Source: Nanobdellota archaeon (GTDB lineage: Archaea; Nanobdellota; Nanobdellia; Pacearchaeales; GW2011-AR1). Taken from it: DNA of 64,000 bases. A model generated the notes under the pieces. The model was not told the DNA's origin and did not search any database. It saw nothing but the letters and a program-made list of their open reading frames with translations. The position numbers and the translations under genes are program-made. Every line of letters starts with the position of its first letter. Positions within the stretch are counted from its first letter, which is position 1. Location: NCBI GenBank assembly GCA_027334715.1, contig DAHWUG010000003.1:9485-73484 (forward strand). Reading direction: 5' to 3'. This document shows positions 1-64,000 of this stretch, piece after piece.

Positions 1-145
1 TCCTAATACACAACGCTTAAAAACCCATAAATCCACGCTATTTTGTAATGTCAGAAGTAGGGAGATTCGGTTCGTTAATATTTCGGTCGGTTGAACTAGT
101 TCTAAGACAGACAAATAACATGAGTGTAAGGAGGACAAAAATACA

Positions 146-475
146 ATGAAAGTTTACGTAGGAAACTTGCCTTTTACAGTAGATGACGAAAAGCTCAGAG
201 AACTTTTCAGTAAGTTCGGAGATGTTGAGGAAGCTACAATAATAAAGGACAAGTATTCAGGAAGATCGAAAGGATTCGGTTTCGTTACTTTCCAGGATGA
301 CGCTGCTGCCAAGAAAGCTATTGAGGAAATGAATGAGAAAGAAGTTGAAGGCAGAGCATTGAAAGTTAATGAAGCAAGGCCAATGGAAGAAAGGCCGCCT
401 AGAAGAGATTTCGGTGGAAGAGGCGGAGGAAGAGAAGGCGGAAGAAGCTTTGGCGGTCCAAGAAGAAGGTTTTAG
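146..475 (+). CDS. RRM-domain RNA-binding protein with Gly/Arg-rich tail
   Basis: RNP2 VYVGNL and RNP1 KGFGFVTF motifs; RGG-rich C-terminus; AGGAGG upstream. Confidence 0.95.
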   Translation: MKVYVGNLPFTVDDEKLRELFSKFGDVEEATIIKDKYSGRSKGFGFVTFQDDAAAKKAIEEMNEKEVEGRALKVNEARPMEERPPRRDFGGRGGGREGGRSFGGPRRRF

Positions 476-632
476 GAATTAAAAAACTTCTAAAAAATAC
501 ATTTTTTATTTTTATTTTTTAAAATATCTTTTTAATTATGCATTATTATATTATATATTTTATAATATATATTTTACAGTATATAGTTTGACATCCGGAA
601 AAGCTTAAATAATTTTAATATTACACATCCTT

Positions 633-881
633 ATGCTAGAGGATATTGAATACAGAAATTATATAATCAAGTTGTCTAGTGAGCCCGAAGAAAAGCTTAG
701 GGAAATTGCTGATAGTTACAAAAATGCCGGATGGCTGAGAAAGATTCTTTGGAGCATGTCTTCAGAAAAGAGGTTAATGGCAAAGGCAGCTGACTATCTC
801 CTTACAGAAGGTAAAAAAAGAAGTCATGGAGAACTGGAAGGAAAGGTTATAACTGGTGAATTAAAGATAGTGCAGTTCTAA
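633..881 (+). CDS. hypothetical protein
   Basis: 82-aa ORF with protein-like composition in otherwise non-coding AT-rich DNA. Confidence 0.55.
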   Translation: MLEDIEYRNYIIKLSSEPEEKLREIADSYKNAGWLRKILWSMSSEKRLMAKAADYLLTEGKKRSHGELEGKVITGELKIVQF

Positions 882-979
882 AATTTTTTAAAAAAGATAT
901 TTTCTGTTTGCGGAATGGGATAATTCTGAAAATAATAAAGAAATTATAAAATAAAAAATAACTTTTTATAAAAATCTAA

Positions 980-1162
980 TTAATTTTCAGAAAGAATTAC
1001 ATGCTCAAGCAAAGCGCCTGTATTCTTGGATTTTAAATCCAGAAATGCATATTGCGGCTCTCTACTCCTTATTTGCATGATTAGCTCGGTTATTTTTCTT
1101 CTTTCTTCATTTATTGCATCCTTTGCCTTGTAAATCCACTCATATTCAGGGTAATACTCCAT
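980..1162 (-). CDS. hypothetical protein
   Basis: 60-aa ORF with ATG start and TTTAAA box upstream on the minus strand; no family recognised. Confidence 0.45.
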   Translation of the reverse strand: MEYYPEYEWIYKAKDAINEERRKITELIMQIRSREPQYAFLDLKSKNTGALLEHVILSEN

Positions 1163-1239
1163 GTAGTTAAAAATGCAGGAATCGTTATTTAAAGATTATT
1201 ATTCACAAGGCTTAAATATGCCTGAATTGTTAATTTTTT

Positions 1240-1520
1240 GTAAGTCGGGAAGTTAACTTTCGGGATTCAGCCTTTAATCAGGCAGATGTCGAAAAATATC
1301 GATATCGAATTCTGAGGAAGGTCCGGCCACCACATAACGTTGCCTTTTGAAAAAAAGGTTCTCGCGAGGGAAAGCTCCAGAACAGAAACGACCCTATTAA
1401 GTTAGGCTGAAACGACTGACTCAACAGGTGCAACCTCTTTGTGAGGGCTTAGTCGAATGTTAACACAAACTGTCCCTGCATGCGGGGAGTTTGACAGAAG
1501 CTGGCCTATTCCTGACTTAC
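1240..1520 (+). ncRNA. rnpB: RNase P RNA (compact archaeal type)
   Basis: P1 GTAAGTCGGGA/TCCTGACTTAC; conserved GAGGAAGGTCCGGC, ACAGAAACG, TGAAAC, GGTGCAA and ACAGAAGCTGGCCTA motifs in the correct order. Confidence 0.9.
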
Positions 1521-1580
1521 TTTTATTTTTCTCTTAGAAAGTCTTTTAAAACAAATATTGCTCAGATTATCAAGTTTTAA

Positions 1581-1652
1581 GGGCAGGTAGCTCAGTGGGA
1601 GAGCACATGACTGAAGCTCATGGCGTCGGGGGTTCGATTCCCTCTCTGCCCA
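1581..1652 (+). tRNA. tRNA-Phe(GAA)
   Basis: cloverleaf; anticodon arm CATGA-CTGAAGC-TCATG; T loop TTCGATT; CCA not encoded. Confidence 0.95.
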
Positions 1653-1724
1653 TCCCCATAACATTTATAAAATTAAGTCTATTGGTATAAAAATAATGGT
1701 GATAAAAAATTAAAAGAGGAAAAA

Positions 1725-1982
1725 ATGGCTGAAGAAAGAATAAACAAGGATTCTATTGCATACACTCTTGGAATTTTAAGCATAGTTTTTGCATTTACGT
1801 CAGCATTGACCGGAATAATTGTATCAATAATCGGAGTATACCAAAGCAAGGGGCTTAAAAAAGCAAGAAGATTGAATGTAATTGGCCTTGTTTTGTCAAT
1901 AGTTATGTTCATAATAAACATTATTGCAGGAATTTACTTTTTAAACTCTGGATTGTCAAGCACGGGTACTTTCCCATTTTAA
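1725..1982 (+). CDS. small membrane protein (DUF4190-like)
   Basis: two to three hydrophobic helices, LGILSIV and IGLVLSI motifs. Confidence 0.7.
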   Translation: MAEERINKDSIAYTLGILSIVFAFTSALTGIIVSIIGVYQSKGLKKARRLNVIGLVLSIVMFIINIIAGIYFLNSGLSSTGTFPF

Positions 1983-1983
1983 A

Positions 1984-2541
1984 ATGAGCATAAAAAATTA
2001 CAAGAAAGGCCAGATGGAAATGTCTATGGGAACAATAGTTACCATAGTTCTTCTGGTGATTGTTCTTGTTTTGGGAATCTTCTTTATACAAAAAATCTTC
2101 AACTCTGGTTCAAATGTTATTGACCAAGTTGATTCTTCTGTTAATGGTCAACTAAGCACATTGTTTGGTCAGGATCAGACAAAGCAGATAGTTTTTTATC
2201 CATCTAATCAAATGATAATAAACAAGGGAAGTTCTGGCGGGTTTGCTTTTTCCTTAAGAAACACTGACAACACTAATGGAGTTTTTTCTTATGATGTTTT
2301 TGTTCAGGAAATCGGTTCAGATTGTACAATGACCAAAGATGAAGCAAATAACTTAATCATTCTTGGAGGAACAGGGGCCAATATAAACATACCATCAGGA
2401 AGTTTCCTTGAACAGGGGATACTTGTAAAGTTTAAGATCCCTCCCTCAGCGCCTTTGTGTGATATCAGATACGGAATAGACGTTCAAAAAGATGGAAATA
2501 CTTATATTCCAACAGTAAGTGTTGATTTAACAATAAAGTAA
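1984..2541 (+). CDS. pilin-like protein with class III signal peptide
   Basis: KKGQ/MEMSMG followed by a long hydrophobic helix; C-terminal beta-rich domain with a Cys pair. Confidence 0.75.
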   Translation: MSIKNYKKGQMEMSMGTIVTIVLLVIVLVLGIFFIQKIFNSGSNVIDQVDSSVNGQLSTLFGQDQTKQIVFYPSNQMIINKGSSGGFAFSLRNTDNTNGVFSYDVFVQEIGSDCTMTKDEANNLIILGGTGANINIPSGSFLEQGILVKFKIPPSAPLCDIRYGIDVQKDGNTYIPTVSVDLTIK

Positions 2542-2596
2542 ATCTTTTATTTCCTGTAACCTTAACTTTTATTAATTGATTTTACATTGATTATTC

Positions 2597-3976
2597 ATGC
2601 ATGAAAAACTTAAAATCTATAATACTTTAACAAGAAAAAAAGAGGATTTCAAGCCGATAAAGCCGGGATTTGCAGGAATATACACATGCGGACCAACTGT
2701 CTATTGGTATCAGCATATAGGAAATCTTAGAAGCTATATTTTTCCAGATATTCTCAAAAGAGTACTAATCTATGATGGATTCAAGGTCAAGCAGATAATA
2801 AATATAACAGATGTAGGGCATTTAACTTCTGATGCAGATACGGGAGAGGACAAGATGGAAAAGGCTGCAAAAAAAGAGGGAAAAGCCGCAAAAGATATTG
2901 CAGATTATTATTTCAAAATTTTCAGGGAGGACTTAAAAAAAATAAATGTCCTTGAGCCAAGCGAATGGACAAAGGCTACAGAAAACATAAAAGAGCAGAT
3001 TGAACTGATAAAAAAGCTTGAGGAAAAAGGATACACCTACAAAACAAGTGATGGAATTTATTTCAACACTTCAAAATTCAAGGATTATGGCAAGCTTGCG
3101 GGTCTTAAAAAAGAGGGGATCAAGGCAGGAAAAAGGATTGCTGTCGGAGAGAAAAAAAATAGCACTGACTTTGCACTGTGGAAATTCTCTGAAACTCCCG
3201 GAGAAAGGCTTCAGGAATGGAATTCTCCATGGGGAATCGGATTCCCTGGATGGCATATTGAGTGCAGTGCCATGTCAATGAAATATCTTGGAGAACATTT
3301 TGACATACACACAGGCGGCCAGGACCATATACAAATACACCATACAAATGAAATTGCCCAAAGCGAAGCTGCAACAGGAAAAAAATTTGTTAATTACTGG
3401 GTTCACGGGGCATGGCTTTTGTTCAGGGGAGAAAAAATATCAAAAAGCTCCGGAGGATTATACACCATTTCAGAGCTTGAGAAAAAAGGATTTGAACCTT
3501 TAGACTTCAGGTATCTCTGCCTAGGAACGCATTATCGAAAGCCATTAAGCTTTACTTTTGAAAATCTTGAGACGGCAAAAAATTCATATCAAAGACTGAA
3601 GAATATAATAAAAGAACTTAAAGAAAGCGGAAAAATAAACAAAAAATATCTTCAGGAGTTTGAGAAAGCTGTTAATGATGACATGGACATGCCAAGAGCA
3701 CTGCAGGTGCTGTGGAATTTGCTTAGAGACAAGAAAGCAGAAGGGAAAAAAGAAACTATTAAGGAAATGGACAAAATTTTTGGACTTGATTTGCTCAGGG
3801 AAGATAAAATTGAACTTCCTGCTGAAATAAAAAGCATGGTAAAGCAAAGGGAAGAAATGAGAAAAAAAGGAAGATGGGAAGAGGCTGACAGAATAAGGGA
3901 TGAAATAAAAGATAAAGGCTATGTCATTGAAGATACAAAAGACGGATTTTTAGTAAAAAAAGAGCAAAAGATGTAA
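2597..3976 (+). CDS. cysS: cysteine--tRNA ligase
   Basis: CGPTVY, HIGN, DFALWK, PGWHIECSAM, KISKS motifs. Confidence 0.97.
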   Translation: MHEKLKIYNTLTRKKEDFKPIKPGFAGIYTCGPTVYWYQHIGNLRSYIFPDILKRVLIYDGFKVKQIINITDVGHLTSDADTGEDKMEKAAKKEGKAAKDIADYYFKIFREDLKKINVLEPSEWTKATENIKEQIELIKKLEEKGYTYKTSDGIYFNTSKFKDYGKLAGLKKEGIKAGKRIAVGEKKNSTDFALWKFSETPGERLQEWNSPWGIGFPGWHIECSAMSMKYLGEHFDIHTGGQDHIQIHHTNEIAQSEAATGKKFVNYWVHGAWLLFRGEKISKSSGGLYTISELEKKGFEPLDFRYLCLGTHYRKPLSFTFENLETAKNSYQRLKNIIKELKESGKINKKYLQEFEKAVNDDMDMPRALQVLWNLLRDKKAEGKKETIKEMDKIFGLDLLREDKIELPAEIKSMVKQREEMRKKGRWEEADRIRDEIKDKGYVIEDTKDGFLVKKEQKM

Positions 3977-4043
3977 CTTTTGTTTCATAAGTTTTAAATA
4001 TGGCAGAGATTTTCAATAAAAATTAGGCAAAAAAAGAGGAAAA

Positions 4044-5345
4044 ATGACTGAAAAAAAAGTTGAATGGTATCATAGTTTTATAAATCTGAAATACAAACCA
4101 AAAAAAACAGACTTGAAAGTTCTTTATTATTTCGAACCTGCAAAGGGAATAACAAAGGAAGATGCCATAGGAAGAATTGCGTCTGAAAGCAGCACAGGGA
4201 CATGGACAACCTTATTCAAGCTTCCTCCAAGAATGAAAGAATTAATGGCAACTGCCTACAAAATTGAAGGAAATTATGTTCATGTTGCATATCCTTTTGA
4301 TTTGTGGGAAAGGGGAAACATGCCACAACTTCTTTCAGGAATTGCGGGAAATATTTTTGGGATGAAAGCTCTAAACAATCTTAAACTTATTGACGCATCT
4401 CTTCCTTATGAATATCTCCAGGGATTTAAGGGACCTAATCTGGGAATTCCTGGATTGAGAAAATATTTTCATGTTTACAACAGGCCGTTGACCGGCGCTG
4501 TTCCAAAACCAAAAATTGGATTCACATCAGAAGAGCATGCGAAAATTGGGTATGAAACATGGATGGGCGGATTTGACCTAGTCAAGGATGACGAGAATCT
4601 TACAAGCACAAGTTTCAATAATTTTTACAGGAGGGTGGAGCTTATGGCAAAAATGAGGGACAAAGCAGAGAAGGAAACAGGAGAAATAAAGGATGCTCTG
4701 ATAAACATAACATCTAAAACAAAAGAAATGGAAAAACGAGCAAAGTTTTTGCATAATCATGGATTCAAATATGCGATGATTGATGTTGTGACATGTGGCA
4801 CAGCTGCTGTCCAGACTTTAAGGGAGACAATGGGCGATTATGGAATGGCAATTCATGCGCATAGAGCAATGCATGCTGCATTTGATAGGAATCCCAAGCA
4901 TGGAATATCAATGGAATTTCTTGCAAAAATAATGAAGACAATTGGAGTTGACCAGATACATTCTGGAACAGCAGTAGGAAAATTAATTGGCAGCAGGGAA
5001 GAGGTTTTATCTGTTGCGAATGTCCTCAGGGAGAAAAATGTTAAACCTTATAAAAAAGTTTTATTAGAACAAGCATGGGGGAACATGAAACCCGCATTTC
5101 CGGTGACTTCAGGAGGATTGCATCCCGGCATAGTTCCAGATGTTATGAATATTTATGGAATAAATTCAGTCATTCTTATTTCAGGCGGAATACATGGTCA
5201 TCCTCGTGGAACAAGGGCAGGGGCAATTGCTTCAATGCAGGCAATAGAAGCAACAAACAAAAAAATAAGCCTTGAGGAATATGCAAAAACACATAAAGAA
5301 CTTAGGGAAGCCCTGGAAAAATGGGGAAGAATGAGACCTGAATAA
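4044..5345 (+). CDS. rbcL: RuBisCO large subunit, archaeal form III / III-like
   Basis: ESSTGTW, KPKIG, catalytic DLVKDDE, HAHRAMH, SGGLHPG, GGIHGHP motifs. Confidence 0.95.
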   Translation: MTEKKVEWYHSFINLKYKPKKTDLKVLYYFEPAKGITKEDAIGRIASESSTGTWTTLFKLPPRMKELMATAYKIEGNYVHVAYPFDLWERGNMPQLLSGIAGNIFGMKALNNLKLIDASLPYEYLQGFKGPNLGIPGLRKYFHVYNRPLTGAVPKPKIGFTSEEHAKIGYETWMGGFDLVKDDENLTSTSFNNFYRRVELMAKMRDKAEKETGEIKDALINITSKTKEMEKRAKFLHNHGFKYAMIDVVTCGTAAVQTLRETMGDYGMAIHAHRAMHAAFDRNPKHGISMEFLAKIMKTIGVDQIHSGTAVGKLIGSREEVLSVANVLREKNVKPYKKVLLEQAWGNMKPAFPVTSGGLHPGIVPDVMNIYGINSVILISGGIHGHPRGTRAGAIASMQAIEATNKKISLEEYAKTHKELREALEKWGRMRPE

Positions 5346-5363
5346 AAAACTCCTGAAAATAAA

Positions 5364-5810
5364 ATGCCAAAGTACAGACAAGCTGTTTTTGCCTTGCCTT
5401 ATGCAAAAACAAAAAATGGAATTGAATATATTCTTCTTAAGAGAAAACTGCACTGGGTTGGGTGGGAATTCACCAAAGGAGGAATAGAGAAAGGAGAGAA
5501 AAAAGAGGAAACGGCAAGAAGAGAATTGAGAGAGGAAACTGGGAGACGTGCATTAAAAATAAAAAGATTCAATTTTTCCGGAAAATACAAATACAACAAA
5601 AAGTTTCCAACAAGGCATGGAATGATCGGGCAAACGTTCACTCTTTTTGCGGGAGAAGTAAAAAAAGGGCCCGTAAAAATCTCAAGAAAAGAGCATTCAA
5701 GGCATAAATGGGTGGATTTTTCCCAAGCAATTAAAATGCTGAAGTTTGCGGACCAAAGAAAATCCTTAAGAATTGTGAATTCATGGTTAATGCATGGCAG
5801 AAAAAATTAA
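5364..5810 (+). CDS. NUDIX hydrolase
   Basis: Nudix box GGIEKGEKKEETARRELREETG. Confidence 0.92.
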   Translation: MPKYRQAVFALPYAKTKNGIEYILLKRKLHWVGWEFTKGGIEKGEKKEETARRELREETGRRALKIKRFNFSGKYKYNKKFPTRHGMIGQTFTLFAGEVKKGPVKISRKEHSRHKWVDFSQAIKMLKFADQRKSLRIVNSWLMHGRKN

Positions 5811-6171
5811 GTTCAGGGAGATAAAAATTCCCACAGGTTCTGAGTTTATTCTTGGTAGAGACGAAAGAAGCAATGATGAGCTTATGAAAAAATTCAAGGG
5901 GAAAGAAAATGTTATTCTTCACACTAAAGCTCCGGGAAGCCCTTTTTGCGTTATAAAAAGCAAGGTTTTTGAAGGCGATGTGAATGCTGCAGCTGTTCTT
6001 TGCGCAAGATATAGCCAGGACTGGAGAGACAACAAAGGAGATGTTGCAATTAATGTTTTCACAGGAAAGGATATTTCCAAAGGGAAAAAAATGAAGGCAG
6101 GAACATGGAATGTAAAAGAATTCAGGACAATAATAGTTAAAAAGGAAGACATTTTGAAAGTTCTGAAATGA
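5794..6171 (+). CDS. NFACT RNA-binding domain protein (DUF814-like)
   Basis: GRDERSNDEL, LHTKAPGSPFCVI, AAVLCARYS motifs. Confidence 0.8.
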   Translation: MAEKIKFREIKIPTGSEFILGRDERSNDELMKKFKGKENVILHTKAPGSPFCVIKSKVFEGDVNAAAVLCARYSQDWRDNKGDVAINVFTGKDISKGKKMKAGTWNVKEFRTIIVKKEDILKVLK

Positions 6172-6725
6172 TAAAAGTTGCTCTGATTGGTGCGCATGGA
6201 TCTGGAAAAACTACTGCATGCCTGGACATTGCGCTTGGCTTAAAAAAAGAAGGAGTTGGTGTTGTGAAGATTCTTGATGAAGTAGCAACAGAGCTTCCAA
6301 GATTGCCCGGTTTTGCGATAAATGAAAGCACAACTGAATTGGCTCAGAGGTATATTCTGCTAGAACAAATGAGGGGAGAGATATTCTATGAAGCAAAACA
6401 AAATATTGATGTCCTTATATGTGACAGGGGTTCTATTGATAATTATGCTTATTTTAAACGGGGAGGATTCAGCGATTCTGTACTTGATTCATTTGTAAGG
6501 GAGCATGCCAAGAGTTATGACGCATTATTCAAGATCCATCCGGATTCAAAATATCTAAAAGATGATGGAATAAGATCAACGAGCAGACCATTCCAGATTG
6601 AAATAGACGGCATTGTTACCAAAATATTAAAAGAATGGAATATTCCGTTTGACTGCTATGACGGAGATCCAATATTGGCATCAAAAAAAGCAGTAAAAAA
6701 AATAATTAACTTAATGGACAGATAA
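6168..6725 (+). CDS. P-loop NTPase, NadR/AAA_28 or nucleotide-kinase-like
   Basis: Walker A GAHGSGKTT; ICDRGSID; DDGIRS. Confidence 0.8.
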   Translation: MIKVALIGAHGSGKTTACLDIALGLKKEGVGVVKILDEVATELPRLPGFAINESTTELAQRYILLEQMRGEIFYEAKQNIDVLICDRGSIDNYAYFKRGGFSDSVLDSFVREHAKSYDALFKIHPDSKYLKDDGIRSTSRPFQIEIDGIVTKILKEWNIPFDCYDGDPILASKKAVKKIINLMDR

Positions 6726-6726
6726 A

Positions 6727-6969
6727 ATGTCAACAAGCCATTCACAACTGGGAAAAAATGGAGTAACCGGGAATTTCATTGAAACAATGAAGGACCATTT
6801 TAAGAATCATGACAATGTGAAGGTTTCTGTGCTGAAAAGCGCGGGGCACAGCAAAGAAGCAAATGAAAAATACAAAAACGAGATCCTTGAAAAAATGGGT
6901 GAACATTATACTGCAAAGACGGTAGGGTTCACAATATTTGTTAAGAAATGGAGAAAGAAAGCAAGATAG
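6727..6969 (+). CDS. YhbY/CRM-domain RNA-binding protein
   Basis: QLGKNGVT, HDNVKVSVLKS, VGFT motifs; upstream of S19e as in many archaea. Confidence 0.8.
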   Translation: MSTSHSQLGKNGVTGNFIETMKDHFKNHDNVKVSVLKSAGHSKEANEKYKNEILEKMGEHYTAKTVGFTIFVKKWRKKAR

Positions 6970-6979
6970 AATTTTGAAA

Positions 6980-7321
6980 ATGGAAAGAAGAGAGTATTTT
7001 GTAAGAAAAAGAAGCCATTTGATTGATATCAGAGATTATATCGAAGAACTTTATGTTAAAGAAGGGAAAGGAATAGGGGTTATTAGGGATGGGAAAATAA
7101 ATGTTTATCATGTTCCAGATTATTTTGGGGAAAATTCAAAATATTGCGGAAGTGTTATTGTCGCTCTATGTTTTTCAACCAATCAGGTCATACTTACTGG
7201 AAATCCATTAGATATTGGCTCAATGAAAACTGATTTAGAAAATGTTATTGAAGGCACTTTAATGGCAAATAAGATAGTTAAAAATGGGCAACAGTGGGGA
7301 AGCAGTAGGTTTATAAATTGA
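6980..7321 (+). CDS. hypothetical protein
   Basis: ORF filling the gap between yhbY and S19e; ATG at 6980. Confidence 0.6.
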   Translation: MERREYFVRKRSHLIDIRDYIEELYVKEGKGIGVIRDGKINVYHVPDYFGENSKYCGSVIVALCFSTNQVILTGNPLDIGSMKTDLENVIEGTLMANKIVKNGQQWGSSRFIN

Positions 7322-7338
7322 AAATTGCCCTTAATTTA

Positions 7339-7381
7339 AGCTAACTTCACAATGTGAGGTTCTAATTCCGAAAGGAATGCT
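7339..7381 (+). promoter_or_regulatory. structured 5' leader of the S19e operon
   Basis: TTTATAAA box at about 7310; hairpins AACTTCAC-AAT-GTGAGGTT and ATTCC-GAAA-GGAAT closed by AGC/GCT. Confidence 0.45.
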
Positions 7382-7385
7382 AATA

Positions 7386-7817
7386 ATGGAAAAAAATTCA
7401 GTATACGAGATGAACCCTCAGGAATACAACTTGAAATTAGCAGAAGCTTTGAAAAAAATTCCGGAATTCAAGGCGCCTGAATGGGTAGAATTTGTTAAGT
7501 CAAGCCCTTCAAAAGAAAGGCCGATAGACGAGCCTGATTTCTGGTACAAAAGAGCTGCAAGCATTCTCAGGCAAATTTACAGGAAAAAAACAATAGGAGT
7601 AAACAGGCTGAGAACAAGATATGGAAGCAAGAAAAACAGGGGAATGAAGCCAGAGAGATTCATGAAATCTGGCGGAAAAATAATCCGTGTTATTCTCCAG
7701 CAATCTGACAATGCAGGATTCACAGAAATTGTTAAAAAAATAAAAGGAGTAAGGGAAAAAAGGCCGGGAAGGCAGCTTACTGAAAAAGGAAGAAAATTCT
7801 TGGAGGCAATAAATTAG
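7386..7817 (+). CDS. rps19e: 30S ribosomal protein S19e
   Basis: PEWVEFVKS, DFWYKRAASILR, GGKIIRVILQQ, GRQLTEKG. Confidence 0.95.
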   Translation: MEKNSVYEMNPQEYNLKLAEALKKIPEFKAPEWVEFVKSSPSKERPIDEPDFWYKRAASILRQIYRKKTIGVNRLRTRYGSKKNRGMKPERFMKSGGKIIRVILQQSDNAGFTEIVKKIKGVREKRPGRQLTEKGRKFLEAIN

Positions 7818-7818
7818 A

Positions 7819-8022
7819 ATGGGAATAAAAAATCCGGGGAAAAAAGCAACGCTTGCAAAGAAAGGAAGGCAGACAAAGTGGGCGCCTGTATGGGCAGTGC
7901 TCAACAAATACGGGATGGGAAAAAAGGTGCATCCATCTGCAATGACAAGATACAGAAGATCATGGAGAAGGACAAAACTGCATATTAAACCAAGAAAACA
8001 GAGAAAATACCACTTCGGATAA
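7819..8022 (+). CDS. rpl39e: 50S ribosomal protein L39e
   Basis: LAKKGRQTKWAPVW, RRSWRRTKL; operon position. Confidence 0.85.
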   Translation: MGIKNPGKKATLAKKGRQTKWAPVWAVLNKYGMGKKVHPSAMTRYRRSWRRTKLHIKPRKQRKYHFG

Positions 8023-8029
8023 ATAAAAA

Positions 8030-8722
8030 ATGGCAGAAGAAAAAAAGGAAGAAATAAAAAAACACGAAAAGACTGAAACTGAAGAAAAGAAAGAAATGAT
8101 GGCAGAAGAAAAAAAGCCGGAGGCAAAAACAGAATCAAAAGCGGAGAAGAAAGAAGAAAAAAAGGAAGAGAAAACAGAGAAAAAGCAGGAAAAAGAATTC
8201 ATAATCCCCTTAAGAAAAACATTCAGAAACACAGTCATATACAAAAGGACTCCAAAAGCAATAAGGACAATAAAGGAATTTCTCTTAAGACATATGAAGT
8301 TTTATGACGGAAACTTGAAAAGCGTTAAGATAGACAAATATCTCAATGAATTTATCTGGGCAAGAAGCATAAGGAATCCTCCTGCAAAAGTCAAAATTAA
8401 GGCTTTTGTAGACGGCGATTTCATAAGGGCAGAGCTTGCAGAATTCCCCGAAAATTTAAGATTCAAAAAAGAAAGGCTTGAAAAAAGAGAAAAGAAAGCT
8501 GAAACAGAAAAAGAAAAGGAAAAGAAGAAAGAGCCTGAAAAAACAGAGGAAACAAAGGAGAAAACAGAAGAGGAAAAGAAGGAAGAGAAAGAAAAGAAAT
8601 CAGCTGTTGTAGAAGCCGGGAAGCAGATGGAAAAAACAACTGCAAAACAGGCAAAGCATCAGGCAAAAGGAGCACCAAAACAGCAGAAAACTCAGCCAAG
8701 ACGAATGGCATTGCAGAAGTAA
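8030..8722 (+). CDS. rpl31e: 50S ribosomal protein L31e with long Lys/Glu-rich extensions
   Basis: IIPLR, KRTPKAIRTIKEFL, LNEFIWARSIRNPPAKVKI core. Confidence 0.9.
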   Translation: MAEEKKEEIKKHEKTETEEKKEMMAEEKKPEAKTESKAEKKEEKKEEKTEKKQEKEFIIPLRKTFRNTVIYKRTPKAIRTIKEFLLRHMKFYDGNLKSVKIDKYLNEFIWARSIRNPPAKVKIKAFVDGDFIRAELAEFPENLRFKKERLEKREKKAETEKEKEKKKEPEKTEETKEKTEEEKKEEKEKKSAVVEAGKQMEKTTAKQAKHQAKGAPKQQKTQPRRMALQK

Positions 8723-8753
8723 AGTTTTATTAATTTCTAAAGCAGTTTATTAT

Positions 8754-9050
8754 ATGGAAAAAAATGAAATTATTGAAGGCATTCTGTATATGCTGCAGGG
8801 GGCAACTTCAAAATTTGATGGCCAGGGGTATAAATATTCACAAATTTTAGATTTTCTTAAGGCTAATGGCGTTATTGTTGAAAATTTAAGAGAGATTCTA
8901 AAAGAAATTGAAGATAAAGGGCTTATAGAAGAAAGGTATTTTGGGAAAGAGCATGACGATAGGATTGACTACGCCATAGAACAAAAAGGAATTGATTTAA
9001 TAAAAAATAAGAGAAAAGAAGTGAGAAATAAGTGGAAATTGCAGTATTAA
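8754..9050 (+). CDS. hypothetical winged-helix-like protein
   Basis: LKEIEDKGLIE...YAIEQKG pattern typical of wHTH. Confidence 0.55.
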   Translation: MEKNEIIEGILYMLQGATSKFDGQGYKYSQILDFLKANGVIVENLREILKEIEDKGLIEERYFGKEHDDRIDYAIEQKGIDLIKNKRKEVRNKWKLQY

Positions 9051-9054
9051 ATTT

Positions 9055-9657
9055 TTACTTCAGAATTTTTCCTGTTTCAAGATACCAGAGATAAAGGTCA
9101 AGTTCTCCAAGATTTGTATTTGTTTTTTTAGCAAGCTTGGACAAAATCTTCTCAATTTCAAGATACTTTTTAGGTGTTATTGCTTTTGGCTTCTCTATCA
9201 TCCTGTTTTTCACTAAAAAATCAACAATATGGAAGTCAATTATTGCATAATTCTTGAAGCCAACGTTCCTTAAAAAATGGCTCGCTTCCTTCATGCCTAA
9301 ACCCTTAATTTTATCGACAAGAACCTCACGAATATTGGGGCTTTTTATATTAATATTCCTGAATTTACTTCTTGCGTCATAAATATATTTTGCCCTGACT
9401 GTGTGAAAACGGTAAACTTCCTTAAGTTTTTTCTGAATTTGTTTTTCGTTTCCTGTGAAGATTGTGTTTCCCAGGTGATTTATAGTCCGCAATCCAAGGT
9501 CTGCGCTTGTGCCTGCAGTTAATATGCAGAAAACAAGCTCCCTGAAAAGGGAGTTAAAATCTCTTGGAACCATGGAAAATTCAACCATTCTTTTGCTGAC
9601 CTCCTTGCCTACATTGCTTTTTCTGAGCTGGGAAATAAGGTATGTTGTCTTCTGCAT
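9055..9657 (-). CDS. ogg: 8-oxoguanine DNA glycosylase/AP lyase
   Basis: ELVFCILTA, HhH IKGLGMKEASHFLRNVG, AIIDFHI, ELDLYLWY...GKILK. Confidence 0.93.
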   Translation of the reverse strand: MQKTTYLISQLRKSNVGKEVSKRMVEFSMVPRDFNSLFRELVFCILTAGTSADLGLRTINHLGNTIFTGNEKQIQKKLKEVYRFHTVRAKYIYDARSKFRNINIKSPNIREVLVDKIKGLGMKEASHFLRNVGFKNYAIIDFHIVDFLVKNRMIEKPKAITPKKYLEIEKILSKLAKKTNTNLGELDLYLWYLETGKILK

Positions 9658-9658
9658 T

Positions 9659-10270
9659 TTATTTTATGTTTTTTATTTTTTTAATAAGCTCGTCTTTCTG
9701 TCTTTTGCTTGTGTGAGTTTTCCCAAAACGAACCAGAGTTGAATTGACATGTCTCCAGTGATTTTGTGAAAACAGGGACTTTAAATCCTGCTCTATTTTT
9801 TCAGGCGCTTTGTTTTTCGTCCAGCCGACTTTTTGCGAGATGTATGAAACATGAGTATCAACACCTATTGAATCCTGGCCTATTTCAGACAAAAATACAT
9901 TGGCAGTTTTCCTTCCAACACCTGGAAGCTCGATAAGCTTTTCAAAATCATGGGGAACATTGCCATTATGGCCTGAAACAAGAGATTTAGCGCAGTTTAT
10001 TATATTTTTTGATTTGTTTTTATAAAAGTTTATTTGCTTAATTATTTTCTGGACATCTTTGATATTTGCATTTGCAAGTTTTTTAGGACTGGAGTATTTT
10101 CTAAACAGCTTTTCTGCAAAAGAAATTGTTATTTCGTCCCTTGTTCTGGCAGACATAATTGTGGAAATCAGGATTTCATAGTCATTTTTCCATGCCTCAG
10201 CCGCAAGGCGCATTTCTTTTCCGTGTTTCCTAAAAGCGTGCAATTGTTTTAATGCCCTTTTTGAATCCAT
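9659..10270 (-). CDS. nth: endonuclease III-family glycosylase lacking the Fe-S motif
   Basis: LISTIMSART, LPGVGRKTANVFL, VDTHV; no C-terminal Cys cluster. Confidence 0.9.
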   Translation of the reverse strand: MDSKRALKQLHAFRKHGKEMRLAAEAWKNDYEILISTIMSARTRDEITISFAEKLFRKYSSPKKLANANIKDVQKIIKQINFYKNKSKNIINCAKSLVSGHNGNVPHDFEKLIELPGVGRKTANVFLSEIGQDSIGVDTHVSYISQKVGWTKNKAPEKIEQDLKSLFSQNHWRHVNSTLVRFGKTHTSKRQKDELIKKIKNIK

Positions 10271-10319
10271 TTTAATGTATTTTCAATAGAATTTTAAATG
10301 GCTTGAATTTTTATAGTTT

Positions 10320-11033
10320 ATGAGTGTTCAGGATTTAATCTTGGAATTGAGGGCAAAAAGCGACCCTGAAAGAGCTAAGCTGCTGCAGAGATATTTCAAG
10401 ACAGGAAAGGGGGAATATGCAGAAGGTGATGTTTTCCTGGGAATTACCGTGCCAGAACAGAGAAAAATTGCAAAAAAACACTGGGAAAAAACAGATTTAA
10501 ATGAAATTCAAGAACTTTTGAGCAGCAAAGTTCATGAGTATAGATTCTTGGCATTGCTGATTTTATGTGAAAAATACAAAAAATTAAAGAAAGACAAGCA
10601 AAAGCAGCATGAAATTTTCGAATTTTACCTTAAAAACACGAAAAACATAAACAACTGGGACCTTGTTGATTTGTCTGCGCCAAGTATTGTCGGAGATTTT
10701 TCAATCAGAGACGGGCCTCATGTGATAAGATTTCTGGCAAAATCAAATAATTTGTGGGAAAAAAGGATTGCAATACTCGCAACTTTCGCGTTCATCAAAA
10801 AAAGGGATTTCGGAGAAAGCCTTTTTATTGCAGACACATTAATGAATGATGAAAATGACTTAATTCACAAGGCTGTTGGCTGGATGCTGAGAGAAGTTGG
10901 AAAGAAGAACAGTGAAGTTCTGGAGCTTTTCCTTTCAACAAGATACAAAAAAATGCCGAGAACAATGCTCCGCTATGCGATAGAAAAATTCCCTGAAGAA
11001 AAAAGAAAGAAATATCTTAAGGGAGAAATATAA
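10320..11033 (+). CDS. DNA alkylation repair protein (AlkD-like)
   Basis: YFKTGKGEYAEGD, NNWDLVD, KAVGWMLREVGK, MPRTMLRYAIE. Confidence 0.9.
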   Translation: MSVQDLILELRAKSDPERAKLLQRYFKTGKGEYAEGDVFLGITVPEQRKIAKKHWEKTDLNEIQELLSSKVHEYRFLALLILCEKYKKLKKDKQKQHEIFEFYLKNTKNINNWDLVDLSAPSIVGDFSIRDGPHVIRFLAKSNNLWEKRIAILATFAFIKKRDFGESLFIADTLMNDENDLIHKAVGWMLREVGKKNSEVLELFLSTRYKKMPRTMLRYAIEKFPEEKRKKYLKGEI

Positions 11034-11040
11034 AAATAAA

Positions 11041-11907
11041 ATGGAAAAAATTGACATTGAAAAAATAAAGAAAAAGAAAACAACAAAAGAACTTTTGGAA
11101 TTTGGAATAATAAATGTTGACAAGCCATCAGGACCAACAAGCTTTGATGTATCTGAATTTGTCATGAAATCCCTTGGATTGAGAAAGACAAGCCATTTTG
11201 GAACTTTAGATCCTAAGGTAACTGGTGTTCTGCCTGTTGCGCTTAACAGGGCATGCAAGCTTACCGGCTTTTTTCTCGGAGAAGACAAGGAATACATTGG
11301 AATAATGAGGATTCATGAAGATATTTCCCTGGAAGAGTTGAAAGAGGCAATTAATGAAAAATTTTTGGGAAAAATAACCCAGCTTCCTCCTGTAAAATCA
11401 AGAGTTGCCAGGATTCAAAGGGAAAGGGAGATAAAAAAATTTGATATACTTGAAAAAGACGGGCAAAATTATCTTTTTCATGTTGAATGCCAAGGCGGAA
11501 CTTACATAAGAAAGCTTATTCATGACCTTGGGGAAAATTTGGGAATTGGCGCGCATATGCTGGAATTAAGAAGGATCAGGGCAGGAATTTTCATTGAAGA
11601 AAAAAGCCACACGCTTTACGAAATTGAAGAGGCTATGAAAGATGAGAAAAAATTAAGGGAAATGATAATTCCGGGAGAAATTGTAAGCGAATTGTATCCT
11701 GTTGTCCAGATAAAAAAGGATGAAGTGGAAAAAATACTCAGAGGACAGCCCATTTATCTGGAAAATTTAAAGGAGAAAAGCAATTTTAATAAAGGAACTA
11801 AGATAAGTGTATTTTGCGATGATAGGTTTATAGGGGTTTATATGATACTATTAGAAAGCAGGATATTTGCAAAGCCTGAATTTGTTTTGCAGCCAATAGG
11901 AAAATGA
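11041..11907 (+). CDS. cbf5: RNA-guided pseudouridine synthase Cbf5/TruB
   Basis: DKPSGPTS, HFGTLDPKVTGVL, GTYIRKL; PUA-like C-terminus. Confidence 0.93.
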   Translation: MEKIDIEKIKKKKTTKELLEFGIINVDKPSGPTSFDVSEFVMKSLGLRKTSHFGTLDPKVTGVLPVALNRACKLTGFFLGEDKEYIGIMRIHEDISLEELKEAINEKFLGKITQLPPVKSRVARIQREREIKKFDILEKDGQNYLFHVECQGGTYIRKLIHDLGENLGIGAHMLELRRIRAGIFIEEKSHTLYEIEEAMKDEKKLREMIIPGEIVSELYPVVQIKKDEVEKILRGQPIYLENLKEKSNFNKGTKISVFCDDRFIGVYMILLESRIFAKPEFVLQPIGK

Positions 11908-12485
11908 GAACATTTGTATATTTTTCACAAAGCGCAAGAACATCCGGAAATTTTGATGTTAAAAATCTAATGGATGCGGGAAGGTTGGATATTGCAATGC
12001 ATGTAATAATAAACGCATTTTTTCTGTCCCATGCATTGAGAGATGATGTTGCTCTACATCTTGTCTTTTACGGAATGCCTGACCCTCCAAAGCATATTGA
12101 AATTCGCGTAACAAAGGAAACAAGCCTCAGCAAGAAAGACACTGCGACTTTGATTAAAAAAATACTTTATAAATACAGGCCTGGAAAGAAAACAGAGGCA
12201 ATGCCCGGCTGCTTTGTTGAAAAAAAGAGCTTTTTGCAGGTAATAGCTGAGCTTGAAAAAGAGGGAAAGAAGGTTTTTATTCTTGACAAAACAGGAGAAA
12301 ATATCAGAAAGGCAGACCTTACGGAAGAAAGCGTTTTTGTGATAGGGGATCAGGACGGGCTTCCAAAAAAAGAATTAAAAAGGCTGAAAAAAATAGCAAA
12401 GAAAATATCCATAGGTCCGAATGTCTATTTTGCCAGTCAGGTAGTCAGCGTGATAAATAATGAGATGGATATGAGAGGTGTGTAA
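11904..12485 (+). CDS. trmY: tRNA pseudouridine-54 N1-methyltransferase (SPOUT)
   Basis: GRLD, FFLSHALR, FVIGDQDG, ISIGP motifs. Confidence 0.85.
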   Translation: MRTFVYFSQSARTSGNFDVKNLMDAGRLDIAMHVIINAFFLSHALRDDVALHLVFYGMPDPPKHIEIRVTKETSLSKKDTATLIKKILYKYRPGKKTEAMPGCFVEKKSFLQVIAELEKEGKKVFILDKTGENIRKADLTEESVFVIGDQDGLPKKELKRLKKIAKKISIGPNVYFASQVVSVINNEMDMRGV

Positions 12486-12501
12486 AATCAGCTTAACAGA
12501 C

Positions 12502-12633
12502 CTATGAATATATCTTGCGTTTAGAATCGATTAGGTATTCTATCTCTTCTATTCTCACCCCCATCCTGTACAGTAGGAATATTTCTTCCTGAATGTCTTC
12601 AGGTACATCTGCAAGAACTGTTTTTTGTTTCAT
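12502..12633 (-). CDS. small hypothetical protein (43 aa)
   Basis: manual translation MKQKTVLADVPEDIQEEIFLLYRMGVRIEEIEYLIDSKRKIYS. Confidence 0.4.
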   Translation of the reverse strand: MKQKTVLADVPEDIQEEIFLLYRMGVRIEEIEYLIDSKRKIYS

Positions 12634-12851
12634 TATCACTTCTTTTATTGCCCCATAAAGGGGGCATGATTATGACTCCTCACGACATTTTCCGGAAGAA
12701 AATGTCGGGGGAGGTGAAAAGAGAGGTTGAATTTCTGATTATCTCAAGAAAGCCCCTTATAAATCAATTGTGAAGATTTTGTAGAGAAACGCTTTATAGT
12801 GGTATTTTTCATAAGCTTTTTAAATGAAAACCCTTTTTAAAGGGCATAAAT

Positions 12852-13604
12852 ATGGTCAAAATAGCACTGACTCCTGACTGGTTTCTCGGAAAAGATTTAA
12901 TAATCGATGTTTTCAGTTTTCTAGTGCTTGTCATATTCGCTTTTTTTGCTTACAAATCCTACAAGATGAGCAAAAACAAGGGAACATTCAGCTTAGGAAG
13001 AGGCTTGGGGTTCATTGCCCTTGCAGAGCTTGCAGACATTATGACAAAGCTCGTTCTTTATTATCACATCGGTCCAAGCAGGGCAATTGGAGAAGCACTT
13101 ATAACAAGCAATATTGTTGGTTCTGTTGATATCTTTTATTATGCGGGATTTTTCTTCTACAGATTTTTCATGCTTCTGGGACTTTATTTTATCTACAGAC
13201 TTCCTAAGAACAGGAAAAGATCTATTGAGGATTATATACTAATGTTTTACTTCATATTAATATCTGCATTTCTCAGCCAAGAATTCTTTTATATTTTTCA
13301 TGCAACAGCCTTGATTCTACTTGGCCTTATAATTGCAAGCTATATAAAAGTCTACAGGGAAAACAAATTTTTCAACACAAAGATTCTCATAGCAGGATTC
13401 AGCATACTCGCAGTCAGCCAGATGTTCTTCCTTTTCTCTGAAATTCCCATACTTTTCGCAATTGCAGATGTAGTAGAATTAATAAGCTATATTATATTCT
13501 TAGGTCTAATTATACGTATATGGAAACATGGAAAGGAAAAGAAGTCGAATGGAAATAATATCAGATATGCTGGGGATAGTTCAAGAAAGAGGCGGAAGCA
13601 TTAA
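12852..13604 (+). CDS. polytopic membrane protein (about 7 TM)
   Basis: repeated hydrophobic segments; overlaps the downstream wHTH gene. Confidence 0.8.
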
Positions 13605-13800
13605 ACCAACACACCTGATGTACAAGGCTAATCTTTCTCACAGCCAGATGAAGCTTTATTTAGAAGATCTTACTGGAAAGGATCTTGTAAAAAAAGAGGA
13701 TACAAAGGCAGGCATGAGAATAGCGATAACGAAGCAGGGGCGTGAATTTCTTCTGAGATATAACCAAATGCGCGAATTTGAAAAGACATTCGGCCTTTAA
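13528..13800 (+). CDS. winged-helix transcriptional regulator
   Basis: [31 protein letters not shown]. Confidence 0.88.
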
Positions 13801-13849
13801 GCAAATCTATCAGATAAAACTTAATAAATCCTTTTTATCTTATTCTTTT

Positions 13850-14125
13850 ATGAAAAAATCCGTGCGAGTTTACATTGATGGAACTGTCCAGGGTATTTTT
13901 TACAGGGCGTTTGTAAAGGAAAATGCAGAGAAGGAAAATGTAAAGGGCTTTGTAAGAAATCTCGAAGATGGAAGAGTTGAAGTTTTTTTGGAGGGGGATA
14001 CTGAAGATGTTGACAAAATGGTAGAGCTTTGCAAAACAGGACCAAAGCATTCTGACATCAAGAAAGTTGAAGTAAAGCCGGAAAAATTCCAAGATTTTAA
14101 AACATTTAAAATACTGCATATCTAA
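13850..14125 (+). CDS. acyP: acylphosphatase
   Basis: GTVQGIFYR, GFVRNLEDGRVE motifs. Confidence 0.93.
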   Translation: MKKSVRVYIDGTVQGIFYRAFVKENAEKENVKGFVRNLEDGRVEVFLEGDTEDVDKMVELCKTGPKHSDIKKVEVKPEKFQDFKTFKILHI

Positions 14126-14135
14126 CTGTAATAAT

Positions 14136-15590
14136 ATGGGACGAGAAGAAGAAATAATAAAAGAGCGTGAAAGAAAAATAAAAGAGCTTAAGGAAAAAGG
14201 AATCAATCCTTATGCCCATAAATTTGACAAAAAGAATCTTGTGAAAGAATGCCTTGAGGCAAAAATGGGAGAAAAGGTCCAGACAGCAGGGAGAGTAATG
14301 ACAAAAAGGGAAATAGGAAAGATAACATTCTCTGACCTAATGGACTTCACAGGAAGAATACAACTTGTTTTTCAGGATGGGGAAACACCCGGCAAGGATT
14401 TTGATTTTTTCAGTAAGTATACTGATGTCGGCGACATAATAGGCGTTGAAGGAAAAATTGTCAAGACAAAAACAGGGCAGCATTCAATTCTTGTAAGGAA
14501 ATTGGAACTGCTTACAAAATCAATTGTTCCATTGCCTGACAAATGGCATGGATTGCAGGACAAGGAGGAAAGATACAGAAAAAGGTACCTTGACTTGATT
14601 ATGAATCCTGAAATAAGGAAGATTTTTGAGATAAGAAGGAAGATTTTTGACTATGTAAGGGAGTTCATGAAATCAAAGAATTTTTTTGAGGTTGAAACCC
14701 CTATTTTGCAGCCGATTTATGGAGGAACAAATGCAAGACCCTTTGGCTCAAAGCTTCATGCCCTTGACATGGAAATTTTCCTGAGAATATCCAATGAGCT
14801 TTACCTGAAAAGGCTTGTTGTCGGCGGATATGAAAGAGTTTTCGAGTTTTCTCCTGATTTCAGGAATGAAGGAATTGACAAATACCATAATCCTGAATTC
14901 ACGCAGGTTGAAACAATGTTCGCTTATGCAGATTACAATGACAATATGAAGTTTGCAGAAGATATGGTTTCATACATAGTTAAAAAGGTTCATGGAAAAA
15001 CAAAAATAAATGTGCATGGAAATGAAATAGATTTCAAGGCACCATGGAAAAAAATCAGTTTTATTGATGTTGTAAAATCAGAAACAAAGGTTGATTTCTC
15101 AAAAATCAAAGGCATTGGCGAGGCAAAAAAAGCTGCTGAAAAAATAGATGTTGACTGCAAGAAATGCGACACTGTTGGCGAGGTTATGATAAATGTTTTT
15201 GAAGAAAAAGTTCAGCCAAAGATAATCCAGCCAACGCTGGTTTATGATTATCCATTGGAAGCTGCAGGTCTGGCAAAGCACAATGAGAAAAAAAGTGGAT
15301 TTGTTGATTCATTTGAGATAATTGTGAATGGAATGGAGATTGGACTTTCCTACTGCGAGCAAAATGACCCTCACGTCCTTGAAAATTACTGGAAGTTTGC
15401 AGAGGAAAAATTCAAGAAAGGGGATTTTGAGGCACAGCCCATGGATCCTGACTTCATCAATGCGCTGAAAGTTGGAATGCCTCCAACTTCTGGACTGGGT
15501 ATGGGAATAGACCGGCTTGCAATACTCCTGACAAATTCGCCTTCAATAAGAGATGTCATCCTTTTCCCATTCATGAAACCGGAGAAATAA
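14136..15590 (+). CDS. lysS: lysine--tRNA ligase, class II
   Basis: OB fold; RYRKRYLDL, FRNEGID, HNPEFT, GLGMGIDRL, DVILFP. Confidence 0.97.
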   Translation: MGREEEIIKERERKIKELKEKGINPYAHKFDKKNLVKECLEAKMGEKVQTAGRVMTKREIGKITFSDLMDFTGRIQLVFQDGETPGKDFDFFSKYTDVGDIIGVEGKIVKTKTGQHSILVRKLELLTKSIVPLPDKWHGLQDKEERYRKRYLDLIMNPEIRKIFEIRRKIFDYVREFMKSKNFFEVETPILQPIYGGTNARPFGSKLHALDMEIFLRISNELYLKRLVVGGYERVFEFSPDFRNEGIDKYHNPEFTQVETMFAYADYNDNMKFAEDMVSYIVKKVHGKTKINVHGNEIDFKAPWKKISFIDVVKSETKVDFSKIKGIGEAKKAAEKIDVDCKKCDTVGEVMINVFEEKVQPKIIQPTLVYDYPLEAAGLAKHNEKKSGFVDSFEIIVNGMEIGLSYCEQNDPHVLENYWKFAEEKFKKGDFEAQPMDPDFINALKVGMPPTSGLGMGIDRLAILLTNSPSIRDVILFPFMKPEK

Positions 15591-15614
15591 GTATGGTTAC
15601 AAAAATAAACAACA

Positions 15615-16220
15615 CTCGGGCTAAAGCCCGAGGTATTAAAGACAAAAACAAAATGTTATCACAAAGAAATCCAAGGCTGAGAAGAAGTAATGTAGTGAGC
15701 AACAGCTTCGCTGGTTGTGTTTCCGACGCTGCGAAAGAATTTTCCAGGGCTCCAGAAATGCCCTCTTTGGAAATAATTTCTCAGCCAAGGATGCTTCTTC
15801 AGCAAGCAGAAAGCACTGTAACCTTTGAACAGCTGAAGGGCTTTGCTAACACTCATAGTTGTAGGCAGCTCAACGAACAAGTGAATGTGGTCAACAGCGA
15901 TGTGAAGCTCATAGATCTTGCAGCCTTCCCGATAAGCAACTTTTCTGATGAAGTACTCGCAATCCATTCTGATGCCATAGAACTTCATCGGGTCCATGGC
16001 GTATTTGCATTTCCACACAAAGTGAAAAGCATTTTGTCCAAAGCTATGACTGGAACTTTTCAAATCCATTTTTCATCTCCTAAGATAGCTCATGCTAAGT
16101 TTTTGTTTAATTCAGGAGGTCTAGAATCCAGACCTTCTGATTCTAGTCATTTCATAGAATTAAATTTGGGGGGCGGCGATTCCTCACCAGGCTTAAAAGC
16201 TTGGGTATCCTCGCCGCGGA
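15615..16220 (-). mobile_element. IS200/IS605-family element with tnpA only
   Basis: subterminal hairpins CTCGGGC-TAAA-GCCCGAG (15615-15632) and CCAGGCT-TAAA-AGCTTGG (16187-16204) flanking tnpA; exact ends uncertain. Confidence 0.8.
15659..16069 (-). CDS. tnpA: IS200/IS605 Y1 HUH transposase
   Basis: HFVWKCKY, HUH motif DHIHLF, KGYSA, HFWSPG, catalytic helix VAHYI. Confidence 0.92.
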   Translation of the reverse strand: MDLKSSSHSFGQNAFHFVWKCKYAMDPMKFYGIRMDCEYFIRKVAYREGCKIYELHIAVDHIHLFVELPTTMSVSKALQLFKGYSAFCLLKKHPWLRNYFQRGHFWSPGKFFRSVGNTTSEAVAHYITSSQPWISL

Positions 16221-16236
16221 TGTAATGAAAATAAGA

Positions 16237-16824
16237 ATGGAAAAACTGCCAATCACAAGAGCAAAAGCATGGAGTCTGATCAAAAAGCACAACACGCACA
16301 GCCCTGACCTTGTGCATTATCTTGAAAGCGAGGCTGTTATGAAGGAGTTGGCGCTGCATCTTGGCGAAGATTCAGAATATTGGGCAATGCTTGGCCTTTT
16401 GCATGATGTTGACTGGGGCATTACAAAGCATGATGTTTCAACACATCTGACAAAAATGCCTGAAATTCTCAGGAAAGAAGGATTTACAGAGTATTTTATT
16501 GAAACAATCTTAAGCCATGGCTATGGCTTTGAAGAATTGCCTGCTTTGGCAAGCAAGACAAGGACAGAAAAGATACAGCATGCTCTTGCAGCTAGCGAAA
16601 CAATAACCGGACTTGTTCATGCATATGCTTTAATGAGGGGAAACAAGATTTCTGACATGGAGCCTGCTGGCTTGAAAAAAAAGTTCAAGGACAGGGCATT
16701 TGCTGCAAAAATTTCAAGGGAGGTCATAAGGGAAATTGAACTTGTTGGCGTTTCTCTTGATGAATTTTTCAAGATTGCAATAGAAGGAATAAAAAAGATA
16801 AAAAGTGAGGTTGGTCTTGTATAA
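16237..16824 (+). CDS. HDIG/HD-domain phosphohydrolase
   Basis: GLLHDVD, ILSHG, GLKKKFKDRAFA. Confidence 0.88.
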   Translation: MEKLPITRAKAWSLIKKHNTHSPDLVHYLESEAVMKELALHLGEDSEYWAMLGLLHDVDWGITKHDVSTHLTKMPEILRKEGFTEYFIETILSHGYGFEELPALASKTRTEKIQHALAASETITGLVHAYALMRGNKISDMEPAGLKKKFKDRAFAAKISREVIREIELVGVSLDEFFKIAIEGIKKIKSEVGLV

Positions 16825-16834
16825 TTGACTTAAA

Positions 16835-17008
16835 ATGAAAATCATATCAAGAAAATCAGGGATAATCTTTGTTGCAGTAGGAATTCTTATGCAATTCCTC
16901 AACATCATAACTTATGGCTATTTGGGAATAGACATTGATATATTCGGAGCGCTAATATTCATTATAGGAGTAATCATAATGATTATTGGCTGGAAAAAGG
17001 TAAAATAA
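16835..17008 (+). CDS. small two-helix membrane protein (57 aa)
   Basis: manual translation MKIISRKSGIIFVAVGILMQFLNIITYGYLGIDIDIFGALIFIIGVIIMIIGWKKVK; tight spacing with neighbours. Confidence 0.65.
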   Translation: MKIISRKSGIIFVAVGILMQFLNIITYGYLGIDIDIFGALIFIIGVIIMIIGWKKVK

Positions 17009-17011
17009 AAA

Positions 17012-17197
17012 ATGGGGCTGATAATAAAATCAAATATAAGAAAATCTGTCAAGGATTTGGACAAGGAAAATGCAATTACAGGTGTTGCAGATGAAGTTGG
17101 CGCTGCTTTGGAAAGAAAAAATGAGGAAGTTTTGATGGACGCGATAAAAAGAGCAAAGGCAAACGGAAGAAAAACACTGCAGGCAAGAGATATTTAG
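17012..17197 (+). CDS. short histone-fold protein (DUF1931-like)
   Basis: long alpha2 helix ending AIKRAKANGRKTLQARDI (RxTxxxxD signature). Confidence 0.8.
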   Translation: MGLIIKSNIRKSVKDLDKENAITGVADEVGAALERKNEEVLMDAIKRAKANGRKTLQARDI

Positions 17198-17240
17198 CAT
17201 TTTTCGTTATATTTTTATAGTTCTCATATTTTTGTGAAGC

Positions 17241-17660
17241 ATGAAAAAAAAGAGAGAGAATTCTGAGAGGGGAAAGAAAAGCCGTGCATCTGGGGCAAGA
17301 TTTGAAATTAAAGTTAGGCAAGAACTTGAGAGTATGGGGTGGATTACTAGCAAATGGATGAATACTATTGACTATGAAAAAAACAAAATTGTTCCTGCAA
17401 AAAGAAAGTTCAACCCTTTCCTGAAAATCCTAGGTATGGGAACAGGATTTCCCGATTTTGTGTGTTTCCGAAGAAATTCAAATTCAAGCTACGAAATAAT
17501 CGGCGTTGAAGTAAAATCAAACGGATATCTTGATTCAATTGAAAGAGGAATGTGCGAGTGGCTGCTTGAAAATAAGATATTCAGCAGGATAAAAATAGCT
17601 AAAAAGGGAAAAAAGCCTGGTGAAGTTGAGTACATTGATTTCCAGGAAAAATACGGCTGA
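17241..17660 (+). CDS. PD-(D/E)XK nuclease, Holliday junction resolvase-like
   Basis: GARFEIKVRQELE, FPDFV, GVEVK. Confidence 0.75.
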   Translation: MKKKRENSERGKKSRASGARFEIKVRQELESMGWITSKWMNTIDYEKNKIVPAKRKFNPFLKILGMGTGFPDFVCFRRNSNSSYEIIGVEVKSNGYLDSIERGMCEWLLENKIFSRIKIAKKGKKPGEVEYIDFQEKYG

Positions 17661-17702
17661 AAATTTGTTAATGCAGTACAACAAATCTTATAACTTAATC
17701 GG

Positions 17703-18290
17703 ATGTGTAAAATTATGGCAAATGTTAGGGGTTTTTACATCTTAACAATTTTATTTATGCTGCTTTTTCCTGTTTTAACTTTCATTTCTGGTTCCTGTGA
17801 TTCAGAGCAAATTGACATAAATACTGCAAGTTTGTCAGAGCTTGACAAACTATCCGGAATAGGTCCTGCAAAAGCACAGGCAATAATTGATACAAGACCG
17901 TTTAGCTCTGTTGAAGACTTGATAAGAGTAAGAGGAATAGGAAATGTGACATTAAGCAGCATAAAATCACAGGGGCTTGCATGTGTTTCCAATGAAAAAA
18001 CAATAAGCAGCGAAGAAAATGTTAGTACAGAAAAAAACTCAAGCTTAAAAAATAGCCATGTTTCCACTGATAATACAACATTTTTAGCACAACCTTGCGC
18101 GCCTGAAAAAATTGAGCTTGAGACAATATATTTAAGCCCGCAAGCTATAAAAACCATTGAAAGCTCTGAAATTTCAGATAAGACAAACTATCCAATTTAT
18201 GAATTGATTTCATTTGGCACTGTGCTTGGAATTTTGTTTTTAATTAAAACACTCGCGAAAAGGAAAAAGGAAAGAAATGAGCTCCAGTGA
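17703..18290 (+). CDS. ComEA-like helix-hairpin-helix DNA-binding surface protein
   Basis: N-terminal TM; IDINTAS, LSGIGPAKAQAII, RPFSSVEDLIRVRGIG; C-terminal TM plus basic tail. Confidence 0.9.
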   Translation: MCKIMANVRGFYILTILFMLLFPVLTFISGSCDSEQIDINTASLSELDKLSGIGPAKAQAIIDTRPFSSVEDLIRVRGIGNVTLSSIKSQGLACVSNEKTISSEENVSTEKNSSLKNSHVSTDNTTFLAQPCAPEKIELETIYLSPQAIKTIESSEISDKTNYPIYELISFGTVLGILFLIKTLAKRKKERNELQ

Positions 18291-18777
18291 AGAAATAAAG
18301 GCAATGATGATTCTTGACATAATAGGTAGGCCTGCACAGCATCTAGTTGAAACTCTTGAAAAGATGATAGATGAGATGAAAACAGAGAAAGGGGTTAAGG
18401 TTGTTTCAAAAAATATAAAGGAGCCTGTGACAATGAAAGATAACAAGGAGTTCTTTGCGACTTTTGCTGAAATAGAACTGGAAGTTGAGGATATAATGAC
18501 TCTTACAGGACTGATGTTCAAGTATATGCCTGCGCATATTGAGGTAATCTCCCCTGAAAAAATAAACCTTGCAAACACGGGATGGAGCGAGGTTCTCAGC
18601 GAACTGATAAGGAGGCTTCATTCCTATGATGAGATGACAAGAATTATACAAATGGAAAATGCAAGGCTTGTGGGGGAATTGCAAAAAGCAAAGACGGGAA
18701 TTTATGTAAAAGAAATTCCTGAAAAGAATGGGGAAAATAAAAACACAGAAAAAAAATCTTCCAAAAGGAAAAAGTAA
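18277..18777 (+). CDS. conserved hypothetical protein
   Basis: 166-aa ORF (FATFAEIE, YMPAHIEVISP) overlapping the comEA stop. Confidence 0.75.
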   Translation: MSSSEEIKAMMILDIIGRPAQHLVETLEKMIDEMKTEKGVKVVSKNIKEPVTMKDNKEFFATFAEIELEVEDIMTLTGLMFKYMPAHIEVISPEKINLANTGWSEVLSELIRRLHSYDEMTRIIQMENARLVGELQKAKTGIYVKEIPEKNGENKNTEKKSSKRKK

Positions 18778-18797
18778 AGAGAATTAATTATCAAAGC

Positions 18798-20198
18798 CTA
18801 GAAAGGTTTCTTTGGCTGAACTTTCTTGTATCTTTTTTTGTAGAAAATATAAATCACAAACAATGCAACAGCAAGCAAAATCCAGCCAATCCATCCGGAA
18901 GAACTTTGCTGCGGCTCCTGGCATATTCCTGGACTGAGGCAGCAAACGCCGGGATCATTTGTGTCTTCAAACTTACCACTGCATGTCTGATTTGAGTTGC
19001 AAACTGTTCCGTTAAGCTGACTGCATGTCGTAACAATAGAAGAAATGTTCCCGGATTCATTAAAATTGCTAATGAAGTTTAGATTAAGATTAAATGATGA
19101 GGAAAAATTGCCATTGTATGCAGTAACTATTCCGTTAATTGTTGATTCATTTCCATCTGATGCAATATTAAGTTCTATCTGCTGATTTGTATTTGGATTT
19201 AAAGAAGTCACGTTACTTGGATTTAGGATAACATAAGGTTCAAGTGAAGGAGACATGTTGAAAGAAATGTTTGTTATTGTATCATTTCCGGTATTTGTCA
19301 AATACAAAATTCTTGATATGTTTGAGTTCGTTGCAAACGACACATTTACTGAATTTGGCTGAAATGCAATTTCCTGAAAACCGGAAATTTCTGTTCCTGA
19401 GCTATTTCCTGATGGCTGCTGAGCCTGGTTTGTATTAAGATAAACGGGAAGGTCAAATGTCGAATTTCCTGAGGAAAATTCAATGTAAACAAGCCCGTTT
19501 TGCGAAAACTGGCTTATCGGAAAATTTATTGTTGCTGTTTCAGCAGGATTTAATGTGACGGAGCTTGCATTTATTATTGCGCTTGTGTTTGTGCTTCCTG
19601 AGCCGAAAAGAGATGCAAAAAATCCTGAGCCGGAACTTGCTGAGTTTTCTTTCAGTCCATAATTGATTGTAATTTTACTGCCAAGAACATTTCTAAGATG
19701 CACTGAGAAATCCGTGTTCGCATTTACTGCTCCGGGATTTGTTGAAAATGCAAAGGTGTTGTTTGTTATGAAAAAATTCTGGCCGAAAGAGGCACTTGAA
19801 ATCTGGTTTGCAGCTGTGTAATAACTGACTCCTGAGATGTTCATTGAATACTCTCCGGGTGGGAATTGGGAAGAAGAGCCAGCAAGACTGGCATAAACAT
19901 AGTAATCATCACCAATCCTTACAACCCCGTCATTTATTGGAATTTGAGTGTGGCCCCTGTAAAACGCGACATAGTCTGTAGTTATTTGATTTATGAATGA
20001 ACCTGAAACAACTGTGACAAGCGTTTCTCCCTGTGAAAAATTTTGGTTCATTGAAATCTGCACTGCTGAAACAAAGGGGAAAAATAGTGCTGAAAAAAAT
20101 GTTAGCATAACCAGAAATTTTAAGGGAATAAAACCAGACATTAAGCTTTTATTATTGGCCTTAAATTTTATTCTTAATGTTTTTTCGACTGTATTCAT
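18798..20198 (-). CDS. secreted Ig-like surface glycoprotein with Cys module and C-terminal TM anchor
   Basis: signal peptide; many N-x-S/T sequons; CSQLNGTVC...CC module; WIGWILL TM followed by KKRYKK. Confidence 0.85.
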   Translation of the reverse strand: MNTVEKTLRIKFKANNKSLMSGFIPLKFLVMLTFFSALFFPFVSAVQISMNQNFSQGETLVTVVSGSFINQITTDYVAFYRGHTQIPINDGVVRIGDDYYVYASLAGSSSQFPPGEYSMNISGVSYYTAANQISSASFGQNFFITNNTFAFSTNPGAVNANTDFSVHLRNVLGSKITINYGLKENSASSGSGFFASLFGSGSTNTSAIINASSVTLNPAETATINFPISQFSQNGLVYIEFSSGNSTFDLPVYLNTNQAQQPSGNSSGTEISGFQEIAFQPNSVNVSFATNSNISRILYLTNTGNDTITNISFNMSPSLEPYVILNPSNVTSLNPNTNQQIELNIASDGNESTINGIVTAYNGNFSSSFNLNLNFISNFNESGNISSIVTTCSQLNGTVCNSNQTCSGKFEDTNDPGVCCLSPGICQEPQQSSSGWIGWILLAVALFVIYIFYKKRYKKVQPKKPF

Positions 20199-20245
20199 AT
20201 CAATTAAAGAAAAAACAGGTTAATAAATTTTAATATGCTGCAGAA

Positions 20246-22066
20246 TTACTTGCCCATCTCTTTCAGCTTCTTAAGAACTTCATCAAGCTCATTCTGGGAT
20301 TTTGAAGGCACCCTTCTTATTGGCTGTGATGGTCTTTGTGGGGGAATAATTATTCTTCTCTCAGGCATTCTTTGAATTGGTCGTGGGTAATAAGGAGGAC
20401 CTCTTGGAGGCTGCATTCCAGGCTTTGATGATGTTTTTCCTTCCTTGAAAATTATTGCCCTTAATTTTTTCCTGAAAATAATTCCTAAACCGACAAGAAC
20501 AATAAGAATGACCAAAATCCATATCCATAAAGAACTTCCCCCGCTGGATGAAGAAGATGGCGCTGTTGAAATGACGCAGCATGTATCTCCTGGCAAAGTG
20601 CATGTGTAAGAATTTGTTGCCTGTTCTCCGGTTGCACATCCTCCTGCTCTGCAAGTTCCATTGTTTGATGTGCAATCATCAGTTGAAGTTGCTGTTTGTG
20701 TAATACAACCATAATTACTGCAGCATAATTGAGATGAATTTGTGTCTGATGAAGGAAGATTAGTGTTTCCAAGTCCACAAATCTGATTTGAAGAACAAAT
20801 TTCGCCACCTTGTTCAGCACATGTTTGCTGGGAAGGTGGTGTATTACAGCATACAGACAAAGAAGAACACTGATAATTTGTAAGGATGTTTTCCTGAGAG
20901 CATTGTGCAAGCAATGTGCAGGAATGTCCTGCTGTTATACAGTCGGGAGGGCCTGTTGGTCCTCCTCCTGAAGAAAACTGCCTTGGCCATGAAGATGCAA
21001 GGATAAATGCAGTGTCTCTTATGTTTCCTGAATTCCAGCATCCGGCAGAATCCTGGGAGCCAAGAAGCCATGTCTGTGCATTTGTTTTTTCAGATGAATT
21101 TTCATTTTGCAGAGGGTAAAGTGCCAGAGCTGTATCATAATATTTGTCGCCTGATTCCATCCAGTATTCGCTGCTTTGCTGCAATAAAAGAAGGGAAGTT
21201 TTATACTGTAATTTTGCAGTCAAAGCATAAAGAAATGCATCTGGCAAAAATTTCTGGTTTTCGTCAGCCATGACAATCAGGTAAGGAAGATAGTTTGAAA
21301 TGTCCTGCCCCGCAGCGTTTAATGCAAGAGCTGCCCAGAGAGTTCCTTCATAATCGCAGGTTGTTCCTGTAGAGAAGCAGGATGATTTAACATTTTCAGT
21401 TGTTGTTCCTCCTGATGCTGCAGAGTTTGTAGTGTCTGTGACATAAACTGTTGATGACGTTGATTTCCGGAAAAGTGTTGTTGTCAAAAAATCATTAGTG
21501 CATGAAATCTGGAAATTCTTGTTGTAACATGAAGGGGAAACCTGAAGCAAATAGCCATTCTGAGAAAGTGCAAGGCAGTTTCCTGCTCCGCTGCTTAATT
21601 GCTTGTTTTCGTCTATATTAACTGTGTAAGATTGGCCGGAGTTATACTCTATAGTACAACTCGTTGAATTTGAACTGTCAATCTCAAGATACCATACAAT
21701 CTGCGTCGGTGTTGCATTTTGCGAATAAAGCCAGTTTTGCGCGCTTGATGAATCTCCACCAGAACTATTCAAGGCAAGAAGAGCCTGCGCAGTTGTCTTT
21801 ATTGAGCATCCTGATGATGGCCAGCATTTGCCAGAACCAATTGTTTTTGCGTCAGAGAGAAGATCTGACTGGCATTGCCCTATTGCAAGAAGTGAAAATG
21901 CCTTTTCTTCATCTGTCAAACTTGAGCAACTGTTGTTAATTTTATTTGACAGGCACTGGTATGCCTTGTCAATGCCCGTAAGATTTGAGGAAGTGTCTGC
22001 AGCAACAAAAGTCAAGCCAAGAAACAAAAGTATAAAGAAAATATACACCCCTCTTTTTTTCATCAT
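20246..22066 (-). CDS. secreted protein with alpha/alpha-toroid-like repeats, Cys-rich repeats, TM anchor and Pro/Arg tail
   Basis: TAxALLAL-type helices, WLLGSQDSAGCW, three C..C..C..CC repeats, LWIWILVIL TM. Confidence 0.85.
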   Translation of the reverse strand: MMKKRGVYIFFILLFLGLTFVAADTSSNLTGIDKAYQCLSNKINNSCSSLTDEEKAFSLLAIGQCQSDLLSDAKTIGSGKCWPSSGCSIKTTAQALLALNSSGGDSSSAQNWLYSQNATPTQIVWYLEIDSSNSTSCTIEYNSGQSYTVNIDENKQLSSGAGNCLALSQNGYLLQVSPSCYNKNFQISCTNDFLTTTLFRKSTSSTVYVTDTTNSAASGGTTTENVKSSCFSTGTTCDYEGTLWAALALNAAGQDISNYLPYLIVMADENQKFLPDAFLYALTAKLQYKTSLLLLQQSSEYWMESGDKYYDTALALYPLQNENSSEKTNAQTWLLGSQDSAGCWNSGNIRDTAFILASSWPRQFSSGGGPTGPPDCITAGHSCTLLAQCSQENILTNYQCSSLSVCCNTPPSQQTCAEQGGEICSSNQICGLGNTNLPSSDTNSSQLCCSNYGCITQTATSTDDCTSNNGTCRAGGCATGEQATNSYTCTLPGDTCCVISTAPSSSSSGGSSLWIWILVILIVLVGLGIIFRKKLRAIIFKEGKTSSKPGMQPPRGPPYYPRPIQRMPERRIIIPPQRPSQPIRRVPSKSQNELDEVLKKLKEMGK

Positions 22067-22074
22067 ATATAGAG

Positions 22075-23442
22075 TTATACTTTATTTTTAAAATTATCTT
22101 TAGTGAAATTCTTTTTTCCGGCTTTACTTATTCTTTCATTAGCACGTTTTTCCTCGTGTTCGTCCCTCAGAGTTTTTCTTATCATGAAGCTTGAAGGATT
22201 TTTGTATCTCAATTCCTCCTCTGTTGGAACTATTCCTATTCCCTTGTAATAATCCTTGTCATAATTTGGCGGAGGAATCGGCTTTCCCCTAAAGCTTGAA
22301 ATCAACTGGGAGACAATATATCCCCCCTTAAGGGGAGTTTCATTTTTTTTGTTCCATTCATGAAGAATTTTTTCAATGTCTTTTCTGTCCATGCCGACTG
22401 AGCGGAAAAAATTTGTTATGATGAAAAGAGCACGCTTTCTGCCGTCGCCTTTCATTCCTTCAAGGATTTTCCTGATGCTTGGAGGATAATTCTTTTCAGA
22501 TATTGATTTCAGTGCAACTTGAGAAAATAATTTTCCTTCATAGTTTTTTTGCTCATCCTGCTCTGGATTTTGCGTCTTGTTCCAGTCAAGAGCCTCGCGA
22601 AGTAATTCTGAAGCTTCGCCATCTTTTGAATCAGGCATGAAATTCCTTATCTCAACCTTGAAAGGATCTGCATCTTTTGGCTGGAATTTCTGTATTACCT
22701 CTGGCTCTGGCTTTAAGACAACGCTTGCCAATGCTGTTTTTTCATGAAGAGAATATGGCATCCTGAAAAGATGCCTTGATGAAACAAGAATCAAGTCAGG
22801 AACAACTTCTGCTGAGGCTGAAAAATCCCTTACATATTTGTTTGGCTTTGTAAGCTGGGTTATTTTTTCCGTGAGTTCTTTTTTTGTGATGTCCATTACA
22901 TATTTTGTGATTATTCTTGGCCATTCAGGAAACATGTCAGAAGTGTTTATGTTGTAAATTGTTTTTGGAAAAGCTTTCCATGGAACAATTATGTGAAATC
23001 CCTTGCTGCCTGAAAATTTTATCCCAATATTTTTCACGCCATGAAATCTCAGGACTTTTATTATAAGCTCTGCCATTATCTTGCTGTAATCAAGATATTT
23101 TGAATCAATATCAAGCAAAAGGTCCCAGCCTGTTCTTAGTTCATTTAGTTGCTTCTGGCTCATTCCTGTTGAAATTTTCAAGGGGTCTGTCCAGATTTCT
23201 TCTGAACAATGAAAAGAAGTCGCGCCGTTTTTCACCATCTCAAAAATGTCTCCAGGATACTGGAAAGTGTCCGGTCTCTTACCAAAGCTTTCCATCATAT
23301 AGCTTGGAGCTACTTCACGATTGGCTGAAAATGAGAAGATGGCTTTCTGGATGTCTTTTCTTGAGTAATAAAGATGGTTTATTTTCCTTATTCTTTCCTC
23401 CTTAATTCTTGAAGAATCTGGTTTAGCCTGAGAATTTTCCAT
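22075..23442 (-). CDS. DNA primase, fused PriS-PriL (DPANN type)
   Basis: GWDLLLDID, KFSGSKGFHI, RHLFRMPYSLHEK, then PriL-CTD-like PPSI...DGRKRALF. Confidence 0.9.
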   Translation of the reverse strand: MENSQAKPDSSRIKEERIRKINHLYYSRKDIQKAIFSFSANREVAPSYMMESFGKRPDTFQYPGDIFEMVKNGATSFHCSEEIWTDPLKISTGMSQKQLNELRTGWDLLLDIDSKYLDYSKIMAELIIKVLRFHGVKNIGIKFSGSKGFHIIVPWKAFPKTIYNINTSDMFPEWPRIITKYVMDITKKELTEKITQLTKPNKYVRDFSASAEVVPDLILVSSRHLFRMPYSLHEKTALASVVLKPEPEVIQKFQPKDADPFKVEIRNFMPDSKDGEASELLREALDWNKTQNPEQDEQKNYEGKLFSQVALKSISEKNYPPSIRKILEGMKGDGRKRALFIITNFFRSVGMDRKDIEKILHEWNKKNETPLKGGYIVSQLISSFRGKPIPPPNYDKDYYKGIGIVPTEEELRYKNPSSFMIRKTLRDEHEEKRANERISKAGKKNFTKDNFKNKV

Positions 23443-23559
23443 TGTTTTTCCAAACAGAACAATATTTATATAATTACTCTATACTTCATAATAACAATAC
23501 TTAAAAGTGGAGTATTGCTTTTTAAAAAAGCAGGATTAATATTTCCGCGCATCATAAAA

Positions 23560-24285
23560 ATGCTTGTAAAACTTGAAAACCCGCTTCTTTTGTCGAGGAT
23601 TGTTGATGTAATATCTGAGATAGTAGCAGAAGTCAGGATAAAAATCAATGAAAATGGGTTAAGCATAGATGCAATGGACCCTGCAAATGTGTCAATGGTT
23701 CATTTTGTCCTTCCAAAAAGCTCTTTTTCAAAGTTTGAAACAGGTGCAGAAGTTCTTGGAATAAACCTTGAGAACCTGAAAAGGATACTTAAGAGATCAG
23801 GGCCAGGAAGCTCTCTAATACTAGAAAAGCAGGACAATTACCTCAATATACTTATACAGGACAAGATAAAAAGAACGTTCAATCTTAGCCTTATTGAAGT
23901 TGAAAGTGAGGAAAAAGAAATGCCAAACCTTGAATTCAGCTCTGTTGTTGAATTAAATTCCACTGATTTAATTGACTCAATTGAAGACTGCGCTGTTGTT
24001 GCAGATGCATGCGCCTTTGTTGTCAAGGATAGCAAATTTATTATTGAAGCAAAGGGACTAAACAGCGCAATGTCTGAATTTTCAGCAGATGAGGCAAAGA
24101 TTTCTGCAGAAAACTGCAAATCAAGATACAGCCTGGAATATCTGCAGAAATTCGTGAAGGCATCAAGGCTCTCTGACAAAACAGTTCTCCGTTTTGCAGA
24201 TGACCACCCATTAAGAATGGATGTAAAAAATGATTTTCTTGAGCTGTCATTTCTTCTCGCGCCCCGTGTCGAAACCGAAGATTAA
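23560..24285 (+). CDS. pcn: PCNA sliding clamp
   Basis: AMDPANVSMV, YSLEYL, DHPL, FLLAPRVE. Confidence 0.96.
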   Translation: MLVKLENPLLLSRIVDVISEIVAEVRIKINENGLSIDAMDPANVSMVHFVLPKSSFSKFETGAEVLGINLENLKRILKRSGPGSSLILEKQDNYLNILIQDKIKRTFNLSLIEVESEEKEMPNLEFSSVVELNSTDLIDSIEDCAVVADACAFVVKDSKFIIEAKGLNSAMSEFSADEAKISAENCKSRYSLEYLQKFVKASRLSDKTVLRFADDHPLRMDVKNDFLELSFLLAPRVETED

Positions 24286-24321
24286 AACAAGATTTATAAA
24301 CAAAATTTTCTTGTATAAACA

Positions 24322-25101
24322 ATGGAAAAGAGGGGCCAGGTGACTTTTTTTATTATCATTGCAATCATAATAATTGTGGCAGGCGTTCTTGTCTATTTTT
24401 TTGTTCCAAAAGCTTCAACACAGACAACTTTTGATGTAAAAAATCCGCAGGGTTTTATACAATCATGCCTTCAGAAAACAATTGAAGGAAGAATAACGAC
24501 TCTTTCTCTTCAGGGAGGAAGTCTAAATCCTGAATTTTATTTTACATACGAAAACAACAAGGTGCAATATCTTTGCTACACAAATGAATATTACAGCAAA
24601 TGTGTTGTCCAGCCACCAATCCTTACGCAGCAATATATTGAGTCAGAAATAAAAGATTCAATTTCAAGCGATGTCAGTTCGTGCTTTGACAGCCTGCAGC
24701 AGAGTTATAAAAACGATGGCTATGTTCCAAGCCTTAAAATAGGAACAACAGTTGTGGAAGTTCTTCCAAACAAAGTTGTCACAGATTTTCAAAATTACAC
24801 ACTAACTGTAACAAAGGGCTCAACATCCACTTACAATTCCTTTAGTGTTGTTTTGAACAATAATCTTTATGAATTACTGGGTATAGCTAATAATATTGTT
24901 GAATGGGAAGCAACATACGGCGATGCTTCAACATCAGCATACATGACATATTACGAGAATTTGAAAGTTGAAAAAATGGTCCAGAATGACGGAACAAAGA
25001 TTTACATCTTGACAGACAGGAACACAGGAAATAAATTCCAGTTTGCATCAAGAAGTATTGTATACCCTCCTGGCTACAGTTCAGGAGTCACATCAGGTTA
25101 A
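24322..25101 (+). CDS. pilin-like protein with class III signal peptide
   Basis: KRGQ/VTFFIIIAIIII; LQGG and YLCY motifs; Cys pairs. Confidence 0.8.
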   Translation: MEKRGQVTFFIIIAIIIIVAGVLVYFFVPKASTQTTFDVKNPQGFIQSCLQKTIEGRITTLSLQGGSLNPEFYFTYENNKVQYLCYTNEYYSKCVVQPPILTQQYIESEIKDSISSDVSSCFDSLQQSYKNDGYVPSLKIGTTVVEVLPNKVVTDFQNYTLTVTKGSTSTYNSFSVVLNNNLYELLGIANNIVEWEATYGDASTSAYMTYYENLKVEKMVQNDGTKIYILTDRNTGNKFQFASRSIVYPPGYSSGVTSG

Positions 25102-25117
25102 ATAAAAGAGATAAAAA

Positions 25118-26923
25118 ATGGCAAAAGAGTGTGATTTAAGCATAAGAGAAAGAAATTATGTGATTAGCAAAAAGAAGTTATTAACTATTTTTCTAATAGC
25201 GGGAATTTTGGCATTAACAATTTTATTCTTTACAAATAAAGTTTCTGCAGATACACCTGCAAATTCATATTGCTGCGAAAAATTACAAGGCGGTGGATGG
25301 TGTCAGAATGTAAATGACATTTCTTTGTGTGCAACAGGAAATGGATTAAGCACTCCTGCACCAACTTCATGCCAGTCAACAAGCTATTGCAGGCTTGGGA
25401 CATGTGTTAATCCCCAGGAGGGTACATGCTTGCCAAATGTTCCATCACAGGTTTGTCAGAACAGCAAGGGAACATGGTTTGACGGAACTCCTAGCACAAT
25501 TCCTCAGTGCAAGCTTGGATGCTGTTTCATTGGAGACCAGACAGCATTTGTCACCCAGACAAGGTGCAAGAATTTTGCAGGTGTTTACGGAGTGAATACA
25601 ACATTCAGGACAGATATAACAGATGAAACAACATGCATTGAAAGCGCAAACCCTCAGCAAATGGGCGCTTGTGTTCTGGATAATGGCGTGACACGAAACT
25701 GCAGACTTTTGTCAAGAGGTGATTGTCAGCAGCTGCAAACAGCCTCTTCAGGTAATACAACTGTAGAATTCCATGAAGGCCTTTTGTGCACTGCAGAAAC
25801 CCTGAACACAGAATGTGCGCCTACAAAAAATACAGAATGCGTCCCTGGACAGGATCAGGTTTATTTTGTTGACTCATGTGGAAACATGGCAAATGTTTAT
25901 GACTCTTCAAAACTAAAGGACCCAACATACTGGACAAACATAATTGATCCTTCTGCAAGCTGTAATCCTGGATCAAGCAATGCCGGCTCTTCTTCATGTG
26001 GCAACTGCAACTATCTTGCAGGAAGCACCTGTAAACCATACCAGAGAGGAAACCAGCAAACACCTAATCAGCCAAGCACTGGAAATTTTGTATGCGCTGA
26101 TTTGAGCTGTCATTACAATGGGAAGGTTTATTCTCAAGGCTCAAGCTGGTGCGTAACGAATACGCAAGGGGCAAGCAGCAATTCTCCTGGAAGCGAATAT
26201 GCGGTGCAAAGATGCTTCAATGGAGAAGTCACTACAGAATTGTGCGACCCTTACAGGAACCAGGTTTGTCTTCAAGGTTCTCTCAACGGAAGCAGCAGCA
26301 GTTTTCCTGTTGCGGAATGCGCTGTAAACAGATGGGAGGATTGCACTGTGCAAACAAATGAGCAAGACTGTTTGAACACTGACCAAAGAGACTGCAAGTG
26401 GGTAAATCTGACAAGCGCTACAGATGAAAATGGGAATCCTGTTGTTGTCAACAGCAACGGAACTCTCGTTCCTCAAGGCCAAGGACAGAAATTCTATGTG
26501 GGAACAGTTAATGTCGGGGGATTTAGTTTACAGTTAACAAAGGAAATTGGCGCTGCATGCGTTCCAGAATATTCTCCAGGATTTGTTTTCTGGAACGGCA
26601 CACAGGACAGCAAAGATAGTGGGTTGGCAAGTCCCCAGGCTATATGTGCACAGGCAAACCAGAAATGTGTTGTCAAATTCACAAGAAACGCAGTTGGCGG
26701 CTTTCTTGGGATTTCAAGCTGGTCATGCCAGAGTGGTTGCGAATGCGTCGGACTTTCCAAAGGAGCTCATCTGCCAGACATTAATGCAGTCTCACAGTGG
26801 ATAAACCAAAGGATGGGGATGTGTGTTTCCATTGGTGATTGCGGCAACAAAACAAATTACATTGGAAATCCAGGATATAATAGTAATATCAACAATTTTG
26901 TTACAATATCAAAAGGTCAATGA
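25118..26923 (+). CDS. very Cys-rich secreted protein
   Basis: signal peptide; dense C, CC and CxC motifs over 601 aa. Confidence 0.85.
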   Translation: MAKECDLSIRERNYVISKKKLLTIFLIAGILALTILFFTNKVSADTPANSYCCEKLQGGGWCQNVNDISLCATGNGLSTPAPTSCQSTSYCRLGTCVNPQEGTCLPNVPSQVCQNSKGTWFDGTPSTIPQCKLGCCFIGDQTAFVTQTRCKNFAGVYGVNTTFRTDITDETTCIESANPQQMGACVLDNGVTRNCRLLSRGDCQQLQTASSGNTTVEFHEGLLCTAETLNTECAPTKNTECVPGQDQVYFVDSCGNMANVYDSSKLKDPTYWTNIIDPSASCNPGSSNAGSSSCGNCNYLAGSTCKPYQRGNQQTPNQPSTGNFVCADLSCHYNGKVYSQGSSWCVTNTQGASSNSPGSEYAVQRCFNGEVTTELCDPYRNQVCLQGSLNGSSSSFPVAECAVNRWEDCTVQTNEQDCLNTDQRDCKWVNLTSATDENGNPVVVNSNGTLVPQGQGQKFYVGTVNVGGFSLQLTKEIGAACVPEYSPGFVFWNGTQDSKDSGLASPQAICAQANQKCVVKFTRNAVGGFLGISSWSCQSGCECVGLSKGAHLPDINAVSQWINQRMGMCVSIGDCGNKTNYIGNPGYNSNINNFVTISKGQ

Positions 26924-26941
26924 TAAAAAATAGTAATTAAG

Positions 26942-29398
26942 ATGATAATACAAACAAACAAAAAAGGAATGAGTTTCAAGAATAAATCTCTGGCATTGTT
27001 TCAGGCAGCAACAATTGTTCTCAGCATAATTGCATTCACTTATCTTGTTGCAATGACTATACCAAGTGTGAGTGCGTTCCCACCTGGACAATGTGCAATA
27101 ATTGATAAAGGGACATCTACAGAATCATATTGGCAAATGGGAAGCAATAATATGCTGAGCTGTGTTACAGGACATTGTAACCCACCAACAACAGACACGT
27201 TCACTGAAAATAATTTTTGTGTTGTATGGCTTGGATGTGGTACATCTCAAGGAGGTTCACATTGCAGCTCAATTTGCAGTCAGCAAAGTGATGGCTCTTG
27301 GTCAGTTAAATCAAGTGCTTTAGGATCTTGCCCTGCAGCTTCACCTTCTAGCAATTCAAGAAATCTACTCGATACTGCAAATACAGTTGTGGATACAGCT
27401 AATAGTATTACGAGTATTCCTACTAATGCGGGGGGAATAAAGGATATTTTAAAAGGTATAACATCAGGGGTTACATCTGATGTTAAGAATCTTAAAGGAT
27501 TTACCTTCAATGCGCCCAACCCGTCATTCCTTGATAATTTTGCTAATCCAAATCCTTATACAGGGGTTAAGGGTTGGATTTTTAACCCAACTATAGCGGG
27601 GAAATTGAGCATTGCAAATATTGTCGCGACAGCTGCAACTGCAGCAGGACTTTATGCTGTTACACAATGGGCTTTTGGAAAAGCAGGAGCAAATGCTGAA
27701 TTTTCACATGCAGCAGGACTGGGTGTTGGTGCAGGATATTTTGCAAGCCAGATAGTGTCAAAACTTGGAATAAAAATTCTTGGATTTGGAAGCACAGGGG
27801 TGGGAGTTATAGTTGGGATAGCTGTTTTATTAATTTCATGGAAAAGTGTAAGATACCAAAGCTATCAATTCAACTGTTATCCATGGACGCCGCCAACAGG
27901 GGGGCATGATTGCTCCAAATGCAATAATGGCCAATTGCCATGCACAGAATATACTTGCAGAAGCCTTGGACAAGGCTGTGAGTTGGTGAATCAGGGAACA
28001 GGGGAAGAACTTTGCGTATGGAACAACAGCAGAGATGTTACTCCTCCTATAATGCAGCCATGGTTAGATATCCTTACTCCAGGGTACAAGTATACGCCAG
28101 ACAATACATTATCTCCCCCTAATAATGGAGTAAAGATTGTGCCTTTGAACGACAATAACGGATGCATAAATTCAAGCAGCTCCCTAACATTCGGAGTAAC
28201 TACAAATGAGCCTGCAATATGCAAATGGGACACAGACAGCAGCCTCAATTTCTCAAGTATGAATAATTTCTTCGACGGAAGTCCTGTTGCAATCTACAAT
28301 CACAGCCAGATGCTTACTCAGTTGCCTGATGCAAATGCACTTGCTGCAGAAAACGCAACAATTGAGAACGGAAACAAGTATTCAATCTATGCAAGCTGCC
28401 AGAACACAAATGGGTATGCAGATGTAGGAGATTTTGTTTTCAAGTTCTGCGTAAACCCAAGCCCTGACACAGAAGCGCCATTGATAGAGACAACAAGCAT
28501 ACTTAACGGAAGCCCTATAGAATTCAACACAAGCTCTGTAAATCTTAGTGTTTTTGTGAAAGACAGTTATCCTGTTAATTGCAGATGGAGCAGCAATGAC
28601 CAGGATTACAGCACAATGGAAAATAACATGACCTGCCCTGAAAGCATTGTCCAGGTGAATGACCAGGGACTTTACCAGTGCAAGACGACACTTAATGGTC
28701 TCATTAGTTCCCAGAACAACACTTTCTATTTCAGATGCCAGGACACTTCTCCTCAGCAAAATAAGAATTCGCAGTCTTATGCTTATACTCTTATAGGAAC
28801 ACAGCCATTGATAATAACCTCTGTTGGTCCTAATAGCACAGTAATAAATTCAACAAATGTCGTAAAAGTGACGCTTACAGCAACTACTGCTGCTGGTTAC
28901 AATCAAGGAGACTCTCAATGCTCATTCAGCACCACAGGAAATACAGGAAGCTATGACACTTTCTTCAGCGACGCAGGAAATAATTTCAACAATTACCAGC
29001 ATTCACAGGACGTTTATCTTGTCCCTGGAAACTACAATTATTACATACAATGCATTGACCAGGGGGGAAATACTGCTACAAACATGACAAGTTTCACAGT
29101 CCAATCAGATACAAGTCCCCCTATTGTTGTAAGGGCATATAATGATAACAATAACTTGAAGATTATAACTGACGAGAATTCAACATGTGTTTACAATACA
29201 GACAGCAATATAGGCTGCACATACCAATTCAGCGACGGTTCACCAATGCAGAATTCACAGGGAAATGTAAACCAGATTGCATGGGATGTAACAAAGACAT
29301 TCTACATAAAATGCATGGACAGCTTCGGCAACCAGCCAGATAGTGATGCATGCAGCATAATTGCAAGCCCCTACAGCATAAGCAACAGCAATCAATAA
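26942..29398 (+). CDS. large secreted protein with Cys-rich N-terminus, internal Gly/Ala hydrophobic segment and Ig-like repeats
   Basis: signal peptide; AATAAGL...GVGVIVGIAVLL segment; repeated D-x-P-P-I...YxxCxD..GN domains. Confidence 0.85.
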   Translation: MIIQTNKKGMSFKNKSLALFQAATIVLSIIAFTYLVAMTIPSVSAFPPGQCAIIDKGTSTESYWQMGSNNMLSCVTGHCNPPTTDTFTENNFCVVWLGCGTSQGGSHCSSICSQQSDGSWSVKSSALGSCPAASPSSNSRNLLDTANTVVDTANSITSIPTNAGGIKDILKGITSGVTSDVKNLKGFTFNAPNPSFLDNFANPNPYTGVKGWIFNPTIAGKLSIANIVATAATAAGLYAVTQWAFGKAGANAEFSHAAGLGVGAGYFASQIVSKLGIKILGFGSTGVGVIVGIAVLLISWKSVRYQSYQFNCYPWTPPTGGHDCSKCNNGQLPCTEYTCRSLGQGCELVNQGTGEELCVWNNSRDVTPPIMQPWLDILTPGYKYTPDNTLSPPNNGVKIVPLNDNNGCINSSSSLTFGVTTNEPAICKWDTDSSLNFSSMNNFFDGSPVAIYNHSQMLTQLPDANALAAENATIENGNKYSIYASCQNTNGYADVGDFVFKFCVNPSPDTEAPLIETTSILNGSPIEFNTSSVNLSVFVKDSYPVNCRWSSNDQDYSTMENNMTCPESIVQVNDQGLYQCKTTLNGLISSQNNTFYFRCQDTSPQQNKNSQSYAYTLIGTQPLIITSVGPNSTVINSTNVVKVTLTATTAAGYNQGDSQCSFSTTGNTGSYDTFFSDAGNNFNNYQHSQDVYLVPGNYNYYIQCIDQGGNTATNMTSFTVQSDTSPPIVVRAYNDNNNLKIITDENSTCVYNTDSNIGCTYQFSDGSPMQNSQGNVNQIAWDVTKTFYIKCMDSFGNQPDSDACSIIASPYSISNSNQ

Positions 29399-29549
29399 GG
29401 AATAAAATTTTAAGGAACAAACAGTCAATTGATGTTAAAGAGGTAACGCAGGGTCAGGTTTATTTTTTATTAGTTTAAGTTGTACTCATTAGAAAAGGAA
29501 GTTATAAATTTTATATAAAATTTATAAGTAAGTATTTCTTGTATTAATT

Positions 29550-30083
29550 ATGGGGATGGAGAATAGAAAAAGAGGAATGAAAAAATCAGGCCAGACAGAA
29601 ATTTCGTTCGGAATGATTTTTTCAATAATACTCATAATATTTTTTCTGGCAGCTGCATTTTACGCGATAAAAGTATTCATGGGATTTAGTGACACCGCAA
29701 AAGCAGGGAAATTTTACACTGATTTGCAGTCAGACATCAAAAACATATGGGGAAATTCTGCATTCAGCTCGGGCCAGCATGATTATATCATTCCAAGCGG
29801 GATAAACCTGGTTTGCTTTGTGGATTTTTCCTCTGATGCAAAAGGCAAGAATTCAAACCTTTACACAGATTTGAAAATGGGAACCTATACAGGAGATGAG
29901 AATCTTGTTCTTTATCCCCTAAAGCATAACAATTTTGATTCAAAGCGAATAGATTACATAGACTTGTCCGAAATAACCTCTGCGGAAAATCCATTTTGCA
30001 TACAAACCAGCAACGGAAAAGTTTCAATGATTTTGAAAAAAGACATTGGACAGGATTTGGTGACAATAACGAGAGCAGGATAG
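29550..30083 (+). CDS. pilin-like protein with class III signal peptide
   Basis: KKSGQ/TEISFGMIFSIILII. Confidence 0.8.
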   Translation: MGMENRKRGMKKSGQTEISFGMIFSIILIIFFLAAAFYAIKVFMGFSDTAKAGKFYTDLQSDIKNIWGNSAFSSGQHDYIIPSGINLVCFVDFSSDAKGKNSNLYTDLKMGTYTGDENLVLYPLKHNNFDSKRIDYIDLSEITSAENPFCIQTSNGKVSMILKKDIGQDLVTITRAG

Positions 30084-30128
30084 AAAGAGGATAAATAAAA
30101 ATGCTAAATATAAAAGAGGGGCAAAAGA

Positions 30129-31100
30129 ATGACAAGCGGTAAAAGTTTCTTTAATAAAAGGTTAAAGTCAGATAAGGAGGGGTTTCTGCAGATTCCATTC
30201 TCATGGCTGTTTGCAATAGTAGTCGGGGCGATAATAATTTTCTTTGCAATATATTTTACCACAAAATTGATGGGAACAGAGACAAAGGTTTCAACAGTGG
30301 AGACAGGCAGCCAGATAAATGTCCTTTTAAATCCTCTCGAAACAAGTTTTGGCGAGGAACAGGTTACAGCATTGTCAATACCTGTTGAAAGCCTGTTGAG
30401 CAACAACTGCGATAATGCAGGAAATTTTGGAAGCCAGCAGATAGTTGTCTCGCAGAAAGCAGGGGGCCAGTGGACAGACATAAACATTGCGCCAACATCG
30501 CATAATAAGTATATTTTCTCAAATGACAGCGTTGAAGGAAAGAATTTCTATCTTTTTTCAAAGCCGCTTGCACTGCCTTTCAAAGTCGGCGATTTGATTT
30601 ACCTGACTTCTGCAAATGATAATTACTGCTTTGTATCTGCACCACAGACAATTCAGGACGAGCTTTCAAACCTTAAACAGGGGAATATCTTCATTGCAAA
30701 CTGCCCTTCAAACAGCATAAATGTCTGCTTTTCACAGGCATCAAACTGCAGCATCACTGTTGACCAAAACCAGAAATCTGTGGAAAAAAACGGGCATACA
30801 ATGTATTATGAAACAGATGCTTTGATGTACGGAGCCATTTTTTCAAATCCAGATGTTTACGAATGCCAGATTCAGAGATTAATGAAAAGAACTAACGAGC
30901 TTTCAACAATTTACAATGACAAGGAAACAATTATATCGATTTCAGGGGGATGTCCTGTTGATGCCAGCCTTAGCGTAGATCTTCTAAACCTCGGAGAAGC
31001 TGCAAAATCTGTAAATAGCTCATCTGATTTGATAAATGTAAGGGCAATTGCAGACAACGCTGGATTGGAAAACAGCGTTTCTCCCTGCCCATTATGGTAA
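30129..31100 (+). CDS. pilin-like/secreted protein with class III-like signal
   Basis: KEG/FLQIPFSWLFAIVVGAIII; Cys pairs. Confidence 0.75.
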   Translation: MTSGKSFFNKRLKSDKEGFLQIPFSWLFAIVVGAIIIFFAIYFTTKLMGTETKVSTVETGSQINVLLNPLETSFGEEQVTALSIPVESLLSNNCDNAGNFGSQQIVVSQKAGGQWTDINIAPTSHNKYIFSNDSVEGKNFYLFSKPLALPFKVGDLIYLTSANDNYCFVSAPQTIQDELSNLKQGNIFIANCPSNSINVCFSQASNCSITVDQNQKSVEKNGHTMYYETDALMYGAIFSNPDVYECQIQRLMKRTNELSTIYNDKETIISISGGCPVDASLSVDLLNLGEAAKSVNSSSDLINVRAIADNAGLENSVSPCPLW

Positions 31101-31104
31101 AATA

Positions 31105-31632
31105 ATGACAAAAATGCTGAAAAATAAAAAAGCGCAGATGAAGATACAGCAGATGGCTTTCATGCTTCTGGCTGTGACTTTGTTTTTCGCAATTGCAGGC
31201 CTGTTTGTAATTACAATAAGCTTCTCAGGCATAAAGCAGTCTGCAGATCTTATTAAGGAGCAGAATGCGCTTCTTCTTGTTTCAAAAATAGCTGATTCGC
31301 CTGAATTTGCCTGCGAAAATGCATTTAACCAGCCTATGACAAACTGCATTGACACAGACAAGGCAATGGCCCTGAAAAAAAACATCCAGGATTACAGGAA
31401 TTTTTGGGGAATTTCAGGCTTGGAGATGATATGGGTTTACCCTGATAATAACACAGGTACAGAGTGCACAACAGAAAACTATCCTGAATGCGGGGAGATA
31501 ACGCTGATTCCTGTGGCAAATGGGACAGGAATTGGAAATTTTGTATCTTTATGCAGAAAAGCAATAGACAATAATTCAATACCTTACAATCAATGTGATT
31601 TGGGGAAGATCATAGTGATTTACAATGGCTAA
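31105..31632 (+). CDS. pilin-like protein with class III signal peptide
   Basis: KKAQ/MKIQQMAFMLLAVTLFF; SPEFAC and other Cys. Confidence 0.8.
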   Translation: MTKMLKNKKAQMKIQQMAFMLLAVTLFFAIAGLFVITISFSGIKQSADLIKEQNALLLVSKIADSPEFACENAFNQPMTNCIDTDKAMALKKNIQDYRNFWGISGLEMIWVYPDNNTGTECTTENYPECGEITLIPVANGTGIGNFVSLCRKAIDNNSIPYNQCDLGKIIVIYNG

Positions 31633-31765
31633 AATAAGAGATAAAGCAGCTAAAGAAGATAAAAGATTAATAATGAAAATTTGGAATATGTTAAATTATA
31701 GCTTTTGCCTTGGAGATGGGCTGACATATTGGCTTAAGTAAAGGTTATACAAATAAAAAGACAAT

Positions 31766-32281
31766 GTGCGAAGAAAAATGGGAATGGTAAACTTAAAGAA
31801 AAATCAAAATTACATCAAAAGAGGTCAGGAAGAAATAGTCGGCTTTGTAATAATTGTAGTAATTGTTTCCTTAATCCTTGTTTTTTTCCTTGTTTTCTCC
31901 ATGAATAGTGTTCCCCAGACTAACAGCTATGAAGTTTCAAGCTTTTTAGGCTCTGCAATTCATTACACAACAACATGCCAGATTGATTCAGCATATCTTT
32001 CTGTAAGCGATCTTGTAAGTTCATGTTTGCAGAATGCAACATGCTCAGATGGCCAAAATTCATGCGATAATTTAAATCAGACTCTTAATACTTTAATGAA
32101 AAAAGGCTGGCGTTGGGGTCAGAATTTACCTGTAAAGGGTTATAGTCTAAATATTGTTTCCAGCTTCGGCAATGTTTTATCAGTCCAGAATGGAAATATA
32201 ACATCCACTTACAAAGGAGCTCAAGAAATACTTCCTGTTTCAAGCGCAAATATAACTGTTTCTGTGACTATTTATTCTTGA
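31766..32281 (+). CDS. pilin-like protein with class III signal peptide
   Basis: KRGQ/EEIVGFVIIVVIVSLILV; start codon uncertain. Confidence 0.78.
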   Translation: MRRKMGMVNLKKNQNYIKRGQEEIVGFVIIVVIVSLILVFFLVFSMNSVPQTNSYEVSSFLGSAIHYTTTCQIDSAYLSVSDLVSSCLQNATCSDGQNSCDNLNQTLNTLMKKGWRWGQNLPVKGYSLNIVSSFGNVLSVQNGNITSTYKGAQEILPVSSANITVSVTIYS

Positions 32282-32373
32282 GGTTAAAGAATCCGTTAAG
32301 AAGTTGTTAATAATTAAATCTCAATTAGGTTAAGATGCATTGTATTTTATGCCTAAAATTTATTGGCTTTTAG

Positions 32374-32727
32374 CTATATTTTCAGATTTATTGTCAAAGT
32401 GTCTATCAAAAGCTCTGGCTTGTGCCTTATCCTGTTCTTTGTCTTTTCTTCTGTTAATTCTATGAAACCAAAGCGCTCCAATAGCTTTATGTCTTCATTG
32501 ACTGTCTTGAAATCCCTTCCAAGTTTCTTGGCAAGCCCGTATATTGAGCCAGGATTCTCTATCTTTAGAACATGCAAAAGCCTTGCCTTTTCATTGCTTA
32601 ATAAATGCCTTAAAGTAGCTAAGCCTTCAAAGTCAAAATCCTGCTTAAGAAAAAGGCCTTTTTTCAGTATTGAGAATGCGCCGTTTGAGCTAGTTATTGT
32701 TATTTCCCTTGTCTTTGAGCCTGCCAT
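32374..32727 (-). CDS. HTH regulator (HVO_A0114-like)
   Basis: LLSNEKARLL, PGSIYGLAKKLGRDFKTVNEDIKLLERFG. Confidence 0.85.
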   Translation of the reverse strand: MAGSKTREITITSSNGAFSILKKGLFLKQDFDFEGLATLRHLLSNEKARLLHVLKIENPGSIYGLAKKLGRDFKTVNEDIKLLERFGFIELTEEKTKNRIRHKPELLIDTLTINLKI

Positions 32728-33015
32728 TTTGCCTGTTTTTTACAGTTATTTTGTAATATTGGTTATTTATTTGAATGTTTTCTAATTATATGGGTTTTTT
32801 ATGTATATATGATTAAGAATACCCTATATGTTAATAAATGTTTCTTTTTCTTTCTTTTCCAGAGATGGAAAGGAGACCTATATATTGTATTAATACTATA
32901 GTGACACCATAATCTTTATAAATAAAACCTTTAAAAATAAGAGTTTTAAGGAAAAGGTCATAAAATGGCATAGTAACCTTTTTAAAGAAAAATGAGCTAT
33001 TATCAGTACACCGAC

Positions 33016-33157
33016 AACGCCTACGGGCGTTCTCATAGGGATTAATAAATATCATATTCAACAACACGGTGGCTTACCCTATAGCTATCGAGTTGGGGAA
33101 AGTTGTCCTTGGCAACTCTTAATAGAGTTGAAAGGAGGTTGAAAAGAGAGAGAAAAA
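33016..33157 (+). promoter_or_regulatory. long structured 5' UTR of the S-layer gene with Shine-Dalgarno
   Basis: AACGCC-TACG-GGCGTT UNCG hairpin; ATAGGG/CCCTAT pairing; CAACTC-TTAATA-GAGTTG hairpin; AAAGGAGGT. Confidence 0.55.
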
Positions 33158-35788
33158 ATGAGATTAAATTTTAAGAGAATTTCTGCTTTAGTGGCAAGCG
33201 CTTTAATGCTTGGCATGACTGCTGGAATTGCATCTGCTGCAAATTACCCGGCTCCTTTTGTAACAAACGGAACAGCTAATGTAGCTATTGTTTATGGTTC
33301 TGGAGCAGCGCTATCAGATAGTACTGCTGCAGGAAGCATTGCAACAAGCCTTAGTAGTTTTGTAAGCGGAGGGAGTTCAACTGTTAATATAACAGGAGAA
33401 AATGCACCTTTATTTTCAGGTTCATCTCCGATTTACTTGAATAGCTCATTGACTGCTGTTAAAGGAACTCTTACTTCATCAAATTTACCAACTGTTTTAG
33501 CAACAAGCACTTTCAACGATGGAAGTGTTTCAGCTACAGTAACTCCAACCCTTGTAATTAGCACTGGTTCTGGAGGAGTAAATTCAAATAATGAAGTAGT
33601 ATTCGTTAAGCCAACAGGATCAAGCGATCCTGTAGATGGGCTTAGTATGAGCACAACTGCAGGTTCAGGACTTTACAATATTACAGTAGGCTTTAGTCAA
33701 GCTGTTAATTTCACATCATCTACAGCTTCTGGTCAAAGCTTGAATTTATTCGGGAATAACTATTATGCAAGTCCATTGAGTACTTCAACGCAACTTGTTT
33801 TATACAAATCTGCTCAGACTTTGACTTTAAGTCAGGGTGGAAGTGGCAACACAACAGCTACTGCTACGATAAATGGAGTAAGCCATACAGTACAGCTCAT
33901 TAATGCAGGAACTTCATCTGCTACAATATCTGTTGACGGAACAAGCCAATCAGTTAATGTAGGAAGTTCTGTGACAATAAATGGAGTTAGTGTTGCGGTA
34001 ACAAGTGTCCAGTCTTCAACAGCTGGAGGAAACACAGCTACTGTTCTTGTAGGAGCTAACAAGCTTGTATTCAAGAACGGAGGAACAGTACTTCAAGGAG
34101 ATAACAGCATTCCTATAACTGGTACGACTGCTTATTTCACAGGTACGCCAACAAACCTCACACAGTTAGTTGTTAATGTAGCTGCAACTACAAATAATGA
34201 CAACACTGTTTTATCAGGACAATCATTTGTTGACCCCGTGTTTGGAGGATTTCAATTCACATATGGTGGATTGACACCTTCATGGAACTCTGGAAGCAGT
34301 GATAGTGTAATTATTGGTACTGATGGAACATCAACAAACCAGATTACAATGACTCCTCTCGGAGGAAGTTCTGCTTCATCATTTGATTTTGCATCAAATA
34401 GTAGTTCTTTGACAAGCGGAGTTTACAATCTGACAACAATTAATGGATATCCCTTGCAGGTATATGAGGGAAGTAACCTCACACAGAATAGCTATGCCAT
34501 AATTGGAAGTCCTAATGAAAATTATGGATATCTTATCCTGGTTTCAAGTGTTAATACTGGAACCGGAGCAGGTACCTCTGGAGGAGATTCAGTATCAGTC
34601 AGTAATGTATTAGATCCTTCAAAAGCAATAGGTATTTCCTATAGTGGAAATTATAAGGGTTTAATGACAATGCCTGATGGAAGTCAGTATACCTTTACAT
34701 ACAACGGAAGCGGTTCAAATGGATGGATATCCTTAAAATATCCAACTTCAATTGAGTCTGCAGGACAATATGTATTATATCCAACAATACAAGCAGCTGG
34801 AAATGAAATGGTAGGTGTTTATGCAAATCAGACCATCAATTTAGCAAATACCGATGGAATGGGTAACAATGTAAGTGGTTTATTGATTCCAAAAGGAAAT
34901 AGATATACTCCAACCACTGTTTCTTACAATGGTGTAGCTAATGGTGGAAGTAACTGGACAATTGGCAGTAGTCAACTTGTTACGGGAAATGCATCATTAG
35001 TTACTACTGTTAATGTAACAGTTGGTCAACTCAAATATGCATTAACAGGAAGTGCAACAGCTAATAAAACATTAGTACAATTATACCAGCCTGGTACAGG
35101 CACACTTATAAGCAATCCAGCGGTGGTTGTATTTGAACCAAAGTCAAGCGACACAAATGATAATGGATATTACAACGCCATAATTGTTCCTACACAATCT
35201 ACAGTAAGTGGAAGCACTACTTATGTTGGAACAGGATCTACAGCTTATTTCACGCAAAGTACATTATATGGGCCATTACCCCTTTCTAGCAATACAAAAT
35301 TGTCAGAATGGATGGATGGGTATGGAGCTCTAGTAAAACTAGATACTTCAAACTCAAACTATAACATAATGACTTTGTCAATACCTGATTCCCAATCTAC
35401 AGCAAATCTGTATGTTGGTGCTGCGAGTTCAACTGTTTCAAGTGGTAATCTTGGAAATGTCCTTGTAACAGACTCACAAGTAAGCACGGTCGCGTCAAAA
35501 GACTTGGTCGTTGTCGGCGGAAGCTGTATTAATTCAGCTGCTGCTGCACTCGTCGGTGGGGCTTACTGCGGATCTGCATGGACTGCTGCAACAGGCATCG
35601 GTTCAGGACAGTTCTTGATAAAGGGTTACACAAGCGGAATACCTGGTAACAGTTTTGCGCTTCTTGTAGCAGGTTATGAAGCAGCAGATACAACAAATGC
35701 TGCAAATTACTTGACACATTACACTGTTGATACAAGCAAAGCATACAGTGGTACTTCTGGTACAACTGCAAACTTGATTGTGTCCTAA
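33158..35788 (+). CDS. S-layer glycoprotein
   Basis: signal peptide; N-terminal YPAPFV..VAIVYG and C-terminal LVVVGGSCINS..LLVAGYEAADT motifs of archaeal S-layer proteins; S/T/G/N rich. Confidence 0.88.
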   Translation: MRLNFKRISALVASALMLGMTAGIASAANYPAPFVTNGTANVAIVYGSGAALSDSTAAGSIATSLSSFVSGGSSTVNITGENAPLFSGSSPIYLNSSLTAVKGTLTSSNLPTVLATSTFNDGSVSATVTPTLVISTGSGGVNSNNEVVFVKPTGSSDPVDGLSMSTTAGSGLYNITVGFSQAVNFTSSTASGQSLNLFGNNYYASPLSTSTQLVLYKSAQTLTLSQGGSGNTTATATINGVSHTVQLINAGTSSATISVDGTSQSVNVGSSVTINGVSVAVTSVQSSTAGGNTATVLVGANKLVFKNGGTVLQGDNSIPITGTTAYFTGTPTNLTQLVVNVAATTNNDNTVLSGQSFVDPVFGGFQFTYGGLTPSWNSGSSDSVIIGTDGTSTNQITMTPLGGSSASSFDFASNSSSLTSGVYNLTTINGYPLQVYEGSNLTQNSYAIIGSPNENYGYLILVSSVNTGTGAGTSGGDSVSVSNVLDPSKAIGISYSGNYKGLMTMPDGSQYTFTYNGSGSNGWISLKYPTSIESAGQYVLYPTIQAAGNEMVGVYANQTINLANTDGMGNNVSGLLIPKGNRYTPTTVSYNGVANGGSNWTIGSSQLVTGNASLVTTVNVTVGQLKYALTGSATANKTLVQLYQPGTGTLISNPAVVVFEPKSSDTNDNGYYNAIIVPTQSTVSGSTTYVGTGSTAYFTQSTLYGPLPLSSNTKLSEWMDGYGALVKLDTSNSNYNIMTLSIPDSQSTANLYVGAASSTVSSGNLGNVLVTDSQVSTVASKDLVVVGGSCINSAAAALVGGAYCGSAWTAATGIGSGQFLIKGYTSGIPGNSFALLVAGYEAADTTNAANYLTHYTVDTSKAYSGTSGTTANLIVS

Positions 35789-36030
35789 GTAAAAAAGCAA
35801 ACAAAAAATTTTTATTTTTTTATTTTTCTTTTTTTTCACTTCTGGCTGGAGCCGGAATTTAAGGATAAGAAAAAAAATTAGATTGTAAATGAAGAAAATT
35901 TTAGTATAAAATCTTAATTAGATGGAGATTATTAATAATGACAATAATTGCTTAATGCTAGATTTGTAGATTAATATGCTCAGTATTCATTAAACTTTTA
36001 AATACGGCTTTACACTTTAAATTATAAAAA

Positions 36031-36633
36031 ATGAGAAAAATAATTTCCAGGGAAGAGCATGAGAAGAAAAGAAAAAGAAACCAGATAATACTTGCAGTTG
36101 TGCTTGGGGCTGTCATGATATTAAGCACTTTGGGTTTTGCATTCCAGAATGCAATATTCAGCGGAAGCAGCAGTTATGGAAATTCGGGATTGAACCAGAC
36201 AACTTACAATGGTTATACTTTCACAAACCAAAACAATCTTTGGTATATAGGAAATTTTTCTTTCACTTACCTGCCAAGTGAGGTTAATTATACAACAATC
36301 GGAATAAAATCTGCAAGTGTATACCAGCAAAATCCATTGTATATTTACTCAAATGACTCCGGAGCGCAGGTTGAAGTAACTACTGATTTAGGAATGCTGG
36401 CTCAAAGAGTGCAGCAAGCATGTCCTTCTCCTGCAACAGGAATTGCTGTTTCTAATTGCGATTCAAGCCTTCCTGTAAAAACCTGCAGCGATAACTTTAT
36501 AATAATACAGCAAAGTAATAATAATGAAAGCATAACGCAGTCAAATGGCTGTGTTTTCATTAAGGGCCAGCAACAAGATTTGACAAAACTTGCTGATGCA
36601 TTTTTATACAAAACACTAGGGATTAAACAATAA
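36031..36633 (+). CDS. membrane-anchored secreted protein
   Basis: basic N-terminus, TM helix, Cys-containing ectodomain. Confidence 0.8.
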   Translation: MRKIISREEHEKKRKRNQIILAVVLGAVMILSTLGFAFQNAIFSGSSSYGNSGLNQTTYNGYTFTNQNNLWYIGNFSFTYLPSEVNYTTIGIKSASVYQQNPLYIYSNDSGAQVEVTTDLGMLAQRVQQACPSPATGIAVSNCDSSLPVKTCSDNFIIIQQSNNNESITQSNGCVFIKGQQQDLTKLADAFLYKTLGIKQ

Positions 36634-36636
36634 ATA

Positions 36637-37266
36637 ATGAAAATAAAGAAAAAAAACCTGGGAAATCTTATTATAGGAATTGTAATACTAGTTGCATTCG
36701 TTGCCTTTATTGTTTTTATATCAAATCGCACCCAATCAACTTCATTCACATATAAAGGGGTAAAATTTGACACTGTAAAATTCTGTGATTCAGGGCCGCC
36801 TTGCTTGATACTTTACAATACTTCCCTGCCTGTAAAATCAAATGGAACAGATTATGTTGTTACAATGCCAAAAGACTCAACAAACAATTATCTTTTTTAC
36901 TTGAGAAATGACCCAAGAAAACTTAATGTGAGCTTCAATGGAACTCCTGTATACAACAAAAATATCGTTCTTAAATATGAATCTCCTTTTGTCTGCAATG
37001 ACAGCGCTTTAGCTGGCGCGAATTTTGATTTATTGTACAAAATACTTGGCGCAAATGTTATAAAAGACCAAAACGCAACATGCGATCCTTATAACAGGTA
37101 TACTTACATTGATTTTCTGCCTGGAAATGAGACAAAAATAGTTCAGTTTGGACCAGCTTGCTACAATATTTACATTAAGGGCTGCGAAGTCTTGCAGGGA
37201 ACTGAGAAATACATGATTGAGACTTTTGTGAAGGTAAATGATGAACTGTACAATCAGAGCTACTGA
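36637..37266 (+). CDS. membrane-anchored secreted protein
   Basis: TM helix, LRNDPR motif, Cys pairs; architecture similar to the upstream gene. Confidence 0.8.
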   Translation: MKIKKKNLGNLIIGIVILVAFVAFIVFISNRTQSTSFTYKGVKFDTVKFCDSGPPCLILYNTSLPVKSNGTDYVVTMPKDSTNNYLFYLRNDPRKLNVSFNGTPVYNKNIVLKYESPFVCNDSALAGANFDLLYKILGANVIKDQNATCDPYNRYTYIDFLPGNETKIVQFGPACYNIYIKGCEVLQGTEKYMIETFVKVNDELYNQSY

Positions 37267-37270
37267 CTAA

Positions 37271-37897
37271 TTATTTTTTATGATTATTCTTTCTGTTTTT
37301 ATTTATGTAATAAGCTAAGAATGTTATAAACGCAACAATCAAGATAACTGCTGTTACAATCTTAAGGAAAGAAGGAACAGCACTGCCAAAGAAATAACCA
37401 GTAGCTATTAGGAATAATGTGTAAATTCCTGCGCCTATTGCGGTGTATGATATGAATTTGAGTACCTTCATCCTTGAAAATCCTGCAGGCAGGGAAATCA
37501 GATGTCTTATAACCGGAATAAGCCTGCTTGTGAAAATCGTGATTCCCCCATAATTCTTAAAATAATTTTCTGTAATGTCCAGATGACCTTTGTTTATGAA
37601 GAAGATTTTTCCGTATTTTCCAACAAGATGATCAAATGTTTTTCTGCCTAGAAAAAGGGCTATTGCATAGCATAGCAAAGAGCCAATGATACTGCCCAAA
37701 ACCCCTATCCCAAAGACAAGAAAAAAATTCATTTTTCCTTGTGCAACAAGAGCCCCTGCAGGAATAAGAATAAGCTCGCTTGGCAAAGGAATTATGGAGC
37801 TTTCAATTGCCATGCCAACAAAAATCCCAAGATATCCCATGCTGTTCACAAAGGCGAGAATAGCATTTACAATCTGGGAAATAAAATTAAAGACCAT
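37271..37897 (-). CDS. DedA family membrane protein
   Basis: ESSIIPLPSELIL, SRLIPVIRHLISLPAG. Confidence 0.93.
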   Translation of the reverse strand: MVFNFISQIVNAILAFVNSMGYLGIFVGMAIESSIIPLPSELILIPAGALVAQGKMNFFLVFGIGVLGSIIGSLLCYAIALFLGRKTFDHLVGKYGKIFFINKGHLDITENYFKNYGGITIFTSRLIPVIRHLISLPAGFSRMKVLKFISYTAIGAGIYTLFLIATGYFFGSAVPSFLKIVTAVILIVAFITFLAYYINKNRKNNHKK

Positions 37898-37914
37898 TTA
37901 ATTGCCTTTTTTCA

Positions 37915-38463
37915 TTATTTTTTCCTTGATTTTGTTTTTTTGTAAAGAAAAATAATATCATGATAAAATGGTATTTTCTTTATTTTAAATGCCTTGACTT
38001 CTGCAAACCATATTGCAACAACAAAAATTGTGCTTATTGCATACCAGAAGAGAATATGGGTTATATCGAAAAAACTGGAGCCTGAAAAAGCCATTGAAGA
38101 AAGCAAAATTATTCTTAAAATGTTCAAAACAAGGAAGATTCCAAATGCCAGTAACAATATTTTAATCCTTTTTCCGATGGCAATCTCTCTTGTTGATAAG
38201 TTCAAAATAAGAAGCAAGTAGTATGCAGAACCGGCTATGCATGAAGGTATGAGCTCTATTGGGAAGATATTATTCAAGATGATTATATGCCCGCTTGCAA
38301 TTAGGGTATTATAAAAAATACCAAGAATCCAGGACACAGGATAAACTGTTACAGGAGTGAAAATGGTGTAAAAAAGCCACAGATTTGGGATTGCAACAGC
38401 AATAAGAATCAGGTAACGCAGGATCAGATCAAAAATTCCGTTTTTTTCAGTCATAAATAACAA
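37915..38463 (-). CDS. exosortase/archaeosortase-family protein (pacearchaeosortase-like)
   Basis: multi-TM; triad-like Cys (IPSCIAG), Arg (LNILRI) and His (DITH). Confidence 0.8.
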   Translation of the reverse strand: MLFMTEKNGIFDLILRYLILIAVAIPNLWLFYTIFTPVTVYPVSWILGIFYNTLIASGHIIILNNIFPIELIPSCIAGSAYYLLLILNLSTREIAIGKRIKILLLAFGIFLVLNILRIILLSSMAFSGSSFFDITHILFWYAISTIFVVAIWFAEVKAFKIKKIPFYHDIIFLYKKTKSRKK

Positions 38464-38502
38464 AGTGGAAACCTATTTAAATAATTTAACATTATCATCT
38501 AA

Positions 38503-39096
38503 ATGAAGGAAGTTAAGAAAAGAAAAGTTGTTTTCATATGGATTTTGATTGCAACAGTAATATTCCTTAGCTTTTACTTTGACCACAGCATTTCCCAGGT
38601 AGCCGAGAAAATAAGAACAGCTGGCATGACAAATTTCTTCATTGCAATCACCTCGATGATTGCCGTAGTAATAATTTTCATATTTCTTAATGTGATATTT
38701 GCGGAAAGGGATAAAAGAAAATGGCTGATACCATTATGGCTTTCTGCTGCAATTTCTTATGCAATAGCATTCATTCTTAAGATAATAATACAAAGGCAAA
38801 GGCCTTTTGAACTGGGAATTGTAAGCATAGCAAACGGGGTAAAAGAGACTTTTGCTTCATGGGACTTTTCTTTCCCCTCTTCACATGCTATTCTTGTTTT
38901 CGCTGTGCTGCCCTTCATATCAAAGGAATATCCAAAGCTTAAGTATGTCTGGATTGTTTTCGCATGCCTTGTTGCTTTCTCAAGGGTGTATCTTGGAGTT
39001 CATTTCCTCAGCGATGTTATCTCGGGCGCTGTAATTGGCTATCTTGTAGGATTTTTCACGCTGAAATGGTGGGAAGAAAAATTCAAAATAATCTGA
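38503..39096 (+). CDS. PAP2-family membrane phosphatase
   Basis: KxxxxRxRP, SFPSSH, SRVYLGVHFLSDV. Confidence 0.93.
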   Translation: MKEVKKRKVVFIWILIATVIFLSFYFDHSISQVAEKIRTAGMTNFFIAITSMIAVVIIFIFLNVIFAERDKRKWLIPLWLSAAISYAIAFILKIIIQRQRPFELGIVSIANGVKETFASWDFSFPSSHAILVFAVLPFISKEYPKLKYVWIVFACLVAFSRVYLGVHFLSDVISGAVIGYLVGFFTLKWWEEKFKII

Positions 39097-39222
39097 ATTC
39101 AATGTTAATAAGAAGTACAAGAATAAGTTCTATTTAAACTAAAGCATACAACATAGATAAGAGGTTATAGTTTAAAGTTAAGCAGATTATAATTTATAAA
39201 ATAGAATAGTTAAAACTTACAC

Positions 39223-40953
39223 TTACTTTCTTCTTCCTGATCTGACTGCAATAATTATTATTGCTATTATAAGGATTAAAATCAATATTCCTAATGCCCA
39301 AACCAGTGCATTGGTTGAGTTTATTCCAAGGAATCCGTTCTGTGCTTGGATGTTGACTGATACAGGCTGGCTTATTGTCTGTGTGCCTGATGCCAAGTCA
39401 AGTGAATAACTCTCTGTTCCCGAGGCGTTATTGTTTACATTAAATGTTGTTATGACATCATATGACTGACCCGGAGTAAGGGTTATTGTGCCCTGATTTA
39501 CAGATGCTGAAGATGCCCATGTTTCATATCCTGAAACCTGAACAGTGTAAGTTCTCTGATTTGTTCCTGTGTTTGTTATTGTTGTCTTTACCTGCATAGG
39601 CTTTCCTGCCTGTCCGCCTGAAAGAATGCTTGCAGATACAGAAACTTGTGATTGAAGAGAACATCCTCCCTGAACTGTGAAAGGTATCAAATATTCTGAA
39701 GGGTGGTCTGTATTGTCTGAGAAGATATTGCCATTTTCATCAAGAACATCTAACTTCATTGAATATGAACCTTCACTGATTGCAGAGGGTACATTAAATG
39801 AAAATGAGAATTTCTTGCTGGTAAGGTCACCGCTTATATCTCCAACTGCAACATTCTTGCTTAATTGCAAAGATGGATCTGAACCAATAATGTCCATTGA
39901 AACAGAGCTCTGGTCGCTGTGTCCTGTATTCCAGAGAGTACCTGTAACCTGGACATTTTCTCCGCATTGGACAGTTGATGGCATGTTAATATTAGTTAAA
40001 GCAACAAAGTCGCTTGTATCTATTGATGCTTTTTTTGTCCCCAGTGCACAAACACTGTTTGAATTTGAATCTTGGCCATATGCAATTGCAACAAAGTAAT
40101 AATGATCTCCTGTTGATAATGTGGAAAAATCAGCATCTATATTGTTGTCAATTGAAAACTGTTGATATAACTGCTTTGTCTTTCCACCTGAAACATCAAC
40201 ACTCTTCAAATTTGAAGGGCTGATTACCCATTGCTGGTTATTTGAATCCCAAATACCCCAGTCAACTTGAACTCCATTAAGATCATTGCTTGAATTCTTG
40301 CTTTTTATATCAACTTCTGTATTGATATTTTCAAATGGAACCCAATGAGTATCATCTCCAACAGTTGTGTTTGCATTTAAAATAGGAAGCCCATTGTTAG
40401 TGAAAATAATTCCATTGACTGCCATCTGGCCCTGGCCAAATAAATTGCAATTAACTGCATTCTGCAAGTCAGAGCTCGTATCTTTTGCAAAGTTAATTGT
40501 AATTTTTATTGGAACAAATGATGAATAAGATTGGGGTGAGCTGGGGGTGTAGTATCCGGTCAAGTTCAATATTCCATTGTAGGTATCCAAAGGTTGATCA
40601 GAAGGTATTGTAAGTGTTAATGAAAAAGAAGTGCTTGTTCCATTAGATAGCATAAAAGGAAAATTAAGGTTAGTTGAAGGTGTTGCTAAAAAAGAGTTTG
40701 ATGTGCCTGTTGCAGAAGTGAAATTTATTGGTGAAATTCCACTTATTGTAAAATTCCCTGTGCCATTCTCCTGAATCTGGAAATTTAAAGTGATTGTGTT
40801 TGCCGTGCCTGTTATTGCAGCATTTGTGTTATCAATTGTAAAAATGTTTGAACTATTTACTAATGTGATTGAGACAGACGCGCTTGCAAAACTCATTACG
40901 AATACCAAGGATAAAATGCTCAATGCAAACAAGCTTAATGTTTTTGAGTTCAT
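39223..40953 (-). CDS. putative S-layer/CARDB-like surface protein with C-terminal TM anchor
   Basis: signal peptide; Ig-like beta repeats (WNTG, TNTG); C-terminal TM followed by RSGRRK. Confidence 0.8.
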   Translation of the reverse strand: MNSKTLSLFALSILSLVFVMSFASASVSITLVNSSNIFTIDNTNAAITGTANTITLNFQIQENGTGNFTISGISPINFTSATGTSNSFLATPSTNLNFPFMLSNGTSTSFSLTLTIPSDQPLDTYNGILNLTGYYTPSSPQSYSSFVPIKITINFAKDTSSDLQNAVNCNLFGQGQMAVNGIIFTNNGLPILNANTTVGDDTHWVPFENINTEVDIKSKNSSNDLNGVQVDWGIWDSNNQQWVISPSNLKSVDVSGGKTKQLYQQFSIDNNIDADFSTLSTGDHYYFVAIAYGQDSNSNSVCALGTKKASIDTSDFVALTNINMPSTVQCGENVQVTGTLWNTGHSDQSSVSMDIIGSDPSLQLSKNVAVGDISGDLTSKKFSFSFNVPSAISEGSYSMKLDVLDENGNIFSDNTDHPSEYLIPFTVQGGCSLQSQVSVSASILSGGQAGKPMQVKTTITNTGTNQRTYTVQVSGYETWASSASVNQGTITLTPGQSYDVITTFNVNNNASGTESYSLDLASGTQTISQPVSVNIQAQNGFLGINSTNALVWALGILILILIIAIIIIAVRSGRRK

Positions 40954-41088
40954 TTTTCTGTAATCATTCTGCAGTTACTATGGTTTATAAACATTTATGT
41001 TTTAGAAAATATAATTTTTTTGTATAATCAAGAAAAAAAAACTGAAAGAATTTATATAGTTAAATGTTTTATTTTATTAACGGTAAAA

Positions 41089-41472
41089 ATGGCAATTAAA
41101 GCTAGAGAAAATTCTGTTGGGGCGTGGGCTTTTTTTATAGGCATTGTTTTGACAATACTTGTCGGAATATTTTCAAGGGAGTCTACAAACTCAGTTATTC
41201 TGGTTGGAATAATGATTTTCGGAGTTATTGTAGGCGCATTTGTCACTGAAAAGAATTCAAGCACTTTTTTGCTTGCATCTGTCGCAACGCTTCTTGCAAG
41301 CTTCGCCGGAATTCAGGGGTTTGCAGCCAATATTTCCTTAAGAGGCGCTGTATTGAGTGGAGTTGGGGTGGGAGCAATACTTGTTTCAATACTCAACGCA
41401 TTGCTTTTCTTCCTTGTTCCTGCAACAATAATTGCTTCCTTGAAGCTTCTTTTCTCAATATCAAAGGTTTAA
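41089..41472 (+). CDS. small four-TM membrane protein
   Basis: GAWAFFIG, FLLASVA, VPATII hydrophobic motifs. Confidence 0.75.
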   Translation: MAIKARENSVGAWAFFIGIVLTILVGIFSRESTNSVILVGIMIFGVIVGAFVTEKNSSTFLLASVATLLASFAGIQGFAANISLRGAVLSGVGVGAILVSILNALLFFLVPATIIASLKLLFSISKV

Positions 41473-41710
41473 ACTTTGAGGTGTCTGTTAATAGGAGCAT
41501 AACAGGGCCTTTTAGATAAAAATTCACCTTATTATTCCATATAAATAGGATAAAAATTTTCTGGTTAGAAATGATTAAATGAATAAGCATAAGTCATATT
41601 AAAATAATAAGTAATACCTTAGCTGGATGAAAAACTTGTTTGGTTAAGTTTATTCAGTCGGGATAATTACAATTACCTGCCCTTTAATAAAAGTTATTCC
41701 TATTTAGAAT

Positions 41711-42115
41711 TTAATCCCAGCGGCTGCCTATGTTTTCCCTGTCTTCCTTTGGCTTTGGCATTGCCTCTTTATGTATCTTTGCGAAAGAAGGAGTTACTAT
41801 TATAACATTCTCTCCGAAACCGGCAATATTGCCTTCCATTGCATCTGTTGTCTTTTTTATCTTAGAAACAGCTCTTTTAAGTTCTATAGGATCTCTTTGT
41901 CTTAGGGTTTTTATGTCTATGACTGCAATCGTGTACCCTTCTCTAAGAGAATTGAGTATTGGATTAACCTCTTCATAGTCTTTAAGTGAAAAAAGCTTGA
42001 CAAAAACCTTCTGGTCGATTTCCTCTTTTCCCAAATCTATCTCAACATAATCCTCGCCTGATGATTCACCACTAAGAGATTTTGAAAATGCTCTTTTTAT
42101 CTTGTCGAAAACCAT
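41711..42115 (-). CDS. sepF: cell division protein SepF
   Basis: LREGYTIAVIDI, LKRAVSKIK, GNIAGFGENVIIVTPS. Confidence 0.88.
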   Translation of the reverse strand: MVFDKIKRAFSKSLSGESSGEDYVEIDLGKEEIDQKVFVKLFSLKDYEEVNPILNSLREGYTIAVIDIKTLRQRDPIELKRAVSKIKKTTDAMEGNIAGFGENVIIVTPSFAKIHKEAMPKPKEDRENIGSRWD

Positions 42116-42180
42116 ATTAAAATTAAATTGTAGATATTTATAAAGATTTCGTAATTATTTTGGATACCTTTTTGCCGTCA

Positions 42181-42498
42181 TTACTTTGTTATTTGTCGTT
42201 GAAGTTCTTCAATTTTTTCTGAAAAAGATTTTTCCTGGCGCTCAAAACTTTTTAATTTAAGGTCAATTATCTTCTCTTTTCTTGAAAGTTCTTCATTCAT
42301 CTCTTTTTTGTCTGTCTTTATCATCATCTGCCCGATTATTTTGTACACTTCATCCCCTGATTTCTCAAGCTCTTTCAAGGCCGCCTGCGTTTCCCTGAGT
42401 TCTATCTGAAAAGCCTGCTTCTGTAGAAATAAATTTTGCATATTTTGCTCTGCAATCTGAAGCTCTTCAATGTTCTTTTCCCTGTCTTTGTCAGCCAT
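42181..42498 (-). CDS. pfdB: prefoldin beta subunit
   Basis: coiled coils flanking VYKIIGQMMIK; position after rpoP. Confidence 0.9.
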   Translation of the reverse strand: MADKDREKNIEELQIAEQNMQNLFLQKQAFQIELRETQAALKELEKSGDEVYKIIGQMMIKTDKKEMNEELSRKEKIIDLKLKSFERQEKSFSEKIEELQRQITK

Positions 42499-42499
42499 T

Positions 42500-42637
42500 T
42501 TAAACAGCTTTCACTCTTTTAACGCGAGTTCTTGGCTTGTAAAAAATCTTGCTTCCGCAATTAGGGCAGACAAATCTTTTTTCAAGATTTGTATTCTGGA
42601 TTTTTTTTCCGCACTTGAAACACTTATATATTGGCAT
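42500..42637 (-). CDS. rpoP: RNA polymerase subunit P (Rpo12)
   Basis: manual translation MPIYKCFKCGKKIQNTNLEKRFVCPNCGSKIFYKPRTRVKRVKAV; L37ae-rpoP-prefoldin order. Confidence 0.9.
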   Translation of the reverse strand: MPIYKCFKCGKKIQNTNLEKRFVCPNCGSKIFYKPRTRVKRVKAV

Positions 42638-42651
42638 TTTATTTTTTGAGA

Positions 42652-42870
42652 TTATTCAAGATAATAAACATCAGATGCAAATTTTTTTCCGCATTTTGCG
42701 CATTGCCAGATTCCTTTTGAAAGCCTTTTGACTCCTGGCTTCCCGCAAAATGGGCATTTCTGCTTTTTTCTTTGTTTGTTCTCTATTGCAACAGTTGAAA
42801 CCCTGACTCTCTTTCCGTATTTTGCACCGAATCTTCCTGCTGACTTAGTTTTTTTTAGTTTTGATGTCAT
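42652..42870 (-). CDS. rpl37ae: 50S ribosomal protein L37ae
   Basis: AGRFGAKYG, CPFC, GIWQCAKCG; start at MTSK. Confidence 0.95.
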   Translation of the reverse strand: MTSKLKKTKSAGRFGAKYGKRVRVSTVAIENKQRKKQKCPFCGKPGVKRLSKGIWQCAKCGKKFASDVYYLE

Positions 42871-42880
42871 TTTAATGAAA

Positions 42881-42953
42881 TGGGGATGCCCGGATTTGAA
42901 CCGGGGTCGCAAGGTCCCAAACCTTGAAGGCTACCAGGCTACCCCACATCCCC
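42881..42953 (-). tRNA. tRNA-Pro(TGG)
   Basis: reverse complement GGGGATG...CATCCCCA; anticodon arm CAAGG-TTTGGGA-CCTTG. Confidence 0.95.
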
Positions 42954-42992
42954 TTGATAAAAAGGGTAGAGGGATATTTATAAACTATTTCC

Positions 42993-43724
42993 TTACTTCT
43001 TTTTCTTTGCTTCTTCAGTTTTTTTCTCTGGCTTTTTTTCTTCTGCTTTAGCTGCTTCTGGCTTTGCTTCTCCTTCCTTTCCGGATACTGTTGCTCCTGC
43101 TGTGGCTCCCGTTTCTGTAGTTGTCCCTGCAGCAGCTTCTGCAGCAGCCTTAGCAGCCTCTTCCTGAAGCCTGATTTTTTCCTGTTCTGCCTGAACTTTA
43201 GCGAAATATTCTGTAATGCTTTTCTTTTTCTCTTCTGACATTTTTGTCCTTTCTTCTGAAATTTCCTTGTCGTATTTTCCATCTTCAATATCCCTTATTA
43301 CATCAACCGGATTTTTGTTTTCTACAATGATTCCGAGAGTTATGCATGTTCCAAGAACGCTCTTAACTGCATTTTTTAAATTCCTGCTTAGCATGTTTGG
43401 CAATTTTGTCTTTGAAACAGATATTATCTGCTCTATAGAAGCATTTGCAACTTTTGTCTTTTTTTGCAATCCCGAGCCTTTTTCAATTCCAAGCTCTTTT
43501 TTGAGCAATTCTGAAACAGGTGGAGAAAATACCTTTATTTCTATGTTCTTTGTTGTGACATCAATTTCTATTTCAACAGGAACTTTCATTCCCTTGAAAT
43601 TCTCAGTTGCCTGATTTACTTTTTGAATAACCTGCTGAATGTTTATCCCTGCTGGACCAAGCTTCTGGCTAAGTGCAGGACCTGGCTGCATGCTTCCACC
43701 ATCAACCAACATTTTAACTTGCAT
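42993..43724 (-). CDS. rpl11: 50S ribosomal protein L11 with extended charged C-terminus
   Basis: PGPALSQKLGPAG, GMKVPV, PPVSELLKKE, GTCITLG. Confidence 0.95.
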   Translation of the reverse strand: MQVKMLVDGGSMQPGPALSQKLGPAGINIQQVIQKVNQATENFKGMKVPVEIEIDVTTKNIEIKVFSPPVSELLKKELGIEKGSGLQKKTKVANASIEQIISVSKTKLPNMLSRNLKNAVKSVLGTCITLGIIVENKNPVDVIRDIEDGKYDKEISEERTKMSEEKKKSITEYFAKVQAEQEKIRLQEEAAKAAAEAAAGTTTETGATAGATVSGKEGEAKPEAAKAEEKKPEKKTEEAKKKK

Positions 43725-43968
43725 TTTTTTGCCCCCTATTTCTAAAATAGTCTGATAATCTTATTGCAATGTAATGATGGTCACCTGAAACTAAGTCACC
43801 AAAACCATCTGTTACCAAAACAGAACCTGTTAAAGCCATCGGTAGAAATTTAGCACTTAAGCCGGTCTTTTGTTCAATTAAACAAGTTAAATAACCGTTA
43901 AAAGCTGCTCTTGCTAAACCAAAGAGTCTATCTTCAACTGGTTTTCTTATACAATCTTCTTCATGCAT
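43714..43968 (-). CDS. hypothetical protein between spt5 and rpl11
   Basis: 84-aa ORF overlapping both neighbours. Confidence 0.55.
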   Translation of the reverse strand: MHEEDCIRKPVEDRLFGLARAAFNGYLTCLIEQKTGLSAKFLPMALTGSVLVTDGFGDLVSGDHHYIAIRLSDYFRNRGQKNAS

Positions 43969-44422
43969 TTTCTTCTTCTCCGTTTTCTTCTCTTCTTACC
44001 ACGCGAACATTGTCAATCTTTATTGTCACGGGCAAAGGAACAACTGCTCCAAGCAAACTGACAACTACTTCTTCTTTCTGTTTATCAATTCTTAAAACTT
44101 TTGCTTTTTCGCCCTTAAGAGTTGAGCCGATTATTTCGACAATATCTCCCTCTTTTATGTCAATATTTTCCACAGAAGGCTCCACCATATTTTTTATTTC
44201 TTCGTAGCCGATTGTTTTTCCTATTATTCCCTTTACATAAGGCAGATTGAAAACAGCTTCCTCTGCGCTTTCCCTGTCCTCTGCTTCAAGAAGAACATAT
44301 CCTCTAAGGCCATGGGGCCTTAAAACAGCATATGAATTAAGGTTCTTTTTCTCAATTCTGTCAGCAATCATGTCAACTGCTTTCTCTTCCTTGTTTGTCG
44401 TGACTTTTATTATGAAAATCAT
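43961..44422 (-). CDS. spt5: transcription elongation factor Spt5/NusG
   Basis: NGN domain (GLRGYVLLEA) and KOW motif (GDIVEIIGSTLKGEKAKV). Confidence 0.95.
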   Translation of the reverse strand: MIFIIKVTTNKEEKAVDMIADRIEKKNLNSYAVLRPHGLRGYVLLEAEDRESAEEAVFNLPYVKGIIGKTIGYEEIKNMVEPSVENIDIKEGDIVEIIGSTLKGEKAKVLRIDKQKEEVVVSLLGAVVPLPVTIKIDNVRVVRREENGEEENA

Positions 44423-44527
44423 TTTTTAATTCAGCTCCGTCTATGTCTTAACTTTTTAAGAAATAGACAATAATTATTAAAGATTTGGGTTTATAAACTT
44501 ATCTGGGAAAGAGAGTGTTAAGTATTC

Positions 44528-44824
44528 GTGGCTCATATAATTGCTGTTAGTGATGAGGGCTTAGATGAGATTACAAATGGGATACTTTTATGCAGAAATC
44601 ATCATAAGGCTTATGACGCTGGGTTATTCGGAATAAACAAGGATTATAATATTATTGTGAATAGAAAAGCAATAAATAAGTTAAGAGATTTTGGTCTTGG
44701 CGGAGAAGCTGATAAATTTGTAAGAGAATTAAAACAAAAAATAAATCTTCCAGATAACCCAGATTTTTACCCAAACAAAGATTACTTAGAGAAAAACTGC
44801 AAGCAGAAAGGAATTAGGCAATAA
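44528..44824 (+). pseudogene. 5'-truncated HNH (restriction) endonuclease
   Basis: AHII...NGILLCRNHHKAYDAG HNH motif begins 17 bp inside the left TIR; no N-terminal domain or promoter. Confidence 0.75.
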
Positions 44825-45709
44825 GTTTTTTCTGTTTTAAATCAAACCTGAATTTAGAGCCTTTAAGATATTCTTCTGAAAGTTCAAATGCTAACCATTT
44901 TCTCCCTAATTTTTCAGCCGCTTCTCCCGTCACGTTGCTGCCTGCGAAAGGGTCAAGCACAATATCGCCTTTATCTGTCAAGAATTTTATAAAAAATTCT
45001 GGTAACTTAAATGGGTATCTTGCTGGGTGAATTTTAATGTTATGCTCATTACACATATTAAGATAATGCGTATTACTTTCCGTATTTGAAAATGTTAAGA
45101 AATTTGGAGGGATTGAACCGCCCCTGTCTAAATTAAAATTCTTTCCTATGTGATGCCCAGAAGGTCTAACTTTTGAACGATAACCTTTTTGCATTATGTA
45201 TTTCATAGCATCGCTGTAAGGCTGTAAAACTTTTGTGTTATTTGCTTTTGGATTAGGAGTTTTTGAAAACCATAAAATATATTCTACTGCATCTTTAACA
45301 CGAATACGTTTAATTGTTACCCACATAGCAGGAGCAGGCAAAGCTGCGGGTTTAGTCCATATAAATTCCTGTGCTAAATGAAAATTAACTTGCTTAACTA
45401 ATTCTACAATCAACTCATACACATACAAGGAACGGGTAGCTGTCCCTTTCTGCCAGCTTCCAGCTATATTCAAAACAAAGCTACCTTCTGGTTTCAGAAC
45501 TCTATAAAATTCTTTAGCAAAGGGCAAAAACCATCTTACATAAACTTCCGCATCTGCGTTTCCATATTCCTTTTTTGCACGCAAGCCATAAGGGGGGAGG
45601 TTACGATTAAGTCAAGTGAATTATCGGGGATGTGCTGAATTAGCTTTAAAGTATCTCCATTAAATGCTTTACCAAAATCAGTTTTATAGTATGGCTTTAC
45701 CCCATTCAT
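44814..45709 (-). pseudogene. frameshifted beta-class N4C/N6A DNA methyltransferase (PvuII-like)
   Basis: DLIVTSP in one frame, (P)YGLRAKKEYG, HPARYP and VLDPFAGS in the next; shift falls in a C6 run (G6 at 45592-45597). Confidence 0.85.
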
Positions 45710-45716
45710 TATCTTA

Positions 45717-45923
45717 CTATTTTTTTGCATTTTTCTTTTCTCCTTTTTTAAAGATTGTTTTTGGTTTTTTCCAATAAGGAGATTTACAAGATGGACAGAT
45801 TTCAGGAATTTCTCCTATATCACGTGGAACCCAAGAATGACCGCAGCGATAACAACGATGTCCCAGAATAAGAACATTAACACCATACGCCTCTTTATTC
45901 ATAACTATACTTCGTTCTGACAT
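45717..45923 (-). CDS. small zinc-ribbon protein
   Basis: CYRCGHSW...CPSCKSPYW. Confidence 0.75.
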   Translation of the reverse strand: MSERSIVMNKEAYGVNVLILGHRCYRCGHSWVPRDIGEIPEICPSCKSPYWKKPKTIFKKGEKKNAKK

Positions 45924-46004
45924 TTTAAATATTTACCTACGTTTTCAACACATCCTTTATATATAAACCTTTTGTTGTATATAGGATTAAACATACATAA
46001 AAGA

Positions 46005-46063
46005 GAGTATACCTAATTAGTATACTCCATCACCATAATGCTTATATACCTACTTGGTATATA
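46005..46063. promoter_or_regulatory. two operator-like palindromes in the divergent promoter region
   Basis: GAGTATAC-N7-GTATACTC (46005-46027) and TATATACC-N5-GGTATATA (46043-46063). Confidence 0.5.
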
Positions 46064-46069
46064 GAATAT

Positions 46070-47305
46070 ATGGAAAACACACAGATTAAGCAGTTCTCAA
46101 ACACAAGAGAACAAAGGGCTAAAGAAATCCTACAAATAGGAAGCCCTGTCATAGTTGATGAGAATACTTACTTAGTCCCTTCTCAATTTGACAGCAATAA
46201 GAAATATCAGGTTACACACTTTGATAGTTATTCCTGTTCTTGTAAGGATTTTGAAGTCAGATGTAAAGGAAAAGGACTTTATTGTAAGCACATAAAAGCT
46301 ATTATTCTATTTGAAAGCATTAAACAAAAATATGAAGTTAAGCCAGAAGTAGAAAAAGAAATAGAATTAATCATAGACACACCACAAAAAGATGTATGCC
46401 CTTATTGTTCTAATGAAAATATCTTTAAGAGAGGACAGAGAAAAACAAAGCTGGGAATAAAACAGCTTTATTGCTGTAAGAATTGTAAGAAAAGATTTGT
46501 ATTAAGCCCAATAAAGAACATCAAAGGAAATGCTAAGTTAGTTTGTTTAGCTATGGATTGCTACTATAAAGGATTAAGTTACAGAGATATTTCAGACCAA
46601 TTCTCACAATTCTATGGATTAAAGATTTCTCACGTTACGATAAGAGAATGGGTTTTGAGATTTTCAGAAGTTATGGAAAAATACTCTGAAACAATAAAGC
46701 CACAAATAAAAGGAGTTTGGAACGCAGACGAAACTCTTGTTTTAACAAAGCGTGGAAAAGACAAGAAAAACCAAATGGCTAACTATGATTATGTTTGGAA
46801 TGTTATGGACAATAAAAGCAAATTCCTTTTAGCTTCTGAATGTTCAGGGCGTTCAAGAAATTCAAAAGATGCACAGCACGTTTTCAAAGAAGCATTAAAC
46901 CAGAACGGAAAAATCCCATTTCAGATAATAGTTGATGGTTACAGGGGTTATGAAGATGGCTGTCGTAAGACTTTCAGAAATTGGGCTGGAGAAAGAAAGG
47001 TTAAATTTACATCAATTAAAGGGCATAGAAAAGAGATAAACAATAACGCCATAGAAAGTCATCATAGCCATCAAAAAGAATTTCACAAGATAAGGAGAGG
47101 AGTTACAAAAGTTCAGGAATATCAAGATGGCTTTAAGGTATTCCATAATTTCGTAAGAAAATCAGCAAGAAAGGGCTTAACTCCTGCGGATAAGGTTGGA
47201 ATAGGAGTTAATGGAAACAGATGGAATACTATGCTATTAAATTCAATTAAACAGCAAAAAGCCACACAATTAACAGGAGAAGAAAATATGATTGAAAGCC
47301 ATTAA
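46070..47305 (+). CDS. IS6-like DDE transposase with SWIM and Zn-ribbon domains
   Basis: CSCKDF...CKH SWIM; CPYC...CKNC; WNADET, IVDG, NNAIES DDE triad; TPA motif. Confidence 0.9.
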   Translation: MENTQIKQFSNTREQRAKEILQIGSPVIVDENTYLVPSQFDSNKKYQVTHFDSYSCSCKDFEVRCKGKGLYCKHIKAIILFESIKQKYEVKPEVEKEIELIIDTPQKDVCPYCSNENIFKRGQRKTKLGIKQLYCCKNCKKRFVLSPIKNIKGNAKLVCLAMDCYYKGLSYRDISDQFSQFYGLKISHVTIREWVLRFSEVMEKYSETIKPQIKGVWNADETLVLTKRGKDKKNQMANYDYVWNVMDNKSKFLLASECSGRSRNSKDAQHVFKEALNQNGKIPFQIIVDGYRGYEDGCRKTFRNWAGERKVKFTSIKGHRKEINNNAIESHHSHQKEFHKIRRGVTKVQEYQDGFKVFHNFVRKSARKGLTPADKVGIGVNGNRWNTMLLNSIKQQKATQLTGEENMIESH

Positions 47306-47332
47306 TTCCTAACACTCTCTCTGGGAAAAATT

Positions 47333-49558
47333 TCACCAGTCCGGATTTTTATCGTTATTACCCCCAGTTATCTGTCCCCTGCTAGTGCCGTCTAATTTCA
47401 TAATATAAATCTTAGATCCGCTTCCTATTAATTCTGAAGAATAAACCATCATTGTCCCGTCTGGAGAAAATCTAGGGTGATAATTTATTGTGAGATTATC
47501 CGTCAACTGGCGTCCTGTTCCTCCTTGCAAATCCCAAATTATAATTTTTTTAATTCCATCAATGTAAGAATCAAATAACAATTGTTTCCCGTCGGGAGAA
47601 ATATCTACTTCATCAGCATTCAAAGATCCCGGAATAATCACGCTAAGGCTGTCCCCATTAGGTCTCATTCTACATATTGTTCTCCCAGAACTAGTTAATT
47701 TTGAAAAATAAATCCAATTGTCAGATGACCAGACAGGTGATGTTTCTTCTGCAGGATCTGTTGTCAGCCTTGTTAAACCAGAGCCATCTAAAGGATTTAT
47801 TGTATAAATGTCTGTATTATTATCTCTTCTTGAAGAAATAACCATCTTATTTCCGTCTGGTGACCATGAACCTGGAAAATTGACTCCTGTAGAAGTTATA
47901 GTCCTTGGATTGTTTCCTAAAATATGAATGTCCATGCGCCCATTGCCTACAAACTGACTATAGGCCAATTCTTTTCTGTCTGGAGACCATCTTGGTTCAT
48001 TAGCAAGAAAATCGCTGCTAGTTACTGTTCTGCTTCCTGTACCATCCGGATTTATTGTGGCAATAACAGAAGTTGCATTACCCAAATCTGTTACATAAGC
48101 AATTTTTGGAGTACTTTGCATTGCTCCTTGTGTCAGAAGAGTGTCAAAATCAATGAGAGGAACAGAATAAGATGCAATTAAATGGCTTAAAACCTCGGCA
48201 GAAACTGATGCAGAAGCATCAAATCCCCCGTAAAGTTTCCAGTTTCCATCTGCAGACTGAAGAGTCATATTTATTAAAGCGTTTGCAGAAGGCCCTGCAA
48301 CACCATAAAAAGGTAATTTCAATGTTGGGCCCGCAAATGCAGTGATGCCCAATTCTCCCGTCACTTCCGGAATTGTAAAATCGAATAAATTTGAGAAATT
48401 CAAAATAGGAGTCCATGAATTATTGTTGTATTTTATTCCCCCATTAAGGACCATATCCTGCCTTACTCTGAAACTTAAAGGATTTGCTTTGGTTAAGTTT
48501 ACCCCTGCATCAATCTCTATTTTTGGGGTTATTATCAGGGGAATTGGGGGGAATGTTGGAATAACGCCGATAACAACCGGTGCAAGGGAGTATTCTGCAA
48601 TCTTTACTTTGTATGACGCCGCCATTCCAAGAAGATTAGAACCAATAGTTATGTCTGAAGATTCATTAAGTATCTGCTGAAACATCAAATTTTCAAGCTT
48701 GAAATTTTTAATGCTAAGGTCAAAATCAAAGCCGGCATCGAAGTTAACTGACCCATTTGCAATTATCTGGTCATCTGTTGTTGCAGAATTCCCGTCATAA
48801 TCATAAAGAACAACATTATTGAAATTTAGTTTAAAATTAAAATCCTGGGTTGAATTCACAGATCTTGAAACTCCCTGCAGGCCCGTAAATGATCGAACTT
48901 GTGAGGGTAAAAGTGAAGTATAATTAGAAATGACAGCTTCTCTTACAATATCTTCAAGAACTGCATTTTTTGTTGCAACAGATGTTTTATCATGAGAAAC
49001 AGAAATAACCTGCCTAAGAAAACCAGAAGGTGTTGTTGAAGAAACTCCGGATGAAACTATATCACCAACTGCAAAACTGACTGGCTTAGAAAAGACAAGA
49101 TTAGTATCTGTAACCTGCAACCCTGCTTGCTGAGAAGAGGAAAGTGAATAAATATTAAACAGATTTTTTACAGATAAGCTGTAATTTTGGGGAGTGGAAG
49201 AAGCTCCATGTTCATCAACAGCAGTTATTGTTACAGGAAAGCTCTGGTCAGAAGAAACTTCAGGTGCTATTCCTGTTATCAAACAATTGTTTGCTGAAAT
49301 CCAGGACGGGCCTGCAACAGTACATGTTGTGTTATCCCCATCAGGATCACTTCTCTGAATTTGATAGTAATAATTATGATTCTCATCAACACTTATCACA
49401 GGGGATGAAGAAATTGTTGGGTTGTGGTTTTGCTCTATCGGTGGAGGGTTATTTGGTGGTGGGTTGCTTGGACCTGAAATTTTTTCTCCGGCGGAACATC
49501 CTAGAATTAATGCAGCAAGATTTGTTGCCAGTAGACCTCTTTTGAAGCCTTTTAGCAT
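47333..49558 (-). CDS. lipoprotein-like surface protein with cadherin/Ig domain and TolB-like (PD40) beta-propeller
   Basis: lipobox-like LILGC; NHNPTI..DPDGD; repeated WSPDG/FSPDG. Confidence 0.85.
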   Translation of the reverse strand: MLKGFKRGLLATNLAALILGCSAGEKISGPSNPPPNNPPPIEQNHNPTISSSPVISVDENHNYYYQIQRSDPDGDNTTCTVAGPSWISANNCLITGIAPEVSSDQSFPVTITAVDEHGASSTPQNYSLSVKNLFNIYSLSSSQQAGLQVTDTNLVFSKPVSFAVGDIVSSGVSSTTPSGFLRQVISVSHDKTSVATKNAVLEDIVREAVISNYTSLLPSQVRSFTGLQGVSRSVNSTQDFNFKLNFNNVVLYDYDGNSATTDDQIIANGSVNFDAGFDFDLSIKNFKLENLMFQQILNESSDITIGSNLLGMAASYKVKIAEYSLAPVVIGVIPTFPPIPLIITPKIEIDAGVNLTKANPLSFRVRQDMVLNGGIKYNNNSWTPILNFSNLFDFTIPEVTGELGITAFAGPTLKLPFYGVAGPSANALINMTLQSADGNWKLYGGFDASASVSAEVLSHLIASYSVPLIDFDTLLTQGAMQSTPKIAYVTDLGNATSVIATINPDGTGSRTVTSSDFLANEPRWSPDRKELAYSQFVGNGRMDIHILGNNPRTITSTGVNFPGSWSPDGNKMVISSRRDNNTDIYTINPLDGSGLTRLTTDPAEETSPVWSSDNWIYFSKLTSSGRTICRMRPNGDSLSVIIPGSLNADEVDISPDGKQLLFDSYIDGIKKIIIWDLQGGTGRQLTDNLTINYHPRFSPDGTMMVYSSELIGSGSKIYIMKLDGTSRGQITGGNNDKNPDW

Positions 49559-49599
49559 AACTAAACTGGAATTAAAAGATATTTAAAGATTTCTATTTT

Positions 49600-49782
49600 T
49601 TAGCTGAAGAAAAGAAGTTTTATGATTACTGCTATAAGAAATCCTATTGCACCAAGAAGCAAAACACCTATTGCAGATACCTTTGCCACCATTTCAAATT
49701 CTTTTTTTGATGGTTTTTTCAATACAAGCCAAACTCTTCTTGATTTCTCGTAAAATGCCTTAAGCCTTTCAATTAATTCCAT
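49600..49782 (-). CDS. secE: protein translocase SecE/Sec61 gamma
   Basis: RVWLVLKKPSKKEF, GAIGFLI. Confidence 0.93.
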   Translation of the reverse strand: MELIERLKAFYEKSRRVWLVLKKPSKKEFEMVAKVSAIGVLLLGAIGFLIAVIIKLLFFS

Positions 49783-49827
49783 ATCTTAAATAAAATCTCT
49801 TGGTTTTTAAAAGTTTAGAAAATAAAA

Positions 49828-50574
49828 TCATTTATGTGCATTCATTAAATGCCTTATTCTTTTTTGCCATATTTGTGGCTGGAATACTTCTGAATCAGCA
49901 GCAGGGTTTGTTATTACAACAGGAATCAGGCGCTTGTATCCAAATTCCTGGACTAAGCCCGAGAGAAGGCGGCTTCCCAAGTAATAATGATGAGCATGGG
50001 AAAGTTCGCTGATTGTTTTGGGCCATTTTAGATTTAATTTAAATTCTCTGCCGCTCAATAAAGTTGCAAAACCTTCTGATACTGTTTTATCCCACCAGAA
50101 TCTTAAACTGTCAGATTCCATGCTATATTGCGGGGGCCAATGGCCATTACCCATTTCAAGACTTATATTGTCAAGACCAAAATGCCCTGCTTCATGACCT
50201 GCTAATTCACTACAGGTGTTACGTCGATCATAATATACTTTTGATGTGTCAATCGCAATTGTATCTGAGTAATATTTGCCTAATGTAACCATATCTGGAA
50301 ATACAGTATAAATTATAGTAGGATTTGATTTATCTTTTAAACCTATTAATCTTCGGATTCTTGAGATTTCAAGAGGCATGGTGTCATTTATGCAGTTTTC
50401 TAATTCAACTCCTTTGCCATGAAGATACTTACTGCTTGAAGCTAATTCTGTAAAATTTTCACTAAATGAGATTTTTTTATTTTCATGAGAAAGTGAAATG
50501 GGGGCAGTAAGAAGTGTCGCAACTAATGCACTGCCTACAAATCTTCTAAATTTCATTTTGTCAAAATCATTCAA
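49828..50574 (-). CDS. putative secreted zincin metalloprotease
   Basis: N-terminal hydrophobic segment; HEAGH followed by SEGFA. Confidence 0.6.
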   Translation of the reverse strand: MNDFDKMKFRRFVGSALVATLLTAPISLSHENKKISFSENFTELASSSKYLHGKGVELENCINDTMPLEISRIRRLIGLKDKSNPTIIYTVFPDMVTLGKYYSDTIAIDTSKVYYDRRNTCSELAGHEAGHFGLDNISLEMGNGHWPPQYSMESDSLRFWWDKTVSEGFATLLSGREFKLNLKWPKTISELSHAHHYYLGSRLLSGLVQEFGYKRLIPVVITNPAADSEVFQPQIWQKRIRHLMNAHK

Positions 50575-51652
50575 AAAATTCTATGCCTAGCTCTTCTTCT
50601 ATTTCACCGTGCTTTATTGTCTCCAGGCTTTCTTCCCTGCCCATTATCTGGGAACTTTTTACGCCTGTGACAATAAGAAGAACACGGATTGATTTTTCCA
50701 TGTCAGGAGAAATTTGCGCACCCCAGATTAATTTTGCTTCAGGATTCAGCTTTGTTCCTATTGATTCAATAATAACCTTGCATTCATCAAGGGACATCTC
50801 AGGTCCGCCAATTATGTTAACAAGGGAACCTGTTGCATTAGATATGTCAACATCCAAAAGAGGATTGTTTATTGCTTTTTCAACAGCTTCTGTTGCCCTG
50901 TTTGTGCTGTCTGATTCTCCCATACCAATCAAAGAAACACCACCATCAACCATTACTGCTTTAACGTCTGCAAAATCAAGATTTACAAGGCCTGCTGTAG
51001 TTACAAGCTCTGTAACTCCCTTTACAGCATTTGTCAGAATTTCATCTGCTATTTTGAAAGCTGTATGCAGGGGAAGATCTGGAGCTAGCTCAAGAAGTTT
51101 ATCATTGGGTATAACAATCAAGGTATCAACGACAGATTCCATCCTGTCTAAGCCATTCATTGCATTTTCAATTCTTTTTTTTCCTTCTATAGTAAATGGC
51201 AAAGTTACAACACCTATTACCAATGCTCCTTGTTTTTTCGCAAGAGATGCAACCACGGGGGCTGCGCCTGTTCCAGTTCCTCCGCCCAAACCGCACGTAA
51301 TGAAAATCATATCGCTGCCTGCAATTTTTTTCTTTATCTCTGACTCTGACTCTTTTGCAGCCTCTTCGCCGACCTTTGGATTGCTTCCTGCTCCAAGCCC
51401 CTGTGTTAATTCACGGCCGATGAGAATTTTTTGGTCAGCTGTGCTGTATAAAAGGTCCTGGGCATCTGTATTTACTGCTATTAATTCTCCGCCTTTAATT
51501 CCTATCTCCTTCATTCTGCTCAGAGAATTTCCTCCTCCGCCTCCAACACCAATGACTTTTATTTTTGCAGCCTGTTTCTTAATAAGCTCTTCAAGTTCCT
51601 TGTCAATCTCTTTTACATCAGAAGTAAGGTCTGTTTCATAAACATCTGCCAT
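50567..51652 (-). CDS. ftsZ: cell division protein FtsZ
   Basis: GVGGGGGN, NTDAQDL, GGGTGTG, NLDFADV. Confidence 0.98.
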   Translation of the reverse strand: MADVYETDLTSDVKEIDKELEELIKKQAAKIKVIGVGGGGGNSLSRMKEIGIKGGELIAVNTDAQDLLYSTADQKILIGRELTQGLGAGSNPKVGEEAAKESESEIKKKIAGSDMIFITCGLGGGTGTGAAPVVASLAKKQGALVIGVVTLPFTIEGKKRIENAMNGLDRMESVVDTLIVIPNDKLLELAPDLPLHTAFKIADEILTNAVKGVTELVTTAGLVNLDFADVKAVMVDGGVSLIGMGESDSTNRATEAVEKAINNPLLDVDISNATGSLVNIIGGPEMSLDECKVIIESIGTKLNPEAKLIWGAQISPDMEKSIRVLLIVTGVKSSQIMGREESLETIKHGEIEEELGIEFFE

Positions 51653-51695
51653 AGAGGATAGAAAATGGTGTTATTTATAAAAATTGTTGTGGTTT

Positions 51696-52367
51696 TTAAT
51701 CAGTCTTATTATCAGGTATGTTCCCTGTTTTTTCTGTTTCAGAAACTTCCAAATCAAGGTCAAGAACTTCCTTAAACTTTTCCTTGAACATTTCAATAAA
51801 GCTTTTCATGCCTTTTTCCACTTTTAGAATCAGTTTTTTATCTTTAACTTCAAAATCAAAGTCTTTTTTGAACAGAAAATCGTTAAATGCTCTTATTTTT
51901 TCATTGATGTCTGTAATTTTCCTTTTTACTTCGATTTCGTATACAACATCTTTGCCTGCAAGAGGATTATTGAAGTCTATCATAACCCTTCCCCCTGAAA
52001 CAGTCAAGGTTTTTCCAACTCTTCCATCAAAATTGAGCAAACTTCCCGGAACAGGATTTATCTGATGATCCCTGAATGTTTTAAGCGGAACCATCTGCAC
52101 CAATGAAGGATTTCTTTTTCCAAAAGCCTGTTCTGACTTTAATTCAATTTTATATTTTCCAATGTCCTTGCCTATAAGAAAGTCATCTATTGATTTTAGA
52201 AACATCCCCTCCCCTAAAGAAAAGACAAATGGTTTTGCTTCTACAGGATGGTCATGTCCTTCGTGAAGCTTTTCAAGGTCTTTCTTGATTGTAGAATCAA
52301 AAACTTCTCCCCCACTGACTTTTCCTGTAAAGTCTATTTCAATGAAGTCTTTCTTGTTGAGTGCCAT
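51696..52367 (-). CDS. FKBP-type peptidyl-prolyl isomerase (SlyD-like, long)
   Basis: VFDST, AFGKR, IDFNNPLAGK. Confidence 0.9.
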   Translation of the reverse strand: MALNKKDFIEIDFTGKVSGGEVFDSTIKKDLEKLHEGHDHPVEAKPFVFSLGEGMFLKSIDDFLIGKDIGKYKIELKSEQAFGKRNPSLVQMVPLKTFRDHQINPVPGSLLNFDGRVGKTLTVSGGRVMIDFNNPLAGKDVVYEIEVKRKITDINEKIRAFNDFLFKKDFDFEVKDKKLILKVEKGMKSFIEMFKEKFKEVLDLDLEVSETEKTGNIPDNKTD

Positions 52368-52459
52368 TAAAGAAAAATTGATGGTTAGTTTTTAAAACTT
52401 GCCCCTTAAGTTTTAAGTTTATCAAAAACCTTTTTAAACGCATTTTCTCTTCTTTAAAC

Positions 52460-52849
52460 ATGGTCTTAAAAATTATTAATGCGCATGATGCAAAGCCGGG
52501 CACAAATCTCATAATTGAAGGCTCAGTATACACTGTAAAAAAAATTGACATAAGCAAAACAGGAAAGCATGGCGCGTCAAAATGCAGAATAGAGCTTGAG
52601 CACATAGTATCAGGGCAGAAAAAAATAGTAGCTGTTCCAGGGCATGAAAGGTTTGATGTTCCTATGATTGATAAGAGAAAGGGGCAGGTTCTTTCTGTAA
52701 ACGAAAATAGGGCAAGTGTCATGGATATGGAAAGCTTTGAAACCCTTGATATGGAAGTGCCTGAAGAATTAAAGGCAGATATCGGACCCAATTCAAATGT
52801 TGAATACTGGGACATTGAAGGAATGAAAGTAATAAAAAGGAAGATTTAA
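52460..52849 (+). CDS. eif5a: translation factor aIF-5A
   Basis: SKTGKHGASK hypusine-site motif. Confidence 0.95.
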   Translation: MVLKIINAHDAKPGTNLIIEGSVYTVKKIDISKTGKHGASKCRIELEHIVSGQKKIVAVPGHERFDVPMIDKRKGQVLSVNENRASVMDMESFETLDMEVPEELKADIGPNSNVEYWDIEGMKVIKRKI

Positions 52850-52870
52850 ACTAAAAGAGAAAAATAAAAA

Positions 52871-53032
52871 ATGTCAAAAATACCTGAAGCAACAACAAGG
52901 CTTTTCAAGAATGTCTTTGTATGCAAAAATTGTCAGTCAAAAATCAGGGCAGATCCCCAAAAAATAATGAGGGGAAAAGTAAGGTGCAGGAAATGCGGAA
53001 AGAAAGCTTTTAGGCCCATAAACAGGAAGTAA
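52871..53032 (+). CDS. rpl40e: 50S ribosomal protein L40e
   Basis: manual translation MSKIPEATTRLFKNVFVCKNCQSKIRADPQKIMRGKVRCRKCGKKAFRPINRK. Confidence 0.85.
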   Translation: MSKIPEATTRLFKNVFVCKNCQSKIRADPQKIMRGKVRCRKCGKKAFRPINRK

Positions 53033-53034
53033 AA

Positions 53035-54462
53035 ATGAGTTTTATTGTTTATGATTTAATATTTCTGATAGCATTTCTGGTATTTTTTTCAATATTCCTT
53101 TACACAAGAAGAAAGAACCTGAAAAAAGACGGCCTCCTTTTCTTATACAGAAGCAAATGGGGAATAAATCTCATAAATTCAATAGGAAAGAAAAATAAAA
53201 AGACGCTGACAGTTCTTAGTTATATATCAGTATTCTGTGGTTATTTGCTTATGATTGGCGCATTGTACCTAATATATGGTGTTGTAAAAATTTATGTGCT
53301 GGAGCCTGCAATCGTAAGGGCAGTCAAGATTCCACCAATACTTCCATTGTTCCCATATCTTCCGCAAGTTTTCAAACTCAACTTTCTTCCTCCATTTTAC
53401 TTCACTTATTGGATAGTAATCATCGCAATAATTGCAATAACTCATGAGATGGCGCACGGAATTTTTATGAGGAGATATAATGTAAAGATAAAATCAACTG
53501 GTTTTGCATTCTTTCCTTACTTCTTTCCAATTTTCCCGGCAGCATTTGTCGAGCAGGATGAAAAAAGCATGGAAAAGTCAACCAAGTTCCACCAGCTTTC
53601 AATTCTTTCTGCAGGGACTTTTGCAAATTTGATAACTACCTTTTTGTTTTTGGCTGTTCTTATAGGATTTTTTTCATTGGCTTTTGCTCCAGCGGGAGTT
53701 GTTTATAATACTTATGCAACAGCTGCAATACCAATTTCAGGAATTTCAATGGTTAATGGAATGAATGTGAGCAATATCTCATATCAACAGCTTTTGGGTT
53801 CTACAGCAGATAATGGATTCAATAATATAACCTTTGGCAACATGAATTATCTTACAACTAAAAGTGCATTGCAAGCGCAGAAAGATAACAGCAATTTTGT
53901 AATTGTTTATTACGATTCTCCTGCAATAAAAGACAATTTAAGTAGCATAATTACTGGAATAAATGGTGTAAAGATAGACAGCGTTGCAAAGCTGCAGACA
54001 GAATTGCTAAAATACAAGCCTGGAGACAATATAACTGTTACAGAACTAACAGACAGCGGAGCAATAAACAAAGAGGTCATGCTTGAACCAAGACCGGATA
54101 ATCCAAATATTGCGTGGCTTGGAATAGGCTTTTTCAGCAATCAGCAGGGTGATTTAGCGCAGAAAGTTGTAAGCTGGTTCTCGTCTTTCAGAAATCCTAA
54201 TGTATACTACCGGTCAAAGTTAAGCAGTGATATAAGCGCATTCATTTACAACCTTCTCCTGTGGGTTATAATAATAAGCATAAGTGTGGCATTGATAAAC
54301 ATGCTTCCTGTAGGAATTTTTGACGGTGGAAGGTTTTTCTATCTGACTGTTTTGGGAATAACTGGAAGCAAGAGCATTGCAAAAAAATCATTCAAATTCA
54401 CAACATGGCTTTTCTTGTTTATTCTTGTCCTGCTTATGGTATTCTGGTTTATTAGTATCTAA
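53035..54462 (+). CDS. site-2 protease (M50) with PDZ-like insert
   Basis: HEMAH, AAFVEQDE, AGTFAN, NMLPVGIFDGG. Confidence 0.93.
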   Translation: MSFIVYDLIFLIAFLVFFSIFLYTRRKNLKKDGLLFLYRSKWGINLINSIGKKNKKTLTVLSYISVFCGYLLMIGALYLIYGVVKIYVLEPAIVRAVKIPPILPLFPYLPQVFKLNFLPPFYFTYWIVIIAIIAITHEMAHGIFMRRYNVKIKSTGFAFFPYFFPIFPAAFVEQDEKSMEKSTKFHQLSILSAGTFANLITTFLFLAVLIGFFSLAFAPAGVVYNTYATAAIPISGISMVNGMNVSNISYQQLLGSTADNGFNNITFGNMNYLTTKSALQAQKDNSNFVIVYYDSPAIKDNLSSIITGINGVKIDSVAKLQTELLKYKPGDNITVTELTDSGAINKEVMLEPRPDNPNIAWLGIGFFSNQQGDLAQKVVSWFSSFRNPNVYYRSKLSSDISAFIYNLLLWVIIISISVALINMLPVGIFDGGRFFYLTVLGITGSKSIAKKSFKFTTWLFLFILVLLMVFWFISI

Positions 54463-54468
54463 AGAAAT

Positions 54469-54873
54469 TTATTCTTCCTGCTCTTCGTTTATATCAAAAG
54501 TAGGTGTGTTCAAGAATTTGAATAAATCTCTGTCCTTTGTTCCTCTTCTGCAAAAAGAGTAGTTGTCTGCAAAAGTTTCATAACCCTTTGTCACTTCTTC
54601 TATTGTTTTTCCCTCAAGGAGTTTTAGCAAAACAGAATCTTTTATTTGAGACCTAAAAATTCTTCTTCTTGGAGAATTATCATCTGAATCATGAAATGCT
54701 TCTCCGTAAAAAATATTTGGTTTATGTGAAGGATATAAAGCAATACATGAACCATCAGGAGTTACACGGGCTACTCTAACTATTTTATTTTTTTTCATAA
54801 ATCTGACATAGTTAACATCAGAAATTGAACGTGGAGATAAAGGAAATCCTAATGTCACTTTAAAGGTCAACAA
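54469..54873 (-). CDS. hypothetical protein
   Basis: 134-aa ORF overlapping the upstream gene; start uncertain. Confidence 0.55.
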   Translation of the reverse strand: MLTFKVTLGFPLSPRSISDVNYVRFMKKNKIVRVARVTPDGSCIALYPSHKPNIFYGEAFHDSDDNSPRRRIFRSQIKDSVLLKLLEGKTIEEVTKGYETFADNYSFCRRGTKDRDLFKFLNTPTFDINEEQEE

Positions 54874-55210
54874 CGCCTTCTTTTGTCAGCGCAGCAAATC
54901 TTATTCCAACTGGCAAATTTATCAAGGCAGAAATGAGGGCCATATGCTCTTTTCCCTCTCCGGAAGCTATGCTTAGTGCAACTTCTGTTCCTCTTATTTT
55001 TCCATTCAGCTTCTGCTTGAATTCGTCTCTGAGTTCTACAAGTTTCTTGTCCAAATCCACAAGAACAAACTCAAATTTTTTCTCAGAAGTGAATTTTTTT
55101 GCAAATTCATTGCCTACAATGATTATATTGTCCCATTCTCCATATTTAATCAATCCAGAAACCTGGGCCCACGATCCTTTTCCTGTAGAAAGCAAGGCAA
55201 GAAGTTCCAT
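54860..55210 (-). CDS. conserved hypothetical protein
   Basis: LSTGKGSW, SGEGKEHMA motifs; TATA box upstream. Confidence 0.8.
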   Translation of the reverse strand: MELLALLSTGKGSWAQVSGLIKYGEWDNIIIVGNEFAKKFTSEKKFEFVLVDLDKKLVELRDEFKQKLNGKIRGTEVALSIASGEGKEHMALISALINLPVGIRFAALTKEGVVDL

Positions 55211-55288
55211 TGAAAAAAAGAACTGTTTTTGTTTATAAGCATTATTGTGATTATTTTAACCATGCTAGCAAAGTTTATAAATGAAATT

Positions 55289-55372
55289 TATTTCCTGATT
55301 TTGCCGATTGAACCATGTCGTTTGCACATATGTTCTATGGTGCGGGCGCGTAAAATGGGAGGCAAATAAGAA
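55289..55372 (+). promoter_or_regulatory. putative L1-binding autoregulatory leader
   Basis: TTTGCC-GATTGAA-CCAT...ATGG-GA-GGCAAA helix-loop-helix containing the GGAGG SD; inner hairpin CGTTTGCAC/GTGCGGGCG. Confidence 0.65.
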
Positions 55373-56011
55373 ATGGAACAGAAAGAAATAGAAAAAGAAT
55401 TAGAAAAAGCATTGGCTGAACTTAGAAAAAATGATGAAAGAAAATTCGACCAGACAGCTGACCTAATAATAAACCTGCAGAAATTTGACCCAAAGAAAAA
55501 CCAGATAAATATTTTTGTCAATGTACCATTCAAGATAAAAGAAAAGAAAATCTGCGCCTTTTTTGAGACAAAACAAAAATCTGTCGAAACAATAACACCT
55601 GGTGATTTCAAGAGTTATTCTGAAAAAACTGCATTGAAAAAGCTTGTAAAAAAGTATGATTTTTTCATAGCACAGGCAAGCGTAATGCCAAAAGTCGCGA
55701 GTACATTTGGTAAGATTCTTGGTCCTGCAGGAAAAATGCCATCTCCTGCATTGGGAATTCTTATGGACGTGAATGAAAAGGGAATAGAAGAAATAAAGGA
55801 AAAAATAAATAACAGCTTAAGAATCAGGATAAAGGAACCAAGCGTAAAACTTGCAATAGGAAAGCAAAGCATGAAAGACAGCCAGATAATAGAAAACATA
55901 ATAACTGTTTATAATGCGGTGCTGAAAGTAATGCCAAAAGGAAATGATAACATGAAAAATATAGAAATAAAATTCACAATGACTAAACCGCAAAAAGTGA
56001 GGATAAAGTAA
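55373..56011 (+). CDS. rpl1: 50S ribosomal protein L1
   Basis: RKFDQTADLIINL, DFFIAQA, GKILGPAGKMP, TMTKP. Confidence 0.95.
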   Translation: MEQKEIEKELEKALAELRKNDERKFDQTADLIINLQKFDPKKNQINIFVNVPFKIKEKKICAFFETKQKSVETITPGDFKSYSEKTALKKLVKKYDFFIAQASVMPKVASTFGKILGPAGKMPSPALGILMDVNEKGIEEIKEKINNSLRIRIKEPSVKLAIGKQSMKDSQIIENIITVYNAVLKVMPKGNDNMKNIEIKFTMTKPQKVRIK

Positions 56012-56012
56012 A

Positions 56013-56873
56013 GTGGCAGCAAAAAAATCAAAAAACAATGTGAATGATAAAACAGCGCATGTATCTGAAAGAAAGAAAAATGTTGTTTCAGAACTTTCTA
56101 ATCTGATAAAAAGCAAAAAAACAATACTTGTAGCTTCAATAAAAAACATTCCATCATCCCAGTATCAGGAAATATCAAAGAAATTAAGGGGCAAGGCTGT
56201 TGTGAAGGTTCCAAAGAAGAATATAATTTTCATGGCTTTGGAAACATCAGGTATAAGCGAACTAAAGGAACTGGAGAATCATATCAAGGACAGCACGGCA
56301 ATACTCTTCTCAGATGAAGATTCCTTTGACCTTGCTGCAGAATTGATAAGCAAGAAAAGCCCTGCAAAGGCAAAACCGGGACAGGAAGCATTATCTGACA
56401 TTGAAATTCCTGAAGGACCTACTGATTTAATACCCGGGCCTGCAATATCTGAGCTTGGTGCGCTTGGAATAAAAATTCAGATAGAAAAAGGGAAGATAAC
56501 AATAAAAGAACCAAAGGTTGTTGCAAAAGCCGGAGAGAAAATATCTGCAGGAGCTGCAGACATGCTCAACAAGCTGAGGATACTTCCTTTTTCAATAGGA
56601 TTTATTCCTGTAGCTGCATTTGACTTGAAAGAAAGGAAACTTTATCTGGAAATTAGCATAGACAGAGACAAGACAATTTCAGATTTGAAATCTGCATTTT
56701 CAAAATCCCTTGGATTTGCAGTAAAAATTGCATATCCCAACAAAGAAACAATAAAATTCCTGATTGGAAAAGCGGGAATGCAGGAAAAAGCAATATCCTT
56801 GCTCTTGCAACCATTAGAACAATCTCAAACTCAAGTAAATGCAAATGCTCAACAAAATTCTCAGGAGGTTTAA
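56013..56873 (+). CDS. rpl10: 50S ribosomal protein L10 (P0)
   Basis: [20 protein letters not shown]; L1-L10-L12 order; GTG start. Confidence 0.93.
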
Positions 56874-56874
56874 A

Positions 56875-57165
56875 ATGGAGTACATATACGCAGCACTTTT
56901 GTTGCATAAATTAGGGAAAGAAGTAAATGAAGCGAATCTGAAAAAGGTTATTTCTGCTTCAGGAATTGAGCCAGACGACTCAAAAGTAAAGTCCCTTGTT
57001 GCAAGCCTTAAAGGCGTTGACATAACAAAAGAGCTTGAAAATGCGGCTTTGGTTTCAGCAGCTCCTGCTGCTGCAGAAAAAGGCAAGGAAGAAAAGAAAG
57101 AAGAAAAGCCTAAGGAAGAACCTAAAGCAGCTGCTGCAGAAGGTCTCAGCGCGCTCTTCGGGTAA
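56875..57165 (+). CDS. rpl12: 50S ribosomal protein L12 (P1)
   Basis: [11 protein letters not shown]...GLSALFG. Confidence 0.97.
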
Positions 57166-57308
57166 TTGATTAATTTTTTATTAATCTGAGGAGCTCTTCC
57201 TAATTAGCAGAAGATTTTAGTTTTAACAAGAAGAATTCTAAAATAATTTAATGTTTAACATAAAAAAATTAAGAAGACTTTTATACATAGAATATTTTTA
57301 ATAATAAT

Positions 57309-57380
57309 GCCTCAGTAGCTCAGTGGCAGAGCAATTGATTCGTAATCAATAGGCCGCAGGTTCAAATCCTGCCTGAGGCT
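57309..57380 (+). tRNA. tRNA-Thr(CGT)
   Basis: GCCTCAG/CTGAGGC acceptor stem; anticodon arm ATTGA-TTCGTAA-TCAAT. Confidence 0.95.
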
Positions 57381-57420
57381 TTTGAAAAAGATTTATAACT
57401 AATATTTGTTTTTTATGAAA

Positions 57421-58086
57421 ATGGACTGGGCATTTTTAAGTACACTGCGGCCAACTAACAATAGTGTGGTAATGTCTGCTTTTAATAGCACGGCAAATCC
57501 TGCTACTTTGCTTAATTTTCTTCAGGCTAATGGATACCTCATAATGCTTATTTTAATTATTATTGAGGGCCCAATTGTAACTTACGTTGCTGCTTTTGCG
57601 GCGTCGCTTGGAATTTTTAATGTGTATTATGTTCTAATTATCTCTTTTGTCGGAAACATTGCAAGCGACTTAATTGTTTTTTATATAGGAAGGTTTGGTA
57701 AAAAATTTGTCATTGATAAGTATGTCTCACACTGGCTTAAAGAAAAAAGAATAAGGAAAATAAGGAAATATCTCCATGAAAATCCAGGGAAAACAATCGC
57801 TGCAGTAAAACTAACGCCGCCTCTTCCTGTGCCGGGCATACTTCTTATAGGAGCTTCAGAAATTCCCACAAAAACTTTCCTGATTTACTCGGCAATTGTC
57901 ACATTCATTTATTCTTTGGTCATGACAGCGCTTGGATTTTACTCCGGAATTTACTTTGGCGCAATGCTAAAGTATGTAAAAGATATCACTTACCTCATAG
58001 GCGGATTTGTTTTGCTTGTAATTGTTATTTATGTTTTGCTAAGAGATGCATCAAGAGCTGTTGGAAAGAGGATAGAGAAGATTTGA
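57421..58086 (+). CDS. DedA/VTT-domain membrane protein
   Basis: IIEGPIV, GNIASDLIVFYIGR, KLTP; start uncertain. Confidence 0.85.
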   Translation: MDWAFLSTLRPTNNSVVMSAFNSTANPATLLNFLQANGYLIMLILIIIEGPIVTYVAAFAASLGIFNVYYVLIISFVGNIASDLIVFYIGRFGKKFVIDKYVSHWLKEKRIRKIRKYLHENPGKTIAAVKLTPPLPVPGILLIGASEIPTKTFLIYSAIVTFIYSLVMTALGFYSGIYFGAMLKYVKDITYLIGGFVLLVIVIYVLLRDASRAVGKRIEKI

Positions 58087-58091
58087 TTTCA

Positions 58092-59267
58092 TTAAATCTT
58101 AGATAATTTTTTTTCTTTTATTAAATAAGATAATTCCTTTTCCCATTGATCAATTACTTTTTTCATCTCATGTTTTTTAACTTCTTTTAAAGTATTTTTT
58201 TTCATTTTCTGATACAATTTTTTATTTGTTAGTAGTTTTATTACTTTCTCTGCAAATTCTTTTTTGTTTCCATCCATAATCAAAAAACCATTGTAATTAT
58301 TTTCTATCAAATCATTTGTTCCAGGAGCATCGGTTCCAACGCAAACTAAACCGTTAACCTGGGATTCCAAAGTTGTAATTCCCTGCGTTTCTGTAAGAGA
58401 AGAAGTCATGAACAAATTGCATGCCCCGAAAATTCCGGATTTTACAAGTCTATCATGCTCAATCCGGCCTAAAAGGATAATCTTGTCTTCCAAATCAAGT
58501 TTTCTTATCTTATTTTTCACTTCCTTCATTTGAGGACCATCACCAACAAATAACAGCTTAGTTGAAGGAATTTCTTCATTTATTATCCTAAAAATCTCAA
58601 GCAAGCATAAAATATTTTTTTCTACAGAAACCCTTCCCACAAATAAAATTAGATTTCCATAGTGATTATATTTTTTTCTTAATCTTTTTGATTTGCTATT
58701 ATCAAATTCTTTTTTGTCTATTCCGTTGGAAATAAATATATTTCTTTTGGACTTTATGCCTTCTTTAATCATTTTTTTTAGTATGCTTTCAGACGGACAA
58801 GTGATTAAGTCACATCTTTTATAGTAAAAACGGGTGTATTCCTGAAGGGCTTTTTCCATGCTTTTTGAGTTTAGGTGTAAAGATGCCTTTAAATTTTCCA
58901 CAGATGTATGAAATGTGCCCACTAAAGGAATATCAAGTTTTTTTGCAGTAAGGATGTCCATTAATCCAATAGATAATGGTGTGGAAAACTGTATTACCTC
59001 AACTCATTCGTTCCCAAGGTATTTTGTTATTTTTGGGCTGTAGAAACCTGTAAGTCTAAACCCTGGATACAAAAATGCAGGTACAGAGGGTACTCTCAAA
59101 ACTTTTATATTTTTATATTTGAATTCTTTCTTGTCCTTGTTTTTAGAAGAAATAATATAAATCTTATGTCCTCTGTCTGCAAGCCCTTTAGCAAGATTTA
59201 CTGTTGAAACAACAACACCACTGATCATTTTTGGAGAAAAAACATCTGTAAAAAGTGCCACTTTCAT
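58092..59267 (-). pseudogene. GT4-family glycosyltransferase interrupted by one in-frame TGA
   Basis: MKVALFTD...YLGNE*VEVIQFSTPLSIGLMDIL...; FVGRVSVEKN, ETQGITTLES; stop at 59004-59006. Confidence 0.85.
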
Positions 59268-59375
59268 AACAATTTAAAATAAATATTCCTTTTAATAGTT
59301 GCTAAAAAATATTTATCATAGCCATTAAATAACGATTTTTCTATAATAAATCTCTTGTGATTTCTTAAAAAAAGA

Positions 59376-59514
59376 CGCCCCCGCCAGGAATCGAACCTGG
59401 AGGCCCTTGCGGGCCCGGTTTGCTTGCTTCTTTCCTTTTTAAAAGAAGATGGTGCGGAAGAACATTGGTTCTTCTGGACTCAAGACCGGTGCAATACCAT
59501 TATGCGACGGAGGC
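59376..59514 (-). tRNA. tRNA-Ser(TGA) with 58-nt intron at 37/38
   Basis: GCCTCCG/CGGGGGC acceptor stem, G73, long variable arm GCCC-GCAA-GGGC; intron 59421-59478. Confidence 0.9.
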
Positions 59515-59672
59515 TTATATTAATGAGAAACTGCTGTATTTTAAAAGCTTATGCTGATTATGCCAAAAAAGAATTTGTTAAGACTGAAGGTCAATAATTT
59601 ATAATAATTTTAAGTGCAACAGATATAAATTTTATGCTGCTTTATTCTAAAAATATCCTTATTCCAGTATTA

Positions 59673-59945
59673 TTACAAACCAAAAAATTTCTTAAACCAT
59701 GATTTCTTTACTTCAACTGGCTGGTCATTCTCCCCAATGATTTCATGAGTAATCATTGGCTTTTCGCTTAGAACAGGAGCTTCCTTGGATAGCTCAAGGT
59801 TCGCATCTTTTATTGCCAGATCAACAAGAGTCCTTGAATACCCCTGATCAACAAGAGCCCATTTCAATGACTCCAAAGTATACCCCTTTTTCAGGTTTTT
59901 TTTGACATAATCTATTATTTTCTTTTTGTATTCTGAATCTCTCAT
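59673..59945 (-). CDS. conserved hypothetical protein
   Basis: YVKKNLKKGYTLESLKWALVDQGYS; C-terminal KKSWFKKFFG amphipathic helix. Confidence 0.75.
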   Translation of the reverse strand: MRDSEYKKKIIDYVKKNLKKGYTLESLKWALVDQGYSRTLVDLAIKDANLELSKEAPVLSEKPMITHEIIGENDQPVEVKKSWFKKFFGL

Positions 59946-60034
59946 TTGATACTCCTGTATCGGATGACTGAAATTTCATGCCTCATCTTCATAAAAAAGA
60001 CAATATTTTGTAGTTTAAAAATATAATTGTTGTT

Positions 60035-61525
60035 TTATCCTATTTTTATAGGATTGTTGGCCTTAAAGAAATTCAAGGATTCATTTATTCTTAGCTTGGT
60101 TTCAGCATAAATTGTAATGATTTTGTCTCCTTTTTTCACAGTTTCTCCAACATGATGGTAAATGTAAATGCCTGCCGGTTTGTCCATGGGTGAGCCTGCA
60201 ATTCTTGCAAGAGAATTTATCTTTTCATTGTCTATTTCTCTTATTCTTCCTGTTTTTTTGCAGAAAATATCTTTTTTCAACTTTGCATATCTTATTTTTC
60301 TCAAACTTCCTTGCTGAGCTTTCACAATTTCCTTGAATTTCTCAAATGCCTCTCCAGAATAGAGGATTTTTTCTGCTAATTCAGTTCCTTTACCTTGTCT
60401 TGCTTTTCCTGTCATCTCAAGAATATTCCCTGCGATAAAAAGGGATTTTTTTTCAAGGTCAAGTGGGCTTTGCTTACGCTTTTTTGGGTCTAAAACATTA
60501 AGTATTTCCATCAATTCCAGATTAGGACCAACGCCATGCCCTATTGGCTGGCTTCCGTCGGTTATTACACATCTCAATTTTTTATGAAATAATTTTCCAA
60601 GAAAGTCAAAGTCTCTTTTGAGGTCTTCTGCTTTTTTTCTGGTAGAAACTTTAACGTGTTTTCCATAAGGTATATCAATTAGGATGTATTTGCTTCCGAC
60701 TGCAAGTTTTTTTGAAAGTATAGATGCAAGGAGCTGGGATTTTGGGTCTATGCTAAGTTCTTTTTCAACATTTATTATCTTTGAATCGGCCGGAACAAGC
60801 CCCATACCCCCTCCAAAAATTATGAAAGCGTTTGTTTTTTTGATTATTTTTTTTAATTCCTGAACTGAAAAATCAACTTTCGCAACTGCTTCCATTACAT
60901 CTGCTGTACCTGCCGCACTTGTTATTGCACGTGAAGATGTTTTGGGAAATGTCAGGCCTGCTACGGCACATATTGAAACAACAATAGGTGTTGTTCTGTT
61001 ACCTGCAACTCCACCTATGGAATGCTTGTCCACAATCAGTTTGTTCTTTAATGATAGACGATTTCCTGTTTTTACCATTGCATTTATCATATAAACGGTC
61101 TCCTTCATGCTTATTCCAACTCTGTACATTGCAGCAACAAAAAGCGCAATTTCTGCTTCGGAAAGGCGGTCATTTACAATGTCGGATATTATCTGAGAGA
61201 CTTCATTTTTTGACAATTCTTTATTTCCCAACTTTTTCTTTATTAGTTCAACACTTTTGGGCACGGGCGCAAGATTAACATCTACTTTCTGGTGATTTTT
61301 AAGGTTTAATTTAGAAACAATTTCATCAGAAACAAGAATCTCATTATTCCTCATTTCATCTTCAATTATATCTAGAACAACAGTCATCTCCTGTGAGTGT
61401 TTTGAAAGAGTCTTGATAAAGATAGTTTCTTTTGCCTGTAATCCAAATTTCATCGCTGTTTCCTTGTTAAGCATTGCAACAGGAAATCCGGATGACCATT
61501 TCTTAATTTTCGCATTTAATATCAT
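60035..61525 (-). CDS. AMP phosphorylase (thymidine phosphorylase family)
   Basis: N-terminal extension; DKHSIGGVAGNRTT, PKTSSRAITSAAGTAD, SILSKK, DGSQPIG. Confidence 0.93.
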   Translation of the reverse strand: MILNAKIKKWSSGFPVAMLNKETAMKFGLQAKETIFIKTLSKHSQEMTVVLDIIEDEMRNNEILVSDEIVSKLNLKNHQKVDVNLAPVPKSVELIKKKLGNKELSKNEVSQIISDIVNDRLSEAEIALFVAAMYRVGISMKETVYMINAMVKTGNRLSLKNKLIVDKHSIGGVAGNRTTPIVVSICAVAGLTFPKTSSRAITSAAGTADVMEAVAKVDFSVQELKKIIKKTNAFIIFGGGMGLVPADSKIINVEKELSIDPKSQLLASILSKKLAVGSKYILIDIPYGKHVKVSTRKKAEDLKRDFDFLGKLFHKKLRCVITDGSQPIGHGVGPNLELMEILNVLDPKKRKQSPLDLEKKSLFIAGNILEMTGKARQGKGTELAEKILYSGEAFEKFKEIVKAQQGSLRKIRYAKLKKDIFCKKTGRIREIDNEKINSLARIAGSPMDKPAGIYIYHHVGETVKKGDKIITIYAETKLRINESLNFFKANNPIKIG

Positions 61526-61605
61526 TTCAACAATTTCCTCTTTTTTAAAATATTTTACAGATATAATTGGAAAAATCTATTTTTATATTTATATCTTATG
61601 AAAGG

Positions 61606-62664
61606 TTAATCATTTGTTTTTTTTGGCGGTTCCTGAATTATCAGACTGGGCGATGGCTTTTTCCTGTATAATTCCAGGATTATCAGAAGGTAAGCCACAA
61701 TAAGTGGACCCAAAATAAATCCAAGAATTCCAAAGAAGAACACTCCACCAATCATGGAAATAAGGACCACGGCAGAATGCATCTTTGTCATCCTTGAAAC
61801 AAATATTGGCCTCAAGATGTTCTCAACAATTGATGAGATTAACCCAAATATTATAATTCCCCATGCAGCTGTCGTGTTTCCTGCAATAAACATGTATATT
61901 GCAACAGGAATCCACACTACGGGAGTTCCGACAATAGGAAGTATTCCTGCAACAACCCCTAAAATAGTAAGGAACAATGCATTGGGAATGGAAAAGATAA
62001 AGAATCCAATTCCTGCAATAAGTCCCTGAATTATTCCTATAAAGATATGGCTGTATATGACTGATTTAGTTATTTCAGAGGAATTTTCAAATAATTTTTT
62101 CTCAACTTCTTTTGGAAATGGTAAAAGGCTTTTGAGATAATCCATGACCTCATCCTTATCCCTGAGAACAAAAAAGAATGTAAAGAGGGCGACCACAAGC
62201 TGAAGGATTATTGTTGGAAAATTAATAAGCATGTTTGTCAGTGAGCTTGTTATTGTATTTGTAGCATTAAGAATGAAAGAAGATAATGCTGAACTGACTT
62301 GGTTTAAAAACTGGGTAGATGTAAATAATTTTGGGAAAAAACCCTTAAGCAAAGCAGAAAAGTCTATTTGAAGAGCTGCCTGGAATATCTTGAAAGACTG
62401 ATCAATAAGAAGAGGGGTTAAAAACCAGATTGCCAGAAAAATAGCTATGAAAACTATAACCATAATCAGCCAAGCACTCAGGTTTTTTGACTTTGTTCTT
62501 TTGTAAACCCAGTCATAAACAGGGGCAAAAATAAAGGCAAGGAGCAAACCTGAAAAAATAGATAAAATAATAGGCCTCAAAAGGAAAAAGGTCAGGGCTA
62601 TTAATGCAAGAAAAATGATAAGACCCATTGTTTTTTCAAAGTATTCTTCGTCTATTTTAACCAT
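61606..62664 (-). CDS. AI-2E family transporter
   Basis: multi-TM; QGLIAG, ENILRP, GFILGPLI. Confidence 0.92.
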   Translation of the reverse strand: MVKIDEEYFEKTMGLIIFLALIALTFFLLRPIILSIFSGLLLAFIFAPVYDWVYKRTKSKNLSAWLIMVIVFIAIFLAIWFLTPLLIDQSFKIFQAALQIDFSALLKGFFPKLFTSTQFLNQVSSALSSFILNATNTITSSLTNMLINFPTIILQLVVALFTFFFVLRDKDEVMDYLKSLLPFPKEVEKKLFENSSEITKSVIYSHIFIGIIQGLIAGIGFFIFSIPNALFLTILGVVAGILPIVGTPVVWIPVAIYMFIAGNTTAAWGIIIFGLISSIVENILRPIFVSRMTKMHSAVVLISMIGGVFFFGILGFILGPLIVAYLLIILELYRKKPSPSLIIQEPPKKTND

Positions 62665-62716
62665 TAATTAGTGAATGGTAGTTAAAATTTATAAAGGTTT
62701 GTGAATAAAAATTTTT

Positions 62717-63379
62717 ATGAACTTCATAAAAAAAATATTTTCAGGGAAGGCAGATGAGTCTGTTCATAAGCAGTTTGTGAGGTTTGGAAAAGGTGAATAT
62801 AGAAAAAGGGCTCTTTTGAGCATCTGGAAAACAAAGAGTATAAAAGTAAAAAGCAGCTTTGAATTTGCAAATGACTTTGTCAACTTTGTTTCAGAGCTTG
62901 GAGATGCATCATTCAAGGGGAACATCTGGAGCAAAGGTGAACTTACCGGGCTGTCAGGAAAGAAAAAAGAGGGTAAAATAGTTTATGAAGCAGACAAACT
63001 GACGGGCAAACAAATAAGAGAGATAGCTCCAAAAGTTTATTACTTTCTTTTGAATGCAGATGGGCCCGGAATCAAACTAAGGATAAAGGCAAAGCTCCCA
63101 AAACCAGGAAAAGGAGAGAACAAAATAGATGATAAATTCTGCCAGCTAGAGCTTGATGAAAAGTATTACAGCAAAGTAAAGGACGATTTCTTCTGGGATT
63201 TTCCTGATTTAAAAAAGGGGAACATTGAACACACATTCATAATAAAGGAAATCATACTTCCAAAAGGAGAAACTGACTATGCCAAAATCAGAGAGCTTGC
63301 AAAGAGGAAGGGAAAGATTGTAAGAATTGCAAATATTGACGGGAAAGAGGTTAAAAAAGAAGTTGAATTTGAAGCTTAA
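62717..63379 (+). CDS. conserved hypothetical protein
   Basis: VHKQFVRFGKG, LPKPGK, RELAKRKGKIVR. Confidence 0.8.
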   Translation: MNFIKKIFSGKADESVHKQFVRFGKGEYRKRALLSIWKTKSIKVKSSFEFANDFVNFVSELGDASFKGNIWSKGELTGLSGKKKEGKIVYEADKLTGKQIREIAPKVYYFLLNADGPGIKLRIKAKLPKPGKGENKIDDKFCQLELDEKYYSKVKDDFFWDFPDLKKGNIEHTFIIKEIILPKGETDYAKIRELAKRKGKIVRIANIDGKEVKKEVEFEA

Positions 63380-63703
63380 CACGTACCTATTCCCTATTTC
63401 ACTTTTTTTAAGCAGTGCTAGTTTTTTAAGGCTACTAAGCGCTTCTTTTTCATTATCTGTCGGGGAGACATCTTGAGAGGTAGGTAAATAGCCTAATTGT
63501 GAGTAAGAAACAGATAGTTCATAATCAGGGGGCTTACAAAAATTTCAGGATAATTCATTTCATATTCTCTTTGAAGTCTTGAAGTTCTAAAAATGTTCAT
63601 TATACATTGAGCTTAAATTAATTAATTGGTATTATTATAAATCAGACGCTGAGTCTGTTCCACTACTCTGGTGCATTAGAGGTTGGTAATCTAAATAAAA
63701 AAA

Positions 63704-64000
63704 TTATTCTTCAACTTTCCCATCTAAAAGTTCTTGGACAGTTCTAAGAATTATATGTATATCTTTTTCATTTTTTATCCTTGCTACTTCTTCAACTGCA
63801 CCTTTTCCAAAAGAGAAAGCAACAATATACCCTTTTTTCTTTTTTGCTCTATCCATAGCAGTTTCAAAATTATCAATGACATTACGACCTATATCCGTGC
63901 TTTGCTTAACTTGAATAGGAAAACCACCAGTTATTTGTGGAGTCATACCATCAATACCAAAATCCCCTGATTTTGTTCTGCTAACACTTCCCAAAAATTT
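63704..64000 (-). CDS. C-terminal Mrr-like restriction endonuclease domain (gene runs off the window)
   Basis: GDFGIDG, IQVKQS, IDNFETA, GYIVAFSF. Confidence 0.75.
   Translation of the reverse strand, partial: KFLGSVSRTKSGDFGIDGMTPQITGGFPIQVKQSTDIGRNVIDNFETAMDRAKKKKGYIVAFSFGKGAVEEVARIKNEKDIHIILRTVQELLDGKVEE

What the first reader, a model, noticed from the sequence alone, without database searches (positions are those of the whole stretch)
17241..32281. Candidate undescribed surface apparatus built around primase and PCNA
Seen: a resolvase-like nuclease, ComEA and two TM-anchored Cys-module proteins precede primase and PCNA. Then come, co-oriented with PCNA, five class III signal-peptide proteins (KRGQ, KSGQ, KEGF, KKAQ, KRGQ) and two very large Cys-rich secreted proteins, followed by an HTH regulator and the S-layer gene. 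No pilus ATPase, TadC or prepilin peptidase is in the window. Known: class III signals mark type IV pilin-like subunits, ComEA binds incoming DNA, and DPANN cells depend on host contact. Inference: a minor-pilin/tip complex with disulfide-rich adhesins for host attachment or nucleic-acid uptake, possibly co-expressed with replication and feeding the AMP/RuBisCO salvage route.
Basis: partly seen in the sequence, partly recalled or inferred. Interest (0 to 1): 0.8.

Follow-up and report, generated by a model that had tools for sequence, protein, structure and literature searches.

The report
Conserved pilin-and-adhesin operon beside PCNA
Seven neighbouring genes for five pilin-like proteins and a large disulfide-rich surface protein, kept in the same order across a whole class of tiny symbiotic archaea, probably build a cell-surface attachment device, and their place next to DNA-replication genes looks incidental.

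Summary
Five proteins (24322-25101, 29550-32281) carry conserved class III (prepilin-type) N-termini. Two Cys-rich proteins of 601 and 818 aa lie between them.

- **Conservation.** The order PCNA, pil259, 601Cys, 818Cys, pil177, pil323, pil175, pil171, wHTH (minus strand), S-layer is kept in most of 20 loci from the same order. The four small pilin genes stay together in the same order in 19 of 20 distant loci of the class. There they follow one giant membrane-anchored Cys-rich protein, and PCNA is nearby in only 3.
- **The large proteins.** 601Cys and 818Cys are two halves of one adhesin-like protein; they are fused in 11 ORFs.
- **Predicted binding.** The head domains of pil323 and pil175 are predicted to bind (ipSAE 0.84, best control 0.07).
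- **Machinery.** ATPases, platform proteins and a prepilin peptidase are encoded on other contigs.
- **Replication link.** pil259 has its own positionally conserved TATA-like box, so coupling to replication is unlikely. No ComEC was found, and the ComEA link is not conserved.

Verdict: this is an undescribed, class-wide accessory module of a type IV filament system, made of minor pilins plus an anchored giant adhesin. It is not an apparatus built around primase and PCNA. Its function, probably host or surface adhesion, is inferred.

The parts
24293..24300 (+). TATA-like box TTTATAAA, 29 nt before the pil259 ATG, inside the 36-nt PCNA-pil259 spacer
   Evidence: Sequence. A TATA-like motif starts at -36..-24 in 22 of 28 pil259-family genes, against 4.8% of 5000 random positions.
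24322..25101 (+). pil259: large pilin-like protein (class III-type N-terminus MEKRG|QVTFFIIIAIIII), always directly upstream of the large Cys-rich protein(s)
   Evidence: Q6 and F10 invariant in 28 sequences. It is duplicated together with the Cys-rich genes in 8 of 20 loci. A paralogue precedes a 2385-aa protein on contig C2. No Pfam or NCBIfam family.
25118..26923 (+). 601Cys: secreted, 44-Cys protein; the N-terminal half of a split giant adhesin
   Evidence: It is fused in frame with an 818Cys-like part in 11 ORFs of 1207-1364 aa in 9 of 20 loci. No family found.
26942..29398 (+). 818Cys: signal sequence, variable N-domain, three-helix hydrophobic module (224-299), Cys knot (312-358), then four to five Ig/FN3-like domains
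   Evidence: AF2 model, pLDDT 79.5. Foldseek matches only tandem Ig/FN3 ectodomains and adhesin repeats. Hydropathy. 46 invariant columns, 25 of them Cys. Found in 138 of 151 genomes of the order.
29550..30083 (+). pil177: small pilin-like protein, first gene of the four-pilin cassette, with a TATA-like box upstream (29521-29527)
   Evidence: A TATA-like motif lies at -36..-24 in 12 of 18 orthologues.
30129..31100 (+). pil323: pilin-like protein with a 48-residue N-terminal helix, a beta-sheet and a C-terminal three-helix bundle
   Evidence: AF2 model, pLDDT 87, pTM 0.79. Its profile is found in 167 of 201 genomes of the phylum sample. Predicted to bind pil175.
31105..31632 (+). pil175: small pilin-like protein, predicted partner of pil323
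   Evidence: Five of its seven most conserved residues (P66, E67, D83, K86, Y97) lie in the predicted interface.
31778..32281 (+). pil171: small pilin-like protein (…KRG|QEEIVGF…), last gene of the cassette
   Evidence: E23 and G26 invariant, Q21 nearly invariant, in 37 sequences.
32374..32727 (-). winged-helix regulator (HVO_A0114 family), convergent with the cassette and divergent from the S-layer gene
   Evidence: PF25212, E 7.4e-17. Present at this place in 16 of 20 order-level loci.
33158..35788 (+). S-layer protein gene, conserved neighbour in the order
   Evidence: S_layer_C, 28.3 bits. Follows the cassette in 16 of 20 order-level loci and 4 of 20 class-level loci.
23560..24285 (+). PCNA: conserved neighbour, probably not part of the module
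   Evidence: Upstream of pil259 in 16 of 20 order-level loci, with a gap of 1.3 kb or less in 13. Near the module in only 3 of 20 class-level loci.
22075..23442 (-). Fused PriS-PriL-type primase, divergent from PCNA; a neighbour only
18798..22066 (-). Two type I membrane proteins (466 aa and 606 aa) with a shared membrane-proximal Cys module and C-terminal anchors. They belong to the family-level surface-gene block; membership in the module is unproven.
17703..18290 (+). ComEA-like membrane-anchored HhH protein; a neighbour in the family only
   Evidence: HHH_3, E 1.2e-16. It is the only HHH_3 match in the genome. Seen in 3 of the 20 order-level windows, though many windows end before this position. 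Seen in 0 of 20 class-level loci.

Best explanation
Genes 24322-32281 form a conserved accessory module of a type IV filament (T4F) system. The module has two probable transcription units.
- Unit 1 (pil259-601Cys-818Cys) encodes a large pilin-like protein and a split giant surface protein. That protein is disulfide-rich, carries Ig/FN3-like domains, and is held in the cell's own membrane by a hydrophobic helix module.
- Unit 2 (pil177-pil323-pil175-pil171) encodes four small 'minor pilin'-like proteins.

Shown in silico: the genes, their conserved prepilin-type N-termini, the class-wide gene order, the fusion of the two large proteins, a pilin-like N-terminal helix in pil323, and a confident predicted pil323-pil175 head-to-head interface.

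Inferred:
- The prepilin peptidase on contig C2 trims all five proteins.
- A T4F motor encoded elsewhere assembles them. The best candidate is the class-universal 760-aa ATPase with its ~9-TM partner. The product would be a short filament or priming complex.
- That complex works together with the anchored giant adhesin in contact with host cells or surfaces.

The neighbouring PCNA, primase and ComEA genes are conserved neighbours, not parts of the module.
For: 1. **Prepilin-type N-termini.** The pattern is a basic n-region, then G or A, then about 20 hydrophobic residues. It is conserved in each of the five families across 16-27 order-level orthologues and 14-20 class-level orthologues. Four families have Gln at +1, as described for EppA-processed pilins of M. 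maripaludis (PMC3875500, passages).
2. **Fold of pil323.** The model has a 48-residue N-terminal helix followed by a beta-sheet (pLDDT 87).
3. **Gene order.** The four-pilin cassette follows 818Cys in 16 of 20 order-level loci. All four genes keep the same order in 19 of 20 class-level loci that were picked on pil323, while the flanks differ. The pil323 profile is found in 167 of 201 sampled genomes.
4. **The large proteins are one unit.** 601Cys and 818Cys are fused in 11 ORFs. In 9 of the 10 distant loci whose ORFs I listed, a single ORF of 1045-2170 aa with 33-118 Cys ends right at pil177. Seven of those 10 also have a pil259-like gene upstream.
5. **The large proteins look like adhesins.** The giants carry Big_13, fn3, CarboxypepD_reg and TSP3 domains. 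They match the Ig-domain region of the 818Cys profile at E 1e-7 to 1e-11.
6. **Predicted binding.** With all transmembrane helices removed, pil323 against the three small pilins scores ipSAE 0.84 (three runs: 0.85, 0.83, 0.84). The best of 3 controls scores 0.07. That mark was reached by 58 of 80 solved complexes and 2 of 110 mismatched pairs. The runs agree in at least 65% of contacts and the partner's pLDDT is at least 81. The interface is with pil175.
7. **Machinery in trans.** Two T2SSE ATPases, two T2SSF platform proteins and one Peptidase_A24 lie on other contigs. T2SSE is found in 201 of 201 sampled genomes and the ~9-TM partner in 200 of 201. By my reading of the tables, 27 of the 32 genomes with a single, weak T2SSE match also have pil323.
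8. **Link to one machinery locus.** Relatives of two pilin-like genes of the window genome's ATPase760/peptidase locus lie within about 6 kb of pil171 in 10 of 20 distant loci, on the opposite strand in one. In most they directly follow the cassette.
9. **Own promoter.** A conserved TATA-like box lies about 30 nt before pil259 and before pil177, but not before the internal genes.
Against: - No Pfam, NCBIfam or PDB-sequence match links any of the seven proteins to known pilins.
- The pil323 model has no significant Foldseek match. VIA-align matched only its long helix.
- Signal-peptide cleavage, assembly and expression are not shown.
- The Glu at +5 typical of many pilins is missing. Glu sits at +3 or +6 in three families and is absent in two.
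- In the complex job only the pil323-pil175 interface was confident. pil177 and pil171 were not confidently placed against pil323, and pairs that do not involve pil323 were not scored.
- Conserved residues of pil323 are not clearly enriched in the interface (2 of 10 class-wide conserved head residues).
- The adhesin is anchored in the producer's membrane. This does not fit a simple pilus-tip adhesin and leaves its physical link to the pilins open.
- The module is never next to an ATPase, so the cognate motor is a guess.
- The loci were chosen on 818Cys or pil323 hits, so counts for those two genes hold by construction.
Confidence: 0.6

Rival explanations
1. Pedestal or pseudopilus model. The five pilin-like proteins never form a long pilus. 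They form a short, membrane-rooted, T2SS-like pseudopilus or collar that threads, holds or moves the anchored giant adhesin through the S-layer.
For: - The giant proteins carry their own membrane anchors. In the window this is the internal helix module of 818Cys. In distant lineages it is a single C-terminal TM plus a basic, Pro-rich tail, seen in 9 of 11 giants examined.
- The operon is tight, with overlapping or near-touching genes.
- The S-layer gene is next door in 16 of 20 order-level loci.
- No gene of the module looks like a small, abundant major pilin. Candidates of about 90-120 aa lie elsewhere or downstream.
Against: There is no direct evidence for contact between the pilins and the adhesin. 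The distinction from the best explanation is one of geometry only. S-layer adjacency is lost in 16 of 20 class-level loci.
Confidence: 0.2
2. Not pilins. The N-termini are plain signal-anchors, and the proteins are bitopic membrane proteins of an envelope or S-layer anchoring complex unrelated to type IV filament machinery.
For: - No pilin family or fold match was found.
- The module is never linked to an ATPase in 40 loci.
- The S-layer gene is adjacent within the order.
Against: - A plain anchor does not explain the strictly conserved [KR]-[GA]-Q just before the hydrophobic stretch in five unrelated families.
- The long N-terminal helix of pil323 is pilin-like.
- The module sits next to further pilin-like genes whose relatives lie beside the ATPase and peptidase in the window genome.
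Confidence: 0.1
3. Competence reading. A DNA- or nucleotide-uptake pilus works with ComEA and feeds nucleotide salvage.
For: - A membrane-anchored HHH_3 (ComEA-like) protein lies 6 kb upstream.
- It was seen in 3 of the 20 order-level windows (L040, L044, L046). Many windows end before that position.
- RuBisCO and an AMP-phosphorylase-like gene are in the same 64-kb window.
Against: - No ComEC (PF03772) match in the 90%-complete genome.
- ComEA is separated from the module by five genes, three of them on the other strand.
- My ComEA profile hit 0 of 20 class-level loci. That profile was built from only 4 sequences.
- The large proteins look like adhesins, not DNA binders.
Confidence: 0.06
4. 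Replication-coupled expression. The module is co-transcribed with PCNA so that surface contact and genome replication are coordinated.
For: - The module is co-oriented with PCNA, and the spacer is only 36 nt in the window.
- PCNA lies 1.3 kb or less upstream of pil259 in 13 of 20 order-level loci and next to it in 2 loci of other families (L063, L066).
Against: - A TATA-like box at a fixed distance before pil259 in 22 of 28 orthologues argues for an own promoter.
- PCNA is absent from 17 of 20 class-level windows.
- Gaps of 3-5 kb occur in 3 order-level loci. There is no PCNA in the 7.7 kb upstream of pil259 in L053.
Confidence: 0.05

Closest known systems
Bacterial type IVa pilus minor-pilin/PilY1 operon (FimU-PilV-PilW-PilX-PilY1-PilE) and the T2SS GspH-I-J-K set
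   Same: Both have a set of four small pilin-like proteins encoded together with one further pilin and a large non-pilin adhesin. Heteromeric contacts run through head domains; this is predicted here for pil323-pil175. The bacterial facts are recalled, plus the abstract start of PMC13190605 seen in the listing.
   Different: No sequence or fold match was found. The large protein here is anchored in the producer's membrane. There is no ATPase or platform gene in cis. The organism is an archaeon with an S-layer.
Methanococcus maripaludis Epd pili (EppA-processed pilins EpdA-E, MMP1685)
   Same: Both have a class III signal ending in Gly with Gln at +1. Both have several minor pilins that are essential besides a small major pilin. 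In both, pilin genes sit in loci separate from the ATPase and membrane components (PMC3875500, passages read).
   Different: The +5 Glu is not kept here. No Pfam model of any kind matched at E<=0.1. A giant Cys-rich protein is part of the operon here.
Accessory sets of archaeal T4P loci described by Makarova et al. 2016 (PMC4858521)
   Same: That paper describes small predicted minor pilins, a large signal-peptide protein (adhesin or minor pilin) and a large protein with a C-terminal TM and conserved cysteines in Thermoproteales loci. It also describes secretion ATPases that serve pilin sets encoded elsewhere (passages).
   Different: Those sets sit beside their ATPase and TadC. [quoted passage not shown] The families here have no assigned family, and arCOG membership was not tested.
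Type IV pili of episymbiotic Saccharibacteria (PMC11623550)
   Same: Both organisms are ultrasmall episymbionts in which T4P are predicted or shown to mediate host binding. I saw only the abstract start in the listing.
   Different: That system is bacterial, has canonical pilins and has experimental support. Here the function is inferred only.
Long fibrillar adhesins built of tandem Ig/FN3-like repeats
   Same: The best Foldseek matches of 818Cys are tandem Ig/FN3 arrays. They include the Aureispira grappling-hook protein GhpA and a 'large adhesion protein' repeat.
   Different: The matches are generic beta-sandwich arrays with TM-scores of 0.1-0.35. They do not show specific homology.

Membership tests
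Type IV pilin-like proteins (class III signal peptide substrates) | Short basic n-region ending in Gly/Ala, followed at once by about 20 hydrophobic residues | tested here: met
   All five proteins. Conserved in 16-27 order-level and 14-20 class-level orthologues per family.
Type IV pilin-like proteins (class III signal peptide substrates) | Gln at +1, as in EppA-type archaeal pilins (PMC3875500) | tested here: met
   Conserved in pil259, pil177, pil175 and pil171. Variable (F/A/Y/V/Q) in pil323.
Type IV pilin-like proteins (class III signal peptide substrates) | Glu at +5 of the mature protein | tested here: not met
   Glu is at +3 (pil171 and most pil323) or +6 (most pil175, but Gln in the window's copy). 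It is absent in pil259 and pil177. Many archaeal pilins also lack it (PMC3875500 passage).
Type IV pilin-like proteins (class III signal peptide substrates) | Long N-terminal alpha-helix packed against a beta-sheet head | tested here: met
   Tested for pil323 only: helix 24-71, strands 79-161. The other four proteins were not modelled alone.
Type IV pilin-like proteins (class III signal peptide substrates) | Match to a curated pilin family or a solved pilin structure | tested here: inconclusive
   No Pfam or NCBIfam family at E<=0.1. No PDB sequence match for profiles A2 and A3. No Foldseek match at E<=0.001, and VIA-align matched only the helix.
Type IV pilin-like proteins (class III signal peptide substrates) | Prepilin peptidase, assembly ATPase and platform protein in the genome | tested here: met
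   Peptidase_A24 at C2:30250; T2SSE at C3:50030 and C2:22118; T2SSF at C3:52185 and C3:53429.
Type IV pilin-like proteins (class III signal peptide substrates) | Actual cleavage and incorporation into a filament | not testable with these tools
   Needs biochemistry or imaging.
Minor-pilin plus large-adhesin module (FimU-PilVWX-PilY1 / GspHIJK type) | Four small pilin-like genes kept together in a fixed order | tested here: met
   16 of 20 order-level loci and 19 of 20 class-level loci; single copy in the window's genome.
Minor-pilin plus large-adhesin module (FimU-PilVWX-PilY1 / GspHIJK type) | Subunits bind each other through head domains | tested here: inconclusive
   The prediction supports pil323-pil175: ipSAE 0.84, best of 3 controls 0.07. 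The mark was reached by 58 of 80 solved complexes and 2 of 110 mismatched pairs. Contacts agree in at least 65% and the partner's pLDDT is at least 81. The other subunits were not confidently placed. This is a model, not a measurement.
Minor-pilin plus large-adhesin module (FimU-PilVWX-PilY1 / GspHIJK type) | The large adhesin is a soluble, filament-borne protein without its own membrane anchor | tested here: not met
   818Cys has a conserved hydrophobic helix module. 9 of 11 distant giants have a single C-terminal TM plus a tail.
Minor-pilin plus large-adhesin module (FimU-PilVWX-PilY1 / GspHIJK type) | Homology to GspH/I/J/K, PilV/W/X or PilY1 | tested here: inconclusive
   No hit in Pfam, NCBIfam, PDB sequences or fold searches.
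Self-contained type IV filament locus | ATPase, platform protein and peptidase encoded beside the pilins | tested here: not met
   None on the window's contig. No hit of the machinery profiles in 20 class-level loci of 20 kb. The ~9-TM partner lies 40-300 kb from the cassette wherever both are on one contig.
Competence (DNA-uptake) pilus system | ComEA plus a ComEC channel, genetically linked to the pilins | tested here: not met
   ComEA-like HHH_3 is present. ComEC (PF03772) was not found in the 90%-complete genome. ComEA is not near the cassette in 20 class-level loci (the profile was built from 4 sequences).

The most novel reading that the evidence does not exclude
This module may be the universal host-contact organelle of Woese-/Pacearchaeota-type archaea. 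In this reading a type IV filament motor, working through a dedicated four-minor-pilin complex plus the pil259 adaptor, deploys or pulls on a giant disulfide-rich fibre. The fibre's variable outer domain, which is LysM in some relatives, recognises the host. Its hydrophobic helix module takes part in membrane contact. In the Pacearchaeota branch, its retention beside PCNA-primase would reflect a real coupling of host contact to replication.
Probability: 0.12. Interest if true: 0.85.

Novelty: new variant of a known kind. Interest (0 to 1): 0.6.

Why it matters
Woese- and Pacearchaeota-type archaea are abundant and uncultivated, and they are thought to depend on hosts. How they attach to a host is unknown.

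This module has three features that make it a good candidate:
- It is nearly universal in the sampled class.
- It is single-copy in this genome.
- Its giant protein changes quickly while its pilin set stays fixed. That pattern is expected of a host-recognition device.

The module yields concrete, testable parts: a predicted pil323-pil175 pair, five candidate peptidase substrates, and an adhesin with a variable outer domain.

It would also be a functional counterpart in archaea of the bacterial minor-pilin-plus-adhesin module.

In the papers I could search I found no description of it:
- searches;
- passages of PMC4858521, PMC13705601 and preprint 10.64898/2026.05.13.725050.

Supplementary tables and figures of those papers were not seen. 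They include S10 Fig of PMC13705601, which shows DPANN loci, and they may bear on this claim.

Tried and rejected
- **Expression.** No RNA holder was listed for 22900-32300. Two DNA runs of one study hold the stretch, and one of them may be the source. One RNA run of that study holds next to none of its words.
- **Fold of pil323.** Foldseek against the PDB gave 0 matches at E<=0.001. VIA-align over 48,161 chains gave a best Z of 6.0, all on the long helix 20-75. The head domain was not searched alone, so I make no claim of a new fold.
- **PDB sequence profiles** for pil259 and pil323 gave nothing below E 0.6.
- **ESM Atlas.** It returned only unnamed Nanobdellota clusters for pil259 and 601Cys.
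- **NCBIfam.** None of the seven proteins matched.
- **Range beyond the phylum.** With the 818Cys protein alone it gave only 3 loci. The range outside the phylum is therefore untested. All 201 genomes of the 'phylum' sample were labelled 'same class' or closer.
- **Complex job.** pil177 and pil171 were not confidently placed against pil323. Pairs not involving pil323 were not scored.
- **VRR-NUC-like protein.** A PDB sequence search gave nothing meaningful.
- **601Cys against the distant giants.** The profile gave no hit even with filters off. Only the Ig region of 818Cys is shared with them.
- **Rejected: the module as a mobile or viral insert.** Base composition is flat across it, and it is a stable core feature.
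- **Rejected: the plus-strand ORF 32363-32785 as a gene.** The conserved gene there is on the minus strand.

Full report
**What is in the sequence.** The window lies on contig C4 of a 588-kb, 10-contig genome that is 90% complete. Close relatives are titled Pacearchaeota or Woesearchaeota.

Pfam gives the following:
- a ComEA-like HHH_3 protein at 17703-18290;
- a PriS/PriL-type primase at 22075-23442 on the minus strand;
- PCNA at 23560-24285;
- an S-layer protein at 33158-35788;
- a winged-helix regulator at 32374-32727 on the minus strand;
- only a sub-threshold VRR_NUC match for 17241-17660.

None of the five pilin-like proteins or the two large Cys-rich proteins matches any Pfam or NCBIfam family. 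The two minus-strand proteins of 466 and 606 aa have signal sequences, C-terminal anchors and a shared Cys module.

**The pilin-like signals are real.** The five N-termini are KRG|Q, KSG|Q, KEG|F, KKA|Q and KRG|Q, each followed by a strong hydrophobic stretch. Each family has its own conserved motif. The motifs hold in 16-27 orthologues from 20 loci of the same order and in 14-20 more from 20 loci spread over the class.
- Class-wide consensus: pil177 K[KR][AG]Q..GQVF; pil323 KKG..E[IV]QFNW; pil175 [KR][KR]AQ[IV]KM.ET; pil171 [KR][KR][AG]QMEI[MI]GL.
- Consensus within the order only: pil259 K[KR]GQVTIF.

A signal ending in Gly with Gln at +1 is what is described for EppA-processed pilins of Methanococcus maripaludis (PMC3875500, passages). 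The +5 Glu of those pilins is not kept here. The AlphaFold2 model of pil323 (36-row alignment, pLDDT 87, pTM 0.79) has a 48-residue N-terminal helix, a beta-sheet and a C-terminal three-helix bundle. That is a pilin-like layout. Its head has no significant Foldseek match, and VIA-align matched only the helix.

**Conservation of the neighbourhood within the order.** The 818-aa protein is found in 138 of 151 genomes of the order, and in 67 of 69 high-quality ones. I took 20 loci of 20 kb around such hits and tabulated them:
- The trio pil259-601Cys-818Cys is present in all 20. This holds by construction for 818Cys. The 818Cys-containing unit is tandemly duplicated in 8 (in L047 and L051 not every copy has a detected pil259).
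- The cassette pil177-pil323-pil175-pil171, then the minus-strand regulator and the S-layer gene, follow in 16.
- PCNA lies upstream in 16, with a gap of 1.3 kb or less in 13 and of 3-5 kb in 3. In L053, 7.7 kb upstream of pil259 hold no PCNA.

**Conservation across the class.** A profile of pil323 is found in 167 of 201 genomes of the 'phylum' sample, all labelled 'same class' or closer. I took 20 loci around such hits from other families and searched them with profiles of every gene of the block:
- All four small pilin genes are present in the same order in 19. In L063 a large gene is inserted between pil323 and pil175. In L061 three of the four are detected.
- PCNA is in the window in 3 and the S-layer gene in 4.
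- ComEA, primase and the two minus-strand proteins are in none.
- No ATPase, platform or peptidase profile hits any locus.

The stable unit is therefore the pilin-adhesin module, and the flanks change. That contrast serves as the control for general synteny.

**The large proteins.**
- 601Cys and 818Cys are read as one ORF of 1207-1364 aa in 11 cases in 9 of the 20 order-level loci.
- In 9 of the 10 class-level loci whose ORFs I listed, a single ORF of 1045-2170 aa with 33-118 Cys ends at or overlaps the start of pil177. In 7 of those 10 a pil259-family gene of 409-713 aa precedes it.
- The model of 818Cys (pLDDT 79.5) has a signal helix, a small variable N-domain, a disordered linker, three helices (224-299), a Cys knot and four to five beta-sandwich domains.
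- Foldseek matches only tandem Ig/FN3 ectodomains and adhesin repeats.
- In a 48-row alignment, 25 of the 46 invariant columns are Cys.
- Some homologues carry Big_13, DUF4625 or LysM domains. Distant giants carry Big_13, fn3, CarboxypepD_reg and TSP3 repeats.

Only the third helix of 818Cys is strongly hydrophobic across homologues. In fused forms both flanking halves are Cys-rich. I therefore infer that the helix module crosses the membrane an even number of times and that both halves lie outside the cell. Nine of 11 distant giants have a signal sequence, a huge ectodomain, one transmembrane segment 100-280 residues before the C-terminus, and a basic, Pro-rich tail. With filters off, the Ig region of the 818Cys profile matches their ectodomains at E 1e-7 to 1e-11. 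These are thus giant, membrane-anchored, fibrillar surface proteins. That fits an adhesin but not a simple pilus-tip passenger.

**Do the pilins bind each other?** I sent the four small pilins with all transmembrane helices removed, each with its alignment, and with pil323 as the scored partner. Results:
- ipSAE was 0.84 (runs 0.85, 0.83, 0.84).
- The best of 3 controls was 0.07.
- That mark was reached by 58 of 80 solved complexes and 2 of 110 mismatched pairs.
- The runs agree in at least 65% of contacts, and the partner's pLDDT is at least 81.
- The tool notes that these counts hold only roughly for my own alignments and for a four-chain job.

The confident interface joins the C-terminal helix bundle of pil323 to residues 57-102 and 151-160 of pil175. 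Replacing pil175 drops the score to 0.07. Five of the seven most conserved pil175 residues (P66, E67, D83, K86, Y97) lie in the interface, which covers about a quarter of the chain. For pil323 the enrichment is not clear. pil177 and pil171 were not confidently placed against pil323.

**Machinery.** The genome has two T4F-type loci on other contigs:
- C3:46424-55409 holds pilins, a 514-aa ATPase and two TadC-like proteins.
- C2:20906-31068 holds a 760-aa ATPase, a 719-aa ~9-TM protein, seven small pilin-like genes and the Peptidase_A24 homologue.

T2SSE is found in 201 of 201 sampled genomes. The 719-aa protein is found in 200 of 201 at about 40% identity, and in most genomes with a single match. 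By my reading of the tables, 32 genomes show a single, weak T2SSE match like that of the 760-aa ATPase, and 27 of them have pil323. The tool warns that matches are not copy numbers. Relatives of two pilin-like genes of the C2 locus (268 aa and 115 aa) lie within about 6 kb of pil171 in 10 of 20 class-level loci, directly after the cassette in most and on the opposite strand in one. Seven of the 268-aa matches reach well beyond the hydrophobic segment. This ties the module to the C2-type system by neighbourhood in other genomes. It is an inference, not proof.

**Relation to PCNA, ComEA and salvage genes.**
- The 36-nt PCNA-pil259 spacer holds TTTATAAA 29 nt before the ATG.
- A TATA-like motif starts at -36..-24 in 22 of 28 pil259-family genes and 12 of 18 pil177 genes. 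The figures for the other genes are 0 of 20 (601Cys), 5 of 26 (818Cys), 3 of 17 (pil323), 1 of 17 (pil175) and 0 of 17 (pil171). The background is 4.8% of random positions.
- This suggests two transcription units with their own promoters. Read-through from PCNA is not excluded.
- No ComEC was found.
- RuBisCO and an AMP-phosphorylase-like gene are in the window but 19 and 28 kb away.

**Comparison with what is known.** The module works like the bacterial minor-pilin/PilY1 or GspHIJK sets, and like the accessory sets that Makarova et al. described in archaeal T4P loci (PMC4858521, passages). It fails or leaves open the homology tests. It is detached from any ATPase, and its adhesin is self-anchored. 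M. maripaludis also keeps its pilin genes apart from the ATPase. I found no description of this cassette in three searches or in passages of three papers. Their supplements were not seen. All named homologues are 'hypothetical protein'. The pil323 profile finds 1179 proteins at E<=1e-5.

**Verdict.** It is best read as a new variant of a type IV filament accessory module, made of minor pilins plus an anchored giant adhesin and served in trans. The 'built around primase and PCNA' and nucleic-acid-uptake readings are not supported. The function (adhesion to host or surface) and the geometry (pilus, pseudopilus or pedestal) remain inferred.

Noticed in passing
G000 contig C2:20906-31068 (locus L079): A divergent T4F-type locus. 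It holds a 760-aa ATPase with a weak T2SSE match (E 2.2e-14), a 719-aa ~9-TM protein with no T2SSF match, seven small pilin-like genes and the prepilin peptidase. The 719-aa protein is found in 200 of 201 sampled genomes at about 40% identity, so it is a core gene of the class with no assigned family here.
   Followed up: partly
G000 contig C2:50938-59998 (locus L080): A second pair of the same kind: a 633-aa pil259-family pilin-like protein directly before a 2385-aa protein (52 Cys, no Pfam match). No four-pilin cassette follows it.
   Followed up: partly
window 4044-5345 (+) and 60035-61525 (-): A RuBisCO large-subunit homologue (PF00016, E 9.7e-81) and an AMP/thymidine-phosphorylase-like protein.
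   Followed up: no
window 1984-2541 (+): A further 185-aa protein with a class III-like N-terminus (…KKGQMEMSMGTIVTIVLLVIV…). It weakly matches the N-terminal part of the pil177 and pil323 profiles.
   Followed up: no
window 36031-37266 (+), 37271-38454 (-): Two small membrane proteins downstream of the S-layer gene are also syntenic, in 15 and 10 of 20 order-level windows. A VTT/DedA-domain protein and a polytopic 179-aa protein follow them. The conserved surface-gene block therefore extends past the S-layer gene.
   Followed up: no
window 39223-40953 (-) and 47333-49558 (-): Two more secreted surface proteins: one with Ig/FN3-like domains (DUF4625, fn3_6, weak) and one with a PD40 beta-propeller plus a He_PIG Ig domain.
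   Followed up: no
homologues P0030 and P0103 of the 818-aa protein: The poorly conserved N-terminal domain of 818Cys is replaced by a LysM domain (PF01476) in some relatives. This hints at glycan or cell-wall binding and at swapping of the outer domain.
   Followed up: no
window 20246-22066 (-) compared with giants in L059-L078: The C-terminal end of the 606-aa protein (Cys modules, one TM, basic Pro-rich tail) has the same layout as the C-terminal end of the distant giant proteins. No profile match was found between them.
   Followed up: partly
window 32363-32785 (+): This 140-aa plus-strand ORF overlaps the conserved minus-strand wHTH gene and is probably not a gene.
   Followed up: yes
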